Origin: a virus | DNA length: 64,000 nt | Virus record (IMG/VR): IMGVR_UViG_3300012953_000001 | Location: 64,001-128,000 of that record | Direction: 5' to 3' (one strand) | Shown: one piece after another, positions 1 to 64,000 of the stretch | How positions within the stretch are numbered: the stretch's first letter is position 1 | How the letters are laid out: the number at the start of each line of letters is the position of its first letter | Translations under genes and position numbers: made by a program | The notes under the pieces: generated by a model | The model's database searches: none | What the model saw: only the letters and a program-made list of their open reading frames with translations | Told to the model about the DNA's origin: nothing

Positions 1-6
1 CGTAAA

Positions 7-798
7 ATGACCGATAGAGACGCTAAGCTTCCAGAGGATTACTGGGAGCCTTTGTGGCCGGGTAAGCCTATCAACAATGAGTACAAGCATGTTGATGGGA
101 ATGCTACAGCGGATACTTGGTGCAACGAAAAGTGCCAAGTTTACGTGTACGATTACCCCCCGCTAGAGGGGTGGCCACCTATTATTGAGATGTCCCTAAA
201 GTTGAATTCACGAGAGCCGTGGAGAGACTGGCGGGATTTTTACCGGATTAAATCAGAGCTATGTGGGACAAAATGCTGGGCTATAGAGGTGTACCCCGCG
301 CAGGATGCTTTAGTGGACTCCTGTAACCAGTACCACATGTTCGTTTTCCCTCCAGACGTAGCGTGGCCTATCAGGCTTCACCAAGCAAAAATCACCAGTT
401 ACGGTGAGGAATTCCAAGAGATGCACCGACTTGCAGCTAAGGAGTTTGGTGAAGAAGAGTGGCAGGCCATGTCCAGTAGGACCAAACAAAGGGATTGGCA
501 TGAGCACCATAAATGCGATGAGCTTCCTGAGATTGGCCCGGTCTGGAGAAAGCGTGGGTACTTCATTAACGATGAAGGCGAAGTTGAGAAGGGGGAGGCT
601 CCGGTAGAGGAGCCCCCTCAAGATGTTGGACAGATGCTCATGCAAGCTGTCTTGGGCACAATGACGGGCACCTCTTTTGATCCGGACTATAAAGAAGTAG
701 CGCCAAAAACGACGCAACGGAAAAAAGGGAACAAGAGCAGGAAGAAGATGAGCAAGAAAAGCCGACAACAAAACAGAAAACGACGAACCAAGAAGTAG
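7..798 (+). CDS. Conserved phage hypothetical protein (DUF7694-like domain) with a very basic C-terminal tail
   Basis: Motif RDWRDFYRIKSELCG...AIEVYP...LVDSCNQYHMF resembles a recurring phage domain; the tail RKKGNKSRKKMSKKSRQQNRKRRTKK is K/R-rich. Confidence 0.55.
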   Translation: MTDRDAKLPEDYWEPLWPGKPINNEYKHVDGNATADTWCNEKCQVYVYDYPPLEGWPPIIEMSLKLNSREPWRDWRDFYRIKSELCGTKCWAIEVYPAQDALVDSCNQYHMFVFPPDVAWPIRLHQAKITSYGEEFQEMHRLAAKEFGEEEWQAMSSRTKQRDWHEHHKCDELPEIGPVWRKRGYFINDEGEVEKGEAPVEEPPQDVGQMLMQAVLGTMTGTSFDPDYKEVAPKTTQRKKGNKSRKKMSKKSRQQNRKRRTKK

Positions 799-807
799 GA
801 GGGTAGA

Positions 808-876
808 ATGCTTGGGTTTACAATTGGTACTGTCTTTGGCGCAGCTGTAATTATTTACTTACGCGACTATCGGTAA
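808..876 (+). CDS. 22-aa hydrophobic micro-protein missed by the ORF track (MLGFTIGTVFGAAVIIYLRDYR)
   Basis: AGGAGG at 797-802, ATG at 808, TAA at 874-876. It fills the gap between two co-oriented genes and encodes one TM-like helix with a charged C-terminus. Confidence 0.6.
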   Translation: MLGFTIGTVFGAAVIIYLRDYR

Positions 877-880
877 TAAC

Positions 881-1132
881 ATGTGGTTCTTTTATGTGGT
901 TAGATGCTCTGACAACTCTCTCTACGCAGGAATAACAACCTGTGTAGAGAGACGTATAAAAGACCACAACACAACTGCCAGAGGTGCAAAGTACACAAGA
1001 AGCCGAAGACCTGTCTCCTTGGCTATGACTAAAATATTTGGTAATAAATCAGAGGCCCTTAAATATGAGATCGGCTTCAAAAGACTGTCTAAAAAAGACA
1101 AGGAAGATATATGCTCAAAGGAGGGTATGTGA
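881..1132 (+). CDS. GIY-YIG nuclease, short UPF0213/YhbQ type
   Basis: FFYVVRCSDNSLYAGITTCVERRIKDHN...GAKYTRSRRPV matches this family; 83 aa with no DNA-binding extension. Confidence 0.9.
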   Translation: MWFFYVVRCSDNSLYAGITTCVERRIKDHNTTARGAKYTRSRRPVSLAMTKIFGNKSEALKYEIGFKRLSKKDKEDICSKEGM

Positions 1133-1414
1133 ATGAAAACTAAATACGCAATACCAACAGCGTTAGTAGATGATTTAATTCTTTCGGGAATGGCTACTGA
1201 CGAAGATGAGGCTATAGAAAAAGTAGCCTCCGGTTCAGGGCTAGTAGCTCTCAGAAACCACAAACAGCGACAGCTTGAAACGCTTATGATTGAGAAGGAC
1301 CATGGTATTACTCACCGTGGAGCCTCAGAAGGAAGCAAGATCTCCGAACTAGAAAGCGAGATTGAAGAGATAAATAAGTTGATTGAGTTTCGAGACGTAT
1401 CGGTGGAGGACTAG
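1133..1414 (+). CDS. Hypothetical protein with a C-terminal coiled coil
   Basis: Starts immediately after the previous stop and ends immediately before recA; tail KISELESEIEEINKLIE is heptad-like. Confidence 0.6.
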   Translation: MKTKYAIPTALVDDLILSGMATDEDEAIEKVASGSGLVALRNHKQRQLETLMIEKDHGITHRGASEGSKISELESEIEEINKLIEFRDVSVED

Positions 1415-2470
1415 ATGGCAAAGGATGATTTATCAAAGCTAATAAAAGGCGTTCAAAAGAGCTTGGGTGGGGCGGCAAAGATCTCCCATCTAGCCGAAGT
1501 GGATGCTCCGTTTCTGACTAGGCTTCCCACAGGGATTTTAAGTCTAGATCTAGCGTTAAAGGGCGGCTTCCCCGCAGGCTCTATGCACCAATTGTTTGGT
1601 CCTGACGGCGCAGGCAAAGACTTCCTTTCAAATCTAGTTATTGCCCAGCTACAGAGAGACTATGGAGAAAAGGCAAACGTTGCCTGGATGAGCTTCGGCT
1701 ATAAGCCCGATGTCCCATTCATGGAAATGTGCGGAATTGATGTCGATCTAGGTAACCTAATGTTTATTGATATTGGGAACGAGGACGCGTTAGACCAGCC
1801 TGCTGAGTCTCTTTTGACTGCAATGCTAGATCTTATCAGGTCTAATAAATTCCAGCTTATGGTTATCAATGAGCTTGGGTCGGGAGAGACCAAAGACAAT
1901 GTTAAGAAGGGACTCCATGAAGACGCTAAGATTGCTACTTGGGCAAGCTTGATGTCTACATTCTGCCAGAAGTTCTACAGTGCTATGCGCACTCCTGGCG
2001 AAGATGGTGAGCCTAACAAGACATGTGTAATAATGATTAATCCTGTTCGCGCAAACATTGATGCACGTTCTGCGAAGTACTTCCCATACTCTCAAGGTGG
2101 GGGTTACGCGCTGAAGCATGCTAAAGCTGTAGACCTTCACCTCCGCGCTGGAAGCACTATCAAAACTGGTGGTGAGAAAGTGGGTAAGGAGATTAAGTGG
2201 AAGATCAGCAAAGGCAAGCACGGAATCTCAGAGGGTGCTGAGGGCGGCTACACATTCATGTTTAACCGAGGAGTTGACCTTATAGAGGACCTCGCGAATA
2301 CAGCTAAATCTCTTGGGGTAATCAGAAGCTCTGGCCCTGTGTACTATGTCTTGGACTACGATGACAAAGTAAAGGGCGGAATCAGCGGCGTTGTAGACAT
2401 GCTGAAGAAGTCACCAACTCTCTGCGAGGAAGTCCGACAAGCAGTCTTGGAAAGGACTGCTGATGTCTAG
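1415..2470 (+). CDS. recA: RecA/UvsX-family recombinase with non-canonical catalytic motifs
   Basis: LPTGILSLDLALKGGFPAG, P-loop LFGPDGAGKD, GGYALKH (RecA GGNALKF) and KISKGK (RecA KVVKNK); 351 aa. Confidence 0.9.
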   Translation: MAKDDLSKLIKGVQKSLGGAAKISHLAEVDAPFLTRLPTGILSLDLALKGGFPAGSMHQLFGPDGAGKDFLSNLVIAQLQRDYGEKANVAWMSFGYKPDVPFMEMCGIDVDLGNLMFIDIGNEDALDQPAESLLTAMLDLIRSNKFQLMVINELGSGETKDNVKKGLHEDAKIATWASLMSTFCQKFYSAMRTPGEDGEPNKTCVIMINPVRANIDARSAKYFPYSQGGGYALKHAKAVDLHLRAGSTIKTGGEKVGKEIKWKISKGKHGISEGAEGGYTFMFNRGVDLIEDLANTAKSLGVIRSSGPVYYVLDYDDKVKGGISGVVDMLKKSPTLCEEVRQAVLERTADV

Positions 2471-3224
2471 AATCTACGTTAAGATAGGACCCAAGTCCAT
2501 AAGGCACATAGTTGACGGTTTACCCTTCTTACCAGGGCTGTGTATGCATCGAATGCCTACATCTGGAAAGATAAGTGAACTTTACAACATTACGCATAAT
2601 AATAGTGGGCTTGCGGTCCTATCTTCCGTAGCGGAGAAAAACCTAGAACTGGCGAGAATGGTTCTGGGTCGATTGTTGTGGGACAGGTCCTCCGCCGCAA
2701 TCTTTGAAGATGAGCGGTACCACAAATTAATGGAGGAGGCTGACGCTGTGCTGACAAATCATGAGAGAAGTAAGAAACAAGAGAAACGAATCGCAGAAGA
2801 TGTTGGCGGAAAACGCCAGCCAGCGTCCGGTTCTCGCTGGGGGTGTAAGCGAGATATCGTCTCGCCACGCCTGCTGATAGAAGCAAAAACAACTAGGTCC
2901 GCTAAGCAAGCGGTATCAATAAAAGATCTACACTTCCTAACCAAGCAAGCTTACCAACAGGGCAAAATACCCGCGTACGTTATTGAGCTAGGCTCCAAGG
3001 AGGAAGTTGTCGTTATTCATTCGCAAGACATCGCTGAAGACGTTTTTTCGGAGTTCAACGAACAGAAAGAGATAAATTGTCAGACCAAGAAGTCATTCTC
3101 TATAACATCGGGACTTGTTGACTGGTTAGGGTCTGACAACTGCGCTTTGATAGTAACGTCTAGTGGGACTTACGCCCTGCTGAACTACTACTTCTTTTTG
3201 GAAGTAGCCAAGAGGGGATTATGA
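2463..3224 (+). CDS. PD-(D/E)XK nuclease (Hjc/resolvase-like) with an N-terminal extension
   Basis: EKRIAEDVGGKRQPASGSRWGCKRDI...LLIEAKTT carries the E...D...ExK motifs typical of phage Hjc-like nucleases. Confidence 0.7.
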   Translation: MSRIYVKIGPKSIRHIVDGLPFLPGLCMHRMPTSGKISELYNITHNNSGLAVLSSVAEKNLELARMVLGRLLWDRSSAAIFEDERYHKLMEEADAVLTNHERSKKQEKRIAEDVGGKRQPASGSRWGCKRDIVSPRLLIEAKTTRSAKQAVSIKDLHFLTKQAYQQGKIPAYVIELGSKEEVVVIHSQDIAEDVFSEFNEQKEINCQTKKSFSITSGLVDWLGSDNCALIVTSSGTYALLNYYFFLEVAKRGL

Positions 3225-3937
3225 CAAAAGAAAGTAAAATGCCTGTGCGATGTCTCAGAGGAGACAAGCTACGGCATCACAACAACTTCAATACGAAGAA
3301 TGAGTATGACGCCCTCCTAGAGCAAGACAACAAAAAGCCTTGGACTAGGAAGGTCGGCCATCATCACCCATCTTCAATTGGGAATGTAAACAATGCTGCT
3401 TACGGGTGTCGTAGAGCCCTGTATTATGACCGAATAGGGGTGCCGCCTAAGGCGAGAACGACTGCGGATAAGCAAGTCATTTTTGACATGGGCCACTCAC
3501 TGCATGACATGATTCAAGACCGCTTCAAGGAGATTGAGGGCTTTGAATCAGAAGTGAATTGTGAATTCCCAGACCTAAATATTTACGGTCATTGTGATGG
3601 GGTGTTTCGCGAACAAGACTGGGTTCTCGAAATCAAAACGGTAGGCGAGAGTGTTTATCGGACATTGGTTCAGCCCAAGATAGAACACATCTGGCAGGTG
3701 CACTGCTATATGTTCTGCTTGGACATACCGAGAACACAGCTTTTCTACATAAACCGAGCCAGCGGCGCTACGAGACTTTTCAGAATCGAGTTTTCAAACA
3801 AGATCTGGGAAGAGATCGCTGCTGTCATTGGTGAGATTGAAGACCACGTCGAACGGCAAGAGCCACCCCCCAAAGAAGTGAGTAAATGGAAATGTGGGGG
3901 TTGTAAATTTTATCACGAATGTAAACCAGAATTTTAA
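3221..3937 (+). CDS. Cas4/AddB-like PD-(D/E)XK exonuclease with a 4-Cys Fe-S staple
   Basis: GCRRALYY, GHSLHDMIQ, GHCDG, LEIKT, QVHCY and C-terminal CGGCKFYHEC. Confidence 0.85.
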   Translation: MTKESKMPVRCLRGDKLRHHNNFNTKNEYDALLEQDNKKPWTRKVGHHHPSSIGNVNNAAYGCRRALYYDRIGVPPKARTTADKQVIFDMGHSLHDMIQDRFKEIEGFESEVNCEFPDLNIYGHCDGVFREQDWVLEIKTVGESVYRTLVQPKIEHIWQVHCYMFCLDIPRTQLFYINRASGATRLFRIEFSNKIWEEIAAVIGEIEDHVERQEPPPKEVSKWKCGGCKFYHECKPEF

Positions 3938-3953
3938 TCGGGAGGCACCGAGT

Positions 3954-4541
3954 ATGACCCAGAAGAAGAAAGATCTTTTTCTGGAGCTACGGGGCACGCT
4001 GGAGGAGGACCTAAAAAGGACGGGCTTTGACCCAGACACAAATCCTCCAGGGAAAGAGCCTAAGATACGGGGCTCCGTAAGTGACCTAGACGCTCCAAAC
4101 TTAAAGAAGTTATATGACCAGTTCTTAGCATTCTACGACTACATAACCGACCAAATCGCTACAGATATTGGTTTCGTTATGGTCAGCAAAGCAAGACTAG
4201 AACAAGTTCATGCACAAGCACTGCTGAGGGCTCAGGGAGACTCATCCCTAAAGAATGCGGAACAGCGAAAAGCCGCAGCCACTACAGATGGAACGTATGT
4301 AGGGGCGCAAAGAGACTACACGTACTTCAAGGCTAAACTGGCGATGCAGCAAGAGCGCAGAGACAAATATAAACGCGCCATGGACAGGATCGGCAGGGAG
4401 CTTTGGTACCGAACGCAGGACGATAGTCAAGAGTTCTACACACCGGCATCAATCGCTAGACCTGTAGCGGACAACCACGCAGCGGAGGTTCAGAAGTTTA
4501 AGTCCGGTTATAAGCGGAGGGCGGTGAAGGATGGAACGTAA
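3954..4541 (+). CDS. Helical hypothetical protein, possibly a UvsY-like recombination mediator
   Basis: GGAGG at 3941-3945 favours ATG 3954 over 3894. Long helical region (LKNAEQRKAAATTD...KAKLAMQQERRDKYKR) within the recombination cluster. Confidence 0.45.
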   Translation: MTQKKKDLFLELRGTLEEDLKRTGFDPDTNPPGKEPKIRGSVSDLDAPNLKKLYDQFLAFYDYITDQIATDIGFVMVSKARLEQVHAQALLRAQGDSSLKNAEQRKAAATTDGTYVGAQRDYTYFKAKLAMQQERRDKYKRAMDRIGRELWYRTQDDSQEFYTPASIARPVADNHAAEVQKFKSGYKRRAVKDGT

Positions 4542-4950
4542 GAAAGTATTCGAGGCGGAGCTTACAATACTCCCCCCATCAGTAAATAGAATGTATGTGT
4601 ACACGACACGAGGCCCAAGACCTTCTTCGGATATGAAAAAGTTCAAGGCTAAGGCGTCTACACAGTTAGCAAAACAAATCCCCTTTGGGGCTAAGCCATT
4701 ATCCCAAAATACCCCTTATGCCCTTCGACTGGAGTTTCACCTACCGGCGTTGCTGAACAAGGGGTGGCCGAAGAAAGCTAAGACCAAATACAAACGAAAA
4801 GATGTATCAAACCTGATCAAAGTCGTTGAGGATTTACTTTCTTGGTGTTTGGGAATAGACGACTCATGCTTCTTAGAGGTATCGGTTCAAAAGATGGATG
4901 GCTTAGTTTCAGAGTTTGTTGGAGTGAAAATAGAAGTACATGAAATCTGA
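4531..4950 (+). CDS. rusA: RusA-family Holliday junction resolvase
   Basis: LPPSVNRMY, RKDVSNLIKVVEDLL and GIDDS align with RusA motifs. Confidence 0.85.
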   Translation: MERKKVFEAELTILPPSVNRMYVYTTRGPRPSSDMKKFKAKASTQLAKQIPFGAKPLSQNTPYALRLEFHLPALLNKGWPKKAKTKYKRKDVSNLIKVVEDLLSWCLGIDDSCFLEVSVQKMDGLVSEFVGVKIEVHEI

Positions 4951-5236
4951 GAACATACCGTTAAAGCCCCTGGAGCTACTTCATGTAGCGTGGGAGCAGC
5001 ATGGCCAAAGAATAGCCATGCACGAGAACCCTGGGCAAATTCAGGAGCTTTTGTCGTATAAGGATGACGAAGTCCAAAGCAGCCCATTTAACCCCATGCG
5101 TGATGAAATCATGCTATATATAAAGGATAGAAGAAATATGCTAAGTTTATCGTGTGATGGCAACTGTTATGGCCACACAGATGGCGTTGTGGCGTTTTGC
5201 CACCAACAACTTATGGAGGACCAGAATGGCCGCTAA
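4940..5236 (+). CDS. Hypothetical protein with a C-terminal Cys/His cluster
   Basis: Overlaps both neighbours; contains SCDGNCYGHTDGVVAFCH. Confidence 0.55.
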   Translation: MKSENIPLKPLELLHVAWEQHGQRIAMHENPGQIQELLSYKDDEVQSSPFNPMRDEIMLYIKDRRNMLSLSCDGNCYGHTDGVVAFCHQQLMEDQNGR

Positions 5237-6134
5237 AGCTACTAAAAAGATGTTTGATAACCTAGATCGTGCTGAAGTCAGAAAGCTGGCGATTGTGGGC
5301 ATGAAGCTGGCACCAGCAAAAGCCTACACTATGGACTTTAAGACATTAGTCTCGTGGGTCCATGCGCGAGCTACTGAAGTGCCCGCTGACGAAGTAAACG
5401 GTGATCGCGACAGGGACCCTAGGCCCTTTGTCGAGGTTGACTTGGATGCAGTTGGTAACGAAGCCTTTAGAGACGGCGTTATGAGCTACATCGCACAGCT
5501 ACAGGATTTTGTCCGAGGCAATCGCGACAGTGCGCCAGCATGGCCACCTAGTGATGCAGGTGACGCGATTAAGGCTAAAGAAGTGACTCCTGAGGAGCCT
5601 AAGGCCGAGGTTGCTCCTAAGCGAAAGCGTGGCCGTCCGCGTAAAATGGATACGGTATCCAAGGAAACGCCTATTACTAAGAAGCCTGTCCCTGAAGCGA
5701 AGGCTGCTGCTCCTAAGAAAGAAGTTGCACCAATCGCTAAGACAAAGCTCAAGAAGACAAAGCTTTCCACAAAGAAAGCGGAGCCTGCGCCAGAAGCTGT
5801 TGATACCACCGTCAAAGAAGCCACCACTACGCCAAGCGTTGATGTGGTTGGGTTGATGGCTGCTATTGAGAGCCTGTCTGCGCGTGTTGAAGAGCTTACG
5901 ACCACCGTTAATAATATTAGTGCCTACACTAATGGTTTAGCGGAAGGCGTAAAAGATGGCTTCACTACAGTTAGTGATCAAGTGGCCGCTGTTCGAACAG
6001 AGCAGACCGCTGCTAATAACCTACTTGGTAATGCTTTATTGTTCCTCATGAACTCTGTGGTTTTTGAGGAGGGCGAAGAAAAAGTAGACCTTGCAGGTGT
6101 CCCAGAGCCAAATAGCTATTTGGACCTGGATTAG
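5226..6134 (+). CDS. AT-hook / histone H1-like DNA-binding protein
   Basis: GGAGGA just upstream of ATG 5226 (in frame with the 5154 ORF); PKRKRGRPRK AT-hook, K/A/P/T-rich linker and C-terminal coiled coil. Confidence 0.65.
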   Translation: MAAKATKKMFDNLDRAEVRKLAIVGMKLAPAKAYTMDFKTLVSWVHARATEVPADEVNGDRDRDPRPFVEVDLDAVGNEAFRDGVMSYIAQLQDFVRGNRDSAPAWPPSDAGDAIKAKEVTPEEPKAEVAPKRKRGRPRKMDTVSKETPITKKPVPEAKAAAPKKEVAPIAKTKLKKTKLSTKKAEPAPEAVDTTVKEATTTPSVDVVGLMAAIESLSARVEELTTTVNNISAYTNGLAEGVKDGFTTVSDQVAAVRTEQTAANNLLGNALLFLMNSVVFEEGEEKVDLAGVPEPNSYLDLD

Positions 6135-6158
6135 TCCATACCCTCCTTTGGACTTGAT

Positions 6159-6201
6159 GAGCCCCTCGCGTATCTTCGGATATGTGGGGGGCTCTTTTTT
6201 T
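6159..6201 (+). terminator. Intrinsic terminator with a cUUCGg loop
   Basis: GAGCCCCTCGCGTATC-TTCG-GATATGTGGGGGGCTC forms a 16-bp stem with 3 G-U pairs, followed by T7. Confidence 0.9.
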
Positions 6202-6251
6202 AGCTACAAAACGTGCAAAAACGACCCCCTTTTTAGGGATAAGAATAGTGA

Positions 6252-6312
6252 AGGAAGGGATAGCTCCCTTTCGAAGTCGAATTAACAGCGGTGAAGTCGC
6301 CGCGAATTTCCT
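6252..6312 (+). promoter_or_regulatory. Structured 5' leader: three hairpins, two with identical AAGU loops, directly before the RBS
   Basis: AGGGA-TAGC-TCCCT, TTCG-AAGT-CGAA and GCGGTG-AAGT-CGCCGC, closed by AGGA/TCCT; AAGGAGG at 6313-6319. Confidence 0.5.
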
Positions 6313-6327
6313 AAGGAGGAAAGTGCT

Positions 6328-6621
6328 ATGGGTATCAAAATCAATAACCCCTTTAAGAAGGCCCAGCCTTCTCGTCGTGACCAAGTTATTGCCGTAGGCA
6401 AGAACGCTGCTACCCTTGTAGTGTTCTCTTGGCTCATTCAGAAAGGTGTCGAAGGACTCGATGCTGCTGTCAAGGGTGCCGCCCAGGGCTTCAAGTCTGC
6501 CAAGGAAAATATGGCGGCGAAGCGTGAGGCTGCGAAAACTGCTGCGGAAGCACAGGCTAACGCTGCGACCTCAGAGTCGCAGGCTACCAGTGAAGAGGCT
6601 TCTGCCTCGGCTGCTGCGTAG
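6328..6621 (+). CDS. Small protein with one hydrophobic/amphipathic helix and an Ala/Glu-rich tail
   Basis: Strong RBS AAGGAGG; VIAVGKNAATLVVFSWLIQKGV segment; terminators on both sides. Confidence 0.75.
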   Translation: MGIKINNPFKKAQPSRRDQVIAVGKNAATLVVFSWLIQKGVEGLDAAVKGAAQGFKSAKENMAAKREAAKTAAEAQANAATSESQATSEEASASAAA

Positions 6622-6628
6622 TTAGCCG

Positions 6629-6663
6629 GAAAGGTTGTGGGGGCTTATGCCCCCCAACTTTTC
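6629..6663. terminator. Bidirectional intrinsic terminator between the convergent blocks
   Basis: GAAAGGTTG(T)GGGGGC-TTAT-GCCCCCCAACTTTTC hairpin with A-rich and T-rich flanks, between the stops at 6621 (+) and 6681 (-). Confidence 0.8.
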
Positions 6664-6680
6664 TTACCTATTTTTCTTAC

Positions 6681-9600
6681 CTACCAAATTGTCTTAAGCT
6701 TAGACTGTTTCGCATCCTCTGGATAGAACCACTTCGTCGTAGAGCCCCACTTCTGGAAGGCATTGTCTCCTGCGCCGCCGTAACCACTCTGTGTTTGTGG
6801 ATCAAGCTGCGGCCAATCGGTACCGTGATCGAGGAGGGTGGCAGTTTCAGCATCAACCCAGTCGTTATGTGCACCTTGATTGGGATGACCAGTGTTCGAC
6901 TGTCTGTGGATAACGTGCGTGAGACCAACGGTTGGTGTCATAGCGAGGTGGTCCGAGTAGTCGGACCAATTTGGGGCAGCGATCCCTGGCTTGTTACTCC
7001 AGTAGGACCCCATCCACAGGTTCACGTTATGGTGCTGGATGTTACCGATATCGACCATTGAGCCGTGACTCTGCCAAGTCTTATTACCGTTAATTGTACC
7101 ATACAGGTATTGTCCGGATTCAGGGTCCCACCCAGATATGGTCACTCCACGAGCGTCGATATTGGTGGCGGTAGAATCCCATCCTGGCCTATAACCAGCA
7201 GCCCAGTCTGTAAGGTTATTACCAACACTAGCGACAGAACCACCTGTTACCTTAAGTATGGTGCGCCCGCCACCCTTGTTTCCTACCAAGACGGCATACG
7301 CGCCGTCAGTCTGCCCTGGCGTTGTGCCTGACTGAGCGTTAGGATCCCAAGGTATTGTCACCGGGACTCCCACATAGATCCCAGCGTTCACCTTGTTGCT
7401 ATTGAAGATCATGCCCTTGTTGTAGACATCAAAACAATGCTGGTAAATCCGAGTCTCCGCACTATTACCTGCGTAATCACCCTGCATCCAATCATTGGCG
7501 TGGAAAATGTTACCGGTAATGACCATGTTCGAGTTGGTGCTCATCTCGTCAGTGTGCACCCGCATGAACCAGTTGTTCTGGATACGTGCCCTATGCATTC
7601 TGAAGTCGGAGCTATTCGGAACAAAGCATTCGCCATTGGAGTACCCTCCGTCACCCAAATCAGTATGTGCATAAAAGTCCGTGCCCTCGACTGTACCAGC
7701 TATGTTACTCCACACGCCATTTACCGATGGGAGAGTGGTTGATGGTATTCCGCCCAATCCCCAGTAACCGATAAACCACCCCCAGGCGTCATTGACCATG
7801 AAGGGGTCATCGTCGAGGTCTACGACCTGTTGCTGGCTGACCAAGTCATTATTTGAGAGTTGTAATCCGTCATGGTTACCTCTTAGCTGGATACAGCCGC
7901 CCATCCCGAACGAGATCCCAAGCCGACCATTCCAACAATCGGCTAGCCACGAGTCACCATAACCAGACAGGTCAGTCTCATCCCAAGTCTCTGCTCCGGT
8001 ATGGGTCGCCATACCGTGCATTTTATTATCGCTGACGGTCAACGAATTTGAACGTACCGAATGGAGGAGCTTAACCCCAACGTTGCCCGAAACTACAGAG
8101 CCCTCTCCTTGACCAATCGTGATGAATGGGCCCCAGAGCCCCCAGTTAAACCCAGCACCAAAGAAATTCTCCTCATCGGTCATCAATGCGAGATGATGCT
8201 CATTTTTACCTAAGAACACGTTGTCCTTAATTATCGAAGAAGCTCCGCCTCGTCTGGAGTGCGGCGCAAACATCGCAAGGCTTGGTAGATAGTTGCAGTT
8301 ATGCATAATAGCGCCAACACCAGTATTTCTAGAGATAATGGTGCCCTTGCCTGCGGTGGTAATATGTCCACCAGTAAGCATATTGTCGCAGATTTCATTT
8401 GAACGTGCTTGACTCTGACGCGGTGTGTTTGCACCAACAATGTACTCGTCATGGACTCCGCCCATCGCAAATTTGTCCGGTGCATCGTCCCAAGTCCCTA
8501 CAGCGATAGCACCCGTGATGTATGCGGAGGTGTATCCCACTATATTGCTGGTGACCTTGCAGTTTCTTGGGTAACAACCAAGCTGGATGTACCCGCCAAG
8601 GTCAGACCCACCTAGTCCGTTCCAGCCTCCGCTAATGTTGCCGCTTGTCGAAGGCCCATCTAACGGCTTCTGGATAAGTGCAGGGACGTACCCGAGTTCC
8701 CAGGTGGCCGGGTCTTGGTTTCTATTTATACCAAATCGGGAATACAATGTGTTGTTGCCGCTAACGACAACTCCCGCGTAGCTAGGGTATCTTAGCTGGC
8801 CCAACGTCTGTATCTCGTTATCCGCGAATTCCATAACCGAGATGTTGCCACCACCAGTGTGGTTATTCACGATCCTGCTACCATCGACCTGGGCGTAAGG
8901 GGCAGTCATAAAGATACTACCACCTAAGTGGTCGAGTTTATCCCGATCTGCAACTGGGTACATAGACATGTCTGGGTCTGGGTGGAACGACATATCGTTC
9001 TCCGAGAAAACCGTGTTCATGGTTCGCCCAAACGTTTCCGTGAGATTTACAGAGCAACCATTAAACCGATTGCCCGCAATATAGTTATGCTCTGCGGCCA
9101 TAACGGCAGGAGACGCCTCGCCCCCTGGCACACCCCCAAACCTAATTGCATTCCTCTGGTTAGCGTAAACATTGTTGTTCACGAACCGAATATTGAAGCA
9201 ACGAGTGCTGGGCGTGCCAGACATCTCCGCTTCGTACGTCACATAGCTACCAAACTGGTTATTTGAAAAGTCCACATTTCTGATGGTCTCAGCCTGAACA
9301 GAAGCAAACCTACCAGCGTACTCGTCCCCGGTAAGGCTAGACATACCCTGAACCTGATAAGGCCAGTTGTAAGACTGTTCCAGGTTGCCGCTTACCTGCG
9401 CACCATCCACCCAGTAAAGGTCGATAAACGTGTGCCCGAGCGTGGACTTATTCACATTATCCTTAATCTGGACGTTGCTCGCCATAAACTCATCGAGTGC
9501 CCCATCTCCCATGTTGGGGCCCCAGATGTTGTTGTACCCCCCGCTGACCACAATTAGTGGGTGGTATGTGGCAGTAGAAAAGGTAGGCTCATCCTGAGGC

Positions 9601-12600
9601 GCACCGGGCGCTAAGACAGGCCAAGTGTTCTCGCCGCCGACCCGCTCAATAACATTACCAGAAATAGTAATGTCCATCCCTTGATGACGAATAGCGGCAC
9701 AAGATACGTTTTGTGCCCAAGTACCCAGACTCAACTCAATCGTTCCTTCGTTGTAGACGTGCAGCGGAAGGCTGTTATGGTCAATGATAGTGTTGTTGAG
9801 GACCTTGGTCATGCCTCGGGCACCAGGACTGACGGAGGTTCCCGCCCCAAACTTGGACGTTCCGGTGCTGATACTCTCCCAACCGGTTCGAATTAAAGTG
9901 TTGCCCTCAATGCAGCCCCAACTCTCTTGGAGTAGATCAGTATTTGGGTCGCCACTACCATCCAACCCAGCCCACTGAAGCGGTTGTGGTACGAAGACTC
10001 CTCTGCCGATAAAGCCTTCGATATGGTTATTTCGGACCACATAATCAGGGCAAGCGCAAAGAATAACACCGTGGGGATTATACACCTCAAACCCATACCC
10101 ATTTGGTTGTACCTCTGAGCAGGTTGCGTGATTATCCTCAATAAGAACACCTGAGTGATATGTCGGTAACGTACTGCCGGGGCTTAAGGCATCGAACTGG
10201 TACTGTGGGACGATTGTTACAAAGGTCGTGGTAGTTTTAGAGACGCAGTTTCGGATGGTTAACCTATCCATGGCAATGTAGTCCATGTGATGGAAAAACC
10301 CTGTGCCTCCGAGTAAGTGGACATTATCAATGGTCACATCTCGGGACCCATAAGCCCCAGGAATTTCCTGATAGTCGTTGAGGATAACCTCCATCGCGTC
10401 ATTCCCGTGGACGGGATCAAGCGACGATGCTCTGCTATTAGTGGTGTATACCGGATACGCCCTACCTGAATTACCCGTTGCCCAAGGACTGGGGTCTTCT
10501 GTTCGGTTGATGAATAGGTTGATCCCGGACTGGAAATTATGATTCGAATTCCATGTTGGGATGCTAGGACCGCCCCACCAGTAGGTATCCGTGTTCACGG
10601 CAGAGGTTTCCTGCCATGCATGATTACCCCATGTAAAAGACAAGTCCTTAAACACAAGGCCGCTCTTGGCGTTAATATCAATAAGATTTTGTTCAACACC
10701 CGTATCGGACCAAGATGGGTCTGGCTCGTAACCCCAGTGAATCATAGGCATGCCAGCAGCGGTTTCCCCACTATGTTGAACCGGCTTCGCAGGCTTAACC
10801 GTTGGGTGTCCGATAACTGTAAGTCCGTCAGCGGGAACCTTGAGCGGGTAGGATTCGCCTCGCTGTGGGTACAGCCCCTCGTATGTCCACCCGACTACCT
10901 CAATAGTCCATTTACGCGTACCGGCTCCGTCACTGCTTGGAGCGGGAAGGCTAGTCTCTTCCTGGAGCATTTCCCAAATCTCAATGGCCTTAAACGCTGC
11001 GCCAAGAGTTTTAAAGTGGGTCTGGTCCGAAGGGTATGACCCTGAAATGGACCAAGCGTCCGCCATAGGATTAACAAACGCAGTCGCAGTGCTGCCCGTA
11101 TTGCCTACGTAGAGAGTGTTCTTCTGGTCCTCTCTAGAGACTCGTTGTCTCGCGTCATAAACTGCCTGAACACCAGTCGTCGAATCATAGTCAACAAGAC
11201 ATACAAGAAACCCATTAGGCTCATCGTACATTGTCATGCCAAAACTCGCGAAAGCAGTCCCTACCGGAATAATTAGATAGGACCCCTTCATGTTCCCTAT
11301 ACTGGGTTGAGTGTTCATGTCGGTGTCAAAGAAGAATCGCACATAGTAAGAGCCAGTAACCCAACCGTCGAAACACAATCGCGTCTCTGGGTGGAAGACT
11401 TTTGCCCCACCTTTAAGGTACCAGCATTCGCTAAAATCAACCGAGTGCGCGGCATTTCCCTGGGTATAGTCTACGGCGTTACCGAAGTCATCCTCAGAGT
11501 AGGCTTGGAAATGTTGGTTAGCTCCCTTGATAAGACCGTTGGAATATACACCAAAGTTATTTTTTAGGTCCGAGTTGCCAACATATTTCCCCTTCGGGAC
11601 ATACATCCCAGGCAGGGCTGCTTCAATGCCTTCTGTGATAGAAGGTTGGTTGCCCGGAGTTCCGGTATTGATTCGGTGAGGCATCGCCTCGCCGCTCCAA
11701 GTGTGCGGCTCATACGCGGTCGTCACGCCATAGTAGTTCTCATTTACGCCAAGATTGGCACTAGCGGTTTTTGTATTGAGCGTGTGTGCTCGATGGGTGT
11801 CTGGAGAGGTAAGGGGGAGTTTCCACCCCTCATCAGAAAGGGTCCAACCACCATTCTGGATATGACTAAACTCTGATAGGTAGTCCGCCCCGCGAGTGTC
11901 TTGAAAAATTAATGTCCGCACTTGGTTCGGAGCTATTGCGTTGTCCTTGCCTGCGTACATCAAGTACGCGTGCGTGTACTCCATCACTTGCCAACCAATA
12001 GCCCCATGCCAAGGACCGGCACCGGGAGCGAACGCGCCTGAACGCGGACGCATCTCTACAAGGTTCAGGTCATGCGACTCTGGGAGATTTGTGTAGGTGC
12101 GGAAAACCGTTTGGTTGGAAAACTCCTGCGGGAAGATGATGGAGATCGGTCGGGAGTTGGCGGCGTAGGCAATCTTATGCCCTGCGCCCTGCTGCCCTCG
12201 TAACTCTTCGTTTGAAGAGAAGTCCGCATGGTAGGCAGCATTAAGCCCAAAGGTAGTATTGGCGTACTCCCCTGGAGTGTGCTTGTTCTCTACGATGGGA
12301 GCACCGTATAGCTTACTAACTACGAAGTTTTCAAAGCCGCCAAAAGATATGCCATAGATCTGAGTGGGGCTTCCTCCACCCATATCTTGGGATTCCACAA
12401 GCAGGTTGCCACTAGAGGTGTATGTTGCAGACCCTGTCCCATAGTACGGTGCAAGACCGCCCGTCCAGTTGGCTGGGTGGTCATCTGGCATGAGAGCGCG
12501 ACCGACTAGCCCCCTACAAACAAGCATGTTGTCCGATGCTCGAACAAGTGTCGCTGCTGCATGGGCTGGGTGCGCCTGATTCTGGGCGAATGTATGGAGT

Positions 12601-14420
12601 GGGATCCGGTCCCCAGGATGAATCCCTTGTGCGGTTAAGAAGTCCTCTATTGTAGTATTTGGCCCAGGCCCAGTGTGCTCAGTCTGAATGTACAGAAGGT
12701 CATTGCCTAGAGTTTGTTGGGTAGGATTGAACGGACCATTCAGCATGTAGTCCCTAGCCCCTTGTGGGCCAGGAACGGGTAGGTAGCCGCCACTCAAATG
12801 TGAGAGGTGGTCTCTTAGAAGACGGATATCTCCGTAAGTCCAATTCAGTTTTGATGCAGGAGCCTCGTAAGATCCCCGAGTAGCGGAAGCTCCCTGAGAA
12901 CGTAACTGCTCGCCTACCGTAGTCAGCGTATTACAGTATAGGTAATAGTCCTGCTGAATCGTGTGTCGGTCTGCTCCAGGCCCCTCAAAAATCAGTACGG
13001 GGTTGAGTAGGAACCCTAAGGGCGTACAAGGAACAATATGTCCTGGGTTCGAATCCAAAACAAAGCTTACAGGTGCACTAGGCGCTACAACATCAGTGAC
13101 CTCTTCGCTCTCCCAAGCACCTGCGGCTGAGTCGTATCGGAACAACATTGTACCCGACGAGGTAGGGGTCTTTTTGGGCATAGTCCAGTTAGACTGCGCC
13201 CCCTCTTCCATGTCTGGTAAACCAACATCTCCGTAGGCTCTTCGGCCATTCTTCTGGAACCCACTCTGGGCTACCTTATTCGCAGTCCCACCGATACCGG
13301 TATTGAAGTCTTCCCCTGCGCCTAAAGGTGCAAGATACAAGTCTCCCTGCACATCCCCAACATCAGCCACCTCAGGAAGGTCGGGTCGGGGGATCCGGTA
13401 CACAACGTGCGCGTATAGGGTTCTTTCTTCTGGGAGAGACGCCGCATTAGCATGATCTGGATAAGCCTTCCAAGAAACAAGGTCCCCATCACTGAATGTT
13501 GTGTAGTCACCTACTGTGACTTTGGCCAAGTTCCCTCGGGTCAGTACCGCCTTATCACCAGTTCCCCCAGCACCGAGAGCCTCGCTCTGCTGGACCGCTG
13601 TGATTTGGTAGAGGCCATTATTGCTGTTACCCGTTGCACTAGGGTCTCCGTCATTTTGAACTTCGACGTAACACCCTGGTCGGAGACTCAAGTTATGAAA
13701 GCCTAAACCCGTGGACCTGATGGTTAGTCCGTCTGACTCCCATCTATGAATATCAATAGTAATAGCTGTCCCGTTGTAAGGACTGATCTCCGCGTTAATC
13801 GGGGTAATGGGCGGGATTGTGAGCGGTAAAGCGTGCTCGTCATCTCCTTGGTATTCTGTCGGCTGGAAGTACTCCGGTACTCCGAGCTTAGCAGAAACGT
13901 TGACTGGAGAGAGCGAGTGCTTTAGCGACGTGTTTCCACGCGACTGCCATAAGGTTTTTCCCTCTTCACTACCGAAGAGACGAATAAAGTTTTCAAGCTC
14001 TCGCTGATGGAGGCCGCAGTAAACCCATACGGGAGGTACTGTATTCGGGTTCGCTGAACCAGCAAGATCAATAGCATCTTGATAGGTCTGAACACCGTTT
14101 GGGTTTAAGGCACTGTTCTGCCCGAGAGGCCAGAACCCAGCACTCGAACCACCCAGGTCTGTAGAGTCCCTGACAGGAGAAAGAACCTCTTCCCTCATTG
14201 CAGGGGCATCGAGAGTCCCTTTTACGCTGTCGATATTAGCGGATAAAGCAGAGAAAGCGCGGTTGAACGCTGAGCTAGTCGCATCCTCTCCATAAGCCAT
14301 GAACTTAGTCGCAGGTGCATGCGGCTTAAACGGCGTAGTGGTATTCGCAGGAGACGTATCGGCCAGGGTCTCGCTAGCAGGCGTAGTGCCCGCCAGTTTT
14401 CCGAAATACTTATAAGACAT
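6681..14420 (-). CDS. Giant tail fibre/tailspike with a long right-handed beta-helix (pectin-lyase-like) region
   Basis: 2579 aa. FKTLGAAFKAI entry helix, then many hhxNN/hhxGN coils (TIRNCVS, VVRNNHIEG, IEGNTLI, ISGNVIE, FSNNQF, VSGNNT, IKDNVF, IQNNWF). Last gene of the tail block. Confidence 0.8.
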   Translation of the reverse strand: MSYKYFGKLAGTTPASETLADTSPANTTTPFKPHAPATKFMAYGEDATSSAFNRAFSALSANIDSVKGTLDAPAMREEVLSPVRDSTDLGGSSAGFWPLGQNSALNPNGVQTYQDAIDLAGSANPNTVPPVWVYCGLHQRELENFIRLFGSEEGKTLWQSRGNTSLKHSLSPVNVSAKLGVPEYFQPTEYQGDDEHALPLTIPPITPINAEISPYNGTAITIDIHRWESDGLTIRSTGLGFHNLSLRPGCYVEVQNDGDPSATGNSNNGLYQITAVQQSEALGAGGTGDKAVLTRGNLAKVTVGDYTTFSDGDLVSWKAYPDHANAASLPEERTLYAHVVYRIPRPDLPEVADVGDVQGDLYLAPLGAGEDFNTGIGGTANKVAQSGFQKNGRRAYGDVGLPDMEEGAQSNWTMPKKTPTSSGTMLFRYDSAAGAWESEEVTDVVAPSAPVSFVLDSNPGHIVPCTPLGFLLNPVLIFEGPGADRHTIQQDYYLYCNTLTTVGEQLRSQGASATRGSYEAPASKLNWTYGDIRLLRDHLSHLSGGYLPVPGPQGARDYMLNGPFNPTQQTLGNDLLYIQTEHTGPGPNTTIEDFLTAQGIHPGDRIPLHTFAQNQAHPAHAAATLVRASDNMLVCRGLVGRALMPDDHPANWTGGLAPYYGTGSATYTSSGNLLVESQDMGGGSPTQIYGISFGGFENFVVSKLYGAPIVENKHTPGEYANTTFGLNAAYHADFSSNEELRGQQGAGHKIAYAANSRPISIIFPQEFSNQTVFRTYTNLPESHDLNLVEMRPRSGAFAPGAGPWHGAIGWQVMEYTHAYLMYAGKDNAIAPNQVRTLIFQDTRGADYLSEFSHIQNGGWTLSDEGWKLPLTSPDTHRAHTLNTKTASANLGVNENYYGVTTAYEPHTWSGEAMPHRINTGTPGNQPSITEGIEAALPGMYVPKGKYVGNSDLKNNFGVYSNGLIKGANQHFQAYSEDDFGNAVDYTQGNAAHSVDFSECWYLKGGAKVFHPETRLCFDGWVTGSYYVRFFFDTDMNTQPSIGNMKGSYLIIPVGTAFASFGMTMYDEPNGFLVCLVDYDSTTGVQAVYDARQRVSREDQKNTLYVGNTGSTATAFVNPMADAWSISGSYPSDQTHFKTLGAAFKAIEIWEMLQEETSLPAPSSDGAGTRKWTIEVVGWTYEGLYPQRGESYPLKVPADGLTVIGHPTVKPAKPVQHSGETAAGMPMIHWGYEPDPSWSDTGVEQNLIDINAKSGLVFKDLSFTWGNHAWQETSAVNTDTYWWGGPSIPTWNSNHNFQSGINLFINRTEDPSPWATGNSGRAYPVYTTNSRASSLDPVHGNDAMEVILNDYQEIPGAYGSRDVTIDNVHLLGGTGFFHHMDYIAMDRLTIRNCVSKTTTTFVTIVPQYQFDALSPGSTLPTYHSGVLIEDNHATCSEVQPNGYGFEVYNPHGVILCACPDYVVRNNHIEGFIGRGVFVPQPLQWAGLDGSGDPNTDLLQESWGCIEGNTLIRTGWESISTGTSKFGAGTSVSPGARGMTKVLNNTIIDHNSLPLHVYNEGTIELSLGTWAQNVSCAAIRHQGMDITISGNVIERVGGENTWPVLAPGAPQDEPTFSTATYHPLIVVSGGYNNIWGPNMGDGALDEFMASNVQIKDNVNKSTLGHTFIDLYWVDGAQVSGNLEQSYNWPYQVQGMSSLTGDEYAGRFASVQAETIRNVDFSNNQFGSYVTYEAEMSGTPSTRCFNIRFVNNNVYANQRNAIRFGGVPGGEASPAVMAAEHNYIAGNRFNGCSVNLTETFGRTMNTVFSENDMSFHPDPDMSMYPVADRDKLDHLGGSIFMTAPYAQVDGSRIVNNHTGGGNISVMEFADNEIQTLGQLRYPSYAGVVVSGNNTLYSRFGINRNQDPATWELGYVPALIQKPLDGPSTSGNISGGWNGLGGSDLGGYIQLGCYPRNCKVTSNIVGYTSAYITGAIAVGTWDDAPDKFAMGGVHDEYIVGANTPRQSQARSNEICDNMLTGGHITTAGKGTIISRNTGVGAIMHNCNYLPSLAMFAPHSRRGGASSIIKDNVFLGKNEHHLALMTDEENFFGAGFNWGLWGPFITIGQGEGSVVSGNVGVKLLHSVRSNSLTVSDNKMHGMATHTGAETWDETDLSGYGDSWLADCWNGRLGISFGMGGCIQLRGNHDGLQLSNNDLVSQQQVVDLDDDPFMVNDAWGWFIGYWGLGGIPSTTLPSVNGVWSNIAGTVEGTDFYAHTDLGDGGYSNGECFVPNSSDFRMHRARIQNNWFMRVHTDEMSTNSNMVITGNIFHANDWMQGDYAGNSAETRIYQHCFDVYNKGMIFNSNKVNAGIYVGVPVTIPWDPNAQSGTTPGQTDGAYAVLVGNKGGGRTILKVTGGSVASVGNNLTDWAAGYRPGWDSTATNIDARGVTISGWDPESGQYLYGTINGNKTWQSHGSMVDIGNIQHHNVNLWMGSYWSNKPGIAAPNWSDYSDHLAMTPTVGLTHVIHRQSNTGHPNQGAHNDWVDAETATLLDHGTDWPQLDPQTQSGYGGAGDNAFQKWGSTTKWFYPEDAKQSKLKTIW

Positions 14421-14432
14421 TGAATAACCTCC

Positions 14433-15089
14433 CTAGAATCTCAATTCCCACTCAACGCGCAAAACAACATTCGGTGTTACTGCAATTGGGTCAAAAATAT
14501 TATACGCCACCAAGTAATTTGGCTGCGAGGGGTCCGCTTCCCCAGGTATTGCGGGAACTGCTTCATGGGTAAATGTTGCATTAGCATCTGATAAATACAA
14601 ACCAGCTTCAGAAATTGGAACAGAGGTTCCAACATCAACATTTGATACCCGAGTAATGTTACCCGCAAACGATAGCTCTGTCTCTGCAATATCAACAATA
14701 AACCTAGTCCTGAAGTCTCCCGGGAAGTAGGTACTATTGTTTGACTGATTATCGACCTGCTTTAGGTACAGACGCTGTGAGCCTAAAAGCTGGATAGGTA
14801 CCGGATCTTGTAAGGAGGTAACCGTCACTAACTCGGTCTGTCCTGTAGCAAAAAGGGTATTGGTCTGTAGCGCACCGCCACAACCAAATCCCATGTACCC
14901 AATCTTTGATGTAACGTGCGGGCTTGGTGGATCTGTAGAGTAATCATCAGAGCCAACCAGCATCGCCAACCAAGCCCTTCCGGTATTGGTGACAACATTG
15001 TGGCTTAAGCGGCGGTCAACCAACTTACCATCCTTATAAACTCCAATGGCAACATTGATCGTCGGGTCTAGTTTATCTGTTAAAAGCAT
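14433..15089 (-). CDS. Tail-collar/fibre-attachment type baseplate protein
   Basis: HNVVTNTGRAWLA...IGYMGFG...PISEAGLY...LVAYNIF...VLRVEWELRF pattern of this small myovirus family. Confidence 0.7.
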   Translation of the reverse strand: MLLTDKLDPTINVAIGVYKDGKLVDRRLSHNVVTNTGRAWLAMLVGSDDYSTDPPSPHVTSKIGYMGFGCGGALQTNTLFATGQTELVTVTSLQDPVPIQLLGSQRLYLKQVDNQSNNSTYFPGDFRTRFIVDIAETELSFAGNITRVSNVDVGTSVPISEAGLYLSDANATFTHEAVPAIPGEADPSQPNYLVAYNIFDPIAVTPNVVLRVEWELRF

Positions 15090-15098
15090 TGTTAACTC

Positions 15099-17039
15099 CT
15101 ACCCGCCGTCTTCTTCGGTTTCACTAGCGAGGGCTTCATTTTGTGTATCATAGATTGCGGCCAATTCAGGGTAATTGTTCCTAGCTTCTTCCTCGCTGGC
15201 AACCTCAATCCCCTGAGCAGCTAATACAGCCAGCAGGGTTGGGTAAGTATTACTAACCGAAACAGTGTTTACTGTCGCCCCGTAATACTCCGGAGTTGTC
15301 CCGCTAGAAGGCGTATAGCTGTACCCTTGCCCCCCAGAGATCGAGCCGGTCGATTCGCCAGGGTTGTAGCCTGAGTTGGTGTAGGTCTGGTACGGGTCAC
15401 CCCAGTAGACTGCAAACCCCTTATGGGTATTCGACCCATCAGCATTAAAATACACTACTAGTGTCTCTACGTTTTGTGAGGGGTCCCAATCGTTGGGGTA
15501 ATCAGGAAACCTTAAGAATACAGGCGGGTTCGTATACCAGTCATTGCTCCAGAAATTGGGCATTGGGTTTCCATTCTCCAACCACACCTCATTGTCACTT
15601 TCGTGTCCACTGAACGTCCAATTGTTGACCTCTTCCCCGTCCCTCATCAGGACCAAAGAAATAGTGTCTACAGAAGTTTCGGTACTGTAATACACGGCCA
15701 CGTGGTTTGACTGCCCATCGGCGTAGAACGCAGGGGTAAACCCTCCGTCTGGAGCAATGCTTGTTTGACGCATCTCATCGTTTCCGTAATTACCACTCTC
15801 CCCGCCAGTGTCATATAAGACGCCTGCTGGGGCGTAAATAGTGTCACCCTGTCCTATAATAAATGCTGTGGTCGGGTAATCACACGAACCGTCGTCTATT
15901 GTGGCGTTAGGATCGTGATTAATTGCTGCTGGATCTGTGCAGCCGTAGAACTCCCCTCCACCTGATGGGTTTGATGGGTCGTAGGTGCCTGCGACTTTCA
16001 AAAGAAGTCTAATGGGTTCCGCGTCCGTCTCTGTGTACCCGTCATCTTGTCCGAGGGGGTCTGTCGAAAATGTATATGGTGGTGGGCTGCTCGGGTTATG
16101 TCCCGAGGAATCCGTGAACACCATCTGTGTGCTTTTTAATTGCGTAGGGGAGGTGTACCCAAGGTGCGCAGTATTATTGTTAATCCAGCCACCATAGTCA
16201 CCCTCGAAATCCTTTTTGAAGTGTCGCCAAGAGTTTTGGTAACCCTCGCCAGAATACCCAGTACAAATACCTAACCAATACCACCCCGGACCAAGGACTA
16301 AGGGAGTAGAGTAGTTGTGCACGACCGCGCCAAGATCACTAACAAATACCCCACCATCAGTCCAAGAGTTGGGGACATACATATCTGGTCCCGAAACCCC
16401 CGAGGTGCCAAGGTTGGTGTACACCGCCATAGAGATATACCCCTGAGACAGTAGTTGGGTGCACTCGGTGGCTATCGCGGAAAAGGCTGTGACGTAATCA
16501 ACACGAAAAGGAACTGCGTACCAAGTATTTTCGCGCAACGTGTACAGAGAGTTTGCGTCAGTGCAAGGGCCCAAACCATCCCCATTGTCGTACCACTTAC
16601 CCGGGTTCATGTGCAGACGGGTTCCTGCTGAGGTGGAACTCGGGGCATCCATGCCTTCCATCCACCCAAACCACATCACTAAAGGAATAGTGCTGACCCA
16701 TCTGCCCGTTTCGCTATCCGATAAGTCATCTGGTTTTACGTAATAAAGGGCAATCCAGGGAGGAGGTGTATCCCCCATATCCGTGTCTAGCCAGCCCAAT
16801 GAGTTTGGATCCCAAGAGTACATTCCCCAGGTCTTGGCTGGGAAAGGCATAATACCGCCAGAAGCAGCATCCCAATCGAAATTCCGGATGCACGCAATTT
16901 GCCCCTGAGAAAGGTTAGTTCGGTGCTGACTGGAGTCATCGGCGCTACCACCTTTTAAAGCGTCGATAGCCTTAAGCTCGTCTAAATTCTCGACGACTAA
17001 CTGGCCTACAGTAAGTGTATTTGCTTGTTTATGCGACAC
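15099..17039 (-). CDS. Virion adhesin-like protein with a GCTD repeat and a CUB domain
   Basis: Likely GTG start at 17039 (GGGAG upstream, in frame with the 17099 ORF). YGCTDPAAINHDPNATIDDGSCDY, then GVLYDTGGESGNYGNDE...STETSVD...VYFNADGSNTHKGF. Confidence 0.7.
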   Translation of the reverse strand: MSHKQANTLTVGQLVVENLDELKAIDALKGGSADDSSQHRTNLSQGQIACIRNFDWDAASGGIMPFPAKTWGMYSWDPNSLGWLDTDMGDTPPPWIALYYVKPDDLSDSETGRWVSTIPLVMWFGWMEGMDAPSSTSAGTRLHMNPGKWYDNGDGLGPCTDANSLYTLRENTWYAVPFRVDYVTAFSAIATECTQLLSQGYISMAVYTNLGTSGVSGPDMYVPNSWTDGGVFVSDLGAVVHNYSTPLVLGPGWYWLGICTGYSGEGYQNSWRHFKKDFEGDYGGWINNNTAHLGYTSPTQLKSTQMVFTDSSGHNPSSPPPYTFSTDPLGQDDGYTETDAEPIRLLLKVAGTYDPSNPSGGGEFYGCTDPAAINHDPNATIDDGSCDYPTTAFIIGQGDTIYAPAGVLYDTGGESGNYGNDEMRQTSIAPDGGFTPAFYADGQSNHVAVYYSTETSVDTISLVLMRDGEEVNNWTFSGHESDNEVWLENGNPMPNFWSNDWYTNPPVFLRFPDYPNDWDPSQNVETLVVYFNADGSNTHKGFAVYWGDPYQTYTNSGYNPGESTGSISGGQGYSYTPSSGTTPEYYGATVNTVSVSNTYPTLLAVLAAQGIEVASEEEARNNYPELAAIYDTQNEALASETEEDGG

Positions 17040-17049
17040 AGCGAACTCC

Positions 17050-20000
17050 CTATATGACCAGCCAGTTACTGCCGTCAGCAACGAAAGTAGCGGAGCCATA
17101 GCCTTGTGTATATCGTATAGTAGTCAGACCATCGATAGTCTGACCTAACCCTGCTGGTGGGTTGACAACAACATCATGCCTGCCGCCGCTAAGACCTTTG
17201 GCATCTTTAACAGTTACGGTCCTCCCTGTGTCCAATGCGCTAGGTAATTCAATTACAACATCAGAGATAAGCCCCGTACCCAAGTCCGCCGCGATGAATT
17301 CATCGGTCGGCTGTACCAGATAAGGACTTGTCGGATTAGCCAATGTTGGATCTATCACTTTCAGATCAACATGACCGCCACCAACAGTGGCCTGTGTCTG
17401 GCCCCTAAGCCAAATAACACAAGTTACCTCTGCTCCAGAATCTAGAACCGTACCGTCTTCTATGACTTGAACCGCAATCGACTGCCCAGCAGCGACTGGT
17501 ATATTTAAATTTGGTTTTATCGACTGGGGCCACGTGCCGTTCCCAGACCAAGCCACCTCACTCGATGCGTACCAGACAGCCGCGTTCCCAAACGAATTTG
17601 GGTCTGCGGAAATGTTGTCTGAGCTTGGGAGGACTCCCACCCGTAAGCGTAACGAGCCTTCACCCGTATTTATCGCGTTAGTGTGGTTGTAACGGTAGGA
17701 CACCCCAATAATCTCAGCCCCAAAAGGAAGGACTGCGGATTGTCCGTGGTGATCCACTCCCGTCCCAGAATTGGCACCAAAACACCCATAGTGAGTAATA
17801 TAAGTATTACCACTGATGGGGTCTGTAAACTCAGGACCGTCTCCTTGGCCAACGGTTCCTTGGGTGTGGTTCATAACAGTGCAATTAAGCGCTGTCTGCC
17901 ACACGTTCTCCTCGCTAGCTAAGCCAGAGCCGATTGTGTTGGTGCCAATTTTGAGATTAAAATTGTTATCCATCCAGAGCGTAGCTTGCTCAAAGTTAGA
18001 TGGAGCGCCTTTAGCGGTTGCCGGGTTTCCGGCTTGAGTCTTAAGGACGAGCCCTGTCGGGTCCAACAGCCCAGTCACCCCAACATCGCCGTCAACGATG
18101 AAGGTGTTGCTCTTCCAACCCCAGTTCTGTCCAGCAATGACCTGTGACGGTAGTTGGGAAGTTACACCGAGCACCCCATCTTCGAGGTATACCTTGTTCG
18201 CAAAGCTTGGGTTCTCAAAGGTAATGACCCCATCTGACCCGCCCGCTTGGCTCTTACCGCCTCGAACAATGATATCGCCACCGCGAACACCGTCTCCCGC
18301 GCCAAGTCTTAAATCACCACCAAATGAAATGTCGTCTGGATTTCCGTTAACACCAATGCCAGTACCAGCTAAAAGCTCGACACTACCGCCCTTAGAGGCG
18401 TTTGGAAGGAAGTCGTCGCCGTGACCCGCGTGGAGAACGATATCTCCACCATCAACGCCTCCTCCGGGAGTCAGTGCGTTACCACCAGTCACCAGCACTG
18501 TGCCAGGAGCACCACCACCAGAGCCACCCGCGTTAACTCTTACTGAGCCGCCATCTTTAACACCATTAGCGTCTGCATTACCGCCGACAATGTTGACCGT
18601 GCCAGGGACGGTATCAGGAAAGGACGCGCTTAAGGTTTGTAGCGTTGTTGACCCTGTGGCGTTGGTGCCCATACCACCGCTGATGACAACATCACCAGGG
18701 AGGGATGCGGGTTCTGGAGCTACCCCATTAAACCCGTCAGCATTAAACCCGCCTTCGATATAAACGGATCCTGCTTTCGCCCCTGCGCCGGGTCCAGAGT
18801 TGGAGTCTGCGAGAAGACGACCGCCTTTAATATATAGGTCTGGAGAGGTAAAATAGTTAAGCGACCCAGGGTCACCAATACCAGCTTCAATGTGAAGCGT
18901 ATCTGGGCTTCCAAGGACGCCATTAAACCCGTCCATACCCTTGAGGAATACGTCCGCGCCTACCCCATTATTTTGTAGTTGGTGAGTAAGCGTTAGTCGG
19001 GAATCCGCCAACGCGGCCCCAAGGACACCATCCCATCGAGTAATCGCGTTATCTACTGATGAGCCATTAGCTGGGCCGTTGACGTTCCCGCCACCGCCAC
19101 CACCGCCACCAACCAATTGGTGCACAGTACCAGTCTCATCCTTGTAATAAGGCATGTTCTGGGTAAGTGCTGCATCTGAACCGTCTGCGACGAAGATCGC
19201 TCCTTGGGCGGCGTCGATCTCTGCGTTAGCCCCTGCGGGCAGGTTGGTTGCGTGGTCAGTCTCATCGAAGACTAATCCGATAGGGTCGATAATCCCAGTT
19301 ACCTTGAGATCACCATGAACCGTTAAGGTCTTACCCGCAGTGGCACCACCAACACCAAAGTATGATTGAGTGCCAGATGTATAGACGTTTCCGCCAACAG
19401 TAACATCCTGTGCAACATTGGCGTGTCCAGTGGAGATATTCACATCCCCAAGGGCTACGTTGACGCTGCCTTGCTGTAAGTTCACGTCACCTATGGTTAG
19501 GTTGGCGCTACCAACGAGCATCTCCAAGTTACCACCGAGGATATTCGCATCCCCGTTGATGACAGTGAACGTCTGGGCGACATCAAAATTGTTGGAGACG
19601 TAGCCATCGCCAAACACATGAAAGTCTGTAGTCGGATTACCAACAACTGCGCCGACAGCGACCCCACCATTAATAATTCTAATGTGCTCTACTAGGGCCG
19701 CGTTTGGCTCATCGTAGATATAAAAAGATAGTCGATCTTCGTCGTGCTCTGCGGCTACAAACGTGGACACATGCTCAATGCGAGCGGCTGCGGGAACAAT
19801 CGCTGTTCCAAAATCAATCGCGTTTTTACGCTCAGTATTCTGAGCAGGCATGACATGCTTAAACTCAAATGTCGAAGCATCTGAGCCATCATTAATGTTG
19901 CCACCAGTAGACTCTAGTCTGATTGTCGCTGTGTCCTGCCCATCAGCATGAGAGATGTGCAGCTTCTTTTGTGGTTGGGCGTCACCAACACCTACATACT

Positions 20001-21540
20001 GACCCAGGCCTGTCTGCCAAGCCATAAGGGTTACGCCACTATTATTTTTACATATTACTGGGTGTCCAGCAGTTGCCCAGTCAGCCTCTAGGTTCCAACG
20101 ATTTGTCCCGCTCTCAGACAACACGATCATTGGGTGATCATTAAAATTATCACCACTAATATCTAAGTAGCCTTCTGGGGATCTGGTGTTAATACCTACG
20201 AAGGTAACGTTGTTCCCACCAGAGTCTTGTCCGTGCCCATCAATGTATAAACCAGCGGAAGGAGGGTTCGCTCCTCCGTGTGGGAGTATATGAAAAGAGG
20301 TAACCGCATTGGTGGTGTAGAACGTGGCGTCAAACTCACCCATAACAGTTGGATGAGGAACTGCGTGACTTAGGTGGATGTCACTATCTTTAATGAGTTG
20401 GCCCGTGGTCCCATCCCAACGGACTAAATGCTCGTCTTGGCTGGAGATTGGTCCGTGGACTACCCCAGGAAGCATGGTGGTAGAGCCGTGGAACCAGATA
20501 GACCCTGGAATATTTCCTCCGCCACCTGTCTCAGAACCTACTACTAGGACAACACCTACTACACGAACGTTTGCTGGTGTGGCGATCTGGGTGATGTCAG
20601 AAGTTAGGAACCCGCCGTCCGAGATGTAGACTCGGTCCCCTACTGATGCGGCAGCGCCATTATCCAACGTGTTTGTTGAATAGGGGACTACACCGTCAAC
20701 AAGAAGGTAGCTTCTTTCCCCGTTAGGAACAGCATCGTGAAGCGTCAAGAAGATTGGAGCCTCTTTGATAGAGGCCATAGTCGCGTCTATAAGATCGTAC
20801 TGTAAGTTATAGTTCTGGAAGTCTTCCAGACTAACGTCGGAGCCTTTCCAGCGGTAAAGCGTGTTGGCGTCCAGCGTAACTGGTTTTCCAATATCAACGA
20901 GACTACCAGACCTGTTCTGACCACTCGCGATTCTCCTGCCGCCAAGGCTTTTAGAAACAGTGTTTAGGTAACGCTCGACACTTCTAGCCCAGCCCTCATC
21001 AGCGTCGTACTCGGTTGTCTCACCAGCAGCAATAGCTGACGTAGCAGTGGACCAGTTTGCAGGATCTTGTCCCGGGTGCTCCGCGCTGTCTGCCCCCAAG
21101 ACGTTAGCATCAGTGACCTCAAATAATACCGTAAACTCATCAGCTTCCGGGTTAAGAATCGTAGTGCCAGGAACCCCATTAGGGTCTTGCACCCACTGCT
21201 GCGCATTTACTCTAACAAGCCATCTTCCAGGAAGGTTGGGAGTGAATACTTGAGGATTGGCTACGGTTCCGCCTGTGGTCGGGTTCCCGGTGCCAGGGGC
21301 AAGCTGTACGGGCAGACCATCTGGCCCAAATAGATCCCACGAAGAGGTTGAGAGGTCGTACTCGCCTACACTCTGTGAGGCGTCCGTGTCGAATGCGTCG
21401 GTTGGGTTTGCAGGGTCGTTATCTTGGTCAAGCCACACCTCGCAAACCCAGTTCGCCAATTGGTCATAAAGGACCGAATTGGGAGCGCTTCCGTTTGACT
21501 GATCGCCCGTGCCTTGTGATTTAATTACTAGAGTAGCCAT
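17050..21540 (-). CDS. Tail fibre / virion structural protein (mosaic)
   Basis: 1496 aa. GINTRSP/VGVGDAQP fibre repeats, GGDxxxxGG Gly-rich repeats, and the common fibre C-terminus TVTVKDAKG...QTIDG...SATFVADGSNWLVI. Confidence 0.75.
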   Translation of the reverse strand: MATLVIKSQGTGDQSNGSAPNSVLYDQLANWVCEVWLDQDNDPANPTDAFDTDASQSVGEYDLSTSSWDLFGPDGLPVQLAPGTGNPTTGGTVANPQVFTPNLPGRWLVRVNAQQWVQDPNGVPGTTILNPEADEFTVLFEVTDANVLGADSAEHPGQDPANWSTATSAIAAGETTEYDADEGWARSVERYLNTVSKSLGGRRIASGQNRSGSLVDIGKPVTLDANTLYRWKGSDVSLEDFQNYNLQYDLIDATMASIKEAPIFLTLHDAVPNGERSYLLVDGVVPYSTNTLDNGAAASVGDRVYISDGGFLTSDITQIATPANVRVVGVVLVVGSETGGGGNIPGSIWFHGSTTMLPGVVHGPISSQDEHLVRWDGTTGQLIKDSDIHLSHAVPHPTVMGEFDATFYTTNAVTSFHILPHGGANPPSAGLYIDGHGQDSGGNNVTFVGINTRSPEGYLDISGDNFNDHPMIVLSESGTNRWNLEADWATAGHPVICKNNSGVTLMAWQTGLGQYVGVGDAQPQKKLHISHADGQDTATIRLESTGGNINDGSDASTFEFKHVMPAQNTERKNAIDFGTAIVPAAARIEHVSTFVAAEHDEDRLSFYIYDEPNAALVEHIRIINGGVAVGAVVGNPTTDFHVFGDGYVSNNFDVAQTFTVINGDANILGGNLEMLVGSANLTIGDVNLQQGSVNVALGDVNISTGHANVAQDVTVGGNVYTSGTQSYFGVGGATAGKTLTVHGDLKVTGIIDPIGLVFDETDHATNLPAGANAEIDAAQGAIFVADGSDAALTQNMPYYKDETGTVHQLVGGGGGGGGNVNGPANGSSVDNAITRWDGVLGAALADSRLTLTHQLQNNGVGADVFLKGMDGFNGVLGSPDTLHIEAGIGDPGSLNYFTSPDLYIKGGRLLADSNSGPGAGAKAGSVYIEGGFNADGFNGVAPEPASLPGDVVISGGMGTNATGSTTLQTLSASFPDTVPGTVNIVGGNADANGVKDGGSVRVNAGGSGGGAPGTVLVTGGNALTPGGGVDGGDIVLHAGHGDDFLPNASKGGSVELLAGTGIGVNGNPDDISFGGDLRLGAGDGVRGGDIIVRGGKSQAGGSDGVITFENPSFANKVYLEDGVLGVTSQLPSQVIAGQNWGWKSNTFIVDGDVGVTGLLDPTGLVLKTQAGNPATAKGAPSNFEQATLWMDNNFNLKIGTNTIGSGLASEENVWQTALNCTVMNHTQGTVGQGDGPEFTDPISGNTYITHYGCFGANSGTGVDHHGQSAVLPFGAEIIGVSYRYNHTNAINTGEGSLRLRVGVLPSSDNISADPNSFGNAAVWYASSEVAWSGNGTWPQSIKPNLNIPVAAGQSIAVQVIEDGTVLDSGAEVTCVIWLRGQTQATVGGGHVDLKVIDPTLANPTSPYLVQPTDEFIAADLGTGLISDVVIELPSALDTGRTVTVKDAKGLSGGRHDVVVNPPAGLGQTIDGLTTIRYTQGYGSATFVADGSNWLVI

Positions 21541-21543
21541 TGA

Positions 21544-24500
21544 CTAAACTCCTCCAAACGGGCCTGTTCCCCAAGCATTCACGCCCCAGCCGTCTTGTGA
21601 GTGGTAAAAAGCTTTTGGAACAACATCCTCATCCATATGGTACTGCCATACACCGCCAGATTTCATCTGGTATGGCCGGTAGTTTCGCACAATAATATCA
21701 TAATAACCGTATTCTGGAAGGTTATCAGGGACATGCAATTCAAGTACGTGACCATCGCTTGGCTGATCAGGACCGCCGTACAGAAAGTGTTGGTCACCAT
21801 CCCTGTCTTTTCCAAGGTACGTGACTAGTTGGCCTGGGTTTACTCCTTGCTCAAAGTGGTAAGAATCCACCGGAATCTCTAAACCAGTTGTTGAGCTTCT
21901 AAAAAACACCCAGGAACCTCCTATAATACCTTGCTGAATCGACGGGTCTCCGTAACTATCTGGAGTACTCGTTGGGATCCTAACCCTTGTAGGGTCATCA
22001 TTACAGAAATAAAACCCACAAATTCTGATATCGAACCCCGCAGACGAGGGCACGATCATCTTAACCGCTGGAGGCGGAATAAAGAACTCAGTGAATCCAT
22101 GCGTATAGTGATAGTCCTTTCTAGGTCTAATCTTCAACCCATAGTGAATATTCTGTAAATAGGCTGACACCAATGGCGATTGATTAAAATCTTGGATGTT
22201 AACCGCGTTCATTGAGTCTAAGGCCCCTACATCCTCGTAACCGTACGTAAGCTTCGTGATATTTGTATTAATAACATTCTGCCAGTCTGAGTAAACCCCA
22301 GGACTATTACTAGGAATAAACTGTTCATTACCTGGAACAGAAGACCTATAAGGATGTTGTTGTACCTCTTTTTCGTGCTTCTCCGCTAATTGGTAAAACT
22401 CTGGGCTATGCCCTAAATAACCAAATGTCCCGGCCTCAACAGCATCAGGAGCAGTTATCTCAAACGCGTTCGCGTTGATGACATTTGAGACCGCATATTC
22501 CCCGTTTAGCTTTACGGTCCCTGGCGCAATTGTAGTTTGATCTGTGTTCCAGATTCGCACCATATCCCCTGCAATTAGGTGATGTGGATGCATTGTTTGT
22601 ACTTCTGGGTCGGGACCCATTCCTCCGCCAGCGGTTATAGCGGCAATAATACCGCCAAACTTTGCGCTGGTCTCTACATAGGACCCATCAAATGTCGGAG
22701 AAGACTGCTGCCAACTCTTGATGGTGATTCCGCCCGAACCGTTTGGAAAGGGACCAGCCCCAGAATCCACGGGGAGATACTTAGTTAAAATAAGTGATGG
22801 ATCGGAGGCTGGTCCATACTCGATAAGTTTGTCCTGCTGCCAGATGGTCTCCAGTAAGAAATATGGGTACTCCGGTGGGTTTATCTGCCCAGGATAAGAA
22901 ACGTGTGGCTCATGTGATCTTCGAATCACCTGCTCGTCCAGGGGTGGGACCAACTCTGCAATAGCGCCGCTCCACTTGCCCACAATCTGTAGGCTCATTC
23001 CTGGTGCCCATACAGTATTATCGTAAATATTTGTTAGGACATCTAGTCGGGACTCGTCCCCGTAAGCGTTGTAGTTCTGCTGTAAAGGTTCAACATCCCA
23101 CTCGTTAAGTTCGTCGGTGTCTGAACGGTCAAATCCCAGAAGGAGGTACGTGTTCGGATGCTCGTGCTGTGGGGAAAAAATACCGGTCCAAACCTTGAGA
23201 GGGTCCCACGCAGGGATCTTAGGATGAACCCCCGCACCAATATGTAAGATGACTGGCGGGGCAACTTCCCAAATACCAGCGTCCACTTTTCCCGTAGTAT
23301 TTATATGAACCTCAATCGGCTCCCCAATTTGGAACTCAATGTCTTCTTGAGCAGGGGTCGTGTCTTTCAGTACGGGAACCATTATTCTAGATCGGACAAC
23401 GTCAATGTCCGAGCTAAGCGTGTTCACCATGTCTAAGGTTTTACGCTTAAAGTTCCAGGAGCCGTCTCCTGAATAGTCGTCCAAAACGCCTTCGCAGTAA
23501 CCGGACTCGTACTTCTCAAGCACGTCCTCTTTATCCCAATAAGTAACCACTGGTGGGTGGTTGTTGAGTATGTCGGCTGCGGGGTCTGCGAACAGATAGA
23601 TCTTTTCTATGACCCCCTCAAGCCCTAAAAGGTTCATCCCCGCATTAGTCTGCGAAAACTTTGCGAGCACAAAGGCTGGCGCACCATTAGTGGGAAGGCC
23701 CCCAGTCCCAGAAACTGTCTTGTCCATAATATGAAACTGGTCGCCCACAAAAAACCCGAAGCTCTGGGCACCGGAATGCCAAGCCACACCTAGGTTTGTT
23801 AAGTTCGCATTAGACAAAACATGTGGAGGCTGTGGAGGCTGTAGAGGGGTAACCACCTCCCCGTATGCGAAGTTAGCGCCGGTCTGAATTGTATACTCAG
23901 CAGTAATTGGCGGGTTAGCTCCAGCACTGAATGTCACGTTAAAGCCGCCAGGGAGCAGGTCCTCCGCTATAGCTTGAGTCAGTAAGTCTGTGTAGTCGAT
24001 AGACGCCACTTTCTCGTAGGTCTTAGACTTGGGCCACAACAAATCTTCTCTAGACTTGGGCACCACTGGGTGGGCCTCTTGTTGGGCCACGCTGTTGTCC
24101 CAAAGCACGTTCTGGTCGTTTAATGCCCAGAATGGCGAGGTATGTGGAGTATCTTTTAGAGATAGGGTTGGATACAGGTACGGAGTATCTACAACGCTGA
24201 TTTCATCAGTAAGTTGCAGGGAGCCTATGAGAATAAAATCTGTGTACGCGGGTTTCGCGTCATCAAGAAAGGTCTTAATTAGCGGAAATACTTGAGTGGA
24301 CTGCGTGACTGCCATCGGCACGTCAACAACAAACTTGTGGTATTTCTCTATTTGGGTCGGTGTTTGATCGACAATATGTGTGTTGCCCTGCTCATCTATG
24401 TACGTATAGGAGTTCCCACCAAACTGCCTGTCAATCAAGTCTGGGTCTGAGATGTAGTCTGCAATAGTAACTACATCAACGAGCTTGGAGTACATCGTTA

Positions 24501-27500
24501 CTTTCGCGTTACGAATTTCCGCCAATACAGACTCAGCCACCTCAATCTTCTGGCCGTCAACCATTACGTAGACACCAGAGACCTCCTCAATAAGCTCCCA
24601 GTACTTCACATCTGTAAAGAGGGAGTACTTACTCCCAGTGGCTGGGTTTATGGCTAACTCGGCCCCTTTGGGGTAGAAATACGTATGTGACCTTAGATCC
24701 TTATCCTCGATAATAATCCGCCCATTCAGAGTGTCTGTGGGCTCCTCGATATGGATAATCTGCCCCTCTACCTCAGAATAGGGCAAGTCAAAGAAAGACT
24801 GGACAGCTAGTTGTAAGTTGTCGAAGTGTGGTCCACTCATGAACGCAAACCACACCGCCTTGGTTAAGGTAAGGTAGTCTACGTCAGCATCGTATTCATC
24901 CACCAGATCTCTTGGAAGACCTACGTACAGACCAAAGTTATTTTGTATGGTCTCCCAGTTATCGAAGTAAGAAAGCTCCGCCCAGAATCGATCAGGTCCC
25001 GGAGTGTAGGAACAGTACTTTGGTGCCCAGAAATACAACTTCTCAGCAGTGTGTCTTAGCGGTCTATCTAGTGTAAGTGACCCATCACTGTTGTATGAAA
25101 GGACTTGGTACTGCGCCGCATCACCCGCGCCTATGCATATGGTCTCTACATTTTCAATGCGGGGGTCAGAACCGATAAAACTGAGGTTTCCGTGTAGGTT
25201 GAACAGTGTTGATAGTGCTGTATGCACCATAAGCTTGCTATCAGGATAAACTCTGTTGCTTCCCGCCTCGCTACGCACTGTTCCGTGGTACCAGTCTTGA
25301 ATGTGAATACGGCTACCCTTGATATGGAAGTCGAGGTTCTCATTCATTTCAGGCTCTAGGGTGTCCACCCCAAGTCTCGGAATGCTTACAAGGTCTGTGG
25401 CCTTCCCTAGCTTCCTAGATAAGACAATCTTTTTGGGAGACAGCGTAATAGATACGAGGTCTTTTTGTTCCCAAAACTGCTCCTCCCCAGCAAGTATGGA
25501 CTGTGCAATTAGTCCAGACAACAAAGGCCCCCAGTCCACAAAGAGGCACTGTCCCCCGACCCCTAAAATGGTTAGTGGTACCTCAATCTCTGAGTTTGTG
25601 TACGGGTTTTCAAAGCAGAATAGTACGTAATCTCCAAGAGACAGGTCATATTGGCTAAGGTCTAGCTCGTCCCCAATTTTTACGTACGCAGACTGCTCTA
25701 CTTCAATATTTCTTGCTTCACGAAGATGGTCCCACTCACGCGCAAACCCATCGACTGTCTGCACCTCGATCTGTTTATCGCCAGTACCCTCAGATAGTTT
25801 CACAGCGTTCGCTAATAAATTAGGACCCACCTCAGCAATGGTGACAAGCTTCGGATTCTCGTCGTTCTCATCGAAAACACGAATTGTATCCAAACTGGGG
25901 TCAACAACATTGGCTAAAGGATACGTGGGGTCGTCAAAAACAACGCTCTTGGCAGGCGTTGTCTGCGTGAGTAGTGAGGTGTCCCGTGTAAAGTAGCCAC
26001 CCGTTCTTTGTGCCAGTACCTCGAATGATGGGAACGTGTCCTTACTAGACCCGGTTATAGCCCAAGAAAACTTCGTTGGGTCTACTGTGTCACTCCCAAT
26101 CACACCTACTAGGTCAATCACCTTTGGTGCGTGTAACGTGCTACGAAGGAGCGCCTTTCCTACTGACAGCGGGGCTGTAGCCGAATGCTCTATAACTGTG
26201 GCTGTATCAGTAGATGACCCGTAGATAACATCGGAAACATCCAGGTCTTTTACGGTGTAGTTTTCTGGATGAATTATTGTTGCTGTGTACCCTGTTGGTA
26301 CATCGATAGCGGCATCGTAATGCAACCACCGTCTCTGATACCTTCTAGATACGTCTTTTATGGCTTTGGCATAGTCATTCTGCCATGCAGTAACTAAGTC
26401 GGAAGATACCGCTTGTGTTAGAGCCGACCACACAGAAGTTATCTGCGCTTTATCGGGGACAAGATTCCAGAAGTCACTTAGGTATTTCCAAACATATTCG
26501 GAATTTGGTCTATGCCCAATAAGCTGACTTGTCACACCCGCCGTAAAAGTGGCCCTAGAAGGCAAGCTTTCCCTGGTACCGTTATCTACAGTGAGATACG
26601 CCACGTAAACCCCAGGCTTGTCTGGGATAATCACGGGATTCATCAGGTTAGATCCGCTCCCACCGGAGAACTGCACTTCTTGTGTTTTGAGTTTCTCTGT
26701 TCCAGCAGACCCGGCAATCGCTAAGTCTGCCCTAAAAAGAGCGGGGTAAGTCACCTCCTCAAAAGACACTTCATTAGTAGATGGGTCATTGTCTTGGTCC
26801 ACTGCCGCTGGCTGTGAGAAATTTATTACGGTTGATCCGCCCGAAATCTCAATGTTGTAGCCCGCTGCTAAATTATTAGAGAACGCAGTAACCAAGTCAC
26901 CAGCGGTTGTGGTGACCTCCCCATCGTTGTCTACACCCAGCACAATGGATAGAACCTTGCTCACAGTGTCCCAAGACATGCTTAGCAAAGAATTGTTGGG
27001 TCCCTTAGTGGCAGACACTTTGAAATCATTCGCCCACCTAGTGGGCTTGGTGTATGTCAAAACTACGGCGGTTAGAGGGTCCGGGTTGAGCGGGTCAATT
27101 GAGTTGGGGTCATCTATGATTATATCCGCAGTGGCGTACGACGCCCCCTGCATAATACAATTGCTCCCATCAGGGACTAAATCAAACTCCCAATTATAGA
27201 TAATATTCTTTCCACCGGGGTCGTAACTCTTTGCACCAATAAGTGTTTGTGACGTACCTATCTGGGTTTGATACACCGTGTAAGCATCAGCAATCGGTCT
27301 GTCTTCTGGAATCACTCTAGAGCTAGACAGCCGGATAGAGCCAAAAGAAAAAATTGATAGCTCTCCGTCTTCAAACTCTTGCTCTGAGTCCCAAGAAGAC
27401 AGTTTGAGCTTGGAGGGAGCGCTCGACTGCAAGTAAATGCAATCGTTTAGCTTGCCCGAAGATTTCTTAGCTGCGAGGTTGTACTTGAGAACTGCCTCTG

Positions 27501-28128
27501 TAATGTCTGGGTCAATCCCATAAGCACTATCAGAAGGAGCTACATAGATAGCGATTCTTCCGCTCCCGCTACTGACAATTGCTCGCAGATTTAGGCCGTC
27601 AATAAACGTCCCATCTGTTTTGAAGAGTAAATTCTTCGAGCCTGCCAGTATGGTTGGGCTTGGATCTTCTGGGTATGAGGCAAGCGCGATCCCTTCGTAT
27701 GAGAATAAGAAACCAGCAGTGTAGCTTTGTTGGTTGACCGCGCCCACAAACAGACGGTTATCAGGATTCCTGAAATCCAAGGGAATCTGTCTGACGCCTG
27801 TGTCCTCATCTTCATTCGGAAGGAAAATATCAAACTCAAAAGTAAAGCTTTCAGGAACTCCGAAGGGCAGAGCCTCAGACACCTGCAAAGAAGACTTCCT
27901 AACCGTATCAGTCACAACCCCTTGCGCGTCAGCAACCAGAGTGGTGAAGGAATCAGCAGTTACAACATTCCCTAAGGACGTTGCATATGCACTGATTGGG
28001 TTAGGTACTTCTGGCGCAACATACACGACCGCGTCATCAGATAAGGTCCTGTCGTTGGGGTCAGTGGTCTCTGCGGCCCTAAACGTCCAATCACATATAT
28101 CAAACTTTGCTGATGAGGGTAATGACAT
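21544..28128 (-). CDS. Large baseplate wedge protein
   Basis: 2194 aa directly after baseplate J; PKD-like PDKPGVYVAYLTVDNG, YLSDFWNLV wedge-type segment and an HHLIAGDMVRI...NGEYAV module. Confidence 0.65.
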   Translation of the reverse strand: MSLPSSAKFDICDWTFRAAETTDPNDRTLSDDAVVYVAPEVPNPISAYATSLGNVVTADSFTTLVADAQGVVTDTVRKSSLQVSEALPFGVPESFTFEFDIFLPNEDEDTGVRQIPLDFRNPDNRLFVGAVNQQSYTAGFLFSYEGIALASYPEDPSPTILAGSKNLLFKTDGTFIDGLNLRAIVSSGSGRIAIYVAPSDSAYGIDPDITEAVLKYNLAAKKSSGKLNDCIYLQSSAPSKLKLSSWDSEQEFEDGELSIFSFGSIRLSSSRVIPEDRPIADAYTVYQTQIGTSQTLIGAKSYDPGGKNIIYNWEFDLVPDGSNCIMQGASYATADIIIDDPNSIDPLNPDPLTAVVLTYTKPTRWANDFKVSATKGPNNSLLSMSWDTVSKVLSIVLGVDNDGEVTTTAGDLVTAFSNNLAAGYNIEISGGSTVINFSQPAAVDQDNDPSTNEVSFEEVTYPALFRADLAIAGSAGTEKLKTQEVQFSGGSGSNLMNPVIIPDKPGVYVAYLTVDNGTRESLPSRATFTAGVTSQLIGHRPNSEYVWKYLSDFWNLVPDKAQITSVWSALTQAVSSDLVTAWQNDYAKAIKDVSRRYQRRWLHYDAAIDVPTGYTATIIHPENYTVKDLDVSDVIYGSSTDTATVIEHSATAPLSVGKALLRSTLHAPKVIDLVGVIGSDTVDPTKFSWAITGSSKDTFPSFEVLAQRTGGYFTRDTSLLTQTTPAKSVVFDDPTYPLANVVDPSLDTIRVFDENDENPKLVTIAEVGPNLLANAVKLSEGTGDKQIEVQTVDGFAREWDHLREARNIEVEQSAYVKIGDELDLSQYDLSLGDYVLFCFENPYTNSEIEVPLTILGVGGQCLFVDWGPLLSGLIAQSILAGEEQFWEQKDLVSITLSPKKIVLSRKLGKATDLVSIPRLGVDTLEPEMNENLDFHIKGSRIHIQDWYHGTVRSEAGSNRVYPDSKLMVHTALSTLFNLHGNLSFIGSDPRIENVETICIGAGDAAQYQVLSYNSDGSLTLDRPLRHTAEKLYFWAPKYCSYTPGPDRFWAELSYFDNWETIQNNFGLYVGLPRDLVDEYDADVDYLTLTKAVWFAFMSGPHFDNLQLAVQSFFDLPYSEVEGQIIHIEEPTDTLNGRIIIEDKDLRSHTYFYPKGAELAINPATGSKYSLFTDVKYWELIEEVSGVYVMVDGQKIEVAESVLAEIRNAKVTMYSKLVDVVTIADYISDPDLIDRQFGGNSYTYIDEQGNTHIVDQTPTQIEKYHKFVVDVPMAVTQSTQVFPLIKTFLDDAKPAYTDFILIGSLQLTDEISVVDTPYLYPTLSLKDTPHTSPFWALNDQNVLWDNSVAQQEAHPVVPKSREDLLWPKSKTYEKVASIDYTDLLTQAIAEDLLPGGFNVTFSAGANPPITAEYTIQTGANFAYGEVVTPLQPPQPPHVLSNANLTNLGVAWHSGAQSFGFFVGDQFHIMDKTVSGTGGLPTNGAPAFVLAKFSQTNAGMNLLGLEGVIEKIYLFADPAADILNNHPPVVTYWDKEDVLEKYESGYCEGVLDDYSGDGSWNFKRKTLDMVNTLSSDIDVVRSRIMVPVLKDTTPAQEDIEFQIGEPIEVHINTTGKVDAGIWEVAPPVILHIGAGVHPKIPAWDPLKVWTGIFSPQHEHPNTYLLLGFDRSDTDELNEWDVEPLQQNYNAYGDESRLDVLTNIYDNTVWAPGMSLQIVGKWSGAIAELVPPLDEQVIRRSHEPHVSYPGQINPPEYPYFLLETIWQQDKLIEYGPASDPSLILTKYLPVDSGAGPFPNGSGGITIKSWQQSSPTFDGSYVETSAKFGGIIAAITAGGGMGPDPEVQTMHPHHLIAGDMVRIWNTDQTTIAPGTVKLNGEYAVSNVINANAFEITAPDAVEAGTFGYLGHSPEFYQLAEKHEKEVQQHPYRSSVPGNEQFIPSNSPGVYSDWQNVINTNITKLTYGYEDVGALDSMNAVNIQDFNQSPLVSAYLQNIHYGLKIRPRKDYHYTHGFTEFFIPPPAVKMIVPSSAGFDIRICGFYFCNDDPTRVRIPTSTPDSYGDPSIQQGIIGGSWVFFRSSTTGLEIPVDSYHFEQGVNPGQLVTYLGKDRDGDQHFLYGGPDQPSDGHVLELHVPDNLPEYGYYDIIVRNYRPYQMKSGGVWQYHMDEDVVPKAFYHSQDGWGVNAWGTGPFGGV

Positions 28129-28129
28129 C

Positions 28130-31100
28130 TTATCTCGCCTTGTTGAGGATAATGCCTGCCAAATCCTCCATAATATGGAAGCGCTTGTTCAGGTAGATTA
28201 TATTTTCGTCCCGAACGATACGTACAACACGATTCTCATCATGAGTTAAGAACGCAACCTTCTGTGGGAACTCAACGTAGCCCACGCCTTTTCGAGCCAG
28301 CAACGCGGCAACGTCATAAAGCTCAAGCGGTTTGTTGGGATACAGGGTCTTGAAAAAATCCTCCAAAAGGCCGAAGACTTCTGAGTTCCCTAGCGAGGTG
28401 TCTCCATAGCTCAACCCGGCCAAAGGATACGCTGGGAAATAGTGTCGAGAGAGTGGGTTGTTGCATACAACGCGCAGGTCTCGGCTGAGTAAAAGTGATT
28501 GTACATCTTGTACCGGCTGTGACCTTTCGTAGGTCAAAGTTACCTCTGCGCCAGGAAGCGCATAGACATCTTTTAGGTCGCCCGATGTATCAGACAGCGC
28601 TATTGCTGTGGTCCTAATACTCGACTCCTCCCCAAGACTGTAGGAGTAGTTGCTATTCTTTACAACGACCTCGTACCCAAGAGATTTGTGATTGATCACA
28701 TCAAGCTGTTGCTGGTCGTCAACCAGCCCATCTTTCACATTGGGGTCATATGAGGTCAGTGTGATTTTAGCGGAGTACAGACCATACTCATTCGGGACCA
28801 TGTCCGTTGGGTACACGCGCTGGTACTTCTCACGCAACACATCCACGAACACCACTTCAGGGTCTCCTGCTACCGGAGTAGGTTGCCCATCTGAGTTAAC
28901 CACCGAGATACGCCACTGCGCATTCCCTGTGCCTGTGCTGGCGGAGTCTACGTACGTGACGGCTGTGACTGTGTAGGGGTCAAATAGCTCCCACCCTGCT
29001 GGGTAGAAGTTATTGTCCTGGTGGTCTAATGTCTGGCACCTAAGCTCCTCCAGAACACCAATGGTTCCCTCATTAAGCAACTGTACTGCTTTGCTGGAGG
29101 CTATCTGTAGATAGTAATGCTCTGCATTCGTGGGATCTTCCCAGATAGATGCTTTGAGGGAGTCCCCCACCTGACGGTTAATATCCGCCACTGCTTGCTC
29201 TAGCGTGGTCGGGTTTGGACCACTGAAGCTTACAGACCTTCGTTCCCCATCTATCAAGATGGTCAAGACCTTACCTGCGAGGGTAAGATTCTCATCCTCT
29301 AGGAATGGGTCTTGTCCATTAAACAGGTTGGAACGGAACTGCCGCGTCTTTATTACTAAACGATCTCCAACAGAAATCCCATGCTTAAAGAAGTTCTCGT
29401 CTTCACTGATGATAACCCCAGGCGTTGCCGGGTTGATCGTTAAATCAGACGATGCGTAATCTGTTGAGTAAAGCAGAGCGGACTCTAAGGGGGACGGCCT
29501 AAACTGGTATGTCTTTTTGTCGGCCACACTTTTGTAGCTGAAGATTGTATCGGGCCCTGCTTCAAAATACGTCGGGTCTCGGAATACAATCTCTGCACTA
29601 CCAATAGCAGGTCTGCCCAAGGTGAATCTGATGTTCTCAATACTGCTTAATAAGCCTTCAATGGGCCTATCCAAAATCAGTGTGTTGAGCGATGTGCCCC
29701 CAGCAGCATTATCTGTGTCCGTATGCGTAAACCCTTCTACATAAAAATACTTATCCGGGTCTTCAAGAGTATCAATCCGAACAACGTCATACTTGAGTAC
29801 GTTCCACTCAGTAACAAAGTCCTCGCCCTCATGCACAACTAAGTGTGCTTTGGGGTTAGCCGCGTTACCGTTTTCATCGGCACCAATGAGAATTGTAGGT
29901 TCCCATGTTCCTATGGGGTCTTCTCCGATTGATTCCTCATTGATCGGATCGTCATTCATCCCTGCGAACGAGCTAGAGATAATATCTACAGGGTTCTTGT
30001 ATGGAACCGAAACGCCCTCCGTGTCTCCTCCTGAGAGGGAAACAGCTTTAAGCCTAACCAGAGGTAATTCAACACCTGCGGCTTGCTTAGAGTAAACCCT
30101 GTAAGAAAGTCCCGAACCTGTTTCAGGAATAGACTCCTCCAGTACCAGAGTGTTTAGATTCTTACCAATAATCCGGTATTCCCCACGAGACGTATTAGAA
30201 TCGATAGAAATATAAAGAGACGTGTCCGAAGGGCTTGTTCCAAAGTTAAATCCAGAAGGACAGAAAACAGAGAAATCGTTCTTCTGCACAACTAGGTCGT
30301 TGCCTTGTTGGTGAACAACGAGCGGTTTATTAATGCTAGTTGTGCACCCAAACAACGCTCTAAACCTTAGGTTCGCATACGCAGCCCCGTCAGGAAATTT
30401 ACCGTCGATCCTCACACCACCATTTGGGGAAGACGACTGTGTATGAATAGCCCGGAAAAACCTCGGTTGCAGGTCGCCAGAAGGTGGGTCCAGAATTTCA
30501 ATAACTAGATTATCTAGCGAAATGTCCGTCCCTGGTGCGGGGTCATAGTGTTGAACAATAGCTGCCAGTAAATCACCGCTGTCAAAATGCGTTGGGTCAG
30601 TAACTGCGTCAATGCCACCATCAGAAGCAGACACAAGGACCTCGTGTGACGGAGGCGGGTCTTGCGGCGTAGGCGCTGGAAGCGCGTCCGGGTCTATCGC
30701 TTCTGGCTGTAGCAAAATAGGTGCAGTCGTTTGTTCAGCGACAGAGGTTGCCTTGATGTAGACATCGGTCATCCCGCCGATGTGAACCTCATTAGCCTTA
30801 ATCTCGAAATCTCCCCCAAACCAATCAGGGAATGGAGTACTGCCTGGAATACCAGAAACTACAATGCCAGAGTCTTCGGTATCCTCTGCCGCTTGCGCGT
30901 AAACCTGCACAATCTGATTGTTTAACAGGCGGTTTGTGGAGATAGGGTTTGCGTATGGAAACTCTACTCCACCGTAGTGCGCGGGACCAGATGGGTGTGG
31001 CACTAAAAACCCGGAGCTTCCCGTGTAATTAATGTAGGACATCTCATCCAGATCAAACTCTGTTACTGTCGGGTCTTGTGGATTTTTGAGTTTTGTCGCA

Positions 31101-34100
31101 CCGGGAACAACCGGTAACGAACAGCGCGTAAGAATATAATCGTCAAGAGTCCCATCTCCGTCTAAGTCTAGGGCCGTGCCTGCTACGGTACTTCCGGTAA
31201 GTGTGTAACGGGCCTTTGCGTAAGACATCTGGTCTGCCGAGTCATACTGCCCAGTGGGCCACACGTGCGCGTGACCTTTTCCTTGTGCGTCCATGCTGAT
31301 TGCTTCACCAGAAATACATGCTGCGGAGGCGGGTGCCCCCAAGCTTCTGTGAGCCTCTGTGAAGCCTTTGCCTAATCTAAGCCATAAAGCTCGTCGTTTA
31401 TTTACTTCACCATCATTCTCGCTCCACCTGTAGGTGGTGGCGTGGTTGTCGCCCGTATCAGGATCCCATCTGCTGCCACGGTAGTTACTATTTCCACGAG
31501 CAACAACGTGCCCAGTTGTTGTGCTCAGAGTATCTGTACCGTACATGCCCGGTCGTTTATAGGCAGGGGCATAGGCGAAATCATCATAAGAAACACCAAG
31601 GTCTCCACTGGGAGAAATGGTCTCTACTTTGTTCCGGTAGACAGACCAACAGACCTTAAACGGGTTTAGGTAATAGTTGTAGCCTATGGTAAACGCTGGT
31701 GACTCCCTGTTAGGGTCGTTCGCATTTAGTGCTTGGTTTGAGCCTCCGACCTGTGGGATCTCATTTGCGTTAAACTCAAGAGTAATAAGGCCCTGGGAGT
31801 ACTCTATCTCAGCCTTCTCAACCCAAAGACCGTTGACCTCCTCAAGCTCTAGAGCAAGATTAACTGCGTCCTGTAGGTTGGCTGCTCCCACAGCCGCTGC
31901 CATAGCATCAATAGGCGTAGGCCAAACCTGTGTCAGCCTCCCATCCCCAGTATCATCAAAAATATACCAAGTACCTGCGTTGTCAGGGTCTTTGTTAATG
32001 TCCCAGTAGTGAAGTCTTGCACTCCCTCTTTGTATGGGCGTGTTCGCCATTGTCAGAGTAAAGCGAGCCTCCATACCGTCAATGACAGGAACAGTCTCTA
32101 GAATCTCATGCCCAAAAAGGTCTAAGTCAGCGGCTTCGTCGTACACCTCGGGGTAGACATTACCTGCTAATAATACCGGGTCTGTAGCTGGATTATCCAC
32201 AGCTTGATCACACCCAACTTGAACTATCGGACCAAACCCGTAGTTGAACCCGCCTTCCAGTTCCCCGCTCTTGTTCCCTACCTGCGCGGCATACGGAGGA
32301 ATAACAGGCATTGCCTGATTCCAAGTGCCATTTGTAAATGGTGCAGCCGGTGTAGCGTAGTCTCTGTGCGCGAAGTAATACGAGGTGCCGTTATTTTGAG
32401 ACCCTGGCACGGTCGAATACACTCGAAACTTTCCGTCAGCCAGTGGCCCTAGTGGCTCTGCGGCCCAGTCCGTAGGACCTCCATAATTGGTAAGGGGATT
32501 TCCATCGAAGTCTGTTGCGGGATATCCGGGCTTCCCGTTAACCACATCAATTAGTTCCTGAATAAGATGCTGCATCTCTGGCGCGGTACCGTTTTCGAGG
32601 TTCCCCCCAGGAGGCAGTCCTTGTGCATTTTGTTTGCAGAAGAAGCCGTCATTATCGACCGCAATCATCTCACCATACTTGCCCCAGAGTTTGCTCGTGA
32701 TTGTGAACTGTACCTCTAAGCCCACGACCTGCACTTGCATGTCTACTTCAAAGCCGTTGATGGCCGCATTCATAGCGTCCCACTCTGCTTTTAATCCCGC
32801 AGCCCAGTCTCCAACGTAGGTGCCTCCATTATATATGGAAGCGCTATCGTCCACCTCCACAAACCCGCCCACTACATTTGGGTTTGCTGGGTCCGCAAGA
32901 GGACAAATGATCTTCATGATCCCGCCTGGGTAATCTCCCGGGGCTGATTCTGTGAGTAGTGCTGAATCTACAGTGAAGGTTTTGGAAGCAAGTCCTGCCC
33001 CTCCGTTCCAAGAGTGCTTAAGATCGATGTCTTGTTGCCACATCGTCCCATCAATCCACACCTCCATCACTGTGGATTCCCTGTTGGGGTTGGTCATCAC
33101 ATCAAAGTCTGGAATTTGCGGAACGTCCGTCGCCTCAATAACCGCACTAGCGCCCGGAGAAAACTGCGCGAAGTTGTACTCGTGAAGAGGGCCAAAGTCC
33201 AACCCCTCAACCCTTGTGCGCCAGGGAGTCCCTGCGCCAACCTTCTTCACGCGGCCCCAGCCCTGCCAGAGCATGTCGTCGTCTACATTCTGTAGCTTGC
33301 CATCAAAGCTCTCGCGGAAAACGGTACAAGCTACATGCTGCCCAGCAGTGACACCTCGGTCAGCCCATTTCGGCTGCGTATGGTGGAGGATGAGGTCTAC
33401 CTCTGCGGGATGGCTCAATACATTCCAAGAGGACGATTCAGGGATAATCGAAGGAAGGTCATTCATTACCTGAAGTGAGCATCCCGGATTTCTACCTACC
33501 TCTTCTTTTTCTTTTCCACCATAAACCAAGCTAGGATCTTGTGAGTCTTGCGTGTAGTACGGCGTACCATAGTCGTATAATCTTGGGCGTTCCCGCATCA
33601 TGGAGAACACCAAGTTTGGATCAAAATTGTACTCAAGCTTGCCCGGATAAACAGTCCTGTTCTTACTGACAAGGAAACTGTCTACCCTGCCAACACCAAG
33701 CTCTGTACTTGAGTAAAACCTCGTAAGAGGCCACATCTGCAATTTCTCTGGGAGCGTAAGCCCCAGTGGTTGCGCAGCAGCTGTCTGGCTAAACGTAGAG
33801 TCTTCAGTCCAAGTAATTAAGAAATCTCGCCCGGGGACAACAGACCCCGGAATGTCCTCAGGGACAAAGTTCGTTTTTACGTGATCGGTGAATGGTAGAT
33901 GGGCCCCTAGAACAATGTCAGAGCCCTCTTTCTCACCAATCATTTTAAACATGGAGCCTTGTGCAGATCTCCGGTTAAGCCCCATCTCTGGGTCGCTAGT
34001 GTGGAGAGTCCCGATAGCGGGTACTTCTCCGAGAATGTCCACTGGCTCTGGGTAGATATCAAAGTCTTTGAGCTTTATGTAAATAGCATAATCAGACCCA

Positions 34101-35350
34101 GGATTTAGATAGGCACTCTCCACTGCTCGGACACGATTTAAAAGCGCATCGTTATATGTGTTATCCCTAAACCAATGGTTGGCACCAGCCTGCCCAACAT
34201 CATCTCCCCAGTTAGGAGCGCCGCCCTTGCTGGGAATAGGGTTTAGGTTATCGTTATGCGACCATGTAAGACCGCTGCCATCTGCGAGACGGATATACTT
34301 CGCGCTTAACAGTGCTGTTTTAAGCGCATCAGGCCAATCACCGTCACCAGCAACACCACCCCCAGCGTCAGATGCGGGAGGCATCAACTTTAGTACATTG
34401 GTGAATGGTAAAATACAGGAGCCACCGAAAATTGGATGCGACTTCCAATTAGCGGTCATATAAACAAGTGGTCCTAAGTTCTCATCGTACTCAGGCTTTA
34501 CTCTTGCCTGAAGGATATCTCTCTGCATGTCTGGCTCGCCGTGGCCAACGACAGACACAGAAACAATTTCCTCATAGCTATTAAGGATCTCGGTCTCAAT
34601 CCCTCGTTTGGTGTTCAGCGAACGCTCAGACAGACTTCGGGCAGCGCGAACTAGGAACTCCTCGTTAGTCTCCTTGGTAACCCCGCCAGTCATAGCGCTA
34701 AGATTGGTTACTCTGGAGACGCCGTCTAAACCGGTCTGGTAGCGGATAGCTCCCGCTGCGATGTTCATAGACGCATTGGGCTGCTGGGAGCGGACAGGAA
34801 TATCTATGTAATACTTCCCGCCTGAACGGACCATCTCATTGGGCGCGTATGTGTACGCTTCTTCCGCAGCAAAAGTTTCTCCCTTGGCTGTGGAGAAAGT
34901 GATGGACGCATCAACGCCCACAGATCGAGCATTATTAAAGTAGACCCTAACCGTTCCTCTAGCGTAGTCGCCCCACTGTCGCTCCGAGAGGACATTAGAT
35001 AGTAAAGCGTCCATCTCGGCTTCTGTCAGCGTAACAACATCTGACAAAGACTTCTGTGTTCTTAAGAACTCAATCTCCCTCTGCAAAGGCTCAAGGATGA
35101 GCGCCAAAGGGCTAACCAGAACATCTCGTATAATTGATCCTGGGCTTTGAACGTCGAACTGTGGGTACTCATCCTGTAATCGAGAGATAATGAAGGTTTC
35201 GATGTCTACTTTGTACGGATCAGTCCCAAGCCTCTTAATGAGTGGGTCGATGACCTTAACATACATCATAGAGCCCGACTGGTCGTTAAGCGTCGGGTCG
35301 AGGTCGAGAAGTCTCTCTACTAAGAATGTTTTTAATTGATCTATAGCCAT
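28130..35350 (-). CDS. Baseplate J / gp6-like wedge protein with very large insertions
   Basis: ARGTVRVYF...ITFST...DIPVRS...NIAAGAI...VTNLSAMTGGVTKETNEEFLVRA is the Baseplate_J signature; 2406 aa. Confidence 0.85.
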   Translation of the reverse strand: MAIDQLKTFLVERLLDLDPTLNDQSGSMMYVKVIDPLIKRLGTDPYKVDIETFIISRLQDEYPQFDVQSPGSIIRDVLVSPLALILEPLQREIEFLRTQKSLSDVVTLTEAEMDALLSNVLSERQWGDYARGTVRVYFNNARSVGVDASITFSTAKGETFAAEEAYTYAPNEMVRSGGKYYIDIPVRSQQPNASMNIAAGAIRYQTGLDGVSRVTNLSAMTGGVTKETNEEFLVRAARSLSERSLNTKRGIETEILNSYEEIVSVSVVGHGEPDMQRDILQARVKPEYDENLGPLVYMTANWKSHPIFGGSCILPFTNVLKLMPPASDAGGGVAGDGDWPDALKTALLSAKYIRLADGSGLTWSHNDNLNPIPSKGGAPNWGDDVGQAGANHWFRDNTYNDALLNRVRAVESAYLNPGSDYAIYIKLKDFDIYPEPVDILGEVPAIGTLHTSDPEMGLNRRSAQGSMFKMIGEKEGSDIVLGAHLPFTDHVKTNFVPEDIPGSVVPGRDFLITWTEDSTFSQTAAAQPLGLTLPEKLQMWPLTRFYSSTELGVGRVDSFLVSKNRTVYPGKLEYNFDPNLVFSMMRERPRLYDYGTPYYTQDSQDPSLVYGGKEKEEVGRNPGCSLQVMNDLPSIIPESSSWNVLSHPAEVDLILHHTQPKWADRGVTAGQHVACTVFRESFDGKLQNVDDDMLWQGWGRVKKVGAGTPWRTRVEGLDFGPLHEYNFAQFSPGASAVIEATDVPQIPDFDVMTNPNRESTVMEVWIDGTMWQQDIDLKHSWNGGAGLASKTFTVDSALLTESAPGDYPGGIMKIICPLADPANPNVVGGFVEVDDSASIYNGGTYVGDWAAGLKAEWDAMNAAINGFEVDMQVQVVGLEVQFTITSKLWGKYGEMIAVDNDGFFCKQNAQGLPPGGNLENGTAPEMQHLIQELIDVVNGKPGYPATDFDGNPLTNYGGPTDWAAEPLGPLADGKFRVYSTVPGSQNNGTSYYFAHRDYATPAAPFTNGTWNQAMPVIPPYAAQVGNKSGELEGGFNYGFGPIVQVGCDQAVDNPATDPVLLAGNVYPEVYDEAADLDLFGHEILETVPVIDGMEARFTLTMANTPIQRGSARLHYWDINKDPDNAGTWYIFDDTGDGRLTQVWPTPIDAMAAAVGAANLQDAVNLALELEEVNGLWVEKAEIEYSQGLITLEFNANEIPQVGGSNQALNANDPNRESPAFTIGYNYYLNPFKVCWSVYRNKVETISPSGDLGVSYDDFAYAPAYKRPGMYGTDTLSTTTGHVVARGNSNYRGSRWDPDTGDNHATTYRWSENDGEVNKRRALWLRLGKGFTEAHRSLGAPASAACISGEAISMDAQGKGHAHVWPTGQYDSADQMSYAKARYTLTGSTVAGTALDLDGDGTLDDYILTRCSLPVVPGATKLKNPQDPTVTEFDLDEMSYINYTGSSGFLVPHPSGPAHYGGVEFPYANPISTNRLLNNQIVQVYAQAAEDTEDSGIVVSGIPGSTPFPDWFGGDFEIKANEVHIGGMTDVYIKATSVAEQTTAPILLQPEAIDPDALPAPTPQDPPPSHEVLVSASDGGIDAVTDPTHFDSGDLLAAIVQHYDPAPGTDISLDNLVIEILDPPSGDLQPRFFRAIHTQSSSPNGGVRIDGKFPDGAAYANLRFRALFGCTTSINKPLVVHQQGNDLVVQKNDFSVFCPSGFNFGTSPSDTSLYISIDSNTSRGEYRIIGKNLNTLVLEESIPETGSGLSYRVYSKQAAGVELPLVRLKAVSLSGGDTEGVSVPYKNPVDIISSSFAGMNDDPINEESIGEDPIGTWEPTILIGADENGNAANPKAHLVVHEGEDFVTEWNVLKYDVVRIDTLEDPDKYFYVEGFTHTDTDNAAGGTSLNTLILDRPIEGLLSSIENIRFTLGRPAIGSAEIVFRDPTYFEAGPDTIFSYKSVADKKTYQFRPSPLESALLYSTDYASSDLTINPATPGVIISEDENFFKHGISVGDRLVIKTRQFRSNLFNGQDPFLEDENLTLAGKVLTILIDGERRSVSFSGPNPTTLEQAVADINRQVGDSLKASIWEDPTNAEHYYLQIASSKAVQLLNEGTIGVLEELRCQTLDHQDNNFYPAGWELFDPYTVTAVTYVDSASTGTGNAQWRISVVNSDGQPTPVAGDPEVVFVDVLREKYQRVYPTDMVPNEYGLYSAKITLTSYDPNVKDGLVDDQQQLDVINHKSLGYEVVVKNSNYSYSLGEESSIRTTAIALSDTSGDLKDVYALPGAEVTLTYERSQPVQDVQSLLLSRDLRVVCNNPLSRHYFPAYPLAGLSYGDTSLGNSEVFGLLEDFFKTLYPNKPLELYDVAALLARKGVGYVEFPQKVAFLTHDENRVVRIVRDENIIYLNKRFHIMEDLAGIILNKAR

Positions 35351-35357
35351 TATAACC

Positions 35358-36392
35358 TCACTCGCCTACAGGCAGGCCTTCATAGCCTTGACTTTGAACT
35401 ATGCTCTCAATGGCGTCATGTGCAGTGCCGATCATTAAAGAGACAGTTGCCTGTCTACGAGCAAAAGTATTCAACCTGATTGTTAAATTGACCACCGAAG
35501 GGTCATCCTTATCATAATTCACACTTAGAACTTCAACATCACTTAACCGCTCAGTGGGAGGCAATTGACCCCAACCCTGTCTTGCGGAAAACATCAAGCC
35601 CGCTTGTATTATCTTCAATGTGGTCTTTGCCACAAGCACAGAAGGATTACTTGTGGGGGTATTTTGTCCAACCCAGTTTTGAAGATTGCCTCCGGTTTTT
35701 TTATCGAAGACATCTGAGCCTGGGGTGGTCATGAGAACTTTTATAAATTGCTGCACAAGCTTGAACTCACCCTCAACCGTCTGCGGCTCAGAGGAAAACA
35801 AGTAGGCGAACATAGACCTGCGGTTGATAGACTTAGAGTTAGTAATAACCTCAACGTCTTCAATTGCCTGCGCTTTGGGGGGAAGAGAGCAGAGGATCAT
35901 CTGGTTGTTCATTACTGTGAACGGGACAGTCCGCTTATTCACGTATACCGCGACAGCCTTGTTGAACTTGTCTCCCCTGAGTTGAAGGATTCCACCGTCA
36001 ACCGTAACCTTTTTTGACCCGGCCTTTGCCTGAGTATCAAGACCGCCTCCCAGAGAAACAGACTCGTTAGACACAAGGTCGTTGCCCTCCGAGTCCTTAA
36101 CTGTGCGGACAAGGTCAACAGCATTAACCATGGCCATATTTTGGCCCTGCCGCAGCATGTCTAATGGGAGGGCTATAAGAAGGTTGTAGGGGTTCTCCAA
36201 GAAGAAATTAGCGTTACTGCCGTTCACCAGAACACCTGTTACGCTCTTAAAGCTCGAAGTGTCTATATTGACAAACTCTGAGGGTGGCGTTTCAGGGAGG
36301 GTTACCCGAATCATCGACATATAATTTATGCCGCGTAGCTCAGCTACATCCCGCACAAAAACTGCTTGTATATCAATCATCGGTTTCCTCAT
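35358..36392 (-). CDS. Baseplate wedge gp25-like protein with an N-terminal IPT/TIG-like domain
   Basis: KLVQQFIKVLMTTPGSDVFDKKTGGNL resembles gp25/GPW; LRGDKFNKAVAVYVN...ILCSLP is IPT-like; lies upstream of baseplate J. Confidence 0.7.
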   Translation of the reverse strand: MRKPMIDIQAVFVRDVAELRGINYMSMIRVTLPETPPSEFVNIDTSSFKSVTGVLVNGSNANFFLENPYNLLIALPLDMLRQGQNMAMVNAVDLVRTVKDSEGNDLVSNESVSLGGGLDTQAKAGSKKVTVDGGILQLRGDKFNKAVAVYVNKRTVPFTVMNNQMILCSLPPKAQAIEDVEVITNSKSINRRSMFAYLFSSEPQTVEGEFKLVQQFIKVLMTTPGSDVFDKKTGGNLQNWVGQNTPTSNPSVLVAKTTLKIIQAGLMFSARQGWGQLPPTERLSDVEVLSVNYDKDDPSVVNLTIRLNTFARRQATVSLMIGTAHDAIESIVQSQGYEGLPVGE

Positions 36393-36756
36393 CTAGGAGG
36401 CCTACATGTTCAACCTCCAACGCAGCACCAATAGCACCGCTTTTTCCATCTTCACCTATTAATAGCTCTTGAAAGTAATTGAGCCTAGAAATAAGAGTCC
36501 GTTTTGCTCCAATAAAATCACCGGGTTCGTCGTCTTTTCCTTCTTCACCTATTAGCGCTAATCTCTCAGTGAGAACCTCTGCCAAAGAGTGTCCCGTAAA
36601 ATAATCATTTGTTCTAGCCGTATACCGTAAAAATTCAAGGGCTTCCTCAATTAGCGCAGCTGTCTTCCTCTGCGCGGATTTGTCCTTTGAGTCCCCCGCT
36701 AAGAGCGTCGTAGATGGTGGATTCGTAGTAGAATCATCAGATTTAGGTCCAGCCAT
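36373..36756 (-). CDS. Hypothetical protein
   Basis: Co-oriented and tightly packed, with an upstream GGAG; no recognised family. Confidence 0.6.
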   Translation of the reverse strand: MAGPKSDDSTTNPPSTTLLAGDSKDKSAQRKTAALIEEALEFLRYTARTNDYFTGHSLAEVLTERLALIGEEGKDDEPGDFIGAKRTLISRLNYFQELLIGEDGKSGAIGAALEVEHVGLLDEETDD

Positions 36757-36758
36757 TT

Positions 36759-39700
36759 CTACAACTCCTCACCTTGTAATGGGTTTATTAGCTCATCGAC
36801 CTTATCATCCTGGCCTCTGTTGTAATAATCGTCCATGATTCCAGCGCCAAAGCTAACTTCGAAAAAGTCTGTCTCCCCACCTAATTTATCAAAAGCAGCG
36901 AGCAATAAGTTATCTATATTAGATTGCTCAGATACCTCTTCCACAGTCAGGTTTGCGAGATCCCCAAATCGTGCTGTTGTGAGCATAGACATGGGCAGAG
37001 TCAGTCTTTCCTGCTTGAGTGTACCTAGCAACTCATCCACAGTTTTGACAATATGGGCATCATACAAGAGATAGGCTTCGCGAACACTGTTCATCGCATC
37101 ACTAAGTTTCTCCAACAAAGTTACGTACTGCCCCTGTCCTGATCCAGAAGACACAAATACACGTGCTTCCCTCTGAAGCTCTCCAGATCCCGCTGCGGAA
37201 ATCAGTTCTCCCTCGGCTTTTCTTAGATCTCGAACCATAGTGATGAACTTGAACCAACCGTAAGCCACAATCTTCAAGTTCTCATATGGGTACGACACGG
37301 GAGAAACACCATCTAAAATGCGCATGGTCAATTTATTGCCTGAAACAGCTATGACTCTGCCCAACGGCCTAAGGGTTGTCCCTGTGCTCCCAGACAATTC
37401 TTCAAGGACAACGTCATTGGGATGAATCTCATACCCATCTCTTGGGTAAGTTCCTTGGAGATCTACCTCCAACTGAACCTCTGTGGAAAACCCGCTGTAC
37501 AGGTCCCCACTTGTATCAAACCCAAGCCCACCATTTACGGTAGATGTTACAGCGAGCGTACTATCTGATTCCGAGCTTTGAGACCTAGCCCGGATACGAC
37601 TTCTTGAAATATCACATGTCCAGTCGCCTTGGTTGGTAAGCTGTTCCGATTGTGTGTCGTCCACGGCAAGAGTTAGCGGGGGGTATACCTCCACTGCATA
37701 GCTTCCGCCTGAGAGCGCAGCGTAGGCGAGAACCTTGGTATGAAAAACGGGCGTGCCTCGACTGAGGGGCGCTCCTCCTGCTGACCACCTAACTCTTAAA
37801 TCATCCCCTTCCTCGGCCTGAATGTCCTCAGAAAAGGTCAACGTCTCTCCAGAGGAGTCTACTGTAAAGGAGACCCCAGTCATTAAGGTGTTTTCAGGAC
37901 AATCCACGTCCACTAAGCCAATACTGGATACTTGTGAAAACTGCGTGTCTTTTCCGAACCTCTCTTTTCGAGACGCGTACGTTGCCCCAAGAACATAGTT
38001 AGTATTCGGTAATGGGGTGCTCCAAGTTGGCGCAAAAGGTGCCGCAAGAAGTAAAGTACTCTCCAGGTAATTTGGAAAAGCCAACCTTGCCGCAGAACCC
38101 CTTTCGACATGAGGCCGAAAAAGGATGTTTGTGCTCGCCCCTTGCGCTTCTGAGGTAATAAGAAACTTATCAGTAAGGGCAGAAGAATTCAGCGCGTTCA
38201 CTAACATCTGAGGTGTGGTTATCCAGCTTGCAGGAATGCCCGGTGATAGTTCTGACGGTGTCTCGGTTATTACCGGTATTGGTGCCCCTACTAAATCGTT
38301 ATTTAGGTGCGCCCGAATAGCCGTGAATCCTGTTTGTATGCCCGAGTCCCCTGTGCTTACTGTGGCTACAGGCAGGTACTTGTAGTTTGTGTGTATTGAG
38401 GTTCCTTCGACTGCGGGGTAAGGCATCCGAATAAACATGTGTCCCGTCAGGTAGTGAACATAACCATAAGACTTGTGGTACATGTACGCCCCAGCCTGGA
38501 GATAATCTGTGGCAGCGGGGGCATATCCGTCTGTGTCCAGCAAGATCTTTCCAGTGTTATAGTTCACAGACAGACTAGGGGCAGACGCTCCTGTTGTGTT
38601 GCTCGTAACAACACAAAGATTATACCCTGGGTTGTTGGGGTCTGGGTTGGTAGTGGTTTGCCAGTCTATCAGGGCCGCGCCCATTTGCTCGGTAAGCGTG
38701 ATAGAAAGCGTAGAGTTGCTAGCAAGTTGGGCTCTAAGCTGATTGGTTGTAGGCGGATCCCCAAATCCAGGGACGGTAAACTGCTCCAGATTCCCATCAA
38801 AAGGGGTGTCTGGGTCCAGTTCATGCGGTGCCTCAGTGGTTGTACTTTTGTCTATCAGTATCCCATACCCGTTATCAACACAGTTGACCTCTACGGGTCC
38901 TTGCCCACTGTCGAAGTACCAAAAATTAACATTGACCCCGTTCTCATATCCGGGTCTTCCGTCAGATGGTCGAGTAGTTGTCTTAAGCCTCGGTATAGTT
39001 ACGATTGGGTAGCCGAGATCGTCTACCGTTCCGCCTATAAGGCCAGAGTTTTGTAGGTAAGGGTCTTCCGCGTACCCCGTAGTAGAAAACCAACGCTCTG
39101 TTGCAAGAATTTGTTTTGTATATTGCGTGTACAGCGCCCCAGCATCTGTGGACTCGAAGAGTGTGGAATTGACCAAGAAGCCATTCTCAGGTGCTCCAGA
39201 CTCAGGTCCAGAAATAGTCGCAGAAGACTGCTCATCGACCTCAAAAGTATCAGAAGCAGCACCGCCCTCAATAATGAAAGGTTTGGTGTCTCCCACCATT
39301 TCAGCGCGTGTACCCGGAAGGGTAGTCACAGAGCCTTCATACTTTGGGATGGTTACGTCTCTCTTCTTAGAAGATCTCCGACTGAGCAAAGAATTTAGTA
39401 CAACAGAATCAAGGATCGCAGCAGATAAGTCAGAACTTCCCACATGCGACTGAAGTGTCTTGGTGGCCAACTTTGCTTGGTTCTCAAGTGATAATGGCTC
39501 TAACTCAGCGGCGGTGTACTCATCGAGTGCCCCATGAAACCGTGGTATTTCCTCTAATAGGACCCCAATCAGAAAGTTAGTCTCTTCCGCTAATGCCAGT
39601 GATTGCTCTTTGGCGTACGAAGGACTAATGCCCGCATTGTGGAATCCGTCTTCGCCTACACTACTACTTACTAGTGCTTCAGTTACTCTAGAAAACTCCT

Positions 39701-40067
39701 GTAGAAGGAGTTGTTTCCGACCCTCATCAGCAACCTCTAGCTCATCACTTATCGCAATAAGCCTGTCTAATTTAGTGGTGTCAGGTTTGGGGTCTGTTTG
39801 TCTGGATACAGGTGCGTATCGAATAAGCAGGTCGATATTGGATAAGATCTTTGAGCAGATAATAATGTGTCTGTTAGCAAAGAGCTTCAGGAGAGCGTAT
39901 ATAGCGTCAACATCTGAGTTGAGGGACCTAAAGACAAGATCCTGAACACCGCTAACAAGGTCAACGGCTGACTGATTCTTGTTTCGGTCCAGTACCGCAG
40001 CACCAGCTTGAAGGGCTTCCGACCTCGCTAATACTTCTTCTTCGGTATAACTGTTGCTACCACTCAT
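36759..40067 (-). CDS. Large virion (baseplate-region) structural protein
   Basis: 1102 aa: helical ends around a beta-rich middle with a VNYNTGKILL module; sits among baseplate genes. Confidence 0.6.
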   Translation of the reverse strand: MSGSNSYTEEEVLARSEALQAGAAVLDRNKNQSAVDLVSGVQDLVFRSLNSDVDAIYALLKLFANRHIIICSKILSNIDLLIRYAPVSRQTDPKPDTTKLDRLIAISDELEVADEGRKQLLLQEFSRVTEALVSSSVGEDGFHNAGISPSYAKEQSLALAEETNFLIGVLLEEIPRFHGALDEYTAAELEPLSLENQAKLATKTLQSHVGSSDLSAAILDSVVLNSLLSRRSSKKRDVTIPKYEGSVTTLPGTRAEMVGDTKPFIIEGGAASDTFEVDEQSSATISGPESGAPENGFLVNSTLFESTDAGALYTQYTKQILATERWFSTTGYAEDPYLQNSGLIGGTVDDLGYPIVTIPRLKTTTRPSDGRPGYENGVNVNFWYFDSGQGPVEVNCVDNGYGILIDKSTTTEAPHELDPDTPFDGNLEQFTVPGFGDPPTTNQLRAQLASNSTLSITLTEQMGAALIDWQTTTNPDPNNPGYNLCVVTSNTTGASAPSLSVNYNTGKILLDTDGYAPAATDYLQAGAYMYHKSYGYVHYLTGHMFIRMPYPAVEGTSIHTNYKYLPVATVSTGDSGIQTGFTAIRAHLNNDLVGAPIPVITETPSELSPGIPASWITTPQMLVNALNSSALTDKFLITSEAQGASTNILFRPHVERGSAARLAFPNYLESTLLLAAPFAPTWSTPLPNTNYVLGATYASRKERFGKDTQFSQVSSIGLVDVDCPENTLMTGVSFTVDSSGETLTFSEDIQAEEGDDLRVRWSAGGAPLSRGTPVFHTKVLAYAALSGGSYAVEVYPPLTLAVDDTQSEQLTNQGDWTCDISRSRIRARSQSSESDSTLAVTSTVNGGLGFDTSGDLYSGFSTEVQLEVDLQGTYPRDGYEIHPNDVVLEELSGSTGTTLRPLGRVIAVSGNKLTMRILDGVSPVSYPYENLKIVAYGWFKFITMVRDLRKAEGELISAAGSGELQREARVFVSSGSGQGQYVTLLEKLSDAMNSVREAYLLYDAHIVKTVDELLGTLKQERLTLPMSMLTTARFGDLANLTVEEVSEQSNIDNLLLAAFDKLGGETDFFEVSFGAGIMDDYYNRGQDDKVDELINPLQGEEL

Positions 40068-40389
40068 CCCCGAACTCCATACCTCTAAGTCGCCTAGCGT
40101 CTTCTTCTGATATACTAGTAACTTTAGAGCGTACGAGGTCTGGTGATAAGCCTAGAATATCGCATACGATATTAAACGAACAGATATGATCTTCACTGTG
40201 ATCGTGAAAAAGCCATTGTCCTGCATCTGCTCCTATCTTCCGCAATTTCAAGCTCTCATGTTCGTGGTATAGCACCCAATCAACCGCCGCACGCCTAACA
40301 ACAGCAGCCCATAAGCGAAGGTACCAAGGCACTCCTGCCCCGGCATTGCCCCTCTCAATATCCCATAAAGCATCACGTGACGACAACAC
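40057..40389 (-). CDS. Conserved small phage protein (LWxAV...A..W....SF..VC..L family)
   Basis: LRLWAAVVRRAAVDW...AGQWLF...CSFNIVCDILGLSPDLVR. Confidence 0.65.
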   Translation of the reverse strand: MLSSRDALWDIERGNAGAGVPWYLRLWAAVVRRAAVDWVLYHEHESLKLRKIGADAGQWLFHDHSEDHICSFNIVCDILGLSPDLVRSKVTSISEEDARRLRGMEFGDEW

Positions 40390-41344
40390 TCAAGGCCCCC
40401 CGAAGCACCGGCTGGGGAGACATGGTTATACCCATATCCTCATCTGGAGCTTCTTGGGCGACTAAGAGTGTTGCGATTCCGACGCCTACAGCTGAAATCG
40501 TGAGAGTGTTACTGTCTGTAATTAAGTTTACTATAGTCCCACCTACATCATCAGACGTAAGCGTCACAGCGACAAGACCCTCCACTCTCAAGCCGCTCCG
40601 ATGAACGGTTTCCATTGAGAGTACTGCTTCTTGTCCCAACCCTAGGTTTACCACTGGTAGGTCTAGGGGAACTAATAATGAATCCGTGTTCGTGTCTGTA
40701 TACTCGACACCATCAACCACTGGAAATATTACGTCTGGTAGCGGAGAAGCAGCTAGGTCAGGAATCTCGATCTTTCTCGATAGATTCTCGTAACCCTCCA
40801 TATATACTTTGTATGTCGCACCGCGTAATAAATCGACCGTGGCGTAACCTGCACTATCTGTGCGTATAACTAATGACTTTGGGATAATAGCATTTGTTGT
40901 GTTGGTCCCTGAATAGTATGCAAGTTCCGGTAAGTCATCTTCCGAAAAATGAATACTAAGCTGATCCACCGGTCTCCCGTATGAATCCATAAAGGTTCCC
41001 GAACAACGACAAAAGTGATCGTCTGTCGCTGTCGGTAAAGCTGAGACATCAATAAGTACGTCAAACACCTGCGGGTCAGTTACTGCGTCTACAACCGCAG
41101 AGTGCAGATTGCCCTCTATGACAGACGCGGCTCCTAACGGAGGTGTGACTCTAATTTCATAAGTTGCAGCAGGATGATCGCCCAAATCCACGCTACCTGC
41201 GGGGTTTGGTCCTGCTCCCGTGGTCCCAGTAGCAATCGCAACACCGCCGCCAGAGGGATGTAGGGATACAACAACGCCATCTACCATGGCGCTCCCCGGA
41301 TCCCCAAAAGGGGTTGTTCTACAATGTACTAAGACTGTTGGCAT
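40373..41344 (-). CDS. Virion protein with carboxypeptidase-regulatory/Ig-like beta domains
   Basis: Beta-rich; shares the C...G.PV...TDS.GY....L..G domain with 44100-46073. Confidence 0.6.
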   Translation of the reverse strand: MPTVLVHCRTTPFGDPGSAMVDGVVVSLHPSGGGVAIATGTTGAGPNPAGSVDLGDHPAATYEIRVTPPLGAASVIEGNLHSAVVDAVTDPQVFDVLIDVSALPTATDDHFCRCSGTFMDSYGRPVDQLSIHFSEDDLPELAYYSGTNTTNAIIPKSLVIRTDSAGYATVDLLRGATYKVYMEGYENLSRKIEIPDLAASPLPDVIFPVVDGVEYTDTNTDSLLVPLDLPVVNLGLGQEAVLSMETVHRSGLRVEGLVAVTLTSDDVGGTIVNLITDSNTLTISAVGVGIATLLVAQEAPDEDMGITMSPQPVLRGALSVVVT

Positions 41345-41355
41345 TTTCTATCCGA

Positions 41356-42093
41356 CTACCTTGATTTACTAAGCGTAGTTAAGTAGCTACCACCTCGGGA
41401 AGGTCCCATGGTGTTTTGTGATTGGGGGCCAGCTTTCCAGGCGTTATAGCTATTTTTCGCCATCTTTCCGCCGTAATACATGCTCGCAGCGCCAGCGCCT
41501 GTCATACCGACTCGACCAGCCTTGCCCCAGCCACCCAGACTTTTCCAGGGGCTAGACTTGAAGCTCATGCCTCCAAGAGATCTATTCCAGGGCATGCTTC
41601 CGCTGACAGCCGAACGTGCTCGATTACTAAAGCCTGCGCGAGCAGTTTGTGCAGCTTGTTGGGCTCGTCCAAGGCTCTGTCGCTCCAACATTCCTTTGGC
41701 ACCTCGCTGTGCGTAGGTCAGCCCTTTGTACGCGCCTGTGCCCGCCTTCTGCGCTGTACTGATGCCCTTGATAGTGCGACCAGCCATGTACGCTTTACGG
41801 CCAGCATTTGCTGCGCGAGCAGCCAAGACTCCGCCCCTAACAAGTCCACCAGCAACATTTAATCCGGGGATGAACATTGTAGCGGTAAGAGCCGCATCTA
41901 ATGGGTTGTCCTTGATATAGTTACCCACACTCTTAATGCCACCCCACGCCTTACGGCCCACACGTCTAGCCCACTGCCAAGCGACCTTCTCCATATAAGG
42001 GTCGATAGCAACAAGTTCTTCAGCAAAGGAACGCTGCATTCTATTTCTGGCAGCTACTTTCACCAGTGCATATCTTAACTGTTGATTATCCAT
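41356..42093 (-). CDS. Basic KxA-motif protein (putative internal virion/ejection protein)
   Basis: LVKVA and MEKVA motifs, then a cationic Gly/Ala-rich body with hydrophobic stretches; C-terminal RGGSYLTTLSK. Confidence 0.6.
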   Translation of the reverse strand: MDNQQLRYALVKVAARNRMQRSFAEELVAIDPYMEKVAWQWARRVGRKAWGGIKSVGNYIKDNPLDAALTATMFIPGLNVAGGLVRGGVLAARAANAGRKAYMAGRTIKGISTAQKAGTGAYKGLTYAQRGAKGMLERQSLGRAQQAAQTARAGFSNRARSAVSGSMPWNRSLGGMSFKSSPWKSLGGWGKAGRVGMTGAGAASMYYGGKMAKNSYNAWKAGPQSQNTMGPSRGGSYLTTLSKSR

Positions 42094-42676
42094 TTTTTAC
42101 CTCTTCGCTGGGAAGGCCTGTTCCCCATCTTATAGGCCAAATACTTTTCGATAATAAGGCCCACCCGATTGGGGTCGAACTATCATACTTTGTTAATACA
42201 TCTTCGCAAGCTTCCCGTAAGCAACTAAACTCCTCAGAAGGACCCCAGTTGCCAATGTGGAAGTAAGAACCTGACTCAGACTGACAAAGACACATGGCGT
42301 GACCCATCAATTTACTATCACTCTCCCACGAAAAAATCCATATTACTGGGTTATATCTTTCTTGGATTGAGTTTGCGGCCCACACGCTAAAGTCATCACA
42401 GTCCAGAGATCCTTTAGGTTGAGTGTTACCGCTTTCTAACTCAGAAATGGCGTACTGCACCCAACCCGGTGACCCCACAGAGTCCCATAGCTCCTTCACC
42501 CCATCCTTGGTCCAAGTGAGAAGCTCCATCTTTTTTGAGGCCTCTTCCGTGGTTAAGTAGGGTCCAACAGCCATGCTCTTATACTTGTGATGCCAAATGA
42601 ACCGGTAAACACGGCTCCAAATACACCACCAGTATATTGCTACGACGTAGAATTTCTTTGCGAACCAAGCCTTCAT
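42086..42676 (-). CDS. Transglutaminase-like/papain-fold cysteine protease with an N-terminal hydrophobic segment
   Basis: LDCDDFSVWA (Cys), MGHAMCL (His) and FHIGNWG (third triad position); aromatic N-terminal helix. Confidence 0.65.
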   Translation of the reverse strand: MKAWFAKKFYVVAIYWWCIWSRVYRFIWHHKYKSMAVGPYLTTEEASKKMELLTWTKDGVKELWDSVGSPGWVQYAISELESGNTQPKGSLDCDDFSVWAANSIQERYNPVIWIFSWESDSKLMGHAMCLCQSESGSYFHIGNWGPSEEFSCLREACEDVLTKYDSSTPIGWALLSKSIWPIRWGTGLPSEEVKNG

Positions 42677-44100
42677 TAAACCACCTGATTACCGACAATT
42701 ACACCGGCCTTAGGTGCTTTTACCTTTGTCCCGTCTGTTACTCTCTTGGACTTCGCCAAAGCCGTTCTTGCCAAGGCAGACCCGGCTGCGGGTGCACCTG
42801 CTCCGCGTCTACCTCTCGTGCTCTTTAGGCCCTCATCTAGTTTGAACTGCCTTCTCACAGCCGAGGCGGATTGCTGTCCCTTGGCGTCTCTAAGAGCTTT
42901 ACCGAGACGAGACTTCTCATCAAGCTTCTTGATGTCCTTGCGGTCCTGTTTTAGCTGTTTTAGCTGTTTCGCTGTCCTAGAGCCTTTAGTTGCTCCTGTC
43001 ATAATATCCAAGTAGCTTCCGCCTCGGACTCCTGAGGACATGAGACCGCCTTTACCTTTAATCAAAGCAGAGGCTCCAGTATAACCTTTGTCGATTGCTT
43101 TTTTACCGGGACCCATCATGGACGCGGCTGCTGCGGGTATAGAGGAGAAACTAGCTCCAAGCGCGGCACCGCCGAGACCCATGTCTAAGCGTCTCGGGTC
43201 TACTAATGTTTCCCCAACGCTTTTCAAGGAATCCCACTTGCCTGGGTTTAGTGCGTAGCTTCCTCCGTAACCAGCAAGACCACCCTTGGCCCCGTAAGAC
43301 ATAAGCTTCTTACCTGAGCGAGCCAAATATCCCCCGGTTTGTGTCCAAGGCTTGTGAAGCTCATACCCCTTAGGGGCTCGGCCCTTAGCGAAAAATCCTC
43401 TAGGCCCCTTGATGAGTTGCCCAGTTTCCTTGTGTTTGTAAATGTTGCTCAGCCCACTGCCTCGCCCAAACAATTTTTGACGTACGCCCTCGCGCACAGG
43501 CTCGGTCCATCGGGCTGACCCCTTTGGAACGCTCGTTAAGGCTTCGCGTGTAAACGGTTGCATGGTCCTTGGGTCGATAAGCTTAGATGCCGCTCCACCC
43601 AGATCATCAGCTGCCTGTGGGGCTGCACGAGTAGCTCCGCTACGGGTTACCGCAGCCCTCGCTGCTGCACCGCCAGAACGAAGAGCGTTCCATCCAGCCA
43701 GTCCTGCTCTAGCCAACCAAGGCCAGACAGCTTCCTTCTCCATCAGAGCCAGCTTTTGCATCCCGGTCATTGGTACTAATGCAGAACCGACCTTAGGCAT
43801 ACCTGATCCCATACCACCCACTTGTTTAGCAGCAGCAACCCCTACAGGTTGCTTCTGTTGACGAGAGGCATTGGCAGTAAAACGCTTGATCAGCGATTTT
43901 CGCATAGCGCCTGCGGCCCAACCAGTCTGCATTTGTGCATTGTTAGACCCACCCTGGGTCGCGCCACCTGTAGGGTTAAGTGGTCCTGGCTCTGGAGCAG
44001 GAGCACCTGCTTGGCCACCAACGGCTGGTGCGGCTGCGATCTTTGCTGTGTACCGAAGAATCTCTAGAGCAGCGCCCTTATCAAAGTCTGTATTACGCAT
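42676..44100 (-). CDS. Basic KxA-motif protein (putative internal virion/ejection protein)
   Basis: AKIA, MQKLA and MEKEA motifs; Gly-zipper segments; RGGSYLDIM. Confidence 0.6.
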   Translation of the reverse strand: MRNTDFDKGAALEILRYTAKIAAAPAVGGQAGAPAPEPGPLNPTGGATQGGSNNAQMQTGWAAGAMRKSLIKRFTANASRQQKQPVGVAAAKQVGGMGSGMPKVGSALVPMTGMQKLALMEKEAVWPWLARAGLAGWNALRSGGAAARAAVTRSGATRAAPQAADDLGGAASKLIDPRTMQPFTREALTSVPKGSARWTEPVREGVRQKLFGRGSGLSNIYKHKETGQLIKGPRGFFAKGRAPKGYELHKPWTQTGGYLARSGKKLMSYGAKGGLAGYGGSYALNPGKWDSLKSVGETLVDPRRLDMGLGGAALGASFSSIPAAAASMMGPGKKAIDKGYTGASALIKGKGGLMSSGVRGGSYLDIMTGATKGSRTAKQLKQLKQDRKDIKKLDEKSRLGKALRDAKGQQSASAVRRQFKLDEGLKSTRGRRGAGAPAAGSALARTALAKSKRVTDGTKVKAPKAGVIVGNQVV

Positions 44101-46073
44101 TATAAAGTCCTCTTGGGTGCTGCCACGATATTGGGAGTTAAAATATCAAACGGGTCATCTGCACCAGATAGTATTGTCAGTAAATTGGTCGGCCCTTCGC
44201 TACTAGGCACAGTAATCCTGCGTCTGAGTGATAGCGGGGCGATAGATACTTCTACCTGTATCCCCTGCACTAAAGAGAACTCAACGTACCCGTTAGAATC
44301 AGTCTTATAAGTTCTCTGCGAGTCGAAAACGCCAGTCCCAGAAAATAATTCTGGTCGGTGCACTAGTCCGACATGAACTGTCGCATTCCTCACTGGTGTC
44401 CCGTCCATATGGTAAAGCTGTGCGAACAATGTGCACATGTCTGCGGGCGCGGCAGAGGCAGTTACTGTGGGAGAAAACTCCTCAGTTATTAGTTGAAATG
44501 CCTGCGTATCTGTCCCTACAGAAGGATCTGGAAGTGAGTCTTGTCCCGGAATACCTTTGAACTTTACTGGGCTTAGAAGGCTGTCTGCCTCCAAGGTGCT
44601 CGAAACCTCTACTGTCATTTCAAAGTTATTGGTTGTGTAGACAACCCCAGCCTTGGTTAAAGAGAAAACATACTTCCCTGGTGGCACTTCTAAACGTAAA
44701 AAGCCGGTAACATCAGTGACACCCTGCGTTATCTGCACACCAGCTTCAGAACTTACGGTTACTGTGGTTCCTATGTGCGGCCCGGTATTCGGAGCAGAAA
44801 GCTTCCCAACAGTAATTAAGATAGTCTCTTTGCCTACTGCGGGAGTAATCAAGTAATCAGTTACGTAAGCTTGTACATTGTTATTGAACCAAACAATGAA
44901 GACTTCCTGCGCGGTGTTAAACGTCAGGTCCTGGAGTACGTACCCACCATAGGCAGCAGAGTAAAATGCCTGCACAGAGGTTCCGTCTGAGCCGAGAGGA
45001 ATAATATTTCCTCCCTGTGAGCCAAACCCTGTGATGCCTAGCTTCGCCAAGAGACTAGCCGTCCCTGCTTGGAGATCTAATTGGCTAGAGTCTCCTACTG
45101 CCCCTGCTGTCGCATTAAATACCAAATTATTCGTGGACGACTCTTGATCAAGAGTAATACGGTCGCCTGCTGCACCGTCAGTAATCGTTGTCTCAACAAG
45201 AACCTTTAGCTCAACAAAGGTAACGGACTCGCTGCTCAACACATTGTTTGCTGCTGGGGGAGAAACGTCAGTAGCCTCTGAGAGGCCGGTAATAGCGGAG
45301 AAATTGCCCTGCATATTACTAAGTGTAATTGTAGAACTTGAGCCTAAGCTGTCAGTTACAATCTCAATCTCACCAGCAGCGTCACGGGCGTATGCACCTT
45401 TTAACTGTGCGTTAAGAGCCGCAAGGTACGCAGCCTGATTGTTTGCTACACCATCTAGGTCAATACTTCGTACTGTGCCCCCGTCAATGCTGTAGTCCGC
45501 TGTATCCCCAAGTGCGCCTGCTGCGTACGTTGCCATAGTTCCTGTGGCTACCGCAGGAGCACATAAAAAAGTAAGGGTCTGCGGTCCTGTCGCGTTCGTG
45601 TCCGGGAGGACTTGGAATGTCAAAAAGTCTCCATCATCAACGGAGAAAGTTGTTACTGATTGGCCCCCAGTAAACGACGCGTACGTCTTGTCCGCAAGGG
45701 ATACGCCAGAGCCGTTGTAGAGATGCGCAGTAATAATCTCGTTGGGACCGCCAACTATATTATCCTCTAATACAACGTCTACTTCATCCCCGATTGCAAA
45801 ATCAGAGATTGGGTTCTGCCCCACGTCTAGCGTGCCATGCAAAACAACAGAGTCATTATACTTGTAGAATACGTTATGCTGCCCCAGGGTAAGCGGGGTG
45901 TAGGGGTCACTTAGGAAAAGATTCGGGGCTTCGATGACTTGAGAAAAACTAAGCACAGCCACTTCCGAACCAGTAGCATCTAACACCTGCGCCTCTAATA
46001 ACCCGAGGTCAACTACTACTGATTGGCTATCGAAGAACGGTAGTGTCCTTGCTTTTTGTATCTGTGCTTTCAT
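44100..46073 (-). CDS. Virion structural protein (beta-rich, sheath-insert-like and carboxypeptidase-regulatory-like modules)
   Basis: 657 aa acidic, with YSIDGG...LAALNAQL...IEIVTDSLG, GVTDVTGFLRLEVPPGKY and TDSNGYVEFSLVQG. Confidence 0.6.
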   Translation of the reverse strand: MKAQIQKARTLPFFDSQSVVVDLGLLEAQVLDATGSEVAVLSFSQVIEAPNLFLSDPYTPLTLGQHNVFYKYNDSVVLHGTLDVGQNPISDFAIGDEVDVVLEDNIVGGPNEIITAHLYNGSGVSLADKTYASFTGGQSVTTFSVDDGDFLTFQVLPDTNATGPQTLTFLCAPAVATGTMATYAAGALGDTADYSIDGGTVRSIDLDGVANNQAAYLAALNAQLKGAYARDAAGEIEIVTDSLGSSSTITLSNMQGNFSAITGLSEATDVSPPAANNVLSSESVTFVELKVLVETTITDGAAGDRITLDQESSTNNLVFNATAGAVGDSSQLDLQAGTASLLAKLGITGFGSQGGNIIPLGSDGTSVQAFYSAAYGGYVLQDLTFNTAQEVFIVWFNNNVQAYVTDYLITPAVGKETILITVGKLSAPNTGPHIGTTVTVSSEAGVQITQGVTDVTGFLRLEVPPGKYVFSLTKAGVVYTTNNFEMTVEVSSTLEADSLLSPVKFKGIPGQDSLPDPSVGTDTQAFQLITEEFSPTVTASAAPADMCTLFAQLYHMDGTPVRNATVHVGLVHRPELFSGTGVFDSQRTYKTDSNGYVEFSLVQGIQVEVSIAPLSLRRRITVPSSEGPTNLLTILSGADDPFDILTPNIVAAPKRTL

Positions 46074-46090
46074 CTATTGGCCCACCTTAC

Positions 46091-46333
46091 TCAACTCTTT
46101 GGCTCGGAGATGCCAATCAGTTTTTTAACGTTGTCTATTACCACAACGCTATCATACCGCTTTTCCTTCTTCTCTGGACTACCTAGGCTACTTTCAAGCA
46201 CCGACTTTAAGAAAGTTCTTTCCGTTACCAAGCGGAGCTTCTCCGCTGTAACGTACTCCTTCACTTGATCCCTTAGTTTCTCTAGGACCTCTTTCTTATC
46301 TTCGGGCTTGTCAATAACACTCTCGATAGCCAT
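46091..46333 (-). CDS. Hypothetical protein
   Basis: 80-aa helical ORF with an upstream GGAG, co-oriented with neighbours. Confidence 0.55.
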   Translation of the reverse strand: MAIESVIDKPEDKKEVLEKLRDQVKEYVTAEKLRLVTERTFLKSVLESSLGSPEKKEKRYDSVVVIDNVKKLIGISEPKS

Positions 46334-46345
46334 GCCAGTGTCTCC

Positions 46346-47242
46346 TTAGTCTTTGAGCAACGCATAGCCACCAAGTCCAAGTGCCGCAGGAACAGCTACC
46401 GCTTTGGCGGTGTCCATCATCTTTTTACGCTTGGCCCAGTTAGAGGCGAGTCTAGTCGCTCCACCAAGAAGCGCCGCAGCACCACCACCCTCTAATGCGG
46501 CCTTAGCCACTTCGGGTCCGTAAGCTTTTAAGTAGTCCATCGGAGCATCTGCAAACGATTTGCCTGATCTCTTCAGTGCGCGAGCTTTCCGAAGAAACTC
46601 AACCTCTTGGGCTGATCTATCGAAGGCACCCGGCACGAAATCCTTGCCCTCTTTCTTGGCCTGCTCCTTGGCAATGCGGTTCGTGTTGTATTTCTTTCCT
46701 AGAGCCTTACGTGCAGCTAGTCCTTCGGCCCCCTCACCAGCAAGAGTACGTAACTGGCGAAGTCTGTTAAGACCCATACCAAGACCACCAACGCCGCCAG
46801 CGCCCGCTGCGGTTCTACCCACGCCTCCCCATAAACTAAATGGGTTTTTGAAGGCTTGCTTCTCCATCCGATCACCGTAAGTGTTTTCGTAGAGAACAGC
46901 CGATGCCTGGGCAAGCCCACTATGCACGTAATGTGCAGAACTCTTTTTTGCCATGAACGGCGCTGTAGGTGCAGCGAGGGGTGCAGCGAGGGGTGCAGCG
47001 GGAGGTCTTCGGGCCATTGAGCCCATCCCGAACGGTTGCCTACGGGGTTTAGGTGCCCTAAGTGCCCCTGGGCCCATCTGCTTCATATTGTTGATGGCCT
47101 TTGCCACGTTCGGTGAGGGTTTGCGAGCGGGCGCGGCTCCGTACTGGCCCAGAACCGCAACCTTCTCAAGCATTGAGGCTACGCCTGCCGCTTTTTCCAT
47201 ACTCTTCATCGAGGTATCTAATCGTTTTAAGTTGTCCATCAT
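46346..47242 (-). CDS. Basic KxA-motif protein with a C-terminal Gly-zipper helix
   Basis: MEKAA, LEKVA and MEKQA motifs; ends AVAVPAALGLGGYALLKD. Confidence 0.6.
   Translation of the reverse strand: MMDNLKRLDTSMKSMEKAAGVASMLEKVAVLGQYGAAPARKPSPNVAKAINNMKQMGPGALRAPKPRRQPFGMGSMARRPPAAPLAAPLAAPTAPFMAKKSSAHYVHSGLAQASAVLYENTYGDRMEKQAFKNPFSLWGGVGRTAAGAGGVGGLGMGLNRLRQLRTLAGEGAEGLAARKALGKKYNTNRIAKEQAKKEGKDFVPGAFDRSAQEVEFLRKARALKRSGKSFADAPMDYLKAYGPEVAKAALEGGGAAALLGGATRLASNWAKRKKMMDTAKAVAVPAALGLGGYALLKD
46968..47000. repeat. 12-bp tandem repeat (about 2.7 copies) encoding AAPLAAPLAAP
   Basis: GGTGCAGCGAGG repeated in frame within the 46346-47242 gene. Confidence 0.8.
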
Positions 47243-48112
47243 TTACTCCGTAAGATGCCTCTGAAGTTTCTTTTTAATAGTGTTCTTCAGGCGACTAACT
47301 TGGTAATCGGGAATTTTCATTGCACGAGCAATAGTTCCCGTAGAGGACGTTTGAGGTTTGCCGTGTCCGGTCAAATACTCATATACCTCTCGTTCATTAC
47401 CCGTTAGTTCATACTTAAATAGGCGCAAAACCTCTTCAGATTTTGAAGGTGTTAACGCATACGGGTCCTCTTCGAACCCTTGAGAGAGCAAGTCGTTCCG
47501 TAGCTCGGCTTCCATCCTTCCGGTTTCAGCCATTGACCACCCGAGTCGCTCAGAAATTTCTTTAGTCAGAGGTGTCCTACCAAGATCTTCGGTAAGTTCA
47601 TCTCTGGCAGTTGTGAACAACTTGATCTTATAAACCCGATTCTCGGGGATACGACCAATATTCTGGTTCTCAACAATAAATCGTTTGGCCTTGTCTAAAT
47701 AACGAAAGACATAGGTACCGAGAGACCCCTTAGAGGGATCATATGAGCGTAAGGCATCTACAAAGCGTAGCTGAAACTCTGACTCAATAGCTGAGTCGGG
47801 AATCATCTTTACCTTACCCTTGTAGACATTGACCTTAGACCTGATCATTGGACGGAAGCTTTTGAGGAGAGGTCGGAGGTCTTCCGGCCTCTCCCCATTG
47901 GCTTTCCAATTATTCCACATCGCAAGCTCTCGACTCTTCTTATCATCTAAGTTGTCTAGAGCATTGAATGTGGCAAGGTTAGTCTCCGTGGCTTCCTCAG
48001 CATCCCTGGTGTGCTGTTTTACGGATACAACTTTCCCATTAGTTCGCCGTGGGTGTGCTCTTACTTGAGTACTCCCTGCGTACTTGAGAAATTCGGATAC
48101 TGGATCAGCCAC
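47243..48112 (-). CDS. Sigma-70 family RNA polymerase sigma factor (SigB/FliA-like) with an atypical N-terminal tag
   Basis: Region 2 (LLKSFRPMI...FVDALRSYDPSKGSLGTYV), RIPE, region 3 (LGRTPLTKEISERLGWS) and region 4 (TIARAMKIPDYQVSRLKNTIKKKL). GTG 48112 is better spaced from AAAGGT than ATG 48121. Confidence 0.9.
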   Translation of the reverse strand: MADPVSEFLKYAGSTQVRAHPRRTNGKVVSVKQHTRDAEEATETNLATFNALDNLDDKKSRELAMWNNWKANGERPEDLRPLLKSFRPMIRSKVNVYKGKVKMIPDSAIESEFQLRFVDALRSYDPSKGSLGTYVFRYLDKAKRFIVENQNIGRIPENRVYKIKLFTTARDELTEDLGRTPLTKEISERLGWSMAETGRMEAELRNDLLSQGFEEDPYALTPSKSEEVLRLFKYELTGNEREVYEYLTGHGKPQTSSTGTIARAMKIPDYQVSRLKNTIKKKLQRHLTE

Positions 48113-48125
48113 GGACAACATACCT

Positions 48126-48818
48126 TTAGTCTAATGCTTTACCGATGCCATACGCGGTACCACCACCGATGAGACCTTGTCCCATTGGGCTTTTAGCACC
48201 TCGCCAAGCGGCCTTACCAGTTGCTTTTGCACCACGACCAGCAGCCTGCGCTCCCAAAGTACCGTAGTACTTGCCTTGGAATCCTCGCCACTTAGCCTGA
48301 TCGCCTACGGCCTTACCAGCACGCTGCAAAGCTCCACCGGCCTGACGCATCTTAGCCTTAGTAGCGCTAGCGCCTGCTTGACCCATTGCTTTGGTCTTAG
48401 CAGCACCAGCCTGTGCGCCACCCTTAGTTGCCTGCCAAGCCTTACTGACTCTAGCTGCACCAGCCTGCCCTGCGGAACGAGCCTTCAAGGCAGCAGCGAG
48501 ACCAGCTTTACGAGTCGCAGCTAAACCTGCAACAGCCTTTGCTCGGCCTGCGGCCATGGCTTTTCCACCAGCAGCCATGCCTCGTTGAGCCAGTGCGCTG
48601 GTGCCTCTTCCAAGACCCTTCCAAGCAGCAAGCTCGGCTCTACCGGCGCGTCCTGCACCGCTAGCAATAGCTTTACCAGCACGGCCAGCGAGTGCACCTG
48701 CACCACGAGCACCACGGCCAAGAGCCATAAGACCCGCAAGCGAAGCCTGCTTGTCCATGCCATGCGACGACTGCCGCAGGACTAATTCAAGATTGTGTTT
48801 ACGATTTGGTTCTAACAT
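48126..48818 (-). CDS. Ala/Gly/Lys/Arg-rich KxA-motif protein
   Basis: MDKQA, then low-complexity GKA/AGR repeats; C-terminal GLIGGGTAYGIG. Confidence 0.6.
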   Translation of the reverse strand: MLEPNRKHNLELVLRQSSHGMDKQASLAGLMALGRGARGAGALAGRAGKAIASGAGRAGRAELAAWKGLGRGTSALAQRGMAAGGKAMAAGRAKAVAGLAATRKAGLAAALKARSAGQAGAARVSKAWQATKGGAQAGAAKTKAMGQAGASATKAKMRQAGGALQRAGKAVGDQAKWRGFQGKYYGTLGAQAAGRGAKATGKAAWRGAKSPMGQGLIGGGTAYGIGKALD

Positions 48819-48847
48819 TGTTTCTAACCCCTTTTGGTTAATATAGA

Positions 48848-49186
48848 TTATTTGTTGGAGAGAAGTGCTCCTAAACCAGCAGCGCCAGCCGCCACACCGC
48901 CCCCAACCATGAGGGGCTTTTTGTGCTTCTTAAGCACGGAAGTCAATTTTGACTTAGGTAGCAGTCCTTTAGCTGCTGATCGAGATTTTAGCACCTTTGC
49001 TAATAAAGCGGCACCACCCACACCAGCGGCAGCACCTCCGATAATCTTCTTATGCTTTTTTAAGACCTCCAACAAGGACTTAAGCCTTGCGGATTTTGCG
49101 CCTTCCGAAGCGACTGTCTTCAGGGCGCTGCTTTTAGCGGCTAATTTAACCCGCAAAAGCTCTTTAGTATTACTGTTCATACACAT
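48848..49186 (-). CDS. Small basic protein with a duplicated VLKKHKK-Gly-zipper unit
   Basis: VLKKHKKIIGGAAAGVGGAALL and VLKKHKKPLMVGGGVAAGAAGLGALL; N-terminal RVKLAA; GGGAG RBS. Confidence 0.65.
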   Translation of the reverse strand: MCMNSNTKELLRVKLAAKSSALKTVASEGAKSARLKSLLEVLKKHKKIIGGAAAGVGGAALLAKVLKSRSAAKGLLPKSKLTSVLKKHKKPLMVGGGVAAGAAGLGALLSNK

Positions 49187-49247
49187 ACTCCCTTATCTAG
49201 TCACTACGGCCTGTATTATGCAACAATATGTCATGACAACATAGACC

Positions 49248-49484
49248 TTACCTTGATGCAGCAACAATCTTTTTCAATGAGATTCCTTTGGTGACCAACA
49301 ATACTCTCTTGTTAGCACCTACTCCGAAAGTCTCCTCTACCACATCATCGTTATTCCCCAAACTGATTGTATCCGAAGATACCTCATCTGTAGAACCATG
49401 GCTAATAGGCATTTTCGTCGGTTTCATAGCTTTGGCTAAGAGGTCAACTTTCTCATTATCATCGGTAATACTGTTATCTTCCAT
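49248..49484 (-). CDS. Hypothetical protein
   Basis: 78-aa co-oriented ORF filling the gap downstream of the hub gene. Confidence 0.5.
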   Translation of the reverse strand: MEDNSITDDNEKVDLLAKAMKPTKMPISHGSTDEVSSDTISLGNNDDVVEETFGVGANKRVLLVTKGISLKKIVAASR

Positions 49485-49495
49485 GTTGTGTAGCC

Positions 49496-52400
49496 TTACT
49501 CAGAGGATTTAGGGGGTTTGTGATCATACCCTTTTAGTTCTGCTCGCTTCTTTTCGCCAGCATCGTCGTCCATTTCTTCAACCAGACTGCCCCCGACATC
49601 TCGGAACCCTTGTTTTCTTAACCCAGCCAAGTACTTTCGCACACGATTATAGCGGTGCCACCTGGGGTCTATATCTTTATCGAGATCTCTAGGGTTCATT
49701 GGGTCCTTTGCCAGTACCGGCAAAATCGTTGGGACAATCTCTTTTCCTTCCCAATCATTCATCTGCGTATAAGGGCCAAACGCATCTCCATGGAAGCCCC
49801 GAGTAGGTATTCCTTGGCGATAATCGTCGTCCACAAACGCCTGTTGGTCGTATACTTTAGGGGCGAAGCCTGGGTTCATATTACCCATGACTTCTACCAT
49901 GTTAGCGTATTTTCTATCAATATAACCATCGATGAATAAATCAGTCGCTGCCCCTATCTCTTTTAGGGCTAACCATGTATCCGCAAGCTGGTCCGCAGCA
50001 GCCTCAGTTGTTTTCGCTGCTTGGGTAAGGTCTTCGGGGATGCGTAACTCAGTGTACTCAACCCCGCCGCCTCTATCGATTCCTGAGTCGGGCATCTTGA
50101 AAGGAACGGAAACAGTGGCGATACCACTCTCATTGCCACTAATCTCCGCGCCAGTGGTTACGCTGCGGGTAACAGGCTTTGGTTTATCTGCCCCAGGCCG
50201 GAACATGATCGGTGGGTTGTCCAGCACAGACTCGCACCCATACATGGGCATGTAGTACTTGGTACCGATGCTGCCTGGATGATAGATCGGAGAAAGCCAG
50301 GGTGGCATAAGGGTTGATTCAAAAGTAAAGCTAACCTTGCCTACAGCGGGATAGGATACATACCGATAAACATCGACCTCAACGGCATTGTAGCCAGACC
50401 CGTCTATGGCTGAAGCGTTTGGTTTTCCGTCAGCGCCAAGCAGTACGCGTGTTCCAGCGTTGTCATCCCCTTGGGGGGCTTTATTCGAGAAGTTATAATT
50501 ACTGCCTGTTTTACGGGCTTTAATTAGATATCGTCGGCCCTTCTTATACTCATTAGGACCTAAGACACGATTTGCTGCATCAGGCGATGATTGAATAACC
50601 ACGCCCCCGGGAACATCTGGATTAGTATTAGTAATAAAAGCCGTGTGTGGTTTACCGTCTTTAGGCGTAACTGGCTTTTTACCATGCCGCGTGTAGGATC
50701 TCTCAGTAGTGATCTTGCCATCCTTGGTGTCACCAAATAATCCTGCGTCTTCCCTGTGCCCACGGACTTTTATCAATTGAATAAGTGTCTGTGCGCCACC
50801 AGAGACATCGATTGTATGAACGATCTCTGCGATCTGTCCGACGTAGTGCGTTCCTTTAGGTGGGGCAGAGAGATTAACCGTATCTTTGCCTCTGATCTTA
50901 TCCTTGTTGTCTCCCTCGCCACCAACCGCATGAAGAATTCGACTGTCTTGCCTAACTGGATCTAACACAAGGCATGGCATCCCAGGGACAAGCTGTGGTG
51001 AATACCTAGCTGTGATCGCCATAGTCCTTGTGCCGTATCTCTGGGCAAAGAACATGTAGTTCGCCGCTCTTTGTAGATGCGGTTGTGGTGAGAACTTTGC
51101 CTCCCCTGATACAGACCCTTTGTCAAAGCCCTGCAAAGACCCCTTCTCTTCTTTCCACTTCTTCTTGGCCTCTTTCATTTCCTTCTTATGCATCTTCTTG
51201 AAAACGTCTCCGTCCCCAAGACCCATGATGCTAGGAATGATGCCCGTGTACTTCTCGTGCTTCATAACGAAGCCGCCGCCTTTTTTAACGGCCTGTGCGC
51301 AGTCTGTTACTGTAGGGCCTGCCAACATTTCCGCATTAGGTGAAAAGTAGCAATCCTTCTTGTTTCTTCCGCTCGAAGTCTTTCCATGAAGCCATAGTCG
51401 AGTAATCTCACTCATCCAATTTCGACTAAAGCGAATTGCCTGGATGTGGTCTGGAAACAAGACATTGCACCTTGGCGGGGGGCACATGTACACGTCCGGG
51501 TGGAAATAGGTAGTGTAGAGTCTGTCTCTAAGCTTTACCTGCTCTCGCTTAGGCACAACAGTTCTACCAGTAGCGGACCCAATGCCTTTCAAGTAGCACT
51601 CAAGCTTACGACGTATGTAAAAAAGGTTGTCCGAGTCGTGCTTGAGCTTGGCCATATTCTTATTTACTGCCGCGTAGTCATTTCCATGCGCGGCCTGCGC
51701 TCCCAAAAGTTGGGAGGCACGTATCCTAGCTTCCGCTAGACATTTATAGGCTTGCTGAATTCTATCCCCACGCTTTCTTAGCGTCTTGTCTCCTGTAGTG
51801 GCAGCTTTTTCATTTAGCTCCACTTTGATGGCCTGCCCCTTCAGGAAGTAAGGGTCTTTGGTAATGTCTGTAATGTCTGTTCGATCAGTTCCGCTAAGAC
51901 CACCTGGGTTAGACATGATGCCTGTGCCTGTATTGGTCTCATCAAACTCTTTGTGCTTGTCAGATCTTAGTTTCCCATCTTCCGCACGTTTGTACGTGTC
52001 GTTGGCGATCTGAGAGGACTCCCCAGGCTTTCGGTCGATTGTTCGACGATCCTTAAGAGCGTCTGATGTCTGCTTATTTCCTAGAGAGTACGTCTTTTTA
52101 GCGGCCTTCTCGTCAGCACTTAGCTTCCCGTTGTGCGTAAACTTCGCCTTGCCGCTCAGAACATATTCCGTGGTAATTACCGCAGAGTCAGAAAAGTAAG
52201 GGGGTGCAAGCTGTGAGTGCCATGTGTGGTAAATCTTACCGCATAGCATGTTTATGAACTGCATAAAGGTCGCAGTGTACTTCACCTGCTTGGATACTTT
52301 TCTCAAGTAACGCTTAAACGACTTACTGTTCGTAAACGTAGCGGAAGTATCGTCGTCTGTTGACGCCCCAATCTGCCTAGTCAGTTTTAGACGTATCTCT

Positions 52401-53101
52401 GCCTGACTAAGAAAGTCATTACACCCATGAAACTTCTTTTTAGCATCAGGAGAGTAACAACCGGTCGCTGCCTCAAGTACGGAAAAGATACCACCCATTA
52501 ACCCTGGGACATTGGGCATCGCTGAGGGCTTTGCCTGTAGTAATTTAATCAGGTCCCCAGAGCTATCAACCTTACTCTTTCCTCTGTAAAGCTGAGTCGC
52601 GCCCGAGAACACTGCTGTCTTATAGGAGTTGAACACGCTGGAACGCTTCTTACCCCAGTAGACTCGACAGTTGTCCCAGTAGGATGTGTGGTCTTGGCAT
52701 GCCAGTATGATGTCGCGTCGGCCACCTATCTTTGAAAAAGAGTAGCCCATGACTTCACCGACAAATAGCAACTTCCAGTTGTGCCAGTTGTCCTTATCTC
52801 GCAACAGGGTGGCGACACCCTTTTCCTTCGCCTTAGCGAGGTCTTCACCAGACTCTTGCCAATTAGTTTTTGTGGCATCTTTGCCTCGATAAGTACCAAG
52901 CTCCCAGCGAGAATCGAAGTAGAACACATGCACAAGCGTTCTTGGGAGTAAACTATGTACCTCATCACAGCTAGGAATAGTAATCGTAGCTGTGGCAGGC
53001 TGATTCACCCCACACGAGAGCTTCAAAGAGGTAACATCTACCTCAATACCCTCCATAAACAAGCGGACATCTAGCCGCCTTGCGTGTGTAGTTGACTCCA
53101 T
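49496..53101 (-). CDS. Baseplate hub protein (gp27/Mu gp44-like) with long insertions
   Basis: VRLFMEGIEV...PATATITIP...LLPRTLVHVF...LFVGEVMG...LACQD and PQLVPGMPCLV are hub-type beta motifs; 1201 aa. Confidence 0.65.
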   Translation of the reverse strand: MESTTHARRLDVRLFMEGIEVDVTSLKLSCGVNQPATATITIPSCDEVHSLLPRTLVHVFYFDSRWELGTYRGKDATKTNWQESGEDLAKAKEKGVATLLRDKDNWHNWKLLFVGEVMGYSFSKIGGRRDIILACQDHTSYWDNCRVYWGKKRSSVFNSYKTAVFSGATQLYRGKSKVDSSGDLIKLLQAKPSAMPNVPGLMGGIFSVLEAATGCYSPDAKKKFHGCNDFLSQAEIRLKLTRQIGASTDDDTSATFTNSKSFKRYLRKVSKQVKYTATFMQFINMLCGKIYHTWHSQLAPPYFSDSAVITTEYVLSGKAKFTHNGKLSADEKAAKKTYSLGNKQTSDALKDRRTIDRKPGESSQIANDTYKRAEDGKLRSDKHKEFDETNTGTGIMSNPGGLSGTDRTDITDITKDPYFLKGQAIKVELNEKAATTGDKTLRKRGDRIQQAYKCLAEARIRASQLLGAQAAHGNDYAAVNKNMAKLKHDSDNLFYIRRKLECYLKGIGSATGRTVVPKREQVKLRDRLYTTYFHPDVYMCPPPRCNVLFPDHIQAIRFSRNWMSEITRLWLHGKTSSGRNKKDCYFSPNAEMLAGPTVTDCAQAVKKGGGFVMKHEKYTGIIPSIMGLGDGDVFKKMHKKEMKEAKKKWKEEKGSLQGFDKGSVSGEAKFSPQPHLQRAANYMFFAQRYGTRTMAITARYSPQLVPGMPCLVLDPVRQDSRILHAVGGEGDNKDKIRGKDTVNLSAPPKGTHYVGQIAEIVHTIDVSGGAQTLIQLIKVRGHREDAGLFGDTKDGKITTERSYTRHGKKPVTPKDGKPHTAFITNTNPDVPGGVVIQSSPDAANRVLGPNEYKKGRRYLIKARKTGSNYNFSNKAPQGDDNAGTRVLLGADGKPNASAIDGSGYNAVEVDVYRYVSYPAVGKVSFTFESTLMPPWLSPIYHPGSIGTKYYMPMYGCESVLDNPPIMFRPGADKPKPVTRSVTTGAEISGNESGIATVSVPFKMPDSGIDRGGGVEYTELRIPEDLTQAAKTTEAAADQLADTWLALKEIGAATDLFIDGYIDRKYANMVEVMGNMNPGFAPKVYDQQAFVDDDYRQGIPTRGFHGDAFGPYTQMNDWEGKEIVPTILPVLAKDPMNPRDLDKDIDPRWHRYNRVRKYLAGLRKQGFRDVGGSLVEEMDDDAGEKKRAELKGYDHKPPKSSE

Positions 53102-53505
53102 TAATCTGTCGGGCCTTGTTGAGCGTGGTCAAAAGTCGGTGCTTTACCGCGTAGTCTAGTAGGTACTCGCTTCTCTCTATGGCCTTTCGGCTCCTCTGGA
53201 AGCTTTGGTGGTTCGGCCATCGTTGGTTGATGGACTCCCATGTCGCTCAAAAGGTACTTTAGGGTCACCTGCTGTAAGCTAAGAGTGTGCTCTAGGTTAT
53301 CCATCCTCTTAGCATTATCATCAACATCCTCACTAATTTTATCTAGTGTGTCCGCCAGAGCCCGGTAGCTCCGCTTGTTCATCTGTTTGCTTTCGACGAC
53401 AGCGCCATGATTTACGGAGTACCTATTTATCAAAGACGTACCTAAACCGGATAGCCCGGTAATAAGTGCTACGATTACTGCTGATGTTGTTCTATCGATC
53501 TTCAT
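53101..53505 (-). CDS. Single-TM plus coiled-coil membrane protein (holin/spanin-like candidate)
   Basis: Start likely ATG 53505 (GAGGGT upstream); SAVIVALITGLSGLGTSLI TM helix followed by a heptad region. Confidence 0.5.
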   Translation of the reverse strand: MKIDRTTSAVIVALITGLSGLGTSLINRYSVNHGAVVESKQMNKRSYRALADTLDKISEDVDDNAKRMDNLEHTLSLQQVTLKYLLSDMGVHQPTMAEPPKLPEEPKGHREKRVPTRLRGKAPTFDHAQQGPTD

Positions 53506-53518
53506 TATACCCTCTCCC

Positions 53519-55381
53519 CTAGAAGTCCGTAATCGGACTACTGCCAGCATCAAAGCTGCCAGCCTCGTATTGTCCCCAGGTATTATTTGAATCTGTTACG
53601 AATGAGGAGCCGGTTTGAGCGCCAGTAGCAGCGTCGTACCCACTAGTTGCGCCAAGTCCAAGTACCTGCGTGGTGCCTAGCCCCTCGTTCCCATACTGGA
53701 TTACATCTTCTAGTGGCTTCATCTGCACAAGAGTCGCTGCTCCAGGCACAGCCTTGCTATATGCGGTCTCTCTTGTATCGTCACCGAGTCTGCCTGCACC
53801 TATAGAAAAGGCCATCGCGCCAAGCATTCTATCGATACTTCCAGACATGAAAGCTTCGCTCATGTTCTCCCCAAAGCCAGCAGGGGCACCAATCCAGTTT
53901 GGGTTGTTCTGCGTAGACCCTGGTCCGCCAGAACCCTGAGTCCCCCCGCCCATGGCCTGCATCTCTGCTGGTGATCTTTGCCCTGGCGCGTATCCTGAGG
54001 TATCTGTACCGGCACGACTTTTGACAGATATCCGGTCAACTACATTAGCGATAAATCCGAACCAAGCGTTGATCTCTCCACGCTGGACGCCCATGCCTTT
54101 CTCCGCTTCACCAATTCCAGCCTTGGCCCAAAACTTGAGACTATTATAGGCAAATTGGCGACCCCAATTAGTTAAAAACTGGTTGCCGATAGAGTCGCTC
54201 ACAGCATAACTAAGCAACCCTTTGCCCATACCGTCGATAAGGTCTGATAAAGCCGCCCCTGTAAACCTAGAAAAGGCTTGGGCTGTTTCACTGTCGCCTG
54301 CCCACGCACTCATTGCTCTATTAACAGCACCACCAGCCTGGGTTGCTCCGTAAGGACCAATGTACTCCAGTCCATGATTACTTCTAAAGAACTGCGCCAA
54401 GTCATCCGTCTTACCTGCTGACCCTGGTCCGCCAGTGTACCCGCCACGAATTCTGGAAATACGCGCTCTCTGCTGAGCCATGAAGCCTGATTGGGCGGAA
54501 GTGTTGATGTAGTTAGTCACATAGAACGTAAACTGGAAGGTCATGGCGTTCGGACTATCAGCGGTCTCAGCCGCTGCTGCGTTGATTGGGTATCCCTCAA
54601 CAACAATATCTTCCCAGCCAATGTACATTCTAGCGCCTAGCTCAATGAGCTTCGTGGCGCGAAAATATCGATCCCAGTTCTCCCAAAAAACTGCTCGCCA
54701 GTTGTAATCCAAGCTGTTCAACAGCAAACCTTGGAATTGCAAAGCTCTAGGTCTTTCACCAAAAGCATACAAGTAGGTATCGCCAAAGGTCTCTACTACC
54801 TGGGTTCTTTCCATGCGCTGCTCTCGGACTGATTGCAAAATCCAGTCTGTCCAGGCAGCTTTATTAGGAGGGTTTTTGGGTTGATCTGGTTTATCTTCTT
54901 TTGGGGGTGTGGAACCAAAGCTTAGGTTAGGCACGGGGATATCTGGGATTGCTATCCCGGTAGCAGGCCCTTTTAAGTATGTACCACCGCCAGCACCAGT
55001 CACAACGTCTTCTAGCTTTTGTTGTGTGTACTTCTCATCCTTGTCTCCGTACTTCCCGCTTCCATACTGCCCTGACAGGGATAGCTGCTCTTCTGACTTG
55101 CCTAATCCCACCCCTAACTGATTGAAAAGATAGACCGGGGTGCCGTTCTCTCTAAGTACTTGTACAAATGCATGTGTGTTGGGCTTAACTGACATCCCAT
55201 TAACGGGCCTACTTACTGTAGCAATATCGTTAAGGTCCCAACCACGGGCAGTAGCTGCTTCTGCTTGGGCTTTTAATGTGTCTTTACTAGACTGCCCATA
55301 CTGAGGGATGTACGCAGACACCGTATTGGCAGTCCCAATAAACGCGTCGGGTTCAATTAAAACTAACGGTGTCTTCGACAT
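53519..55381 (-). CDS. Tail tube initiator / distal-tail-like baseplate protein
   Basis: Core WILQSVREQRMERTQVVETFGDTYLYAFGERPR...NWRAVFWENWDRYFRAT...IVVEGYPIN resembles tube-initiator folds; adjacent to the hub gene. Confidence 0.5.
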   Translation of the reverse strand: MSKTPLVLIEPDAFIGTANTVSAYIPQYGQSSKDTLKAQAEAATARGWDLNDIATVSRPVNGMSVKPNTHAFVQVLRENGTPVYLFNQLGVGLGKSEEQLSLSGQYGSGKYGDKDEKYTQQKLEDVVTGAGGGTYLKGPATGIAIPDIPVPNLSFGSTPPKEDKPDQPKNPPNKAAWTDWILQSVREQRMERTQVVETFGDTYLYAFGERPRALQFQGLLLNSLDYNWRAVFWENWDRYFRATKLIELGARMYIGWEDIVVEGYPINAAAAETADSPNAMTFQFTFYVTNYINTSAQSGFMAQQRARISRIRGGYTGGPGSAGKTDDLAQFFRSNHGLEYIGPYGATQAGGAVNRAMSAWAGDSETAQAFSRFTGAALSDLIDGMGKGLLSYAVSDSIGNQFLTNWGRQFAYNSLKFWAKAGIGEAEKGMGVQRGEINAWFGFIANVVDRISVKSRAGTDTSGYAPGQRSPAEMQAMGGGTQGSGGPGSTQNNPNWIGAPAGFGENMSEAFMSGSIDRMLGAMAFSIGAGRLGDDTRETAYSKAVPGAATLVQMKPLEDVIQYGNEGLGTTQVLGLGATSGYDAATGAQTGSSFVTDSNNTWGQYEAGSFDAGSSPITDF

Positions 55382-55384
55382 TAT

Positions 55385-55597
55385 TTACTCCTCAGAAGTA
55401 AGCTGCATCGCCCTAAAAGCAGACCCACCTAACGATGGTCCGTCTTTGCCAAACGTATCACTGGTAATATTATCAACCGGCTCTACGGCTTGGGATACTT
55501 CCTCAGGAATATATTGTTGGTTGCGTTGGATCCCTACGCCGCCCTGAATATTTTCCATCTCATCTCGCATAGCGATGAGAGTTTTTAGATCAAGCAT
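55385..55597 (-). CDS. Small protein with a degenerate leader (MRDEMENI)
   Basis: The N-terminus parallels MRDELEKIA of 58016-58810. Confidence 0.5.
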   Translation of the reverse strand: MLDLKTLIAMRDEMENIQGGVGIQRNQQYIPEEVSQAVEPVDNITSDTFGKDGPSLGGSAFRAMQLTSEE

Positions 55598-55710
55598 ATC
55601 AGTTTCCGACTGTTACAAGCACAAGCATGATTGCGGCGTGTACTGAATAAGACATAAAAAGGAACTTATAGAACAGCACATCGTCTGAGCGTCTTCGGTT
55701 CATAATAAAG

Positions 55711-57132
55711 TCATGTTTTGAGACCATACCTATCTCCTGCATCATAATTATCGGGCACAGCGATACCGACCTCTTTCATCCTCGATTCAATCGCAGACGT
55801 AGCGGTCGAGCGCCCTTTGTTAAAGTGCTCATTCTCATGAGCGTACGCTAAAAGTTCATCAAGCTCTCCCCTGCCTAGTGCTTCTGTTAGCTCAGAAACA
55901 GTGGAGCCTGCTAACTCAGTCAACTTGATTCGCTGTTCGGTCGAAGGGGTCGTAACCTCTTCCGGGGCTACCTTATTAAGAGAGCCGCCCAAACGCGAAA
56001 AATTTCGAAGTAACGCTTTTTGAGCCGAAGCAGCCGTTGAAGCAAGGTCTGCGAGTTTCTCAGCTGTGGTCGTTTCTTCTTCAGACGCAGAAGACCTAAT
56101 AGCCTCAAGATCCGCTGCTCTCTTGGCACGAGCCTCCTCAGCCTGGGCAACGTATGAGGCATTGTATGCCTCAGCGAACTTTGCTGACGCGACTTCAACC
56201 GTATCGGAACTATCCCAATCATCTCCTACCGCTGCGGCCATAAGGGCCACGCGACCAGCGGGAAGCGCCTCAGCTACCGTACTAACAGTAGTGGTGCGTT
56301 CTTCCGCTTCCGATGGCAGAGTTATCTCCCTAGGTTGGAATCCAAAAGGTGGTATGGGGGTGTTTATAATACCCTCCGCACCAAAGGACCTAAGAGTCTT
56401 TCCTGTGGAAGCTGGTTTGGCGAACCGATCACTACCGCCCGGAGTTGCCATCCTCTCAATCCTAGCAGGAGGCTCAAACCCAGCAGCGGAAAAAGCGGCA
56501 CCGCGCCTTTTGGTACTGAGATCCAAGAAGTCCTGGTACTGCGACCAGTTGATTCCTAATCTGCTTTCGATGTTCTCCGCCGTAAGAGACCCTTTGTCTA
56601 AAGCCTTAGCCATCCCAGTGGTCTCTGGGCCAAAGCCTTGAGAAGCAAGGTGCGCTTGTACCTCAGGGATAAGTTGTAGGGCAGGCGCTCTACCAAAGAC
56701 TAAAAACCTGTACCCGTTGGCATCAAGCTCTCCTGCATCACGCATAGTTGCGGCAACCACCGCAGTCATCTCGCGGCCACCAAGAGCTTCCCGCGCATCA
56801 TCGACACCGCTGTAAGTGTCCGGGTCATTTAGTACTGCTAATGCAGTTATGCGCTCAGCCTGGAATCCGGTCTCCAGCTTTGCGGCAAGGCCTTCATCAG
56901 ACTCAGATAACGTCAGTATCGTAGATACAATGCTGGACTCAAGCTCTAAACCAGAGACTTCATAGGCCGATGCAATAGCTGCTGCGTTCGGTGATGTGGA
57001 CTCCGAGATAAGCGACGTGAACACCTCAGAGGCGTAAGTCAACCTCGATTCCGTCGTCAAGGTGTCACCCACTGCCGTAGCCACGGAAACTAAATTCGCA
57101 GCACTGGATACTGCACCTTCATCAATCGCCAT
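55711..57132 (-). CDS. Acidic Ala-rich hypothetical protein, probably virion-associated
   Basis: 473 aa, GGAG RBS; C-terminal LDELLAYAHENEHFNKGRSTATSAIESR motif. Confidence 0.55.
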   Translation of the reverse strand: MAIDEGAVSSAANLVSVATAVGDTLTTESRLTYASEVFTSLISESTSPNAAAIASAYEVSGLELESSIVSTILTLSESDEGLAAKLETGFQAERITALAVLNDPDTYSGVDDAREALGGREMTAVVAATMRDAGELDANGYRFLVFGRAPALQLIPEVQAHLASQGFGPETTGMAKALDKGSLTAENIESRLGINWSQYQDFLDLSTKRRGAAFSAAGFEPPARIERMATPGGSDRFAKPASTGKTLRSFGAEGIINTPIPPFGFQPREITLPSEAEERTTTVSTVAEALPAGRVALMAAAVGDDWDSSDTVEVASAKFAEAYNASYVAQAEEARAKRAADLEAIRSSASEEETTTAEKLADLASTAASAQKALLRNFSRLGGSLNKVAPEEVTTPSTEQRIKLTELAGSTVSELTEALGRGELDELLAYAHENEHFNKGRSTATSAIESRMKEVGIAVPDNYDAGDRYGLKT

Positions 57133-57153
57133 CTCTTTGTCCTCCGATAGTTA

Positions 57154-57336
57154 CTAAGCGTTACGCTCTTCCTGAACCTGCTTACGCAACTCTTTGCACT
57201 TAGTCGCAACCGTTTGTAGGACTTTTCGCACTCTTCCGCCAGCAGCATTGTTACCGTCTCCATGCTTGTTGGCATCAACAAGGGATTCGGCTAATACATG
57301 AATCATGTCTTCCATCTGTTTTTCTACGCTCTTCAT
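57154..57336 (-). CDS. Histone H1-like (Hc1-family) small DNA-binding protein
   Basis: DANKHGDGNNAAGGRVRKVLQ...KELRKQVQE matches the Hc1 core GNKAAxxRxR; AGGAG RBS. Confidence 0.75.
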   Translation of the reverse strand: MKSVEKQMEDMIHVLAESLVDANKHGDGNNAAGGRVRKVLQTVATKCKELRKQVQEERNA

Positions 57337-57337
57337 A

Positions 57338-58006
57338 CTATCCTCCTATTTTCGTGTTAGGCATTCGAGCAAAACCAATTAACCTAGTTTCTCTATCAAG
57401 ATCGTGGGTTAATCGTTTTACGTGGGAGGGAAATCTCCCAACGTTTCCTTCTATTGTTTCTATCACACCGTGCTGATAATTCTCAATAATTCCAATGTGG
57501 CCTTGCCAAGACCCAGGCTTTCCTCGATCCCAGCATACGATATCGCCTGCTGCTGGTATCGTTACCTCAGACCCCGCTTCTTTGATATACTTGTACAGCG
57601 CTTTCGCTCCGTGACTAGTTTTGAAGGGAAGGTCAACGCCGAGACTATCCGCTGCAACCATACAGCAGTAACTAACGAAACTAGCACACCAAGCACCATC
57701 ATCATCAGGATTGCCGTCGTCAGGAATTCCTTTATAGCGAGCGATATGCTCCCCAGAGTTGTTACCACCAATTTCACCATTGCCGATCTCCTTGATAGCT
57801 GTTTCTAAAGCCATGAGACCGAGATTACTTGTGGGACCACTATTACCAAACATATCTAATAATAATGACTGCTGGGTTTGTGGGCCGCAGTAACCATCAA
57901 CAGACAAGCCCTTGCTTTCCTGCCAATGTTTAACGAGATGCATTATCTGCTCTTGGGTAAACAGCCCAAGCTCGATTTGGTGTTTATTATATGATTCTGC
58001 GCTCAT
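57338..58006 (-). CDS. Modular endolysin: N-terminal PG-binding domain plus CHAP amidase/peptidase
   Basis: VKHWQESKGLSVDGYCGPQT (PG_binding_1); AWCASFVSY, GHIGII and TIEGN (CHAP motifs). Confidence 0.9.
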   Translation of the reverse strand: MSAESYNKHQIELGLFTQEQIMHLVKHWQESKGLSVDGYCGPQTQQSLLLDMFGNSGPTSNLGLMALETAIKEIGNGEIGGNNSGEHIARYKGIPDDGNPDDDGAWCASFVSYCCMVAADSLGVDLPFKTSHGAKALYKYIKEAGSEVTIPAAGDIVCWDRGKPGSWQGHIGIIENYQHGVIETIEGNVGRFPSHVKRLTHDLDRETRLIGFARMPNTKIGG

Positions 58007-58015
58007 ACGTATCCT

Positions 58016-58810
58016 TTAAAAATTCATCCTGAATAAGTTGCCCTGCCCAGTGGGGCTAAATGGCAATACGCCTGTATTCTTTTGTCCAAAAGGGTTGAAC
58101 TTTTGTCCAGCCCTAGGGGCTCTTGGAGTAGCCGGTGGCTTAGCCGGTCTTGTGATGCCTGAATTTGGGTACATGGGCGTTCTCGCCCTCATCAAACTGT
58201 TTGGCCCTGCGGCACTAGTCGCATTGGGTGACGGGGGCGTAGGCATCTTGGGGATCTTCAGCTTTAGCTTCGAGACAAGCGAAAGATTTTTACTCCAAGG
58301 GTGGGGTCCAGCCCTTACCGGAGTATGCGTTGGTCCCGTTGGTCTATTGAGTACGTTTGGTGCTGACTTACCTACCACTCTAGTTGGTTGACTGTATCCC
58401 CCAGGGGTAGTCTTGGTCCCAGATAAGGGTGGGGAAAGCATGGAGCCCTGTAGCAACTCCCCAGGACCACGCATACCAACTGGTTTAGATGAGTCCATGT
58501 ACCTACTCTGCCTATTAGTAGCTACTGCTTTTGCTTTTTGGTGCTTAGCTTGGATCTTATTCTGGATCCCTGTCCCTAATGCACCACCCTTACTACCGTA
58601 ATTGCCTGGAGCTTTAGGCATGTCAAATGCTTTGCCTCCGGGATGCGGCTTAGGGTTCTTAGTGCCATCCTTTACCACAGGTCTTGGGCGAGCTTTTCTT
58701 GGGGAATACGCGACCTTCTCCAACAGACCGAGGACATAATTGTCCGCAATCTTGGCTACAGCTATTTTTTCAAGCTCATCCCGCATTGACCTAAGAATAG
58801 ACACGTTCAT
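58016..58810 (-). CDS. Pro/Lys-rich disordered KxA-motif protein
   Basis: MRDELEKIAVAKIADNYVLGLLEKVA gives three motifs in 35 aa; the remainder is low complexity. Confidence 0.6.
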   Translation of the reverse strand: MNVSILRSMRDELEKIAVAKIADNYVLGLLEKVAYSPRKARPRPVVKDGTKNPKPHPGGKAFDMPKAPGNYGSKGGALGTGIQNKIQAKHQKAKAVATNRQSRYMDSSKPVGMRGPGELLQGSMLSPPLSGTKTTPGGYSQPTRVVGKSAPNVLNRPTGPTHTPVRAGPHPWSKNLSLVSKLKLKIPKMPTPPSPNATSAAGPNSLMRARTPMYPNSGITRPAKPPATPRAPRAGQKFNPFGQKNTGVLPFSPTGQGNLFRMNF

Positions 58811-58815
58811 TGCAA

Positions 58816-59733
58816 TTAACCCTTTTGCATTTTTCGGGCTAATTCAAGCAGTTTATCCTGAACACCCTTCTTACCGCCCAACTCACCACGAGTGCTTAGT
58901 GGAACCGAGATAGACCCGTCTCGCTTCATACGGTCAATCGCTTTATCTCCAAAGCGCTTTCTCCAAGCCTTCTCCATTGCGGGAGACAGCTTCGAAGCCG
59001 ATGTGTCTGGCATAAAGAACGCGCCCATTGGGTTTCTTTTGCCTCGCTTCGGTTGCATATTAATAATGTCTTTCGCCCCCATCATCTTATGCAGTCTTCG
59101 TCTACCAAAGAAGCCAAGGGTTGGAGTATCTTTAATGCCCTTCTTCAAGGCTGATACGGCTAACATCTGTGGCCCCATCCCCACTAATTTTGCCTTGAGC
59201 ATCGGGCTCAACGTGGACTCGCCCTTTCTAGCAGCCTTAGCCCCCAACGCAGCGGCAGCAACATTACCAGAAGCCCCAGAGAGATAAGTCGTGTAAGCCC
59301 ACAACAGATCCCTTCGCGCCTTCTTGTATGTTTTTGGTGCAATACCTTTGAGCTTCTTTAGAGCCTTAAGTCCATGGTACGTGGCCAAGAATTCTTCTGC
59401 CAGTCTGGGTGCTTCCCCTGCGGCTTGAACTGCGCCATCTTGAACCATGTGTTTTCGTAGTTCTTTCTTACTTGGGGCCTTTCCAACGCCACGAGAATAC
59501 CGACGATACTTGTTAATTAGTTGAGAGACCCCTGGGCCTGCTCCATAACCAAGCATCCGAAGCTTTCGAACAGTTTTGCTTGAGCCTCTTAACGTCTTTG
59601 CATGCCCAAGCTCATGTGCAAGGATAGATGCAGGCGCTCTATGAGGAGTGCCTTTTCGTACAAGAGTCTCTAGCCCTCTACCCATCATCTGTTTTAGTGC
59701 GCTCTTCGCAGCATACTTCTCTAATGCGTTCAT
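58816..59733 (-). CDS. Zincin metallopeptidase (YugP/Zn_peptidase_2-like) with a MNALEKYAAK leader
   Basis: ILAHELGHA, LAEEFLAT and KARRDLLWAYTTYL parallel YugP AHEVGHA / VEFDAS / ARKVLxAAALTYV. Confidence 0.65.
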   Translation of the reverse strand: MNALEKYAAKSALKQMMGRGLETLVRKGTPHRAPASILAHELGHAKTLRGSSKTVRKLRMLGYGAGPGVSQLINKYRRYSRGVGKAPSKKELRKHMVQDGAVQAAGEAPRLAEEFLATYHGLKALKKLKGIAPKTYKKARRDLLWAYTTYLSGASGNVAAAALGAKAARKGESTLSPMLKAKLVGMGPQMLAVSALKKGIKDTPTLGFFGRRRLHKMMGAKDIINMQPKRGKRNPMGAFFMPDTSASKLSPAMEKAWRKRFGDKAIDRMKRDGSISVPLSTRGELGGKKGVQDKLLELARKMQKG

Positions 59734-60281
59734 TAAAATGTCCCCTGTATATTACCGGTAAAGTAGGGTTTTCGTTGGTTCCGACCTGCTCCTACTGGCA
59801 ACCGCGCCCCAATATTACCACGAATATTCTTTGATAATCTTCCGCCCCAACCCATGTTTAAGGTGCTTGGTCGTCCACCCGACAAGGTGGTCCCAACGCT
59901 AAGTGGACCGGCTTTCACGCCTAAGTTAGTCATAGACTTCTTCGGCATTACATCTCGCCAAGTCATTCCGACCGGCGCTCCGCTTCTGGCTAAACTTCGA
60001 TTGATAGAGAGACGCTGCAAGTTATCAGTTGCGCCCTGACCCCTAGCCATAATGCCTTGTAATCCCTTAGTAGGTCTTTCCATTTTGCTAAGAGAGGTCA
60101 TCGGGTTGCTTGAATGAGAAGCTGTCACCTTAACGGGTGACTTAGAGTACGCCTTGCCAATCCCAGAAAGGGTGGCCCCAACAGACGAACTAACTGTTGG
60201 CTTAGCCAAAATCTTCTTAGCTATCTCGGCTAACTTGGTAGTTAGCTTTCGCTTGGACGCGTATTTCTCTAAGGCGTTCAC
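59733..60281 (-). CDS. Basic protein with a (M)NALEKYASK leader
   Basis: GTG 60281 with AAAGGGG upstream, just after the previous stop at 60284; in frame with the 60341 ORF. Confidence 0.6.
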   Translation of the reverse strand: MNALEKYASKRKLTTKLAEIAKKILAKPTVSSSVGATLSGIGKAYSKSPVKVTASHSSNPMTSLSKMERPTKGLQGIMARGQGATDNLQRLSINRSLARSGAPVGMTWRDVMPKKSMTNLGVKAGPLSVGTTLSGGRPSTLNMGWGGRLSKNIRGNIGARLPVGAGRNQRKPYFTGNIQGTF

Positions 60282-60283
60282 GG

Positions 60284-60916
60284 TTATGACCCCTTTACCC
60301 ATTTCTGGTTGTCTTTGTCTTTCGTCTTGCTTGGGCTCCACTTGACCTTATCCGCCCAATAAGCCGCACTCAAACGACCCTTGGAAATGTTCTTGCCGTG
60401 GCGGGACTTAAACGCCTTGCGTTGACCAGCGGTCTGGTTGGTCTTCACGCCCTGCTGCCCAAAGCGGATAGTCTTTACTTGGTCACCCTCTTTAGCAACA
60501 ACGATGTGAGACTTAGTAGGGTGATTAGGTGTGCGCTTAGGCTTGTTGTAGCCAGAAACACCAGCACGTTCTAGCCGTGGGTCTCTCGAAGCGGCAATCT
60601 TAGCCCAAGCCTTCTTGGTCTTCTCGTCTTTAGGGACCACTCTCTCACCCTTATGCACACGAGCGTATGGCTTGCCCTTCTTGTCGGTCAAATAGCCATC
60701 CTTCTTCACGGGTCCGCCCTTGGAATAACCAGCTAGTCCGCTACCCTTCATCATCCGTTGGGTGAAATTGGAGTTCCCCATCATGGCGATTTTCAGCTTG
60801 TCACTGACAGCCTGAAGACGTTCGGCTTGACTTTTATGCATCTTGGAAGCCCCGTGAAGTTCCTTAACAATCTTCTTGAGCTTCTTCTTAGCGGCATATT
60901 TCTCTAGCGATCTCAT
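60284..60916 (-). CDS. Modular basic protein: MRSLEKYAAK leader, GG...HKGERV module and RFGQQG...SAAYWA domain
   Basis: ATG 60916 overlaps the previous TGA (ATGA). The C-terminal DPRLERAGVSGYNKPKRTPNHPTKSH...RFGQQG...RH...SAAYWA domain is one I recognise as a standalone small protein in marine phages. Confidence 0.7.
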   Translation of the reverse strand: MRSLEKYAAKKKLKKIVKELHGASKMHKSQAERLQAVSDKLKIAMMGNSNFTQRMMKGSGLAGYSKGGPVKKDGYLTDKKGKPYARVHKGERVVPKDEKTKKAWAKIAASRDPRLERAGVSGYNKPKRTPNHPTKSHIVVAKEGDQVKTIRFGQQGVKTNQTAGQRKAFKSRHGKNISKGRLSAAYWADKVKWSPSKTKDKDNQKWVKGS

Positions 60917-62064
60917 ATAGACCACCGGTCATTCTTTAGGCCTTCCTTCGTTCTCGGCGTAAGGTTTTGCCTATTGATCTGGGGTGTTGGGTAATACTCT
61001 CGGTATGGCATGGTTCCTCCGGAAGGAGTAGTCTTGCCAGTCTTACCGCCTAATCCGCCTTTGGCTTTAGGAGATTTGAGGAAAGCGCCCTTTGCTGCCT
61101 TAAGCCTATCGGTGAGACGGTTCTTGTCCCATGCTTTTTTGGCTTCCCAGCCCAGTACCCCTCCAGCAGCAGCGATTGCTGGTTTAGAGTTAACAAGCCT
61201 TGCAGCCATGCCACCCATTCTTCCGTAGTTTCTTCCAGCACGAGCAGCGAAAGTAGCCCCTCTGTTACCCCAAGTGGTAACAGGTGCTTTGATCCCAGTG
61301 CGTCCTCGCTTGAATCCCTCTTGCAAGCCTTTGCCAGCAGCCTGGGGGATTTGGCGGAGTCCAGTGGCCCCTGAGCGAACAGCAGCCTTTAGTCCTCTCC
61401 CTAATAAAGCCAAGTTTGCTGTCTTCACAGCGTCAACGCTCCCAGCCTTGCTCAACATAGTTAAGTAGGATCCTCCACGGACTTGCGAAGGGGGCGTAGG
61501 CGGCTTTATTGTTTTCGCCGCCGCGCTCAATGCCCCAGATTGCGCCTTATGTATCCAGCTACTCTTAACCTTTATTGGTTTGCCTGTGGTGTCAGGTTGT
61601 CCATTGCTTCCTTTAGGTAATTTGTATGCACCATAAGAGGACGCTTGCAGCGTGAGCGGGTGACCGCCCTGGGCGATTTTGCGTAATGCTGAATTTAGTT
61701 TCACTTTAGCTCCTGGAAAGACTGCGTCTTTGACCGGGTTTGGGTGCTCCCAGACCCTCTTCAGGGTTTTCTGGTAGCGCCCTTCTGGTTTTCTTGGTGT
61801 AGAGGATATTCCGCCACCACCTTTCATAATATCCAGGTAACTTCCCCCACGCGCCTGCCCACGTTGCGCACCACCGCTGCTCCCTTTGGAAGCTGAGGCT
61901 ACCGCCCTACTTAAGATCTTTGACGTGTCTTTTGTCTCTGGGTACTTCATTGGAGCGCCAGAGTACGGGTCTAACCCTGACTGCCTAAAAATTTCGAAGT
62001 CAGACTTGGCTAGCTTCTCAAAAGCATCGTTAATATATGCTAAGTAATACTGCTTAGTACTCAT
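60913..62064 (-). CDS. Basic KxA-motif protein with two RGGSYL motifs
   Basis: FEKLA, LRKIA and VKTA motifs; RGGSYLDIM and RGGSYLTML. Confidence 0.6.
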   Translation of the reverse strand: MSTKQYYLAYINDAFEKLAKSDFEIFRQSGLDPYSGAPMKYPETKDTSKILSRAVASASKGSSGGAQRGQARGGSYLDIMKGGGGISSTPRKPEGRYQKTLKRVWEHPNPVKDAVFPGAKVKLNSALRKIAQGGHPLTLQASSYGAYKLPKGSNGQPDTTGKPIKVKSSWIHKAQSGALSAAAKTIKPPTPPSQVRGGSYLTMLSKAGSVDAVKTANLALLGRGLKAAVRSGATGLRQIPQAAGKGLQEGFKRGRTGIKAPVTTWGNRGATFAARAGRNYGRMGGMAARLVNSKPAIAAAGGVLGWEAKKAWDKNRLTDRLKAAKGAFLKSPKAKGGLGGKTGKTTPSGGTMPYREYYPTPQINRQNLTPRTKEGLKNDRWSI

Positions 62065-62073
62065 TATTACCTC

Positions 62074-62490
62074 CTAATATCCAGAAGAAGCTGAAGCTAC
62101 AGCAGCTTGTGCTTTTCCGCTAGTCCCAGTGCTCATTCGATCACCAGTTTTAATACGCATGTTAGAATCCTTCAATAGCTGATCTTTAACCAACCGGCTA
62201 AACGGTTCGAGAACTTTATTAGATGACAGCACTCGGTAAAAGCCAGCCATCTTAGACTGGTGTACCAGCAGAATATCAGGAGATACATACGCGAGGAAGC
62301 GTATATGGTGGGTTGCGGTGTCATAAGAGTAGGTCGTAAAGACCTCGTTCCTGTTCGGACCAATAGTTGTGTACTGTGCTGGTTCGCCCGAAAAAGGAGT
62401 CTGCTGAAACTGCCCCGTGCTGTTGTAGGTTTGTCGATTAACTCCATAGAAGTTAGTTACGACATCGAACTTGTTTGCGAGTGAAAACAT
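62074..62490 (-). CDS. Hypothetical protein downstream of the probable tape measure
   Basis: GGAGAG RBS, co-oriented; no family recognised. Confidence 0.55.
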   Translation of the reverse strand: MFSLANKFDVVTNFYGVNRQTYNSTGQFQQTPFSGEPAQYTTIGPNRNEVFTTYSYDTATHHIRFLAYVSPDILLVHQSKMAGFYRVLSSNKVLEPFSRLVKDQLLKDSNMRIKTGDRMSTGTSGKAQAAVASASSGY

Positions 62491-62502
62491 TTATTACTCT
62501 CC

Positions 62503-64000
62503 TTAATTCTGTCCGGGCGGCTTCCAAGCCTTCAATTTGTCTGCCAATCCACTGAGTGCTGTTAAGACGCCCTGCACTGCTTCTTGGGCTCCTGCGCCTC
62601 CACCACCTCGGCCAGAAGTAGGATTAAGCGGAGCGAGGTTCGTTGATAGTCTTGTAATAAGCTGTTCACGCTTGGCCTTATCTCCGGCAGAGCCCGAGAC
62701 AAGATCTTTACTCAGCCCTTCGACCTCCTCCTCTGTAGCAGTCTTGCCAGACTTGCGGAAGATATCCCTCGCGGTCTCATTTAGCATACTCTCCAGTCTA
62801 GTGGTTAGTTCGCCTTTACCAGAAGAGGGATCTTTTAAGTACGCTTGTTCTTGCTTAGTCAGCTTATTGAATTTGGGGTTGTGCGAGATTGAGGACAAGA
62901 ACTTCATGGGAGAGTCTTTCGCCTCTTCCCACTGTTTCGTGTAATAACGAACGTTTGCGCCAACAACTGCCGCTCTACCTGTAAAGGCTGTACCACCCTT
63001 AGCCAACGAAGTAATTGCCCGATCTTTACCCTCATCGGTCATGTCATCGCCTAGGAACATCCCGGCGACTTTTTTCATTGCCTCGTTTTCATGGTCTTTA
63101 ATCTTGAAGCCTGACGATGGATCGTAGCTTCCCTGACCTTTATTAAACTCCTCAAGGTGCTTAGAAAAAGCATTCTTGCTGGCGTACCCACCAGCCATCG
63201 CTGCCATTCTAGAGCCTGAGGTGGCTTGGATTGACTCATCACCAAGAGCTTTTGTACGACCACCCAAGTAGCCGATGAGCTTTTTGCCCTCTTCACTGTC
63301 CTTGACCAGGGTGTCAAAGTTGGTTCCTTGGCCCCACCCGGCCTGCGCCAAAGACTTATTGGCACCCGTGTGAAGCATCAGTTTGTCATTGAGCGCACCG
63401 GGCTCTTTCATTTTATCAATAAAGTCGCCTGCGGTCATCTGGTCACCGGACCCAAATGCGCCACCAGTCTTAGCTAACGCTGCACTAAACCCTGGGACAG
63501 AACGAAACTCATCTATGTAGGAAGACCTCTGCGAAGTAGTAAGTTGGCCTCTAGCTCTATCCGCTTTTAACCTAGAAAGAATGCCCTGATACGGAGAACC
63601 CTCCGCGCCAGATAGTGTTCTATGAATTTCTGATAATACCGCGTTGTCTGTTTCTTGAGTGCCGGTGCCCCCGTAAGGGCTTTGCAAGCCTGAGCTGTTC
63701 ATGCTCAACGCTTTAGCTGTGGGTGTGCTTGAGGCCCTGACTAGTTTTGTTATCTCTTCATGCGGGGCCAACCCATCCCCCTGCTTAAAGTCAGGATTCT
63801 TCATGTTTGTGAGATGCTTTGAGAGCGTCCCCTCATCTACCCCAAGTGTCGTAGACAGTCTTGATAAGGAATCACCAGACTGGTGCCCCAAAAGTTGCTC
63901 AGCAATTCGTTTTCCTTGATCGCCACCCTTACCCAAAAGAGCTGTGATGTGAGCACCTGTTCTGTGTCCAAGCATTGTTGTTGTTCTGTCCCGAGCAGAC
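62503..64000 (-). CDS. C-terminal part of a long helical protein, probably the tape measure (5' truncated by the window edge)
   Basis: The frame stays open from 63975 to the edge; helical, Gly/Ala/Lys-rich, ending GGGGAGAQEAVQGVLTALSGLADKL; upstream of tube-initiator and hub genes. Confidence 0.5.
   Translation of the reverse strand, partial: SARDRTTTMLGHRTGAHITALLGKGGDQGKRIAEQLLGHQSGDSLSRLSTTLGVDEGTLSKHLTNMKNPDFKQGDGLAPHEEITKLVRASSTPTAKALSMNSSGLQSPYGGTGTQETDNAVLSEIHRTLSGAEGSPYQGILSRLKADRARGQLTTSQRSSYIDEFRSVPGFSAALAKTGGAFGSGDQMTAGDFIDKMKEPGALNDKLMLHTGANKSLAQAGWGQGTNFDTLVKDSEEGKKLIGYLGGRTKALGDESIQATSGSRMAAMAGGYASKNAFSKHLEEFNKGQGSYDPSSGFKIKDHENEAMKKVAGMFLGDDMTDEGKDRAITSLAKGGTAFTGRAAVVGANVRYYTKQWEEAKDSPMKFLSSISHNPKFNKLTKQEQAYLKDPSSGKGELTTRLESMLNETARDIFRKSGKTATEEEVEGLSKDLVSGSAGDKAKREQLITRLSTNLAPLNPTSGRGGGGAGAQEAVQGVLTALSGLADKLKAWKPPGQN

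What the first reader, a model, noticed from the sequence alone, without database searches (positions are those of the whole stretch)
1415..2470. RecA with a coordinately rewired active site
Against E. coli RecA, four catalytic positions change. Walker A GKT becomes GKD (about 1612-1621). The catalytic Glu of FIDAEH becomes Gly (WMSFGY, about 1685-1702). Walker B VVDS becomes VINE (about 1862-1873), and FINQIR becomes MINPVR. Lys72, Arg196 and the trans-acting KxK (KGK) are kept. Inference: Thr-to-Asp offsets Asp-to-Asn for Mg binding, and the base moved to Walker B+1 as in AAA+/helicase DE motifs. Alternatively this RecA binds but does not hydrolyse ATP.
Basis: partly seen in the sequence, partly recalled or inferred. 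Interest (0 to 1): 0.72.

Follow-up and report, generated by a model that had tools for sequence, protein, structure and literature searches.

The report
Phage RecA with re-plumbed ATP site
A complete 178-kb marine phage encodes a full-length, strongly conserved RecA recombinase in which the acidic residues that hold magnesium and activate water for ATP splitting have moved to neighbouring positions, giving a natural test of rules thought to be universal for this enzyme class.

Summary
ORF 1415-2470 is a 351-aa RecA-family protein with T73D, E96G, D144N, S145E and Q194P (E. coli numbering). K72, R196, K248 and K250 are kept.

It is not decay. Relatives with E at 96 appear only at or below about 40% identity to this protein. 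The gene sits in a conserved replication-recombination module, and synonymous sites are saturated while the protein stays conserved. AlphaFold gives pLDDT 95.6, and the model best matches active RecA filaments.

The changes are three separable layers, not one coordinated rewiring:
- **Mg-site swap.** D73 and N144 toggle together about 11 times on the tree. In 7 of 8 independent pairs they move the same way, never opposite, and N144 never occurs without D73. This is a replicated compensatory swap.
- **Glu relocation.** G96/E145 is perfectly complementary to E96/S145: 245 of 247 sequences have one carboxylate at 96 or 145. However, a single ancient origin is not rejected (p-AU 0.54).
- **Q194P.** It arose once, later, inside the G96/E145 clade.

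My best reading (0.55) is an active ATP-dependent recombinase with a helicase/AAA+-style Walker-B Glu. The main rival (0.3) is a protein that binds ATP but hydrolyses it poorly. No biochemistry exists.

The scan flagged the same protein family on other genomes, and one follow-up agreed.

The parts
1415..2470 (+). RecA-family recombinase gene, 351 aa, full length (N-terminal helix, ATPase core, C-terminal domain)
   Evidence: AF2 pLDDT 95.6, pTM 0.92. Foldseek best matches are active RecA filaments 7jy6/8trg/8s70/3cmw, TMq about 0.8, rmsd 2.3-3.1 A.
1598..1621 (+). P-loop GPDGAGKD. K68 = E. coli K72. D69 replaces the Mg-ligand T73.
   Evidence: In the 110-cluster family, K is invariant at 72, and position 73 is D in 86, N in 13 and T/S in 10.
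1685..1702 (+). C-cap of strand beta2, WMSFGY. G95 replaces the catalytic E96 and Y96 replaces H97.
   Evidence: In the model, strand beta2 is residues 88-93.
1856..1891 (+). Walker B strand and following loop, LMVINELGSGET. N152 replaces D144. E153 replaces S145 and is the proposed relocated catalytic Glu. E158 is a second clade-specific Glu.
   Evidence: In the model, strand beta3 is residues 148-152.
2033..2056 (+). C-cap of strand beta4, MINPVRAN. P210 replaces the gamma-phosphate sensor Q194. R212 = R196 is kept.
   Evidence: In the model, strand beta4 is residues 204-209.
2096..2119 (+). End of loop L2, GGGYALKH. G229-G230 = G211-G212 and K234 = K216. H235 replaces F217.
   Evidence: G (98%), L, H (98%) and K are conserved both in the rewired clade and in its canonical sister clade.
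2201..2224 (+). KISKGKHG. K266 and K268 = the trans-acting K248 and K250.
   Evidence: K266 is invariant and K268 is at least 90% conserved.
881..1414 (+). Upstream co-oriented genes: an 83-aa GIY-YIG protein (881-1132) and a 93-aa ORF with no family hit (1133-1414). The stop of the second abuts the RecA start codon.
2463..4950 (+). Downstream recombination genes: a 253-aa protein with an Hjc-like resolvase domain (2463-3224, overlapping the RecA stop), a Cas4-like PD-(D/E)XK exonuclease (3221-3937), a 215-aa ORF (3894-4541) and a RusA resolvase (4531-4950).
   Evidence: The same order occurs in distant relatives.

Best explanation
This is the replication-linked recombinase of a large uncultured marine phage lineage. 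It is a true RecA-fold filament protein that still binds Mg-ATP at the subunit interface and most likely still hydrolyses it, using a re-plumbed catalytic site.

**Layer 1 (shown by replicated covariation).** The single negative charge next to Mg2+ has moved from the Walker B Asp (now Asn152) to the residue after the P-loop Lys (Thr to Asp69). Asp69 would then ligate Mg2+ directly, with Asn152 keeping the hydrogen bond between the two motifs.

**Layer 2 (inferred).** The water-activating carboxylate has moved from the tip of strand beta2 (E96, now Gly95) to the residue after Walker B (Glu153). That is the position it occupies in AAA+, SF1/SF2 helicase and ABC ATPases.

**Layer 3 (inferred).** With Glu153 filling the space between the beta2 and beta4 tips, the gamma-phosphate sensor Gln194 became dispensable and was later replaced by Pro210.

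The trans lysines, R196, the L2 frame and the N-terminal polymerisation helix are unchanged. I therefore expect filament assembly on ssDNA and ATP-dependent strand exchange to proceed as in RecA or UvsX, feeding the neighbouring nuclease and resolvases.
For: **Fold and family**
- Pfam RecA scores 78 bits. The protein aligns end-to-end to TIGR02012.
- The AF2 model has pLDDT 95.6. It superposes best on DNA-bound active filaments.

**Selection**
- The family has 107 clusters at E<1e-27.
- Against a 90%-identical orthologue, 189 of 317 identical residues use different codons, versus 34 amino-acid changes. dS is saturated and dN is 0.076.

**Mg-site swap**
- Counts at positions (73,144): DN 114, ND 56, TD 53, SD 17, DD 2. 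There is no T/S/N with N.
- About 11 changes of each state occur on the tree. In 7 of 8 supported independent pairs they go the same way and in none the opposite way (p 0.016). The IQ-TREE subset confirms this.

**Glu relocation**
- Counts at positions (96,145): GE 128, ES 110, EG 3, GD 2, AE 1, DS 1, NS 1. No sequence has a carboxylate at both positions, and only one has it at neither.
- Clade-specific columns are confined to 94-97, 145, 148-150 and 194. K72, R196, H217, K248 and K250 are shared with the canonical sister clade.

**Structure**
- G95, E153 and P210 cap three adjacent strands.
- PMC9599734 lists Glu (beta2 tip), Ser (D+1) and Gln (beta4 tip) as the groups around the catalytic water in RadA, KaiC and DnaB.

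**Orthology**
- The gene occupies the same slot after DnaB, primase and PolA, and before the PD-(D/E)XK nuclease and RusA, in rewired relatives and in a relative with canonical E96.

**In vivo relevance of hydrolysis**
- E. coli RecA E96D and K72R bind ATP but fail recombination in vivo (PMC5240526). A selected recombinase would therefore be expected to keep hydrolysis.
Against: - No member of the clade has been assayed.
- The E96G/S145E exchange is compatible with one evolutionary event (AU test p 0.54). Its perfect complementarity could therefore be inheritance plus constraint of another kind.
- I could not measure where the Glu153 carboxylate lies relative to ATP. The model has no ligand and its coordinates are not exposed.
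- A Mg-bound Asp plus an Asn lacks the Ser/Thr-Asp proton relay that PMC9599734 argues is needed for fast hydrolysis. In Ras, Asp(WB)-to-Asn reduces activated hydrolysis to the intrinsic rate.
- Losing Gln194 removes the known ATP-to-L2 allosteric link.
- The phage carries a second RecA-core protein with fully canonical motifs. That protein could supply ATPase activity.
Confidence: 0.55

Rival explanations
1. The protein is a filament former that binds ATP but hydrolyses it poorly. It uses Mg-ATP only as an allosteric glue for a long-lived presynaptic filament, like RecA K72R or E96D, or Rad51 with Ca2+. Glu153 and the SGE loop would then serve interface or regulatory roles, and other factors would handle turnover.
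For: - All three groups that surround the catalytic water in canonical RecA-class enzymes are replaced.
- The K+1/Walker B pair, which is argued to be required for fast hydrolysis, is altered.
- Conserved trans lysines and P-loop are equally needed for ATP binding alone.
- A second, canonical RecA-core gene and an adjacent AAA+ gene are present in the same genome and in related genomes.
- The 96/145 change may be a single event.
Against: - If hydrolysis had been abandoned, there is no evident reason for a carboxylate to be kept at exactly one of the two positions in 245 of 247 sequences, or for E145 to be 98% conserved.
- There is also no evident reason for one, and nearly always only one, acidic residue to be maintained at the Mg site through about 11 switches.
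- Hydrolysis-deficient E. coli RecA mutants fail recombination in vivo.
Confidence: 0.3
2. The protein is a non-catalytic RecA paralogue acting as a mediator or cap. Like Rad51 paralogues or RadB/Sak4-type helpers, it would load, stabilise or regulate the real recombinase, which could be the phage's canonical 288-aa RecA-core protein or the host RecA.
For: - Two RecA-family genes co-occur in every complete or near-complete relative tested (G000, G001, G002, G003, G007, G008).
- The short one has canonical GKT, Glu, DS and Q.
Against: - The rewired protein is the full-length one. It has the N-terminal polymerisation helix, the L2 frame, the trans lysines and the C-terminal domain, and it models as an active filament protomer.
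- It sits in the recombination module, in the slot occupied by a canonical-Glu orthologue in sister phages.
- The short protein lacks the KxK motif and lies about 60 kb away beside an AAA+ gene.
Confidence: 0.1
3. The substitutions are an artefact or decay: sequencing or assembly error, a pseudogene, or a misalignment that only makes the motifs look substituted.
For: None found. This was considered only because four catalytic residues differ at once.
Against: - The same states occur in 83 independent protein clusters and on many contigs from different samples.
- The frame is open, and purifying selection is strong.
- HMMER, MAFFT and the AF2 secondary structure all place the residues at the same strand tips.
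Confidence: 0.01

Closest known systems
Bacterial RecA (E. coli RecA; Pfam PF00154, TIGR02012; PDB 3CMW/3CMX, 7JY6)
   Same: - Same three-part fold over about 345 residues (TM 0.82-0.89).
- Same P-loop Gly and Lys, R196, the GG of L2, K216, and the trans-acting K248/K250.
- Same N-terminal helix.
- Sits in a recombination gene context.
   Different: - About 24% identity. TIGR02012 scores 101 bits against a cut-off of 325.
- T73D, E96G, H97Y, D144N, S145E, Q194P, F217H and R222D.
- A remodelled loop, ELGSGET, follows Walker B.
Canonical-site sister clade of phage RecA-like proteins (e.g. P0100, P0102; metagenomic, unnamed)
   Same: - Same gene slot after DnaB, primase and PolA.
- Same family-specific residues: Q84, H217, W244, the G249 of KGK, and others.
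- The K+1 position is also relaxed to N or D, with the same D73/N144 coupling (DENSQ, 19 sequences).
   Different: - Keeps E96, S145 and Q194.
- Usually carries a 30-80 aa insertion between beta2 and Walker B (two-stretch matches).
Walker B 'DE' ATPases of other ASCE classes (AAA+, SF1/SF2 helicases, ABC, terminases)
   Same: - A Glu directly follows the Walker B residue.
- Twelve family members even read D-E (NGDEP, TGDEP).
   Different: - These have a different fold class and are not homologous at family level.
- According to PMC9599734, a catalytic Glu on the neighbouring strand, rather than at D+1, is the feature specific to the RecA/F1 class within the ASCE division. This clade departs from that rule.
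T4 UvsX and Sak4/RadB-type phage recombinases
   Same: - Phage-encoded RecA-superfamily recombinases.
- PHROG 97, labelled 'UvsX-like', matches at 3e-29.
   Different: - The best solved-structure sequence matches are bacterial RecA. No UvsX chain appears among the 60 shown.
- Sak4 and RadB are core-only, whereas this protein is full length.
- The phage's other RecA gene (288 aa) is the Sak4/RadB-like one.
Metazoan Clp1 polynucleotide kinase with Asn at Walker B (PDB 4OI1)
   Same: A natural P-loop enzyme with Asn in place of the Walker B Asp, compensated by an acidic residue elsewhere (supplement of PMC9599734).
   Different: - It is a kinase, not an ASCE ATPase.
- Its K+1 stays Thr, and the compensation comes from a Glu on the neighbouring strand rather than an Asp at K+1.

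Membership tests
RecA family (Pfam PF00154) | Domain match above Pfam's gathering score | tested here: met
   78.1 bits against a cut-off of 27, covering residues 6-271.
Bacterial RecA equivalog (NCBIfam TIGR02012) | Whole-protein score above the curated equivalog cut-off | tested here: not met
   101.2 bits against a cut-off of 325.3, although the alignment is end-to-end (6-345 to 6-320 of 321). The control, Chryseobacterium phage RecA, scores 535 bits.
RecA family | N-terminal helix, ATPase core and C-terminal domain superposable on solved RecA | tested here: met
   AF2 pLDDT 95.6. Foldseek match to 7jy6_A: E 1.7e-26, TMq 0.82, TMt 0.86, 346 columns.
RecA family / P-loop NTPases | Walker A GxxxxGK[S/T] | tested here: not met
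   The motif reads GPDGAGKD, with Asp at K+1. In the family this position is D in 86, N in 13 and T/S in 10 of 110 clusters.
RecA family / P-loop NTPases | Walker B hhhhD | tested here: not met
   The motif reads LMVIN, with Asn at the Asp position. N occurs in 87 and D in 23 of 110 clusters.
RecA/F1 class of ASCE ATPases | Catalytic Glu at the C-cap of the strand next to Walker B (E96) | tested here: not met
   Gly95 occupies this position. The class rule is taken from PMC9599734.
RecA family | Gamma-phosphate sensor Gln194 leading into loop L2 | tested here: not met
   Pro210 occupies this position. P occurs in 97 of 110 clusters.
RecA family | Trans-acting Lys248/Lys250 from the neighbouring protomer | tested here: met
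   K266 is invariant and K268 is at least 90% conserved.
RecA family | ssDNA-dependent ATPase and strand-exchange activity | not testable with these tools
   This needs purified protein.
Walker B 'DE' ASCE ATPases (works-like comparison only) | Glu immediately after the Walker B residue, positioned at the attacking water | tested here: inconclusive
   Glu153 is at D+1 and is 98% conserved in the clade. The D+1 residue is listed among the water ligands of RadA, KaiC and DnaB. The distance in this protein could not be measured.
Sak4 / RadB core-only recombinases | RecA core without N- and C-terminal domains (about 200-290 aa) | tested here: not met
   The protein is 351 aa with both extra domains modelled. 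The genome's other RecA gene fits this description instead.

The most novel reading that the evidence does not exclude
This is a natural RecA-class motor that hydrolyses ATP with an AAA+/helicase-type Glu directly after Walker B, and with an inverted Asp(K+1)/Asn(Walker B) pair. If so, the catalytic geometry that separates RecA/F1 ATPases from the other ASCE classes can be interconverted within one orthologous family. The 'strictly conserved' Ser/Thr-Asp module of P-loop NTPases could also be turned round without loss of function. The recurrent D/N toggling would then give a ready-made series of natural variants for testing proton-relay models of NTP hydrolysis.
Probability: 0.45. Interest if true: 0.8.

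Novelty: new variant of a known kind. Interest (0 to 1): 0.62.

Why it matters
Two rules are treated as near-universal. The first is that P-loop NTPases keep a Ser/Thr after the P-loop Lys and an Asp in Walker B. The second is that RecA/F1-class enzymes carry their catalytic Glu on the neighbouring strand rather than after Walker B (PMC9599734). This phage clade of at least 130 sequence clusters breaks both rules while staying under strong selection in a recombination module.

The Mg-site swap has occurred about eleven times, with matched partners each time. That is the kind of natural double-mutant cycle mechanistic enzymologists normally have to engineer.

If the enzyme is active, it shows a path by which the different catalytic-Glu positions of ASCE classes could have arisen from one another. 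If it is inactive in hydrolysis, it is a widespread phage recombinase that works without ATP turnover, which would also be unexpected given the in vivo failure of E. coli E96D and K72R mutants.

It also flags an annotation problem. These proteins are labelled plain 'RecA/RadA recombinase' in public sources.

Tried and rejected
- **Pseudogene or sequencing error: rejected.** The states are conserved in 83 clusters, and synonymous sites are saturated with few amino-acid changes.
- **Several independent Glu relocations: not supported.** Parsimony counts 4-5 changes on the free trees. However, the AU test does not reject a single clade (p 0.54; the held-together tree is 2.8 lnL units better).
- **One coordinated four-residue rewiring: rejected.** The 73/144 pair is uncoupled from 96/145.
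- **dN/dS could not be computed.** dS is saturated even at 90% identity, so I gave codon counts instead.
- **The search for related loci with the family alignment failed.** It found no conserved 7-10 column stretch. Single-protein scans reached only close relatives.
- **The genome search could not open ENA or Logan contigs.** The IMG/VR relatives with canonical E96 that I could open were 22-52% fragments. Whether the second RecA-core gene is restricted to genomes with the rewired RecA therefore remains open.
- **Cultured representative: none found.** The best match among 50,697 phage records is 30% identical. All seven nearest records checked are canonical.
- **Prior description: none found.** Searches for GKD or GxxxxGKD Walker A motifs, and for relocation of the catalytic Glu in RecA, found nothing in the open library. 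Subscription journals are not covered.
- **UvsX membership was considered.** The PHROG 97 label lumps RecA with UvsX, and the solved-structure matches are bacterial RecA.
Full report
**1. The observation**

Window 1415-2470 (+) is an open frame of 351 aa.
- It matches Pfam RecA (PF00154, 78 bits against a cut-off of 27) and PHROG 97 (3e-29).
- It matches E. coli, Thermotoga, Pseudomonas, Deinococcus and mycobacterial RecA chains of the PDB at E 1e-15 to 5e-20.
I verified the codons and coordinates:
  - GPDGAGKD at 1598-1621, with Asp69 at the Thr73 position.
  - WMSFGY at 1685-1702, with Gly95 at Glu96.
  - LMVINE at 1856-1873, with Asn152 at Asp144 and Glu153 at Ser145.
  - MINPVR at 2033-2050, with Pro210 at Gln194 and Arg212 = Arg196.
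  - KISKGK at 2201-2218, with Lys266 and Lys268 = Lys248 and Lys250.

**2. It is a conserved family, not decay**

*Family size and reach*
- A search of 5.8 billion proteins found 110 clusters. Of these, 107 have E<1e-27, all are from metagenomes, and many lie on contigs of 130-200 kb.
- An exhaustive HMMER search found 981 representatives at E<1e-10.

*Motif states*
- I aligned the family with E. coli RecA, taken by reference from locus L001. At positions 73/96/144/145/194 the 110 clusters read as follows:
  - DGNEP in 83.
  - NGDEP in 9.
  - TGDEP in 4.
  - E96/S145/Q194 combinations only among the most distant hits, at or below about 36% identity in this set. In the wider set, E96 members reach about 42%.
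- No cultured phage carries the variant. The best of 50,697 phage records is 30% identical, and the seven nearest records I checked are all GKT / E / DS / Q.

*Selection*
- Against a 90%-identical orthologue, 189 of 317 identical residues use a different codon, and only 34 residues differ.
- dS is saturated and dN is 0.076.

**3. Structure**

- With a 138-sequence alignment, AlphaFold2 gives pLDDT 95.6 and pTM 0.92.
- Foldseek's best hits are DNA-bound, extended RecA filaments: 7jy6, 8trg, 8s70 and 3cmw. They have rmsd 2.3-3.1 A and TMq about 0.8 over about 345 columns. Compressed crystal forms give 6-7 A.
- All three domains are therefore present.
- In the model the core strands are 88-93, 148-152 and 204-209. 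Gly95, Glu153 and Pro210 thus cap three adjacent strands.
- I could not measure distances, because coordinates are not exposed to scripts and the model holds no nucleotide.

**4. The changes form three layers**

I combined into 247 sequences of at least 280 aa. I built trees with the trait columns removed: FastTree on all 247 and IQ-TREE on 105.

(a) *Positions 73 and 144*
- Counts are DN 114, ND 56, TD 53, SD 17, DD 2, SE 1 and TE 1. Asn144 never occurs without Asp73.
- Each state changes about 11-12 times on the tree.
- In 8 independent pairs on supported branches, 144 follows 73 in 7 and never goes the other way (p 0.016).
- The IQ-TREE subset gives about 5.7 of 6 pairs (p about 0.03).
- This is replicated compensatory evolution. 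It keeps at least one acidic group, and nearly always exactly one, at the metal site.
- The rare D/D state and the common N/D state look like the intermediates. That ordering is my inference from single-base codon steps.

(b) *Positions 96 and 145*
- Counts are GE 128, ES 110, EG 3, GD 2, AE 1, DS 1 and NS 1.
- No sequence has a carboxylate at both positions, and only one (a marginal hit, P0110) has it at neither.
- Parsimony needs 4-5 changes on the free trees. However, the backbone is poorly resolved, and a tree with all G/E sequences held together is as good or better (2.8 lnL units higher, p-AU 0.54).
- I therefore treat this as one ancient event that has been stably maintained, not as replicated covariation.

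(c) *Position 194*
- Q194P arose once inside the G/E clade.
- G/E lineages with Gln or Glu at 194 still exist.

(d) *Independence*
- The 73/144 toggle is uncoupled from 96/145.

*Other clade-specific columns*
- Columns that separate the G/E clade from its E/S sister are confined to 94-97 (SFGY), 145, 148-150 (the loop reads ELGSGET) and 194.
- The P-loop, R196, the L2 frame, H217 and the KGK motif are shared by both clades.

**5. Genomic context**

- The window is bases 64001-128000 of a complete 178,429-bp virus record with terminal repeats.
- Upstream lie an SF2 helicase, DnaB, a primase, a 375-aa protein and DNA polymerase A. A DUF7694 protein, a GIY-YIG protein and a 93-aa ORF follow.
- Then comes this gene, whose stop overlaps the start of a protein with an Hjc-like resolvase domain.
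- After that come a Cas4-like PD-(D/E)XK nuclease, a 215-aa ORF and RusA.
- The order DnaB - primase - about 390 aa - PolA - RecA - about 250 aa - PD-(D/E)XK - RusA recurs in relatives of 40-51% identity. It also recurs, as far as the PD-(D/E)XK nuclease, in P0100, which keeps Glu96 (no RusA hit was recorded there).
- The rewired and canonical forms are therefore orthologues in the same functional slot.

**6. A second RecA-family gene**

- The genome also encodes a 288-aa core-only protein at genome 5777-6643. It has canonical GKT, Glu, DS and Q, and it follows an AAA+ gene.
- It co-occurs with the rewired gene in G001, G002, G003, G007 and G008.
- The relatives with canonical E96 that I could open were fragments, so I could not test whether it is absent from their genomes.

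**7. Mechanism**

*What the literature says* (PMC9599734)
- Within ASCE ATPases, a catalytic Glu at the C-cap of the strand next to Walker B is specific to the RecA/F1 class. Most other classes place it directly after the Walker B Asp.
- In RadA, KaiC and DnaB the groups around the would-be catalytic water are that Glu, the D+1 residue (Ser or Tyr) and the Gln on the other neighbouring strand.
[quoted passage not shown] Its listed exceptions are Gly at K+1 in NMP kinases, Glu at Walker B, and Asn at Walker B in metazoan Clp1. It lists no Asp at K+1.

*What this clade does*
- All three water-ligand positions change, to Gly, Glu and Pro. The carboxylate moves one position sideways, to where helicases and AAA+ proteins hold it.
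- My best reading (0.55) is that Mg-ATP binding is retained and hydrolysis is retained through Glu153. The first part is well supported by the replicated swap. The second is inferred.

*Rivals*
- The main rival (0.3) is ATP binding with little hydrolysis.
- A mediator-paralogue role (0.1) fits poorly with the protein's full-length filament architecture and its orthologous slot.
- E. coli E96D and K72R bind ATP yet fail recombination in vivo (PMC5240526). This makes loss of hydrolysis in a selected recombinase less likely, though not impossible.

**8. Comparison with known families, and novelty**

- The protein is a member of the RecA family by Pfam and by fold. It is not a bacterial-RecA equivalog (TIGR02012 scores 101 bits against 325, while the control phage RecA scores 535).
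- It fails four motif-level features of the family.
- Its Walker B resembles that of a 'DE' ATPase, but it is not homologous to those classes.
- I found no paper describing a GKD Walker A or a relocated catalytic Glu in a RecA. That search covers the open-access library only.
- I rate it a new variant of a known kind.

**9. Earlier notes of this scan**

- First readers flagged the same motif set on at least five other genomes. One follow-up (e1-5881922) also concluded that the site is re-plumbed rather than dead.
- My tests were run independently and agree with that conclusion. They add three points: the Glu relocation is compatible with a single origin, the Mg-site swap is replicated, and a canonical RecA-core paralogue co-occurs.

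Noticed in passing
G000:C1:5777-6643 (= L004:1522-2388, +), outside the window: A second RecA-family gene in the same phage. It is a 288-aa core-only protein with fully canonical GKT, catalytic Glu, DS and Q but no KxK motif. It has weak RadB-like hits. It lies directly after a 452-aa AAA+ ATPase (PHROG 8638) and before a 197-aa ORF whose Cys-rich N-terminus looks, by eye, like a radical-SAM activase; this ORF was not scanned. It co-occurs with the rewired RecA in five related genomes.
   Followed up: partly
window 2463-3224 and 4531-4950: One recombination module holds two different Holliday-junction-resolvase-like genes: a 253-aa protein whose residues 92-204 match PHROG 2002, and a RusA. 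A Cas4-like exonuclease lies between them. The N-terminal 90 residues of the 253-aa protein have no family hit.
   Followed up: no
window 881-1132: A stand-alone 83-aa GIY-YIG domain protein with no DNA-binding extension lies two genes upstream of recA.
   Followed up: no
L014:1467-4235: In the relative that carries P0094, the DNA polymerase A gene is 922 aa and holds an intein (Hint / Intein_splicing plus HNH hits). The intein-less orthologues are 629-667 aa.
   Followed up: no
Alignment /scratch/all.aln, E. coli position 73: Across the whole phage RecA radiation, including the clade with canonical Glu96, the residue after the P-loop Lys is often Asn (56 of 244 sequences, always with Asp144). 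The Ser/Thr rule is therefore relaxed well beyond the rewired clade.
   Followed up: partly
window 6681-35350, minus strand: A run of very large ORFs (2579, 1496, 2194 and 2406 aa) lies on the opposite strand immediately after the recombination module. They are presumably virion or fibre proteins.
   Followed up: no
window 1856-1891: A second clade-specific Glu (E158, in the loop ELGSGET, aligned to E. coli T150) is 82% conserved in the rewired clade and is hydrophobic in the sister clade. Its role is unknown, and it is an alternative candidate for a catalytic or interface carboxylate.
   Followed up: partly

Follow-up and report, generated by a model that had tools for sequence, protein, structure and literature searches.

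Why should a group of very basic phage proteins, dissimilar from one another, share a motif of five residues? The window analysed here is a stretch of 64,000 nucleotides from a 178-kb marine phage genome, and at 41356-62064 it encodes nine basic proteins (pI range 10.4-11.9) that carry the strict motif [LMF][ED]KxA. A first-pass annotation had counted 12 strict matches in these nine mutually dissimilar proteins, along with looser KxA versions in a sigma factor (FLKYAG) and a 112-aa protein (VKLAA) and a near match, IEKVA, in 1133-1414. All of these are present, and a 13th strict match, FDKGA, lies at residue 6 of the 42676-44100 product. Our reading, to which we give a probability of roughly 0.6, is that the phage's T4-type head protease uses the tag as its signal for cutting and loading. 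The proteins concerned are as follows.

41356..42093, minus strand: basic protein, 245 aa, pI 11.3; sites LVKVA (42052-42066) and MEKVA (41980-41994)
42676..44100, minus strand: basic Gly/Ala-rich protein, 474 aa, pI 10.8; FDKGA (44071-44085), MQKLA (43747-43761) and MEKEA (43729-43743)
46346..47242, minus strand: basic protein, 298 aa, pI 10.4; strict sites MEKAA (47186-47200), LEKVA (47156-47170) and MEKQA (46853-46867)
47243..48121, minus strand: phage sigma factor, 292 aa (PHROG sigma factor match, E 1.3e-11); FLKYA-G (48077-48091)
48126..48818, minus strand: very basic Ala/Gly-rich protein, 230 aa, pI 11.9; MDKQA-S at residues 21-26 (48744-48758)
48848..49186, minus strand: basic protein, 112 aa, with two Gly/Ala-rich hydrophobic segments; loose site only, VKLA-A at residues 13-17
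58016..58810, minus strand: basic Pro-rich protein, 264 aa, pI 11.3; LEKIA (58760-58774) and LEKVA (58709-58723)
58816..59733, minus strand: basic protein, 305 aa, opening MNALEKYAAK; site at 59710-59724 and an HExxH motif (H40, E41, H44)
59733..60281, minus strand: basic protein, (M)NALEKYASK; site at 60258-60272; likely true start GTG at 60281, longest ORF to 60341
60284..60916, minus strand: Lys-rich basic protein, MRSLEKYAAKKK; site at 60893-60907; likely start ATG at 60916
60913..62064, minus strand: basic protein, 383 aa, pI 10.6; FEKLA at residues 15-19 (62008-62022)

The 13 matches in the nine proteins compare with 0.29 expected from 20,000 shuffles of each protein, the shuffle maximum being 4 matches. 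Genome-wide the strict motif occurs 28 times against 4.5 +/- 2.1 expected from composition-matched shuffles, and 21 times within residues 1-40, where 0.83 are expected; a revised gene set left the N-terminal statistics unchanged. Looser forms behave alike in residues 1-40 across the genome: hydrophobic-x-K-x-A is found 47 times (13.4 expected), and the same followed by A, S or G 28 times (3.2 expected). Control motifs, namely the reversed motif and versions with R for K or with G or S for A, occurred about as often as expected. The K/A-richness of these proteins, a caveat of the first-pass annotation, is thus excluded as the cause of the enrichment.

The motif was first described as a feature of 41356-62064, a view that has to be given up, as it is genome-wide and clade-wide. 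Some 25 very basic, unrelated proteins are tagged, eleven of them in the window (the sigma factor included), and about half of the total are encoded outside 41356-62064. The motif also marks scaffold-like proteins, the capsid protein at its N-terminus and the head protease on both sides of its catalytic domain; besides the sigma factor, the tagged proteins include an SNF2 helicase. Baseplate and fibre proteins had been reported to lack strict matches, and this absence holds over ~11,600 aa of tail and fibre protein, but it is uninformative because only 0.43 matches are expected there (probability of none, 0.66).

One further possibility is that the pattern is artefactual, reflecting composition, recent paralogy or, for instance, a translation enhancer or other nucleotide-level element where genes begin. 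In its favour are the high K and A content of the proteins and, at the 5' end of their genes, leader codons rich in A/T. Composition is excluded by the per-protein shuffles and control motifs. Self-BLAST of the tagged proteins gave a single match, of 28 residues and spanning a leader, so there is no paralogy beyond the leader. The most recurrent leader, M-N-A-L-E-K-Y-A, opens eight proteins, three of them in the window, that have no other mutual similarity. A Shine-Dalgarno-like run lies upstream of all eight copies, and their synonymous codons vary at every synonymous position; internal copies of the motif exist too, and orthologues encode it with other codons. Selection on MNALEKYA evidently acts at the protein level, to judge from this codon variation. 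With shuffles, control motifs, self-BLAST and codon variation all against it, an artefact appears largely refuted and is very improbable.

Which residues matter can be gauged from conservation. Glu at P4 of the leaders is 7-fold enriched, and yet by its sequence pattern it is a preference, the conserved determinants being Lys and Ala; in the motif as originally written, [LMF]-[ED]-K-x-A, the Lys and Ala stand and Glu/Asp as a determinant does not. Orthologues of tagged proteins keep the motif K in 77% and the motif A in 74% of cases, against 48-49% for other K and A residues of the same proteins, and they do so with diverged flanks and different codons. Complete relatives repeat the pattern (23 matches against 5.0 expected in G001, 21 against 4.95 in G004).

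The enzyme that may recognize the motif is a prohead protease encoded outside the window, at genome positions 25605-27290 on the minus strand. Its only family match is the PHROG 'head maturation protease' (E 1.8e-9); a Pfam search at E <= 0.01 gave no family and left Peptidase_S77 unmatched, and phmmer against the PDB did not return gp21. The AlphaFold model of the catalytic domain matches T4 gp21 (5JBL) with a VIA Z of 12.7 and an rmsd of 2.7 over 147/164 residues (Foldseek probability 1.00), and herpesvirus proteases with Z 5-6.4; as modelled, the head protease has the gp21/assemblin fold. The candidate catalytic residues H104 and S160 do not vary among 26 homologues. Homologues number >1,300 at E < 1e-5, and some of the phages encoding them have been cultured. 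Within the family of 26 sequences K29 and A31 are invariant and K229/A231 and K483/A485 near-invariant, with V, T, E or D at P4 of these flanking sites, and in the model the K-x-A sites lie in linkers of low confidence that flank the catalytic domain. A T4-like cut after Glu was ruled out because the Glu position is unconserved in the protease's own flanking sites, in which K and A are kept.

The earlier suggestion that capsid and scaffold proteins be searched for the motif proved fruitful. The acidic proteins encoded beside the protease carry 2-3 copies of the motif each, K-x-A being repeated up to 8 times in acidic scaffold-like proteins, and the sole K-x-A of the 401-aa capsid protein lies at residues 25-27. 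A two-tag homologue, P0124, consists of a leader, a 170-aa insert and a second MNALEKHAAK, and looks like a polyprotein. Sites in scaffold-like proteins, capsid, protease flanks, orthologues and P0124 give good comparative support to a maturation-protease signal, as proposed from the first reading. The tag might alternatively be an uncleaved docking or structural helix that the mature protein retains and uses to bind DNA, the portal, the inner wall of the capsid or other cargo. Conservation of A-K-K/R-K-L downstream of the putative cut would suit such a helix, since the leader could then have a role beyond marking a cut, or could stay uncut; so would the AlphaFold model of the HExxH protein, which places the leader within one unbroken helix (residues 3-28) with no detached peptide. 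Left unexplained would be the invariant K-x-A on both sides of the protease catalytic domain, the repeats, up to 8, among the acidic scaffold-like proteins, the single K-x-A of the capsid protein and the K-x-A between the modules of the two-tag homologue, and we consider an uncut helix quite unlikely.

Under the preferred reading the motif would be the recognition site of the phage's own gp21-type prohead protease, with a likely cut after Ala: hydrophobic(P5)-Glu/x(P4)-Lys(P3)-x(P2)-Ala(P1), with Ala, Ser or Gly usually next. In the window proteins, unlike elsewhere, where Ala or Ser is preferred, bulky or charged residues (W, V, F, Y, K) frequently come next, which counts against this reading. 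The short N-terminal leader, clearest as M-N-A-L-E-K-Y-A-A-K, would act like the capsid-targeting sequence of T4 internal proteins and bring a basic cargo protein into the assembling prohead core, and the protease would remove it while degrading the scaffold and trimming the capsid protein. Mature basic proteins would then remain with the DNA and exit with it at infection, the cargo forming a fast-changing set of head proteins. Cleavage, the exact scissile bond, packaging and ejection are what we infer; for packaging, virion cargo and ejection the argument draws on analogy with T4 and on virion mass spectrometry of Salmonella phage Arash.

Whether the leader also carries targeting information is a separate matter, and a cleavage site alone, with basic proteins entering the prohead through charge or through scaffold or DNA binding, is the somewhat unlikely alternative. 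The generic sites of scaffold, protease and capsid need just K and A. Moreover, several window proteins have sites 120-126 residues from the N-terminus, which suit a propeptide boundary better than a leader; the sites of 42676..44100 imply a putative multi-site propeptide of ~124 aa, and its orthologues keep [FI]DKGA and [LV]EK[RE]A. More than a cut site requires, however, is shared by the eight unrelated proteins, whose fullest common leader is M-N-A-L-E-K-Y-A-A-K-K/R-K-L at the exact N-terminus, and the same leader recurs in relatives on non-orthologous proteins. Our fuller proposal, tentative and a little short of even odds, is that the 8-13-residue M-N-A-L-E-K-Y-A-A-K is a portable capsid-targeting signal, cut after Lys-x-Ala by the gp21-fold protease, that loads ~25 interchangeable proteins (the sigma factor, the SNF2 helicase and the HExxH enzyme among them) for injection.

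Beyond the complete relatives, the Lys-x-Ala code is found in Arash, Vibrio phage D69 and Bacillus phage G. Arash (OQ632216) and Vibrio phages D69, D148 and D181 have a homologous protease (37-41% identity) and the same code in their head proteins, and the capsid proteins of Arash and D69 have L[VT]KEA-G at residues 25-30. In Arash, by contrast, basic proteins tagged at the N-terminus are few and the MNALEKYA leader is missing; neither the sigma factor (gp10) nor the helicase has the tagged N-terminal extension present in this phage, and none of the basic window proteins has an Arash homologue. RNA polymerase, sigma and helicase were detected in Arash virions by mass spectrometry (PMC10585845), a list of 116 proteins that is not very specific for that reason and comes from a sample of doubtful purity. 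Several motif-rich head proteins reached 100% coverage in that study (PMC10585845), but its searches were fully tryptic, its supplement is limited to annotation, and such coverage does not decide whether cleavage occurs. In phage G, gp19 keeps GLVKTAA and ILEKVAS; the capsid protein has no K-x-A, and with 280/282 residues in PDB 6WKK it gives no test, and the phage G multi-omics paper has no cleavage mapping.

Calling this a candidate new system, as the first-pass annotation did, was too strong; it is better described as the T4 arrangement of gp21 and capsid-targeting sequence in a variant form that uses another motif. As in T4, where IPI-III, Alt, gp67 and gp68 share one, a short N-terminal leader is common to otherwise unrelated small basic proteins, and the site is shared by scaffold, capsid protein and the protease itself. 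In T4-type IP loci the cargo gene set differs between close relatives, and it changes here too: several window cargo genes have no orthologue even in complete relatives, and none was found for the 58016..58810 protein in two of these. The differences from T4 are Lys-x-Ala in place of Leu/Ile-x-Glu, far more tagged proteins (~25, including the sigma factor and SNF2 helicase) and a leader of 8 residues before the putative cut. The phiKZ gp175 and SPN3US gp245 proteases are also gp21-type and process many internal head proteins; their propeptides are short (20-24 aa) or long (111-254 aa, with several sites), the enzyme also processes itself, virions contain the phage's own RNA polymerase and ~80% of SPN3US head proteins are uncut (PMC10052503). 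Short and long multi-site propeptides, protease self-processing and a virion-borne RNA polymerase would be common to both arrangements, but the phiKZ-type enzymes cleave after A/S/G-x-E and here K and A determine. Herpesvirus assemblin belongs to a related fold class, and P1 Ala followed by a small residue resembles its M/R site (V/L)-x-A|S, most clearly in the K-x-A-S sites of D69. P3 is Lys here and Val/Leu in herpesviruses, the structural match falls far short of that to gp21, and herpesvirus substrates are protease and scaffold only, with no cargo family.

Literature searches returned only the L/I-x-E and A/S/G-x-E rules and no description of a Lys-x-Ala code, and cutting at Lys-x-Ala would be a specificity unreported for the gp21-fold class. 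If the cut is confirmed, the known specificity of T4/herpes-type capsid proteases would extend from P1 Glu to Lys(P3)/Ala(P1), a rule that would be common to a large, mostly uncultured phage group and would allow head proteins and their mature ends to be predicted from sequence. Foreign proteins could also be packaged into such capsids by means of a short natural leader, a use already made of the T4 capsid-targeting sequence. The tagged sigma factor and tagged helicase suggest that a whole early transcription kit may be delivered with the DNA. A point against the preferred reading is that the phage's fused RNA polymerase lacks an N-terminal site.

Almost none of the basic window proteins was named by PHROGs or Pfam searches, and megablast of the region's DNA against phage records gave no match. 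The C-terminal domain of the 60284..60916 protein matches phrog_7595 and phrog_220 (minor head protein / DNA pilot). The 305-aa HExxH protein is a possible zinc peptidase by its motif, which is invariant in 9 homologues. Its Pfam Zn_peptidase_2 match, at E 0.042, misses the cut-off, its helical AlphaFold model matched no PDB fold at E <= 0.001, and a pattern scan of IMG/VR gave no relatives. The sigma factor carries FLKYA-G in a ~55-aa non-sigma N-terminal extension, and its relatives keep FLK[YF]A. Both N-terminal sites of the 41356..42093 protein are kept in six orthologues with diverged flanks. The residue-126 site of the 46346..47242 protein reads LEKRA in G001, LEKQA occupies the corresponding position in the L012 orthologue of 48126..48818, and the G004 orthologue of 60284..60916 keeps MNALEKYAA. 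The GTG start at 60281 has a G-rich Shine-Dalgarno-like run upstream and a 4-nt overlap with the upstream stop.

The strict motif [LMF][ED]KxA was searched for in translations of the long open reading frames, with the expectation taken from per-protein shuffles. All 12 matches listed in the first-pass annotation, which had proposed the motif as a tag on basic virion cargo proteins, were recovered together with an additional FDKGA. The carriers are nine proteins with pI values of 10.4-11.9, for which 0.29 copies are expected and the highest of 20,000 shuffles gave 4. Genome-wide the motif occurs 28 times (4.5 +/- 2.1 expected), and 21 of these copies begin no later than residue 40 (0.83 expected). 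The looser form hydrophobic-x-K-x-A is found 47 times in the first 40 residues (13.4 expected) and, when followed by A/S/G, 28 times (3.2 expected), while control motifs (reversed; Arg for Lys; Gly or Ser for Ala) were all at expectation. At several window sites the residue after Ala is bulky, instead of Ala or Ser. The lack of the motif in tail and fibre proteins, previously offered as a contrast, carries no weight because these proteins are Lys-poor and only 0.43 copies are expected there.

The IMG/VR record is a complete 178,429-bp phage genome with direct terminal repeats, of which the window covers bases 64001-128000. A search with the window region found no close DNA relative among phage records. 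From approximately 8.7 to 131 kb the minus strand codes for virion proteins over most of its length.

Minus-strand genes outside the window
Genome 21616-22821, minus strand: capsid protein, 401 aa (match to gp226 of Salmonella phage Arash, OQ632216, a relative; E 8e-36)
Genome 25605-27290, minus strand: head-maturation protease
Minus strand: large terminase
Minus strand: fused beta-beta' RNA polymerase, 2,090 aa
Minus strand: SNF2-type helicase

A peptidoglycan hydrolase that has a CHAP domain and a PG-binding motif (window 57338-58006, minus strand) lies among the tagged genes but lacks an N-terminal site. A 1,201-aa protein (window 49496-53101) has the N-terminal motif LRLFMEGIEVD in common with Arash gp8, whose annotation reads cell wall hydrolase and structural protein. 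The Ser/Gly/Gln/Tyr-rich N-terminus of a 1,386-aa basic protein (window 62503-63975, running on to genome 130663) is like that of Arash gp4, which ranked second in abundance in mass spectrometry of the Arash virion (PMC10585845).

Eight proteins of the whole genome, three of them within the window, open with the leader M-N-A-L-E-K-Y-A or a near copy, and a G-rich Shine-Dalgarno-like run lies 6-10 nt upstream of each start. On the strength of this run, we prefer improved starts for two window genes, GTG (60281) and ATG (60916), both of which overlap the upstream stop by 4 nt. Every synonymous position varies among the leader copies, which argues for selection on the peptide. The tagged proteins had been described as mutually dissimilar, and self-BLAST of the proteome agrees, giving a single 28-residue match that spans a leader; the leader carriers are thus not recent paralogues. 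What the present analysis adds is an almost identical leader shared by a family of basic proteins whose membership changes.

In a second class of window proteins the site lies 13-35 residues from the start, and in three of them additional sites occur at residues 114-126, suggesting long multi-site propeptides. The looser version reported in the sigma factor is present as FLKYA-G at residues 11-16, inside an N-terminal extension absent from the Arash sigma factor. The N-terminus of the SNF2 helicase reads ...YLIKKA-A, and no N-terminal site was found in the RNA polymerase of the present phage. At genome 17865-18446 (minus strand; window coordinates -46135 to -45554), MNALEKYA occurs twice in one frame, at residues 1 and 58, each copy preceded by a Shine-Dalgarno-like run, and this locus, outside the window, could encode one protein with two tags or hold genes nested in the same frame. 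The near match IEKVA was also located, as E-A-I-E-K-V-A-S in a small acidic protein (window 1133-1414, plus strand) amid plus-strand non-structural genes; in two complete relatives the orthologous protein retains [IML]EKVAS between different flanks, and the protein with this conserved site of the head-protease type is not obviously structural.

In one tagged basic protein of 305 aa (window 58816-59733, minus strand) an HExxH is invariant and Glu residues further downstream are conserved. Homologues of this protein (32-49% identity) keep an N-terminal K-x-A. In one homologue the leader is followed by an insert of 170 residues, after which a second MNALEKHAAK directly precedes the conserved domain, as would be expected of a tag that serves as a cut point between modules. 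The predicted model is helical, with the leader within helix 3-28, and a fold search of the model against the PDB gave no clear match. A packaged zinc peptidase is one possible identity for this protein.

The sigma gene is common to six IMG/VR contigs (68-88% identity). Two of these contigs are complete and show the enrichment again (23 observed, 5.0 expected; 21 observed, 4.95 expected), with 10 and 14 N-terminal matches where 0.9 are expected, and they have their own clusters of MNxLEKYAAK proteins. Between orthologues the motif Lys is kept in 77% and the motif Ala in 74% of pairs, compared with 48-49% for other Lys and Ala residues of the same proteins; matches in non-structural proteins are few and are not kept. 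For several cargo genes of the window neither complete close relative has an orthologue, pointing to fast cargo turnover while the leader persists. A degenerate DNA pattern for the exact leader matched seven IMG/VR contigs only. The broader K-x-A code reaches Arash and, at very high density, Vibrio phage D69, in which eight K-x-A-[SA] sites lie in a single acidic protein and the RNA polymerase begins with MPKKA-S. None of the window's basic proteins has an Arash homologue. RNA polymerase, sigma factor and helicase are among the 116 'virion' proteins of Arash, identified by tryptic searches and reported with no peptide list (PMC10585845).

The search extended to the head-assembly proteins, where the first-pass annotation had proposed looking. 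Each of two acidic scaffold-like proteins adjoining the protease gene carries [VIL]EK[TLV]A two to three times, and the capsid protein has a lone K-x-A at residues 25-27; those of Arash and D69 have L[VT]KEA-G at residues 25-30. Longest-ORF gene calls are untrustworthy at genome 21000-23850, where the capsid gene is masked: long wrong-strand ORFs (544 aa, plus strand) cover it and three neighbours.

Over 1,300 homologues of the protease, which would cut at the tag, were found at E < 1e-5. When 26 diverse family members are aligned, K29 and A31 never vary, K229/A231 and K483/A485 hardly do, and the residue preceding Lys at these sites is V, T, E or D. The AlphaFold model places the K-x-A sites in low-confidence linkers on both sides of a well-folded domain, which matches T4 gp21 (Z 12.7, rmsd 2.7 over 147 residues) and next the herpesvirus proteases (Z 5-6.4). 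Even in Bacillus phage G gp19 the domain is flanked by such sites, GLVKTA-A on its N-terminal and ILEKVA-S on its C-terminal side. Proteases of this class, that of T4 among them, typically trim themselves at both ends. Self-trimming is also described for the SPN3US protease (PMC10052503).

A literature search on the cleavage rules of such proteases returned Glu-specific rules only. We infer that the scissile bond follows Ala, with Lys as P3 and Ala as P1, because these two residues are conserved and are spaced like P3/P1 of known rules: L/I-x-E (T4), A-x-E (SPN3US) and V/L-x-A (herpesviruses). The arrangement would work like gp21 and the capsid-targeting sequence of T4 internal proteins, and would also resemble the ejection proteins that phiKZ and SPN3US process. 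It differs in three respects: its motif is Lys-x-Ala, its tagged set is of another size, and transcription proteins belong to that set. Some protease homologues (P0051, P0064, P0081, P0096, P0097, P0099, P0103 and P0116) reach 750-950 aa and have Hint/intein and LAGLIDADG homing-endonuclease Pfam domains, which are inteins within a capsid protease gene.

What the first reader, a model, noticed from the sequence alone, without database searches (positions are those of the whole stretch)
47243..48112. Sigma factor that appears tagged for virion packaging
A complete SigB/FliA-like sigma (regions 2-4) sits in the middle of the cargo cluster. It has a ~55-aa non-sigma N-terminus: EFLKYA (compare LEKYA in the leaders), then VRAHPRRTNGKVVSVKQHTR, a twin V-x-x-H-x-R hairpin of a kind I associate with phage virion/DNA-bound proteins. 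Characterised phage sigmas (T4 gp55, SPO1 gp28/34) are made during infection for middle or late genes. Inference: this one is packaged and injected to redirect host RNAP at once, an alternative to carrying a virion RNAP.
Basis: partly seen in the sequence, partly recalled or inferred. Interest (0 to 1): 0.85.

Follow-up and report, generated by a model that had tools for sequence, protein, structure and literature searches.

The report
Tagged sigma factor for phage's own polymerase
A 178-kb marine phage encodes a genuine sigma factor among its tail and internal-protein genes, carrying a conserved N-terminal tag-plus-hairpin module; it most likely travels in the virion with the phage's own single-chain RNA polymerase to start infection, rather than hijacking the host enzyme.

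Summary
The ORF is window 47243-48121, minus strand, 292 aa. It is a divergent but clear sigma-70-family protein (regions 1.2 to 4.2) with a roughly 60-aa non-sigma N-terminus.

That N-terminus is conserved. It has a leader helix (NPVxDFLKYA), a four-strand twin hairpin (V-R-A-H-x-R-R ... V-x-V-x-x-H-x-R) and an acidic linker of variable length.

The same complete genome encodes a 2,090-aa fused beta-beta' RNA polymerase and no alpha subunit. All 10 near-complete relatives that have this sigma also have that polymerase. So the sigma is most likely the specificity subunit of the phage enzyme, not an alternative to a virion polymerase.

Packaging is plausible. In the cultured relative Salmonella phage Arash, the homologue gp10 was found in sucrose-gradient-purified virions (100% coverage, 24 unique peptides), together with beta and beta' (PMC10585845).

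New here:
- A Phi-x-K-x-A leader recurs across the sigma family.
- A similar twin hairpin sits as a 34-aa insertion in the polymerase, and the sigma hairpin is found only in phages that have it.

No cleavage, packaging or activity was measured for this phage. Earlier agents of this scan had already noted the polymerase, the leader tag and the promoter motif on this genome.

The parts
47243..48121 (-). Sigma-70-family gene, 292 aa (P0001)
48077..48121 (-). Leader, residues 1-15 (MLSVADPVSEFLKYA). Predicted helix 7-16. Contains the Phi-x-K-x-A motif F11-L12-K13-Y14-A15, which resembles the cargo leader MNALEKYAAK.
48002..48073 (-). Twin-hairpin mini-domain, residues 17-40: four short beta strands with V20, R25, V34 and R39 invariant.
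   Evidence: pLDDT 93-96; pLDDT 84-86 when folded alone.
47942..48001 (-). Acidic linker, residues 41-60. Its length is variable; some orthologues carry insertions of up to about 70 residues.
47669..47941 (-). Sigma regions 1.2 to 2.4, residues 61-151 (ELxLWxxWK helix; TYVFRYLDKAKRFIVENQNIGRIPE).
47504..47644 (-). Sigma region 3, residues 160-206.
   Evidence: PF04539 is precomputed in many homologues.
47249..47503 (-). Region 3.2 linker (residues 207-226, low pLDDT) and region 4 helix-turn-helix (residues 227-291).
48126..48818 (-). Upstream neighbour, 230 aa, Ala/Gly/Lys-rich, with MDKQAS at residues 21-26. No family match.
46346..47242 (-). Downstream neighbour, 298 aa, with MEKAAG and LEKVAV near the N-terminus. 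No family match.
49496..53101 (-). 1,201-aa protein starting '...RLFMEGIEVDV', homologous at its N-terminus to Arash gp8 (virion cell-wall hydrolase). The sigma gene lies downstream of this gene in the relatives' loci read in full, down to 33% sigma identity: directly after it in the distant ones, and with one to three small genes between in the close clade, as in this window.
6214..6243 (+). Example of the candidate bipartite promoter, TGCAAAA-N16-GGGATAAG.

Best explanation
The gene encodes the promoter-specificity (sigma) subunit of the phage's own RNA polymerase, a single 2,090-aa beta-beta' chain with no alpha subunit.

The gene sits inside the tail/internal-protein operon, so it is made late together with virion proteins. 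The sigma is loaded into the particle with the polymerase and enters the next cell with the DNA. There the pre-made holoenzyme fires the bipartite TGCAAAA-N16-GGnATAAG promoters of the non-structural genes without needing host RNAP.

The N-terminal module has separable parts:
1. A leader helix with a Phi-x-K-x-A motif, of the same kind as the leader on the phage's putative cargo proteins. It is probably a loading signal, a protease site, or both.
2. A basic twin-hairpin mini-domain that has a look-alike inserted in the beta part of the polymerase. It probably tethers sigma to the core or to a shared partner.
3. An acidic linker.

Shown here: sigma identity, conservation of the module, the phage polymerase, synteny, the promoter motif, and co-distribution of the two hairpins. 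Taken from a paper: presence of the homologue in Arash virion preparations. Inferred: late expression, packaging in this phage, partnership with the phage core, and the roles of the leader and the hairpin.
For: - Sigma fold and family.
- The own genome is a complete 178,429-bp record with terminal repeats. One open frame of about 2,100 aa holds both Rpb2_6 (1e-59) and Rpb1_2 (2e-22).
- No second sigma and no alpha subunit were detected.
- All 10 relatives that are at least 90% complete and carry this sigma also carry the polymerase.
- Arash virions purified on a sucrose gradient contain gp10 sigma (100% coverage, 24 unique peptides, 467 spectra). Beta was the most-detected protein (3,516 spectra) and beta' had 1,210 (PMC10585845).
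- The sigma gene lies downstream of the gp8-like gene and upstream of baseplate genes in the loci read in full, down to 33% identity: directly after it in the distant relatives, with one to three small genes between in the close clade.
- Eight GGnATAAG sites have GCA[AC]A exactly 15-17 nt upstream, all on the plus strand. The GGnATAAG sites that lie between genes mostly sit just upstream of plus-strand, mostly small, genes, and none precedes the structural block that holds the sigma gene.
- Phi-x-K-x-A is present in 47 of 94 distant sigma homologues that have an N-terminal extension, against 11.0 +/- 2.9 in shuffles (maximum 22 in 1,000).
- The same kind of N-terminal motif occurs in 24 of 69 structural-block genes against 18 of 125 others (Fisher p = 0.0017).
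- The twin hairpin occurs only in sigma and in polymerase residues 853-880 (profile E = 2.8e-4 in the proteome).
- The polymerase hairpin is a 34-aa insertion present in 11 genomes and absent in 18. The sigma hairpin is present in 10 of those 11 and in none of the 18.
Against: - Nothing was measured for this phage: no virion proteome, no transcript timing, no cleavage.
- The Arash proteome lists 116 of about 270 proteins, including ribonucleotide reductases. Its authors themselves allow carry-over of abundant proteins.
- Arash sigma lacks the leader and the hairpin, so these are not required for presence in virions.
- The leader does not track the cargo-leader system cleanly. G027 has MNNIEKIA-type leaders but a leaderless sigma, and the G018 and G019 sigmas start at the hairpin with no leader.
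- The polymerase itself has no N-terminal leader.
- The hairpin co-distribution is one clade, so it may be one event. G029 has the polymerase insertion without the sigma hairpin.
- I found no promoter class for the structural operon, so what transcribes the late genes is unknown.
- Sigma binding to the phage core is not tested.
Confidence: 0.55

Rival explanations
1. One reading: the sigma is packaged and injected to redirect the host RNA polymerase core, replacing the need for a virion polymerase.
For: It is a full sigma-70-family protein, most similar to group-3 sigmas. Phage sigmas in polymerase-less jumbo phages are thought to use host core (PMC13282480). Nothing here excludes binding to the host core as well.
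Against: The phage has its own beta-beta' polymerase. All 10 near-complete relatives with this sigma have it too. In Arash the polymerase is among the most abundant virion proteins. A clade-specific hairpin is shared between sigma and the phage polymerase. The relatives include phages isolated on Salmonella or from an oyster/seawater mix, plus marine metagenome contigs spanning 42-65% GC, which fits a self-contained enzyme.
Confidence: 0.1
2. It is an ordinary intracellular sigma of the phage polymerase that is not a functional virion component. Its detection in Arash particles is carry-over, and the N-terminal module is regulatory: a region-1.1-like autoinhibitory or core-tethering element, or the binding site of an unknown regulator.
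For: The Arash virion list is very long and includes metabolic enzymes. The basic hairpin followed by an acidic linker of variable length recalls the acidic region 1.1 and linker of primary sigmas (my own knowledge). The hairpin look-alike in the polymerase fits a sigma-core contact without any packaging. About 90% of the distant representatives listed have no hairpin, and many of them, like Arash gp10, have no leader either.
Against: Arash gp10 gave 24 unique peptides for 234 aa, against 11 and 2 for the two reductases, and spectra on the scale of the portal. Both the sigma gene and the polymerase gene sit in virion-gene blocks and lack the early-type promoter. If the only sigma is made from a late operon, an injected polymerase could not start specifically without injected sigma (inference). 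The leader motif is enriched in structural-block proteins.
Confidence: 0.25
3. It is a late-gene sigma, like T4 gp55 or SPO1 gp34, that switches the phage polymerase to structural-gene promoters. The GGnATAAG promoters would then be read by something else.
For: The gene lies in the structural block. No promoter class was found for the late genes, so its targets there cannot be excluded.
Against: It is the only sigma detected. The only repeated bipartite sigma-type motif lies before non-structural plus-strand genes. A sigma needed to turn on the operon that encodes it would have to be supplied first.
Confidence: 0.08

Closest known systems
Salmonella phage Arash gp10 'RNA polymerase sigma factor' (OQ632216; PMC10585845), and the unnamed homologues in Vibrio phages D69, D148 and D181
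   Same: It belongs to the same sigma family (33.5% identity over residues 64-229, E 5e-21). The gene position is the same, downstream of the gp8-like virion protein. The phage also encodes beta and beta'. gp10 was detected in purified virions.
   Different: Arash gp10 is 234 aa and starts at the sigma core, with no leader, no hairpin and no acidic linker. Arash beta and beta' are separate genes, and its beta lacks the hairpin insertion. The paper lists gp10 in a table and draws no mechanism from it.
Group-3 bacterial sigma factors (FliA/sigma-28, SigB/SigF/SigG)
   Same: Domain order sigma2-sigma3-sigma4 without region 1.1. Region 2.3 lacks the Trp-Trp pair of primary sigmas, as in FliA and SigF (my own knowledge). 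The candidate promoter TGCAAAA-N16-GGnATAAG resembles the sigma-28 consensus TAAA-N15-GCCGATAA (my own knowledge).
   Different: Scores are far below every curated cut-off (27.9 bits against 234 for TIGR02980). The presumed partner is a phage single-chain beta-beta' without alpha. It carries an extra N-terminal leader and hairpin.
Virion RNA polymerases: N4 vRNAP and the phiKZ/AR9 virion multisubunit polymerases
   Same: The logic is the same: the transcription enzyme is made late, packaged, and injected to read early promoters independently of the host.
   Different: N4 vRNAP is a single-subunit T7-like enzyme. phiKZ-type polymerases have no sequence homologue of sigma; gp68 and gp226 are only structurally or functionally sigma-like (PMC13282480). 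Here the factor is a recognisable sigma-70-family protein, and there is one polymerase, not a virion and non-virion pair.
T4 capsid-targeting sequences on internal proteins and Alt (my own knowledge; also raised by earlier scan notes)
   Same: A short N-terminal leader is shared by several unrelated proteins encoded among virion genes. In T4 one such cargo protein, Alt, acts on transcription after injection.
   Different: The motif here is Phi-x-K-x-A, not T4's L/I-x-E. No cleavage or targeting has been shown. The sigma's leader (DFLKYA) is similar to the cargo leader (ALEKYAAK) but not identical.
Pro-sigma-E and pro-sigma-K of Bacillus subtilis (my own knowledge)
   Same: They are sigma factors made with an N-terminal pro-sequence that a dedicated protease removes at a defined stage.
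   Different: There is no sequence relation between the pro-sequences, the proteases are different, and processing here is only conjecture.

Membership tests
Sigma-70 family | Sigma2 domain (regions 2.1-2.4) that binds the beta' clamp helices and the -10 element | tested here: met
   The 100-sequence profile aligns to regions 2.x of SigA/RpoS at E 5e-17. Pfam Sigma70_r2 matches below threshold (17.8 bits). The AlphaFold helices superpose on sigma chains. Binding itself was not tested.
Sigma-70 family | Sigma3 domain | tested here: met
   Pfam Sigma70_r3 scores E 6e-4 (20.3 bits, below the 25.3 cut-off). PF04539 is precomputed for most homologues. The domain is aligned.
Sigma-70 family | Sigma4 helix-turn-helix (region 4.2) for the -35 element | tested here: met
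   The profile alignment runs through region 4.2 of SigA/RpoS. TIGR02980 is matched to its last position. The model has helices 227-291 at pLDDT above 95. Pfam r4 alone gives no hit.
Sigma-70 family | Passes a curated family threshold | tested here: not met
   All Pfam and NCBIfam scores are below their cut-offs. Membership rests on the profile, PHROG and fold evidence, so this is a very divergent branch.
Sigma-70 family | Forms a holoenzyme with an RNAP core and directs promoter-specific initiation | not testable with these tools
   Only indirect evidence: co-occurrence with the phage polymerase in 10 of 10 near-complete genomes and a bipartite promoter-like motif.
Virion-packaged transcription machinery (N4 / phiKZ type) | The protein is physically present in purified virions | not testable with these tools
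   Published MS exists for the Arash homologue only. That virion list is long and may include carry-over.
Virion-packaged transcription machinery (N4 / phiKZ type) | The gene is expressed late with the structural genes | tested here: inconclusive
   The gene is embedded, with 4-nt and 0-nt gaps, in a minus-strand structural block of about 60 kb that has a single intergenic gap of 40 nt or more and no early-type promoter. There are no expression data.
T4-type capsid-targeted cargo | An N-terminal leader shared with other virion-module proteins | tested here: met
   Sigma F11-L-K-Y-A15 compares with MNALEKYAAK on at least six proteins. The motif is enriched in the structural block and in the sigma family. 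The similarity is at motif level, not identity.
T4-type capsid-targeted cargo | The leader is removed by the prohead protease | not testable with these tools
   There are no peptide data. Indirect hint: the G018 and G019 sigmas begin 5-8 residues before the hairpin, where a K-x-A cut would leave the own protein.
T4-type capsid-targeted cargo | The leader is required for loading | tested here: inconclusive
   Arash sigma has no leader yet is in the virion preparation. G027 has cargo leaders but a leaderless sigma.

The most novel reading that the evidence does not exclude
The sigma is made as a pro-sigma that doubles as the loading adaptor for the polymerase.

- The Phi-x-K-x-A leader takes it into the prohead and is cut off there by the head protease, after K13-Y14-A15.
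- The twin hairpin pairs with the look-alike hairpin inserted in the beta part of the single-chain polymerase.
- A ready-made, stoichiometric holoenzyme is therefore packaged and injected.
- Uncut sigma made late stays inactive, so early promoters remain off.

This would be the first canonical sigma-70-family protein shown to be a processed virion component.
Probability: 0.2. Interest if true: 0.85.

Novelty: new variant of a known kind. Interest (0 to 1): 0.6.

Why it matters
A recent review draws a dichotomy: phages with multisubunit polymerases have no sigma homologue, and phages with sigma homologues lack a polymerase and use host core (PMC13282480). This large, mostly uncultured family (1,193 sequence clusters at E <= 0.001) has both.

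A two-protein holoenzyme (one beta-beta' chain plus one sigma) would be a minimal bacterial-type transcription machine that is easy to reconstitute. If it is indeed packaged, it gives a third solution to host-independent early transcription, beside N4 and phiKZ.

The separable leader and the hairpin shared with the polymerase are concrete, testable handles on how such cargo is loaded and kept together.

Tried and rejected
- Megablast of 20 kb of the window against cultured phages gave no match.
- PHROGs and Pfam on the neighbouring genes gave almost nothing.
- I looked for the N-terminal module in other protein types and found none. A word-based search of residues 3-44 among longer proteins gave no hit. 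The ESM Atlas on residues 1-45 gave no usable hit. The module folded alone and compared with 48,161 PDB representatives reached at best Z 2.5, with no meaningful match.
- I tested whether the sigma leader type co-varies with the cargo leader in eight relatives' genomes plus the own genome. The result was not clean. Genomes of the close clade share MNALEKYAAK cargo leaders and FLK[YF]A sigma leaders, but G027 has cargo leaders with a leaderless sigma, and G018 and G019 have the hairpin without a leader.
- I looked for a shared promoter upstream of the minus-strand (structural) units and saw none.
IMG/VR loci were used instead.
- The full 100-sequence alignment was too diverse for the search for related loci.
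- I considered and rejected an antisense ORF (48834-49244, plus strand) as a gene. It lies opposite an Ala/Gly-rich minus-strand ORF, where antisense frames stay open.

Full report
**What is there**

The finding lies on an ORF at window 47243-48121, minus strand, 292 aa. The gene is packed into a long run of minus-strand genes. The upstream gene ends 4 nt before it, and the next gene starts right after its stop.

**Is it a sigma factor?**

Curated models match only below their thresholds:
- Pfam Sigma70_r3 at 20.3 bits and r2 at 17.8 bits.
- TIGR02980 SigB/F/G at E 1.7e-6, 27.9 bits against a 234-bit cut-off.

Independent lines agree that it is one:
- phrog_351 'RNA polymerase sigma factor' scores 1.3e-11.
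- A profile of 100 homologues hits solved SigA, RpoS, SigB, SigF and FliA chains, best E 5e-17. The alignment runs from region 1.2/2.1 to the end of 4.2.
- An AlphaFold model has mean pLDDT 90.5 and the expected helical domains.
- Every top Foldseek match, in the PDB and in the viral library, is a sigma factor.

It is therefore a real but very divergent sigma-70-family protein with group-3 architecture. It is the only one I could detect in the genome, although the Pfam six-frame scans do not even recover this one.

**The N-terminus**

The first 60 or so residues are not sigma. In 24 orthologues down to 54% identity, P7, K13, V20 and R25 are invariant, and F11, A15, H23, V34 and R39 are nearly so. 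The consensus is NP(V/I)xDFLKYA-xxTxVRAHxRRxxGKxVxVxxHxR. An acidic linker follows, and its length varies by tens of residues.

AlphaFold predicts a short helix (residues 7-16) and then four beta strands (17-40). The strands reach pLDDT 93-96 in the full model and 84-86 when the N-terminus is folded alone. It therefore behaves as a small independent domain.

In these distant sequences (35-47% identity) V, R, V and R remain invariant. A K-x-A-A motif sits just before the hairpin.

**The leader**

In this phage, [LFIMV]-x-K-[YF]-A occurs nine times in 56,240 residues. Seven lie at or near the start of the protein: six copies of (M)NALEKYAAK and the sigma. One more is a second, internal copy of the leader.

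Among representatives of the sigma family that have an N-terminal extension of at least 12 aa, 47 of 94 carry Phi-x-K-x-A. Shuffling gives 11.0 +/- 2.9, with a maximum of 22 in 1,000. Examples are LDKLAAKK, LEKFAAKK and NPLEEFLKTAA.

In the own genome, an N-terminal motif of this kind is found in 24 of 69 genes of the structural blocks against 18 of 125 others (p = 0.0017).

So the leader is a real, recurrent feature that the sigma shares with virion-module proteins. It is also separable:
- The sigmas of G018 and G019 start directly at the hairpin.
- G027 has MNNIEKIA leaders on small proteins but a leaderless sigma.
- Arash sigma has neither leader nor hairpin.

**Genomic context changes the interpretation**

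The window is bases 64001-128000 of a complete 178,429-bp virus record with direct terminal repeats. At 43300-49572 the genome encodes one 2,090-aa frame holding both the beta (Rpb2_6, 1e-59) and the beta' (Rpb1_2, 2e-22) modules. No alpha subunit is detectable.

This places the phage in the lineage of Caudovirales with a multisubunit polymerase described by Weinheimer and Aylward (PMC7481178). That paper does not mention a sigma.

All 10 relatives that are at least 90% complete and carry this sigma also carry the polymerase. The natural partner of the sigma is therefore the phage enzyme.

**Is it packaged?**

The only cultured relatives are Salmonella phage Arash and three Vibrio phages.

In Arash, gp10 (33.5% identity to the core of this sigma) lies downstream of gp8, a 1,165-aa virion cell-wall hydrolase, with only the small gp9 between them. 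The window's 1,201-aa protein is homologous to gp8 at its N-terminus.

The Arash paper analysed particles purified on a sucrose gradient. It found gp10 with 100% coverage, 24 unique peptides and 467 spectra. Beta was the most-detected protein (3,516 spectra) and beta' had 1,210. That list holds 116 proteins, including reductases, and the authors allow carry-over. Still, gp10's peptide density is far above that of the reductases.

The position of the sigma gene, downstream of the gp8-like gene and ahead of baseplate genes, is kept in the loci I read in full, down to 33% sigma identity. In the distant relatives it follows that gene directly. In the close clade, as in this window, one to three small genes lie between.

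**Promoters**

GGnATAAG occurs 38 times. Those copies that lie between genes mostly sit just upstream of plus-strand, mostly small, genes. Eight of the 38 have GCA[AC]A exactly 15-17 nt upstream, all on the plus strand. By comparison, about 6% of random 40-mers contain that word anywhere.

This gives a bipartite TGCAAAA-N16-GGnATAAG element, which suits a sigma with both sigma4 and sigma2/3.

None of these sites precedes the structural block that holds the sigma gene. That block has a single gap of 40 nt or more. I saw no shared late promoter.

If the only sigma and the only polymerase are both made from virion-gene blocks, an injected polymerase could start specifically only with an injected sigma. 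This is inference, not data.

**A second copy of the hairpin**

The profile of the sigma N-terminus hits one other protein in the proteome: the polymerase, at residues 853-880 (IVRVKAHTRVIQTKAGPKTVHVKEHERD; E 2.8e-4). A twin-hairpin pattern matches only these two places.

Alignment of 29 polymerases shows this is a 34-aa insertion in the beta module, between GEPYAVENFQ and SETRELFDP.
- The insertion is present in 11 genomes and absent in 18.
- The sigma hairpin is present in 10 of the 11. The exception is G029.
- The sigma hairpin is present in none of the 18.

The carriers form one branch, so this may be a single history rather than repeated co-gain.

A sigma-core tether, or a partner shared by both hairpins, is my preferred reading. 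It cannot be tested with single-chain folding.

**Comparison and verdict**

The thing works like a virion transcription kit of the N4 or phiKZ kind, but with a recognisable sigma-70-family subunit. The phiKZ-type enzymes lack one. The leader resembles T4 capsid-targeting sequences in logic, and pro-sigma-E/K in the idea of a processed sigma. Neither processing nor targeting is shown.

I rate this as a new variant of a known kind. Confidence in the composite explanation is about 0.55.

Earlier agents of this scan, working on the same genome, had already noted the fused polymerase, the likely packaging, the K-x-A code, the MNALEKYAAK leader and the promoter motif. I re-derived the parts that I use here.

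Noticed in passing
Own genome G000 46.9-47.0 kb (outside the window); loci L026-L042 and L082-L111: The fused polymerase carries a 34-aa twin-hairpin insertion (residues about 851-884) in its beta module. It resembles the sigma N-terminal hairpin. It is present in 11 of the 29 relatives compared, and in that sample the sigma hairpin is seen only in genomes that have it.
   Followed up: yes
window 6214-6243 (+), and genome 56.5, 131.8, 134.8, 142.1, 143.3, 162.7 and 166.2 kb: The GGnATAAG motif has a -35-like partner, (T)GCA[AC]A, at a fixed spacing of 15-17 nt. All eight bipartite copies are on the plus strand.
   Followed up: partly
L052 (G018) and L054 (G019), sigma genes: These sigma orthologues keep the twin hairpin but start 5-8 residues before it, with no leader. 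That is about where a cut after K-x-A would leave the window's protein.
   Followed up: partly
window 42676-44100, 46346-47242, 48126-48818, 48848-49186 (all minus strand): The genes around the sigma encode Ala/Gly/Lys-rich, low-complexity basic proteins with no family match. Each has a K-x-A motif 10-30 residues from the start. The positions of these motifs (for example TKQAA, DKQAS) are kept in relatives.
   Followed up: partly
window 48834-49244 (+) against 48848-49186 (-): A 136-aa plus-strand ORF overlaps the 112-aa Ala/Gly-rich minus-strand ORF, and a similar antisense ORF appears in relative L006. It is probably an artefact of GCN/GGN-rich coding sequence, not a gene.
   Followed up: no
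Proteins P0130 (442 aa), P0121 (482 aa), P0195 (728 aa): Some family members are much longer than the usual 230-300 aa. In P0130 the alignment shows a C-terminal extension of about 150 residues beyond region 4. The others were not inspected.
   Followed up: no
window 28130-35350 (-): The 2,406-aa protein has a Baseplate_J match near its N-terminus (E 1.8e-5). This marks the giant genes downstream of the sigma as baseplate/tail-fibre genes rather than capsid cargo.
   Followed up: no

Follow-up and report, generated by a model that had tools for sequence, protein, structure and literature searches.

A recurrent N-terminal leader on unrelated basic proteins of an uncultured marine phage is a candidate capsid-targeting and processing tag

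The window analyzed here, a stretch of 64,000 nucleotides (nt), belongs to the complete 178,429-bp genome of an uncultured marine phage. Three neighboring genes on its minus strand, designated B, C, and D, encode proteins whose N-termini all conform to M(N/R)(A/S)LEKYA(A/S)K (Table 1), as the initial annotation had described for three consecutive genes with these starts. The ATG codon of gene B overlaps the TGA stop codon of the upstream gene A (ATGA) and is preceded by GGTGG, the GTG codon of gene C lies 2 nt past the stop codon of gene B with AAGGGG 8 nt upstream, and the ATG codon of gene D and the stop codon of gene C form a TAATG overlap. Two of the three genes had been said to be hidden by wrong starts in the longest-ORF track, and this was indeed the case: the track starts gene B at a GTG at position 60925, adding 3 amino acids, and gene C at a GTG at position 60341, adding 20 amino acids, which would make it overlap gene B by 58 nt. 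The leader corrects gene starts that longest-ORF callers misplace. The public gene calls P0076 and P0023 also run upstream of the leader.

Table 1. Genes, leaders, and motif-bearing proteins discussed in the text (window coordinates unless marked as genome coordinates)
Feature	Position	Strand	Remarks
Gene A, 383 aa	60913..62064	-	Basic (+47)
Gene B, 210 aa	60284..60916	-	ATG start at 60916; N-terminus MRSLEKYAAKKKL (MRSLEKYAAK)
Leader of B, codons 1-17	60866..60916	-	
Gene C, 182 aa	59733..60281	-	GTG start at 60281; N-terminus (M)NALEKYASKRKL ((M)NALEKYASK)
Leader of C, codons 1-17	60231..60281	-	
Gene D, 305 aa	58816..59733	-	ATG start at 59733; N-terminus MNALEKYAAKSAL (MNALEKYAAK)
Leader of D, codons 1-17	59683..59733	-	
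Gene E, 264 aa	58016..58810	-	Basic (+33)
PG-binding and CHAP cell-wall hydrolase	57338..58006	-	Neighbor; synteny anchor of the cassette in relatives
Gene with N-terminal FLKYAG	47243..48112	-	Hydrophobic-x-K-Y-A-G
Basic protein, about 297 aa	46346..47242	-	N-terminal motifs SMEKAAG and MLEKVAV
Basic protein, 245 aa	41356..42093	-	YMEKVAW at residues 33-39
Prohead protease, 561 aa	genome 25605-27290		phrog_18299 (head maturation protease), E value of 1.8e-9

The bodies behind the three leaders are unrelated, as had been stated at the outset, and pairwise BLASTP comparison revealed no significant similarity between them (best E value of 0.039 in a nine-sequence database). Their composition is common to all three, with a pI of 10.5 to 11.7 and a net charge of +25 to +45 (+38 for B, +25 with a pI of 11.7 for C, and +45 for D). 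The C-terminal domain of B has a match to phrog_7595 and a weaker one to phrog_220 ("minor head protein and DNA pilot"). Gene C has an orthologue in a related phage (G001) that is 38% identical and begins with MNVLEKYAAK. Searches of PHROGs and Pfam were empty for genes A, C, D, and E, for most of the neighboring virion genes, and for the other leader genes, and no PHROG or Pfam match to T4 internal proteins was found among genes A to E. Degenerate forms of the motif are present in both flanking genes, namely, NDAFEKLAKS at residues 12-21 of gene A (nt about 62002-62031) and ELEKIAVAK together with LLEKVAYS within residues 11-37 of gene E (nt about 58700-58780). In another relative (G002), conservation of gene E is limited to its motif-bearing N-terminal part.

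The body of gene D carries the HExxH sequence AHE[LY]GHAK, which is invariant in nine sequences, as are residues E107, E113, and E114. Because of the invariant HExxH and the conserved downstream Glu residues, gene D is a candidate for a metallopeptidase cargo. Its score against the Pfam family Zn_peptidase_2 (YugP-type) is below the cut-off (13.8 versus 27 bits), and weak matches to this family were obtained for five of the nine members of the gene D family (best E value of 0.0026). A fold search with the model of gene D (pLDDT of 78) returned only generic helical bundles with Z scores of at most 7.5 and thus gave no confirmation of a zincin fold; in the AlphaFold2 model, the leader opens a long helix comprising residues 3-28. 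Gene D gave no match by tblastn against GenBank phages, and no relatives of it were found in a search of IMG/VR.

A search of the six-frame translation of the whole genome with the pattern [ASG]LEK[YFLI]A yielded seven matches, each of them immediately following the start codon of a coding-strand gene; this recurrence at gene starts is far beyond chance. The three leader genes initially reported do exist, but their number was too low for the genome as a whole, in which no fewer than seven small and highly basic proteins of unrelated sequence begin with the leader, four of them in addition to B, C, and D. The leader genes sit inside virion gene blocks or operons. Per genome, we counted seven canonical and about 10 degenerate copies, some of the latter kind of motif being found in further genes of the window (Table 1). 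The strict motif [LFMI][EDQ]K[YFILVMQ]A occurred 24 times (versus 2.4 ± 1.5 in shuffled proteins), in 19 of the 24 cases within the first 35 residues, and was associated with basic proteins (odds ratio of 29), enrichment statistics that are optimistic because the motif patterns were set after examples had been seen. Some single ORFs contain in-frame tandem leaders, and one 136-aa ORF is nested in frame within a 193-aa ORF.

The conserved element extends over approximately 17 residues, MNALEKYAAK[KR]xLxxxL, with M1, L4, K6, Y7, and L13 being invariant. The length of 10 amino acids assigned to the leader at first was thus an underestimate, since conservation continues to L13 and L17. In 26 leaders from six genomes, codons 2-10 displayed 1288 synonymous versus 305 non-synonymous pairwise codon differences, while codons 21-30 displayed 183 synonymous versus 2972 non-synonymous ones. 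Nearly all wobble positions of the leader vary while the amino acids stay constant: L4 is encoded by TTA, CTA, TTG, and CTG, A8 by all four of its codons, and L13 by six. No conservation was detected in the regions upstream of the leader genes. The synonymous differences previously quoted for the leaders of B, C, and D are real, and because codons 2-10 differ mainly at synonymous sites, the original suggestion that selection acts on the peptide is well supported. Inspection of the leader led us to reject a secretion signal, because a hydrophobic core is missing, and a lipoprotein signal, because Cys and a lipobox are missing. A full-text search of 8.4 million papers with the leader string gave no match.

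We searched 1.84 billion representative proteins exhaustively with a 30-column profile of the leader and recovered 84 distinct protein clusters (50% identity; E value of ≤1e-3). In about 75 of these 84 clusters, independent gene callers place the leader at residue 1, and internal copies have almost always retained a start codon. All of the clusters carry a net positive charge, and their median length is 140 amino acids. The leader is near-invariant across the clusters, and conservation then drops sharply to none at residue 18. Close relatives, whose capsid proteins are 81 to 91% identical, contain 2, 7, and 11 leader copies; in G001, nine copies are packed into a 3-kb cassette beside the CHAP hydrolase. 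In these relatives, the cargo bodies are mosaic or largely unrecognizable and the hydrolase is still 60 to 66% identical; the cargo repertoire therefore varies among close relatives and the leader is retained. In the cultured relatives, Arash and Vibrio phage D69, the canonical leader is absent by the same profile, which scored positive on the control genomes G000-G003. A word-indexed protein search with residues 1-40 of one leader protein retrieved a single orthologue; such a search is weak for the leader because it requires more shared words than a 10-mer supplies.

A 561-aa protein encoded outside the window is identified by its structural model as a prohead protease of the gp21/assemblin fold. 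The model aligned with T4 gp21 (5jbl_A) with a Z score of 12.2 and an rmsd of 3.0 Å over 148 of 165 residues (VIA-align), the top three Foldseek matches were all 5jbl chains, and the next fold match was the protease of VZV (Z score of 6.5), that of HCMV having a Z score of 4.9. The candidate catalytic residues of the phage protein, H104 and S160, are shared by all of 34 homologues. The Pfam scan of this protein was empty, no match to Pfam Peptidase_S77 (PF03420) was found in the genome at an E value of ≤1, and a sequence search of the PDB gave nothing useful. Within the window, a protease PHROG match of protein H (55711-57132) was rejected as weak and probably spurious.

The core of the leader, hydrophobic-E-K-x-A, recurs in three other head proteins, i.e., a scaffold-like protein, the linker of the protease, and the N-terminus of the capsid protein. 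The genes for acidic scaffold-like proteins adjoin the protease gene, and one of these proteins contains five hydrophobic-x-K-[TV]-A motifs. In the protease family, MAKVAS is conserved directly after the folded core, in a linker modeled with low confidence, and is followed by a hypervariable stretch and then by a second EK[ML]A. The N-terminus of the capsid protein carries GKEKIAAL, to which LVKEAGAA corresponds in Arash and QVKVAS in a more distant phage of this kinship. Across the family, the conserved core is K-x-A, the Glu having been lost in distant relatives. Since known gp21-type proteases (T4, phiKZ, and SPN3US) cleave after Glu (PMC9026906), a K-x-A core in which Glu is not kept implies either that the cleavage chemistry differs or that the motif is a binding site.

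On balance, and with some reserve, we favor the reading that the leader acts as a tag by which internal or ejected proteins are targeted to the capsid and processed, in a manner resembling the capsid-targeting sequence (CTS) of T4. We infer packaging of the leader proteins, their cleavage, the site of the cut, and their ejection. The amphipathic leader helix of about 17 residues would guide small, highly basic proteins of unrelated sequence into a prohead filled with scaffold, where the basic cargo would co-assemble with the acidic scaffold core. The hydrophobic-E-K-x-A core of the leader, or a position adjoining it, would then be cleaved by the gp21-fold protease, which would likewise cut this motif in the scaffold, within its own linker, and at the N-terminus of the capsid protein. 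The basic cargo would remain with the packaged DNA and later be ejected into the host. Because loading would need only the leader, the bodies would be free to swap and diverge, giving rise to a hypervariable cargo cassette. As a counterpoint to processing, the motif occupies residues 4-9, so that after a cut at this site the mature protein would retain the conserved K10, L13, and L17, whereas in T4 the whole CTS is removed (PMC9026906, PMC3012670). Mass spectrometry of Arash virions, in which the annotated sigma factor gp10 was also detected, identified 116 proteins including ribonucleotide reductases and cannot discriminate true cargo (PMC10585845).

The same observations could be explained by a leader that is never cleaved and serves as a permanent N-terminal docking or oligomerization helix, with K-x-A as the binding motif and, for example, the portal, the inner capsid surface, the inner body, or DNA as the partner. 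Conservation passes beyond the motif to L13 and L17, the helix predicted for residues 3-28 of D is continuous and joined to the body, and the start codon kept at nearly all internal copies suggests that a free N-terminus matters; moreover, the failure of distant relatives to conserve the Glu is unusual for a gp21-type site. We nevertheless regard a permanent helix as unlikely, given that the motif occurs five times in an acidic scaffold-like protein and flanks the hypervariable, disordered linker of the protease, a pattern typical of cleavage sites and known from T4 gp22 and the release sites of herpes assemblin (PMC9026906). It is quite improbable that the leader acts only after ejection, as a membrane- or host-factor-targeting, degradation, or export signal in the host, with capsid loading depending on something else. 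Several cargo bodies do contain Gly/Ala-rich hydrophobic stretches that look membrane active, and B weakly matches a "DNA pilot" PHROG; however, the leader lacks a hydrophobic core or lipobox, and its core motif is common to the scaffold, the protease, and the capsid protein, which never leave the assembling head.

Two further explanations would deny the peptide any function as an address. Diverged paralogues of one ancestral gene, in which the N-terminus is merely the slowest-evolving remnant, could account for bodies of similarly odd composition, basic and rich in Gly, Ala, Ser, and Pro, and for the nested pair of ORFs. This appears highly improbable, as the bodies comprise distinct modules (the phrog_7595 domain of B, the helical HExxH protein D, and low-complexity proteins) without pairwise similarity, and the abrupt loss of conservation at residue 18 across the 84 clusters is unlike gradual divergence. 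Alternatively, the shared start might be a nucleic acid feature, such as a translation initiation region, the target of a regulatory RNA, or a block of homology for recombination, with a functionless peptide. The differing content of the gene cassettes between relatives and the tandem in-frame copies, which resemble products of recombination at the leader, would fit such a feature, but the codon comparison largely refutes it and leaves it hardly credible: wobble variation excludes selection for RNA pairing, sequence identity is too low for efficient homologous recombination, and the upstream regions are not conserved.

If the leader is a loading signal, as we favor, it would be the second clear portable capsid-targeting peptide after that of the T-even phages, and its source would be an unrelated, abundant, and uncultured lineage of marine phages. 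Its profile provides a sequence handle for listing injected proteins in metagenomes, and, like the T4 CTS, which has been put to this use, the leader is a candidate for carrying foreign proteins into phage capsids. Anti-defense and host-takeover functions tend to sit in injected proteins. The finding also points to a gp21-fold protease with a specificity other than Glu. More tentatively, and with doubts that we do not conceal, a hydrophobic-x-K-x-A code may address proteins to the prohead throughout a whole, large family of uncultured marine phages with a virion RNA polymerase and mark them for a gp21-fold protease with a specificity no longer centered on Glu; one sub-clade would have turned this code into a fixed 17-residue plug-in label, so that the product of any gene inserted after it would be loaded and injected. 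If true, such a label would explain the at least 84 unrelated cargo families, the in-frame ORFs with several leaders, and the tagged HExxH protein, and it would index unexplored injected effectors of host takeover and anti-defense.

The closest parallel is the CTS of the T4 internal proteins IPI, IPII, and IPIII, reportedly described by Mullaney and Black in 1996, from which the leader appears to differ in sequence. The T4 CTS comprises the first 10 residues of various basic internal proteins, takes them into the core, and is cut off by gp21; its residues 4 and 7 are important for targeting (PMC9026906, PMC3012670). Both systems combine a short N-terminal peptide on small, basic, otherwise dissimilar proteins with a gp21-fold prohead protease, a scaffold core, and a cargo set that is hypervariable between related phages, and the key hydrophobic positions 4 and 7 correspond to the invariant L4 and Y7. 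In contrast, the conserved element here has about 17 residues instead of 10, the putative site is a hydrophobic-E-K-x-A in the middle of the leader rather than an L/I-x-E at its end, the phages are Arash-like marine phages, and the leader, the function of which is predicted, is present in seven canonical and about 10 degenerate copies, some in tandem and in frame. The analogy with T4 drawn in the initial annotation is partly supported: it fits the protease fold, the virion operons, the basic and variable cargo, and the motif in head proteins, but not the length of the leader nor, probably, its sequence and the cleavage chemistry.

Other systems share single elements of this arrangement. The phages phiKZ, 201phi2-1, and SPN3US are likewise large, carry a virion RNA polymerase along with numerous proteins that are internal or ejected, and possess a diverged gp21-like protease that cleaves many of their head proteins at a short motif; the propeptides of their head and inner-body proteins are cut by gp21 homologues (gp175 and gp245) (PMC9026906, PMC5694885, PMC10052503). 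Unlike the leader, however, these propeptides are long and have no common sequence, the motif is S/A/G-x-E with the cut after Glu, and the inner-body proteins form paralogous families. The assemblin of herpesviruses belongs to the same superfamily of protease folds, and the conserved x-K-V-A-S directly after the protease core is placed like a release site and has Ala followed by a small residue, the cleavage after Ala being putative here. The herpesvirus release and maturation consensus is Ala|Ser, with Lys at a different subsite than in the phage motif. Finally, encapsulin cargo-loading peptides, which mostly lie at the C-terminus and contact the shell protein directly, and the targeting of the Dar proteins of phage P1, which is said to involve N-terminal regions and helper proteins, resemble the proposed role of the leader in that diverse cargo is loaded into a shell with the HK97 fold by virtue of a short conserved peptide.

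Direct reading of the gene starts in the 55.7- to 64-kb part of the window, where every gene lies on the minus strand, revealed three adjacent genes, B, C, and D, headed by a near-identical leader peptide and starting at 60916, 60281, and 59733. The genome is complete (178,429 bp with direct terminal repeats; the window spans bases 64001-128000). Starts at the leader are well placed and fit the gene junctions. The start codon of B (ATG) and the TGA that ends the upstream gene A share bases in ATGA; the GTG that starts C comes 2 nt after B ends, with AAGGGG preceding it by 8 nt; and the D start codon overlaps the stop codon of C (TAA) in TAATG. The initial annotation held that two of the three leaders are hidden by wrong starts in the ORF track. 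Indeed, the longest-ORF listing begins B 3 codons and C 20 codons too early, the latter creating a 58-nt overlap with B, and public gene callers erred likewise on an orthologue of C (P0076). All three bodies are highly basic, with net charges of +25 to +45 and pI values of 10.5-11.7, and their pairwise comparison yielded no significant similarity, in line with the original view that they are unrelated.

Coordinates of leader genes, head genes, and neighboring features
Feature	Coordinates	Strand	Remarks
B	window 60284-60916	-	210 aa; N-terminus MRSLEKYAAK
C	window 59733-60281	-	182 aa; GTG start; N-terminus (M)NALEKYASK
D	window 58816-59733	-	305 aa; N-terminus MNALEKYAAK
60-aa gene downstream of hydrolase	window 57154-57336	-	
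Four further leader copies	genome 18446, 18275, 9660, 9122	-	six-frame pattern match
TerL	genome 30210-31853		phrog_675, E 2e-74
Protease	genome 25605-27290 (L013:17605-19290)	-	561 aa; head-maturation-protease PHROG, E 1.8e-9
Acidic protein adjoining protease	genome 24904-25512		pI 4.1
Capsid protein	genome 21616-22821	-	weak PHROG match
ORF antisense to capsid gene	genome 21472-22986	+	504-544 aa
Multi-leader ORF	genome 17865-18446 (L013:9865-10446)	-	
Multi-leader ORF	L042:5548-6153	+	
ORF with Gly/Ala-rich end	genome 17865-18275		
TerL of a distant relative	L055:4254-7199		

The genome-wide motif search proposed in the initial annotation, run with [ASG]LEK[YFLI]A on the six-frame translation, returned seven matches, those of B, C, and D and four more, each directly after the start codon of a minus-strand gene. 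The copy at 18275 lies in frame within the ORF starting at 18446 and has its own ATG with GGGGG upstream. In an alignment of 26 different leaders, taken from this genome and five of its relatives in IMG/VR, M1, L4, K6, Y7, and L13 were invariant, E5, A8, A9, and K10 were conserved in at least 90%, and L17 was present in 22, giving the consensus MNALEKYAAK[KR]xLxxxL. Since conservation reaches L13/L17, the shared peptide is real but measures about 17 residues and not the 10 originally assigned to it. At residues 15-19, many leaders have a second such core, (I/V)EKLA.

Selection on the leader acts on the peptide, as had been proposed. Pairwise comparison of all 26 leaders gave synonymous versus nonsynonymous codon differences of 1288 versus 305 at codons 2-10, 667 versus 2241 at codons 11-20, and 183 versus 2972 at codons 21-30. 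L4 is encoded by TTA, CTA, TTG, and CTG, A8 by all four Ala codons, and L13 by six Leu codons; the noncoding bases upstream of the leaders showed no conservation. This codon spread at fixed residues, together with the unconserved upstream bases, largely rules out an explanation of the leader at the RNA level or through recombination homology.

When IMG/VR was scanned for exact matches to a degenerate DNA pattern covering leader codons 1-8, 11 loci were found. Most are in phage contigs of 173-181 kb, and each match heads a different basic ORF. With up to two mismatches, five such genomes contained 11, 3, 6, 3, and 3 copies, every one of them on the coding strand; a reversed control pattern gave 0 matches in the same genomes. 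A leader protein profile matched 7, 11, 2, and 7 times in genomes G000, G001, G002, and G003; neither of two distant relatives in culture, Salmonella phage Arash and Vibrio phage D69, gave a match. Exhaustive profile searching of 1.84 billion cluster representatives yielded 84 proteins at an E value of ≤1e-3, including some sequences used to build the profile. These proteins, of 42 to 325 aa (median, 140), are all net positive (median, +0.14 charge per residue), and about 75 carry the leader at residue 1. The leader string had no match in a full-text literature search. Two or three in-frame leaders occur in about 10 ORFs, and the start codon is nearly always kept at internal copies (10 Met, 1 Val, 1 Leu). 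In the multi-leader ORFs, among them the two tabulated and metagenomic records P0003, P0004, P0005, and P0074, every internal copy has an ATG or GTG and an SD-like purine run upstream. Such ORFs could represent nested cistrons that no stop codon separates, or else polyproteins cut at the leader.

Comparison with relatives whose capsid proteins are 81-91% identical showed that the CHAP hydrolase is 60-66% identical and a 138-aa gene 51-62%. Gene A is 42% identical over 69 aa only, B is 71% identical over a 73-aa module only, C is 38% identical, and the match of E, another neighboring basic-protein gene, is limited to its motif-bearing N-terminus. D went unmatched both in the cassette loci of four relatives and in the IMG/VR scan. 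Next to the hydrolase, the cassette comprises nine leader genes in G001, about seven in G003, and three in G004; in G001, the 73-aa B module follows its own leader, and a further leader with a different body comes after it in the same frame. Downstream of the hydrolase, the 60-aa gene is conserved (47-51% identity in G001 and G004), in contrast to the surrounding cargo genes.

As for the cargo, B has phrog_7595 as its C-terminal domain and also matches, more weakly, "minor head protein and DNA pilot." D, which has eight metagenomic homologues besides its own record, contains AHELGHAK (HExxH) at residues 39-46; AHE[LY]GHAK is invariant in the homologues, Glu residues at positions 104-114 are conserved, and matches to Pfam Zn_peptidase_2 were weak and below the cutoff. 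The confident AlphaFold2 model of D (pLDDT 78) is helical, with the leader opening helix 3-28, and a fold search with it gave no clear PDB match. D may be a packaged metallopeptidase. Several other cargo proteins contain Gly/Ala-rich hydrophobic segments. Such C-terminal ends, e.g., GFAGLAGLAALGIGAKAV and LAIGGAAVGGAAGL, are found in the tabulated ORF and in many of the profile-matched proteins (P0001-P0084); their resemblance to glycine-zipper membrane helices suggests membrane-active ejection proteins. Virions of Arash are reported to contain a sigma factor and a hydrolase besides RNA polymerase (PMC10585845).

Head maturation is predicted to depend on a protease of the gp21/assemblin fold, given the match of its model to T4 gp21, the enzyme that removes the capsid targeting sequence (CTS) in T4 (PMC9026906). 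The AlphaFold2 model of residues 1-330 (core pLDDT 83-93) aligned with gp21 (5jbl_A) at a Z of 12.2 and an rmsd of 3.0 Å over 148 residues, followed by the VZV (Z 6.5) and HCMV (4.9) proteases, and the top three Foldseek matches were all 5jbl. H104 and S160 are invariant in 34 homologues. Metagenomes yielded 1440 homologues in all, many of which lie on contigs of 156-207 kb. Residues 168-186 form an inserted, invariant, zinc-ribbon-like CxxC...CxH motif; such an insert is not known in T4 gp21. Intein and LAGLIDADG homing-endonuclease domains are present in protease homologues P0135, P0140, P0158, P0178, P0181, P0185, and P0191 and likewise in the TerL of a distant relative. The capsid protein shares 27.5% identity (E value of 2e-27) with the one annotated in Arash; the antisense ORF exceeds its gene in length and would be chosen by a longest-ORF caller.

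The predicted proteome contains 24 occurrences of the strict motif [LFMI][EDQ]K[YFILVMQ]A, versus 2.4 ± 1.5 after shuffling. Of these, 19 are within the first 35 residues (25-fold enrichment), and 12 of 23 strongly basic proteins, versus 5 of 137 others, have the motif near the N-terminus. These statistics are optimistic because the patterns were written after examples had been seen; the N-terminal positional pattern is nevertheless plain. Five hydrophobic-x-K-[TV]-A copies lie in the acidic protein adjoining the protease, and IEKLAG and VEKLAS in the next acidic protein along. In the protease, MAKVAS directly follows the folded core, within a stretch left disordered by the model, and is conserved across 34 homologues, in which a linker of very variable length leads to a second L(K/R)EK(M/L)A. 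The capsid protein N-terminus is GKEKIAAL in all five close relatives, with LVKEAGAA at the matching place in Arash and QVKVAS at the N-terminus in a distant relative (protease 52% identical), whose head-module proteins begin with LQKLAT, LLKMAA, or LMKTAA. Judging from these variants, the family-wide core appears to be hydrophobic-x-K-x-A followed by a small residue, with Glu confined to a subclade, and the leader core appears to be a head-assembly motif.

The T4 CTS consists of 10 residues at the N-terminus of diverse basic internal proteins, which need it to be loaded into the scaffold core; gp21 removes it. Its residues 4 and 7 matter in targeting, and the cargo differs among related phages (PMC9026906, PMC3012670). 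As our pattern matches these known features, a capsid-loading and processing tag is the most likely function of the leader, with somewhat better than even chances. The main rival, in which the leader would serve as a docking helix and stay uncleaved, we regard as rather unlikely. If the leader is a processing tag, the family-wide conserved K-x-A plus small residue favors a putative cut after Ala8, which would resemble herpes assemblin sites. Alternatively, the cut could follow Glu5, in agreement with A-L-E and with the specificity for Glu seen in known homologues of gp21. The likeness to the T4 CTS drawn in the initial annotation holds for the basic, diverse, and variable cargo and for the gp21-fold protease but not for the tag itself: the sequences differ, the T4 CTS has 10 residues versus about 17 in the conserved element, its motif lies at the end of the tag instead of inside it, and its core is L/I-x-E, whereas that of the leader is K-x-A.
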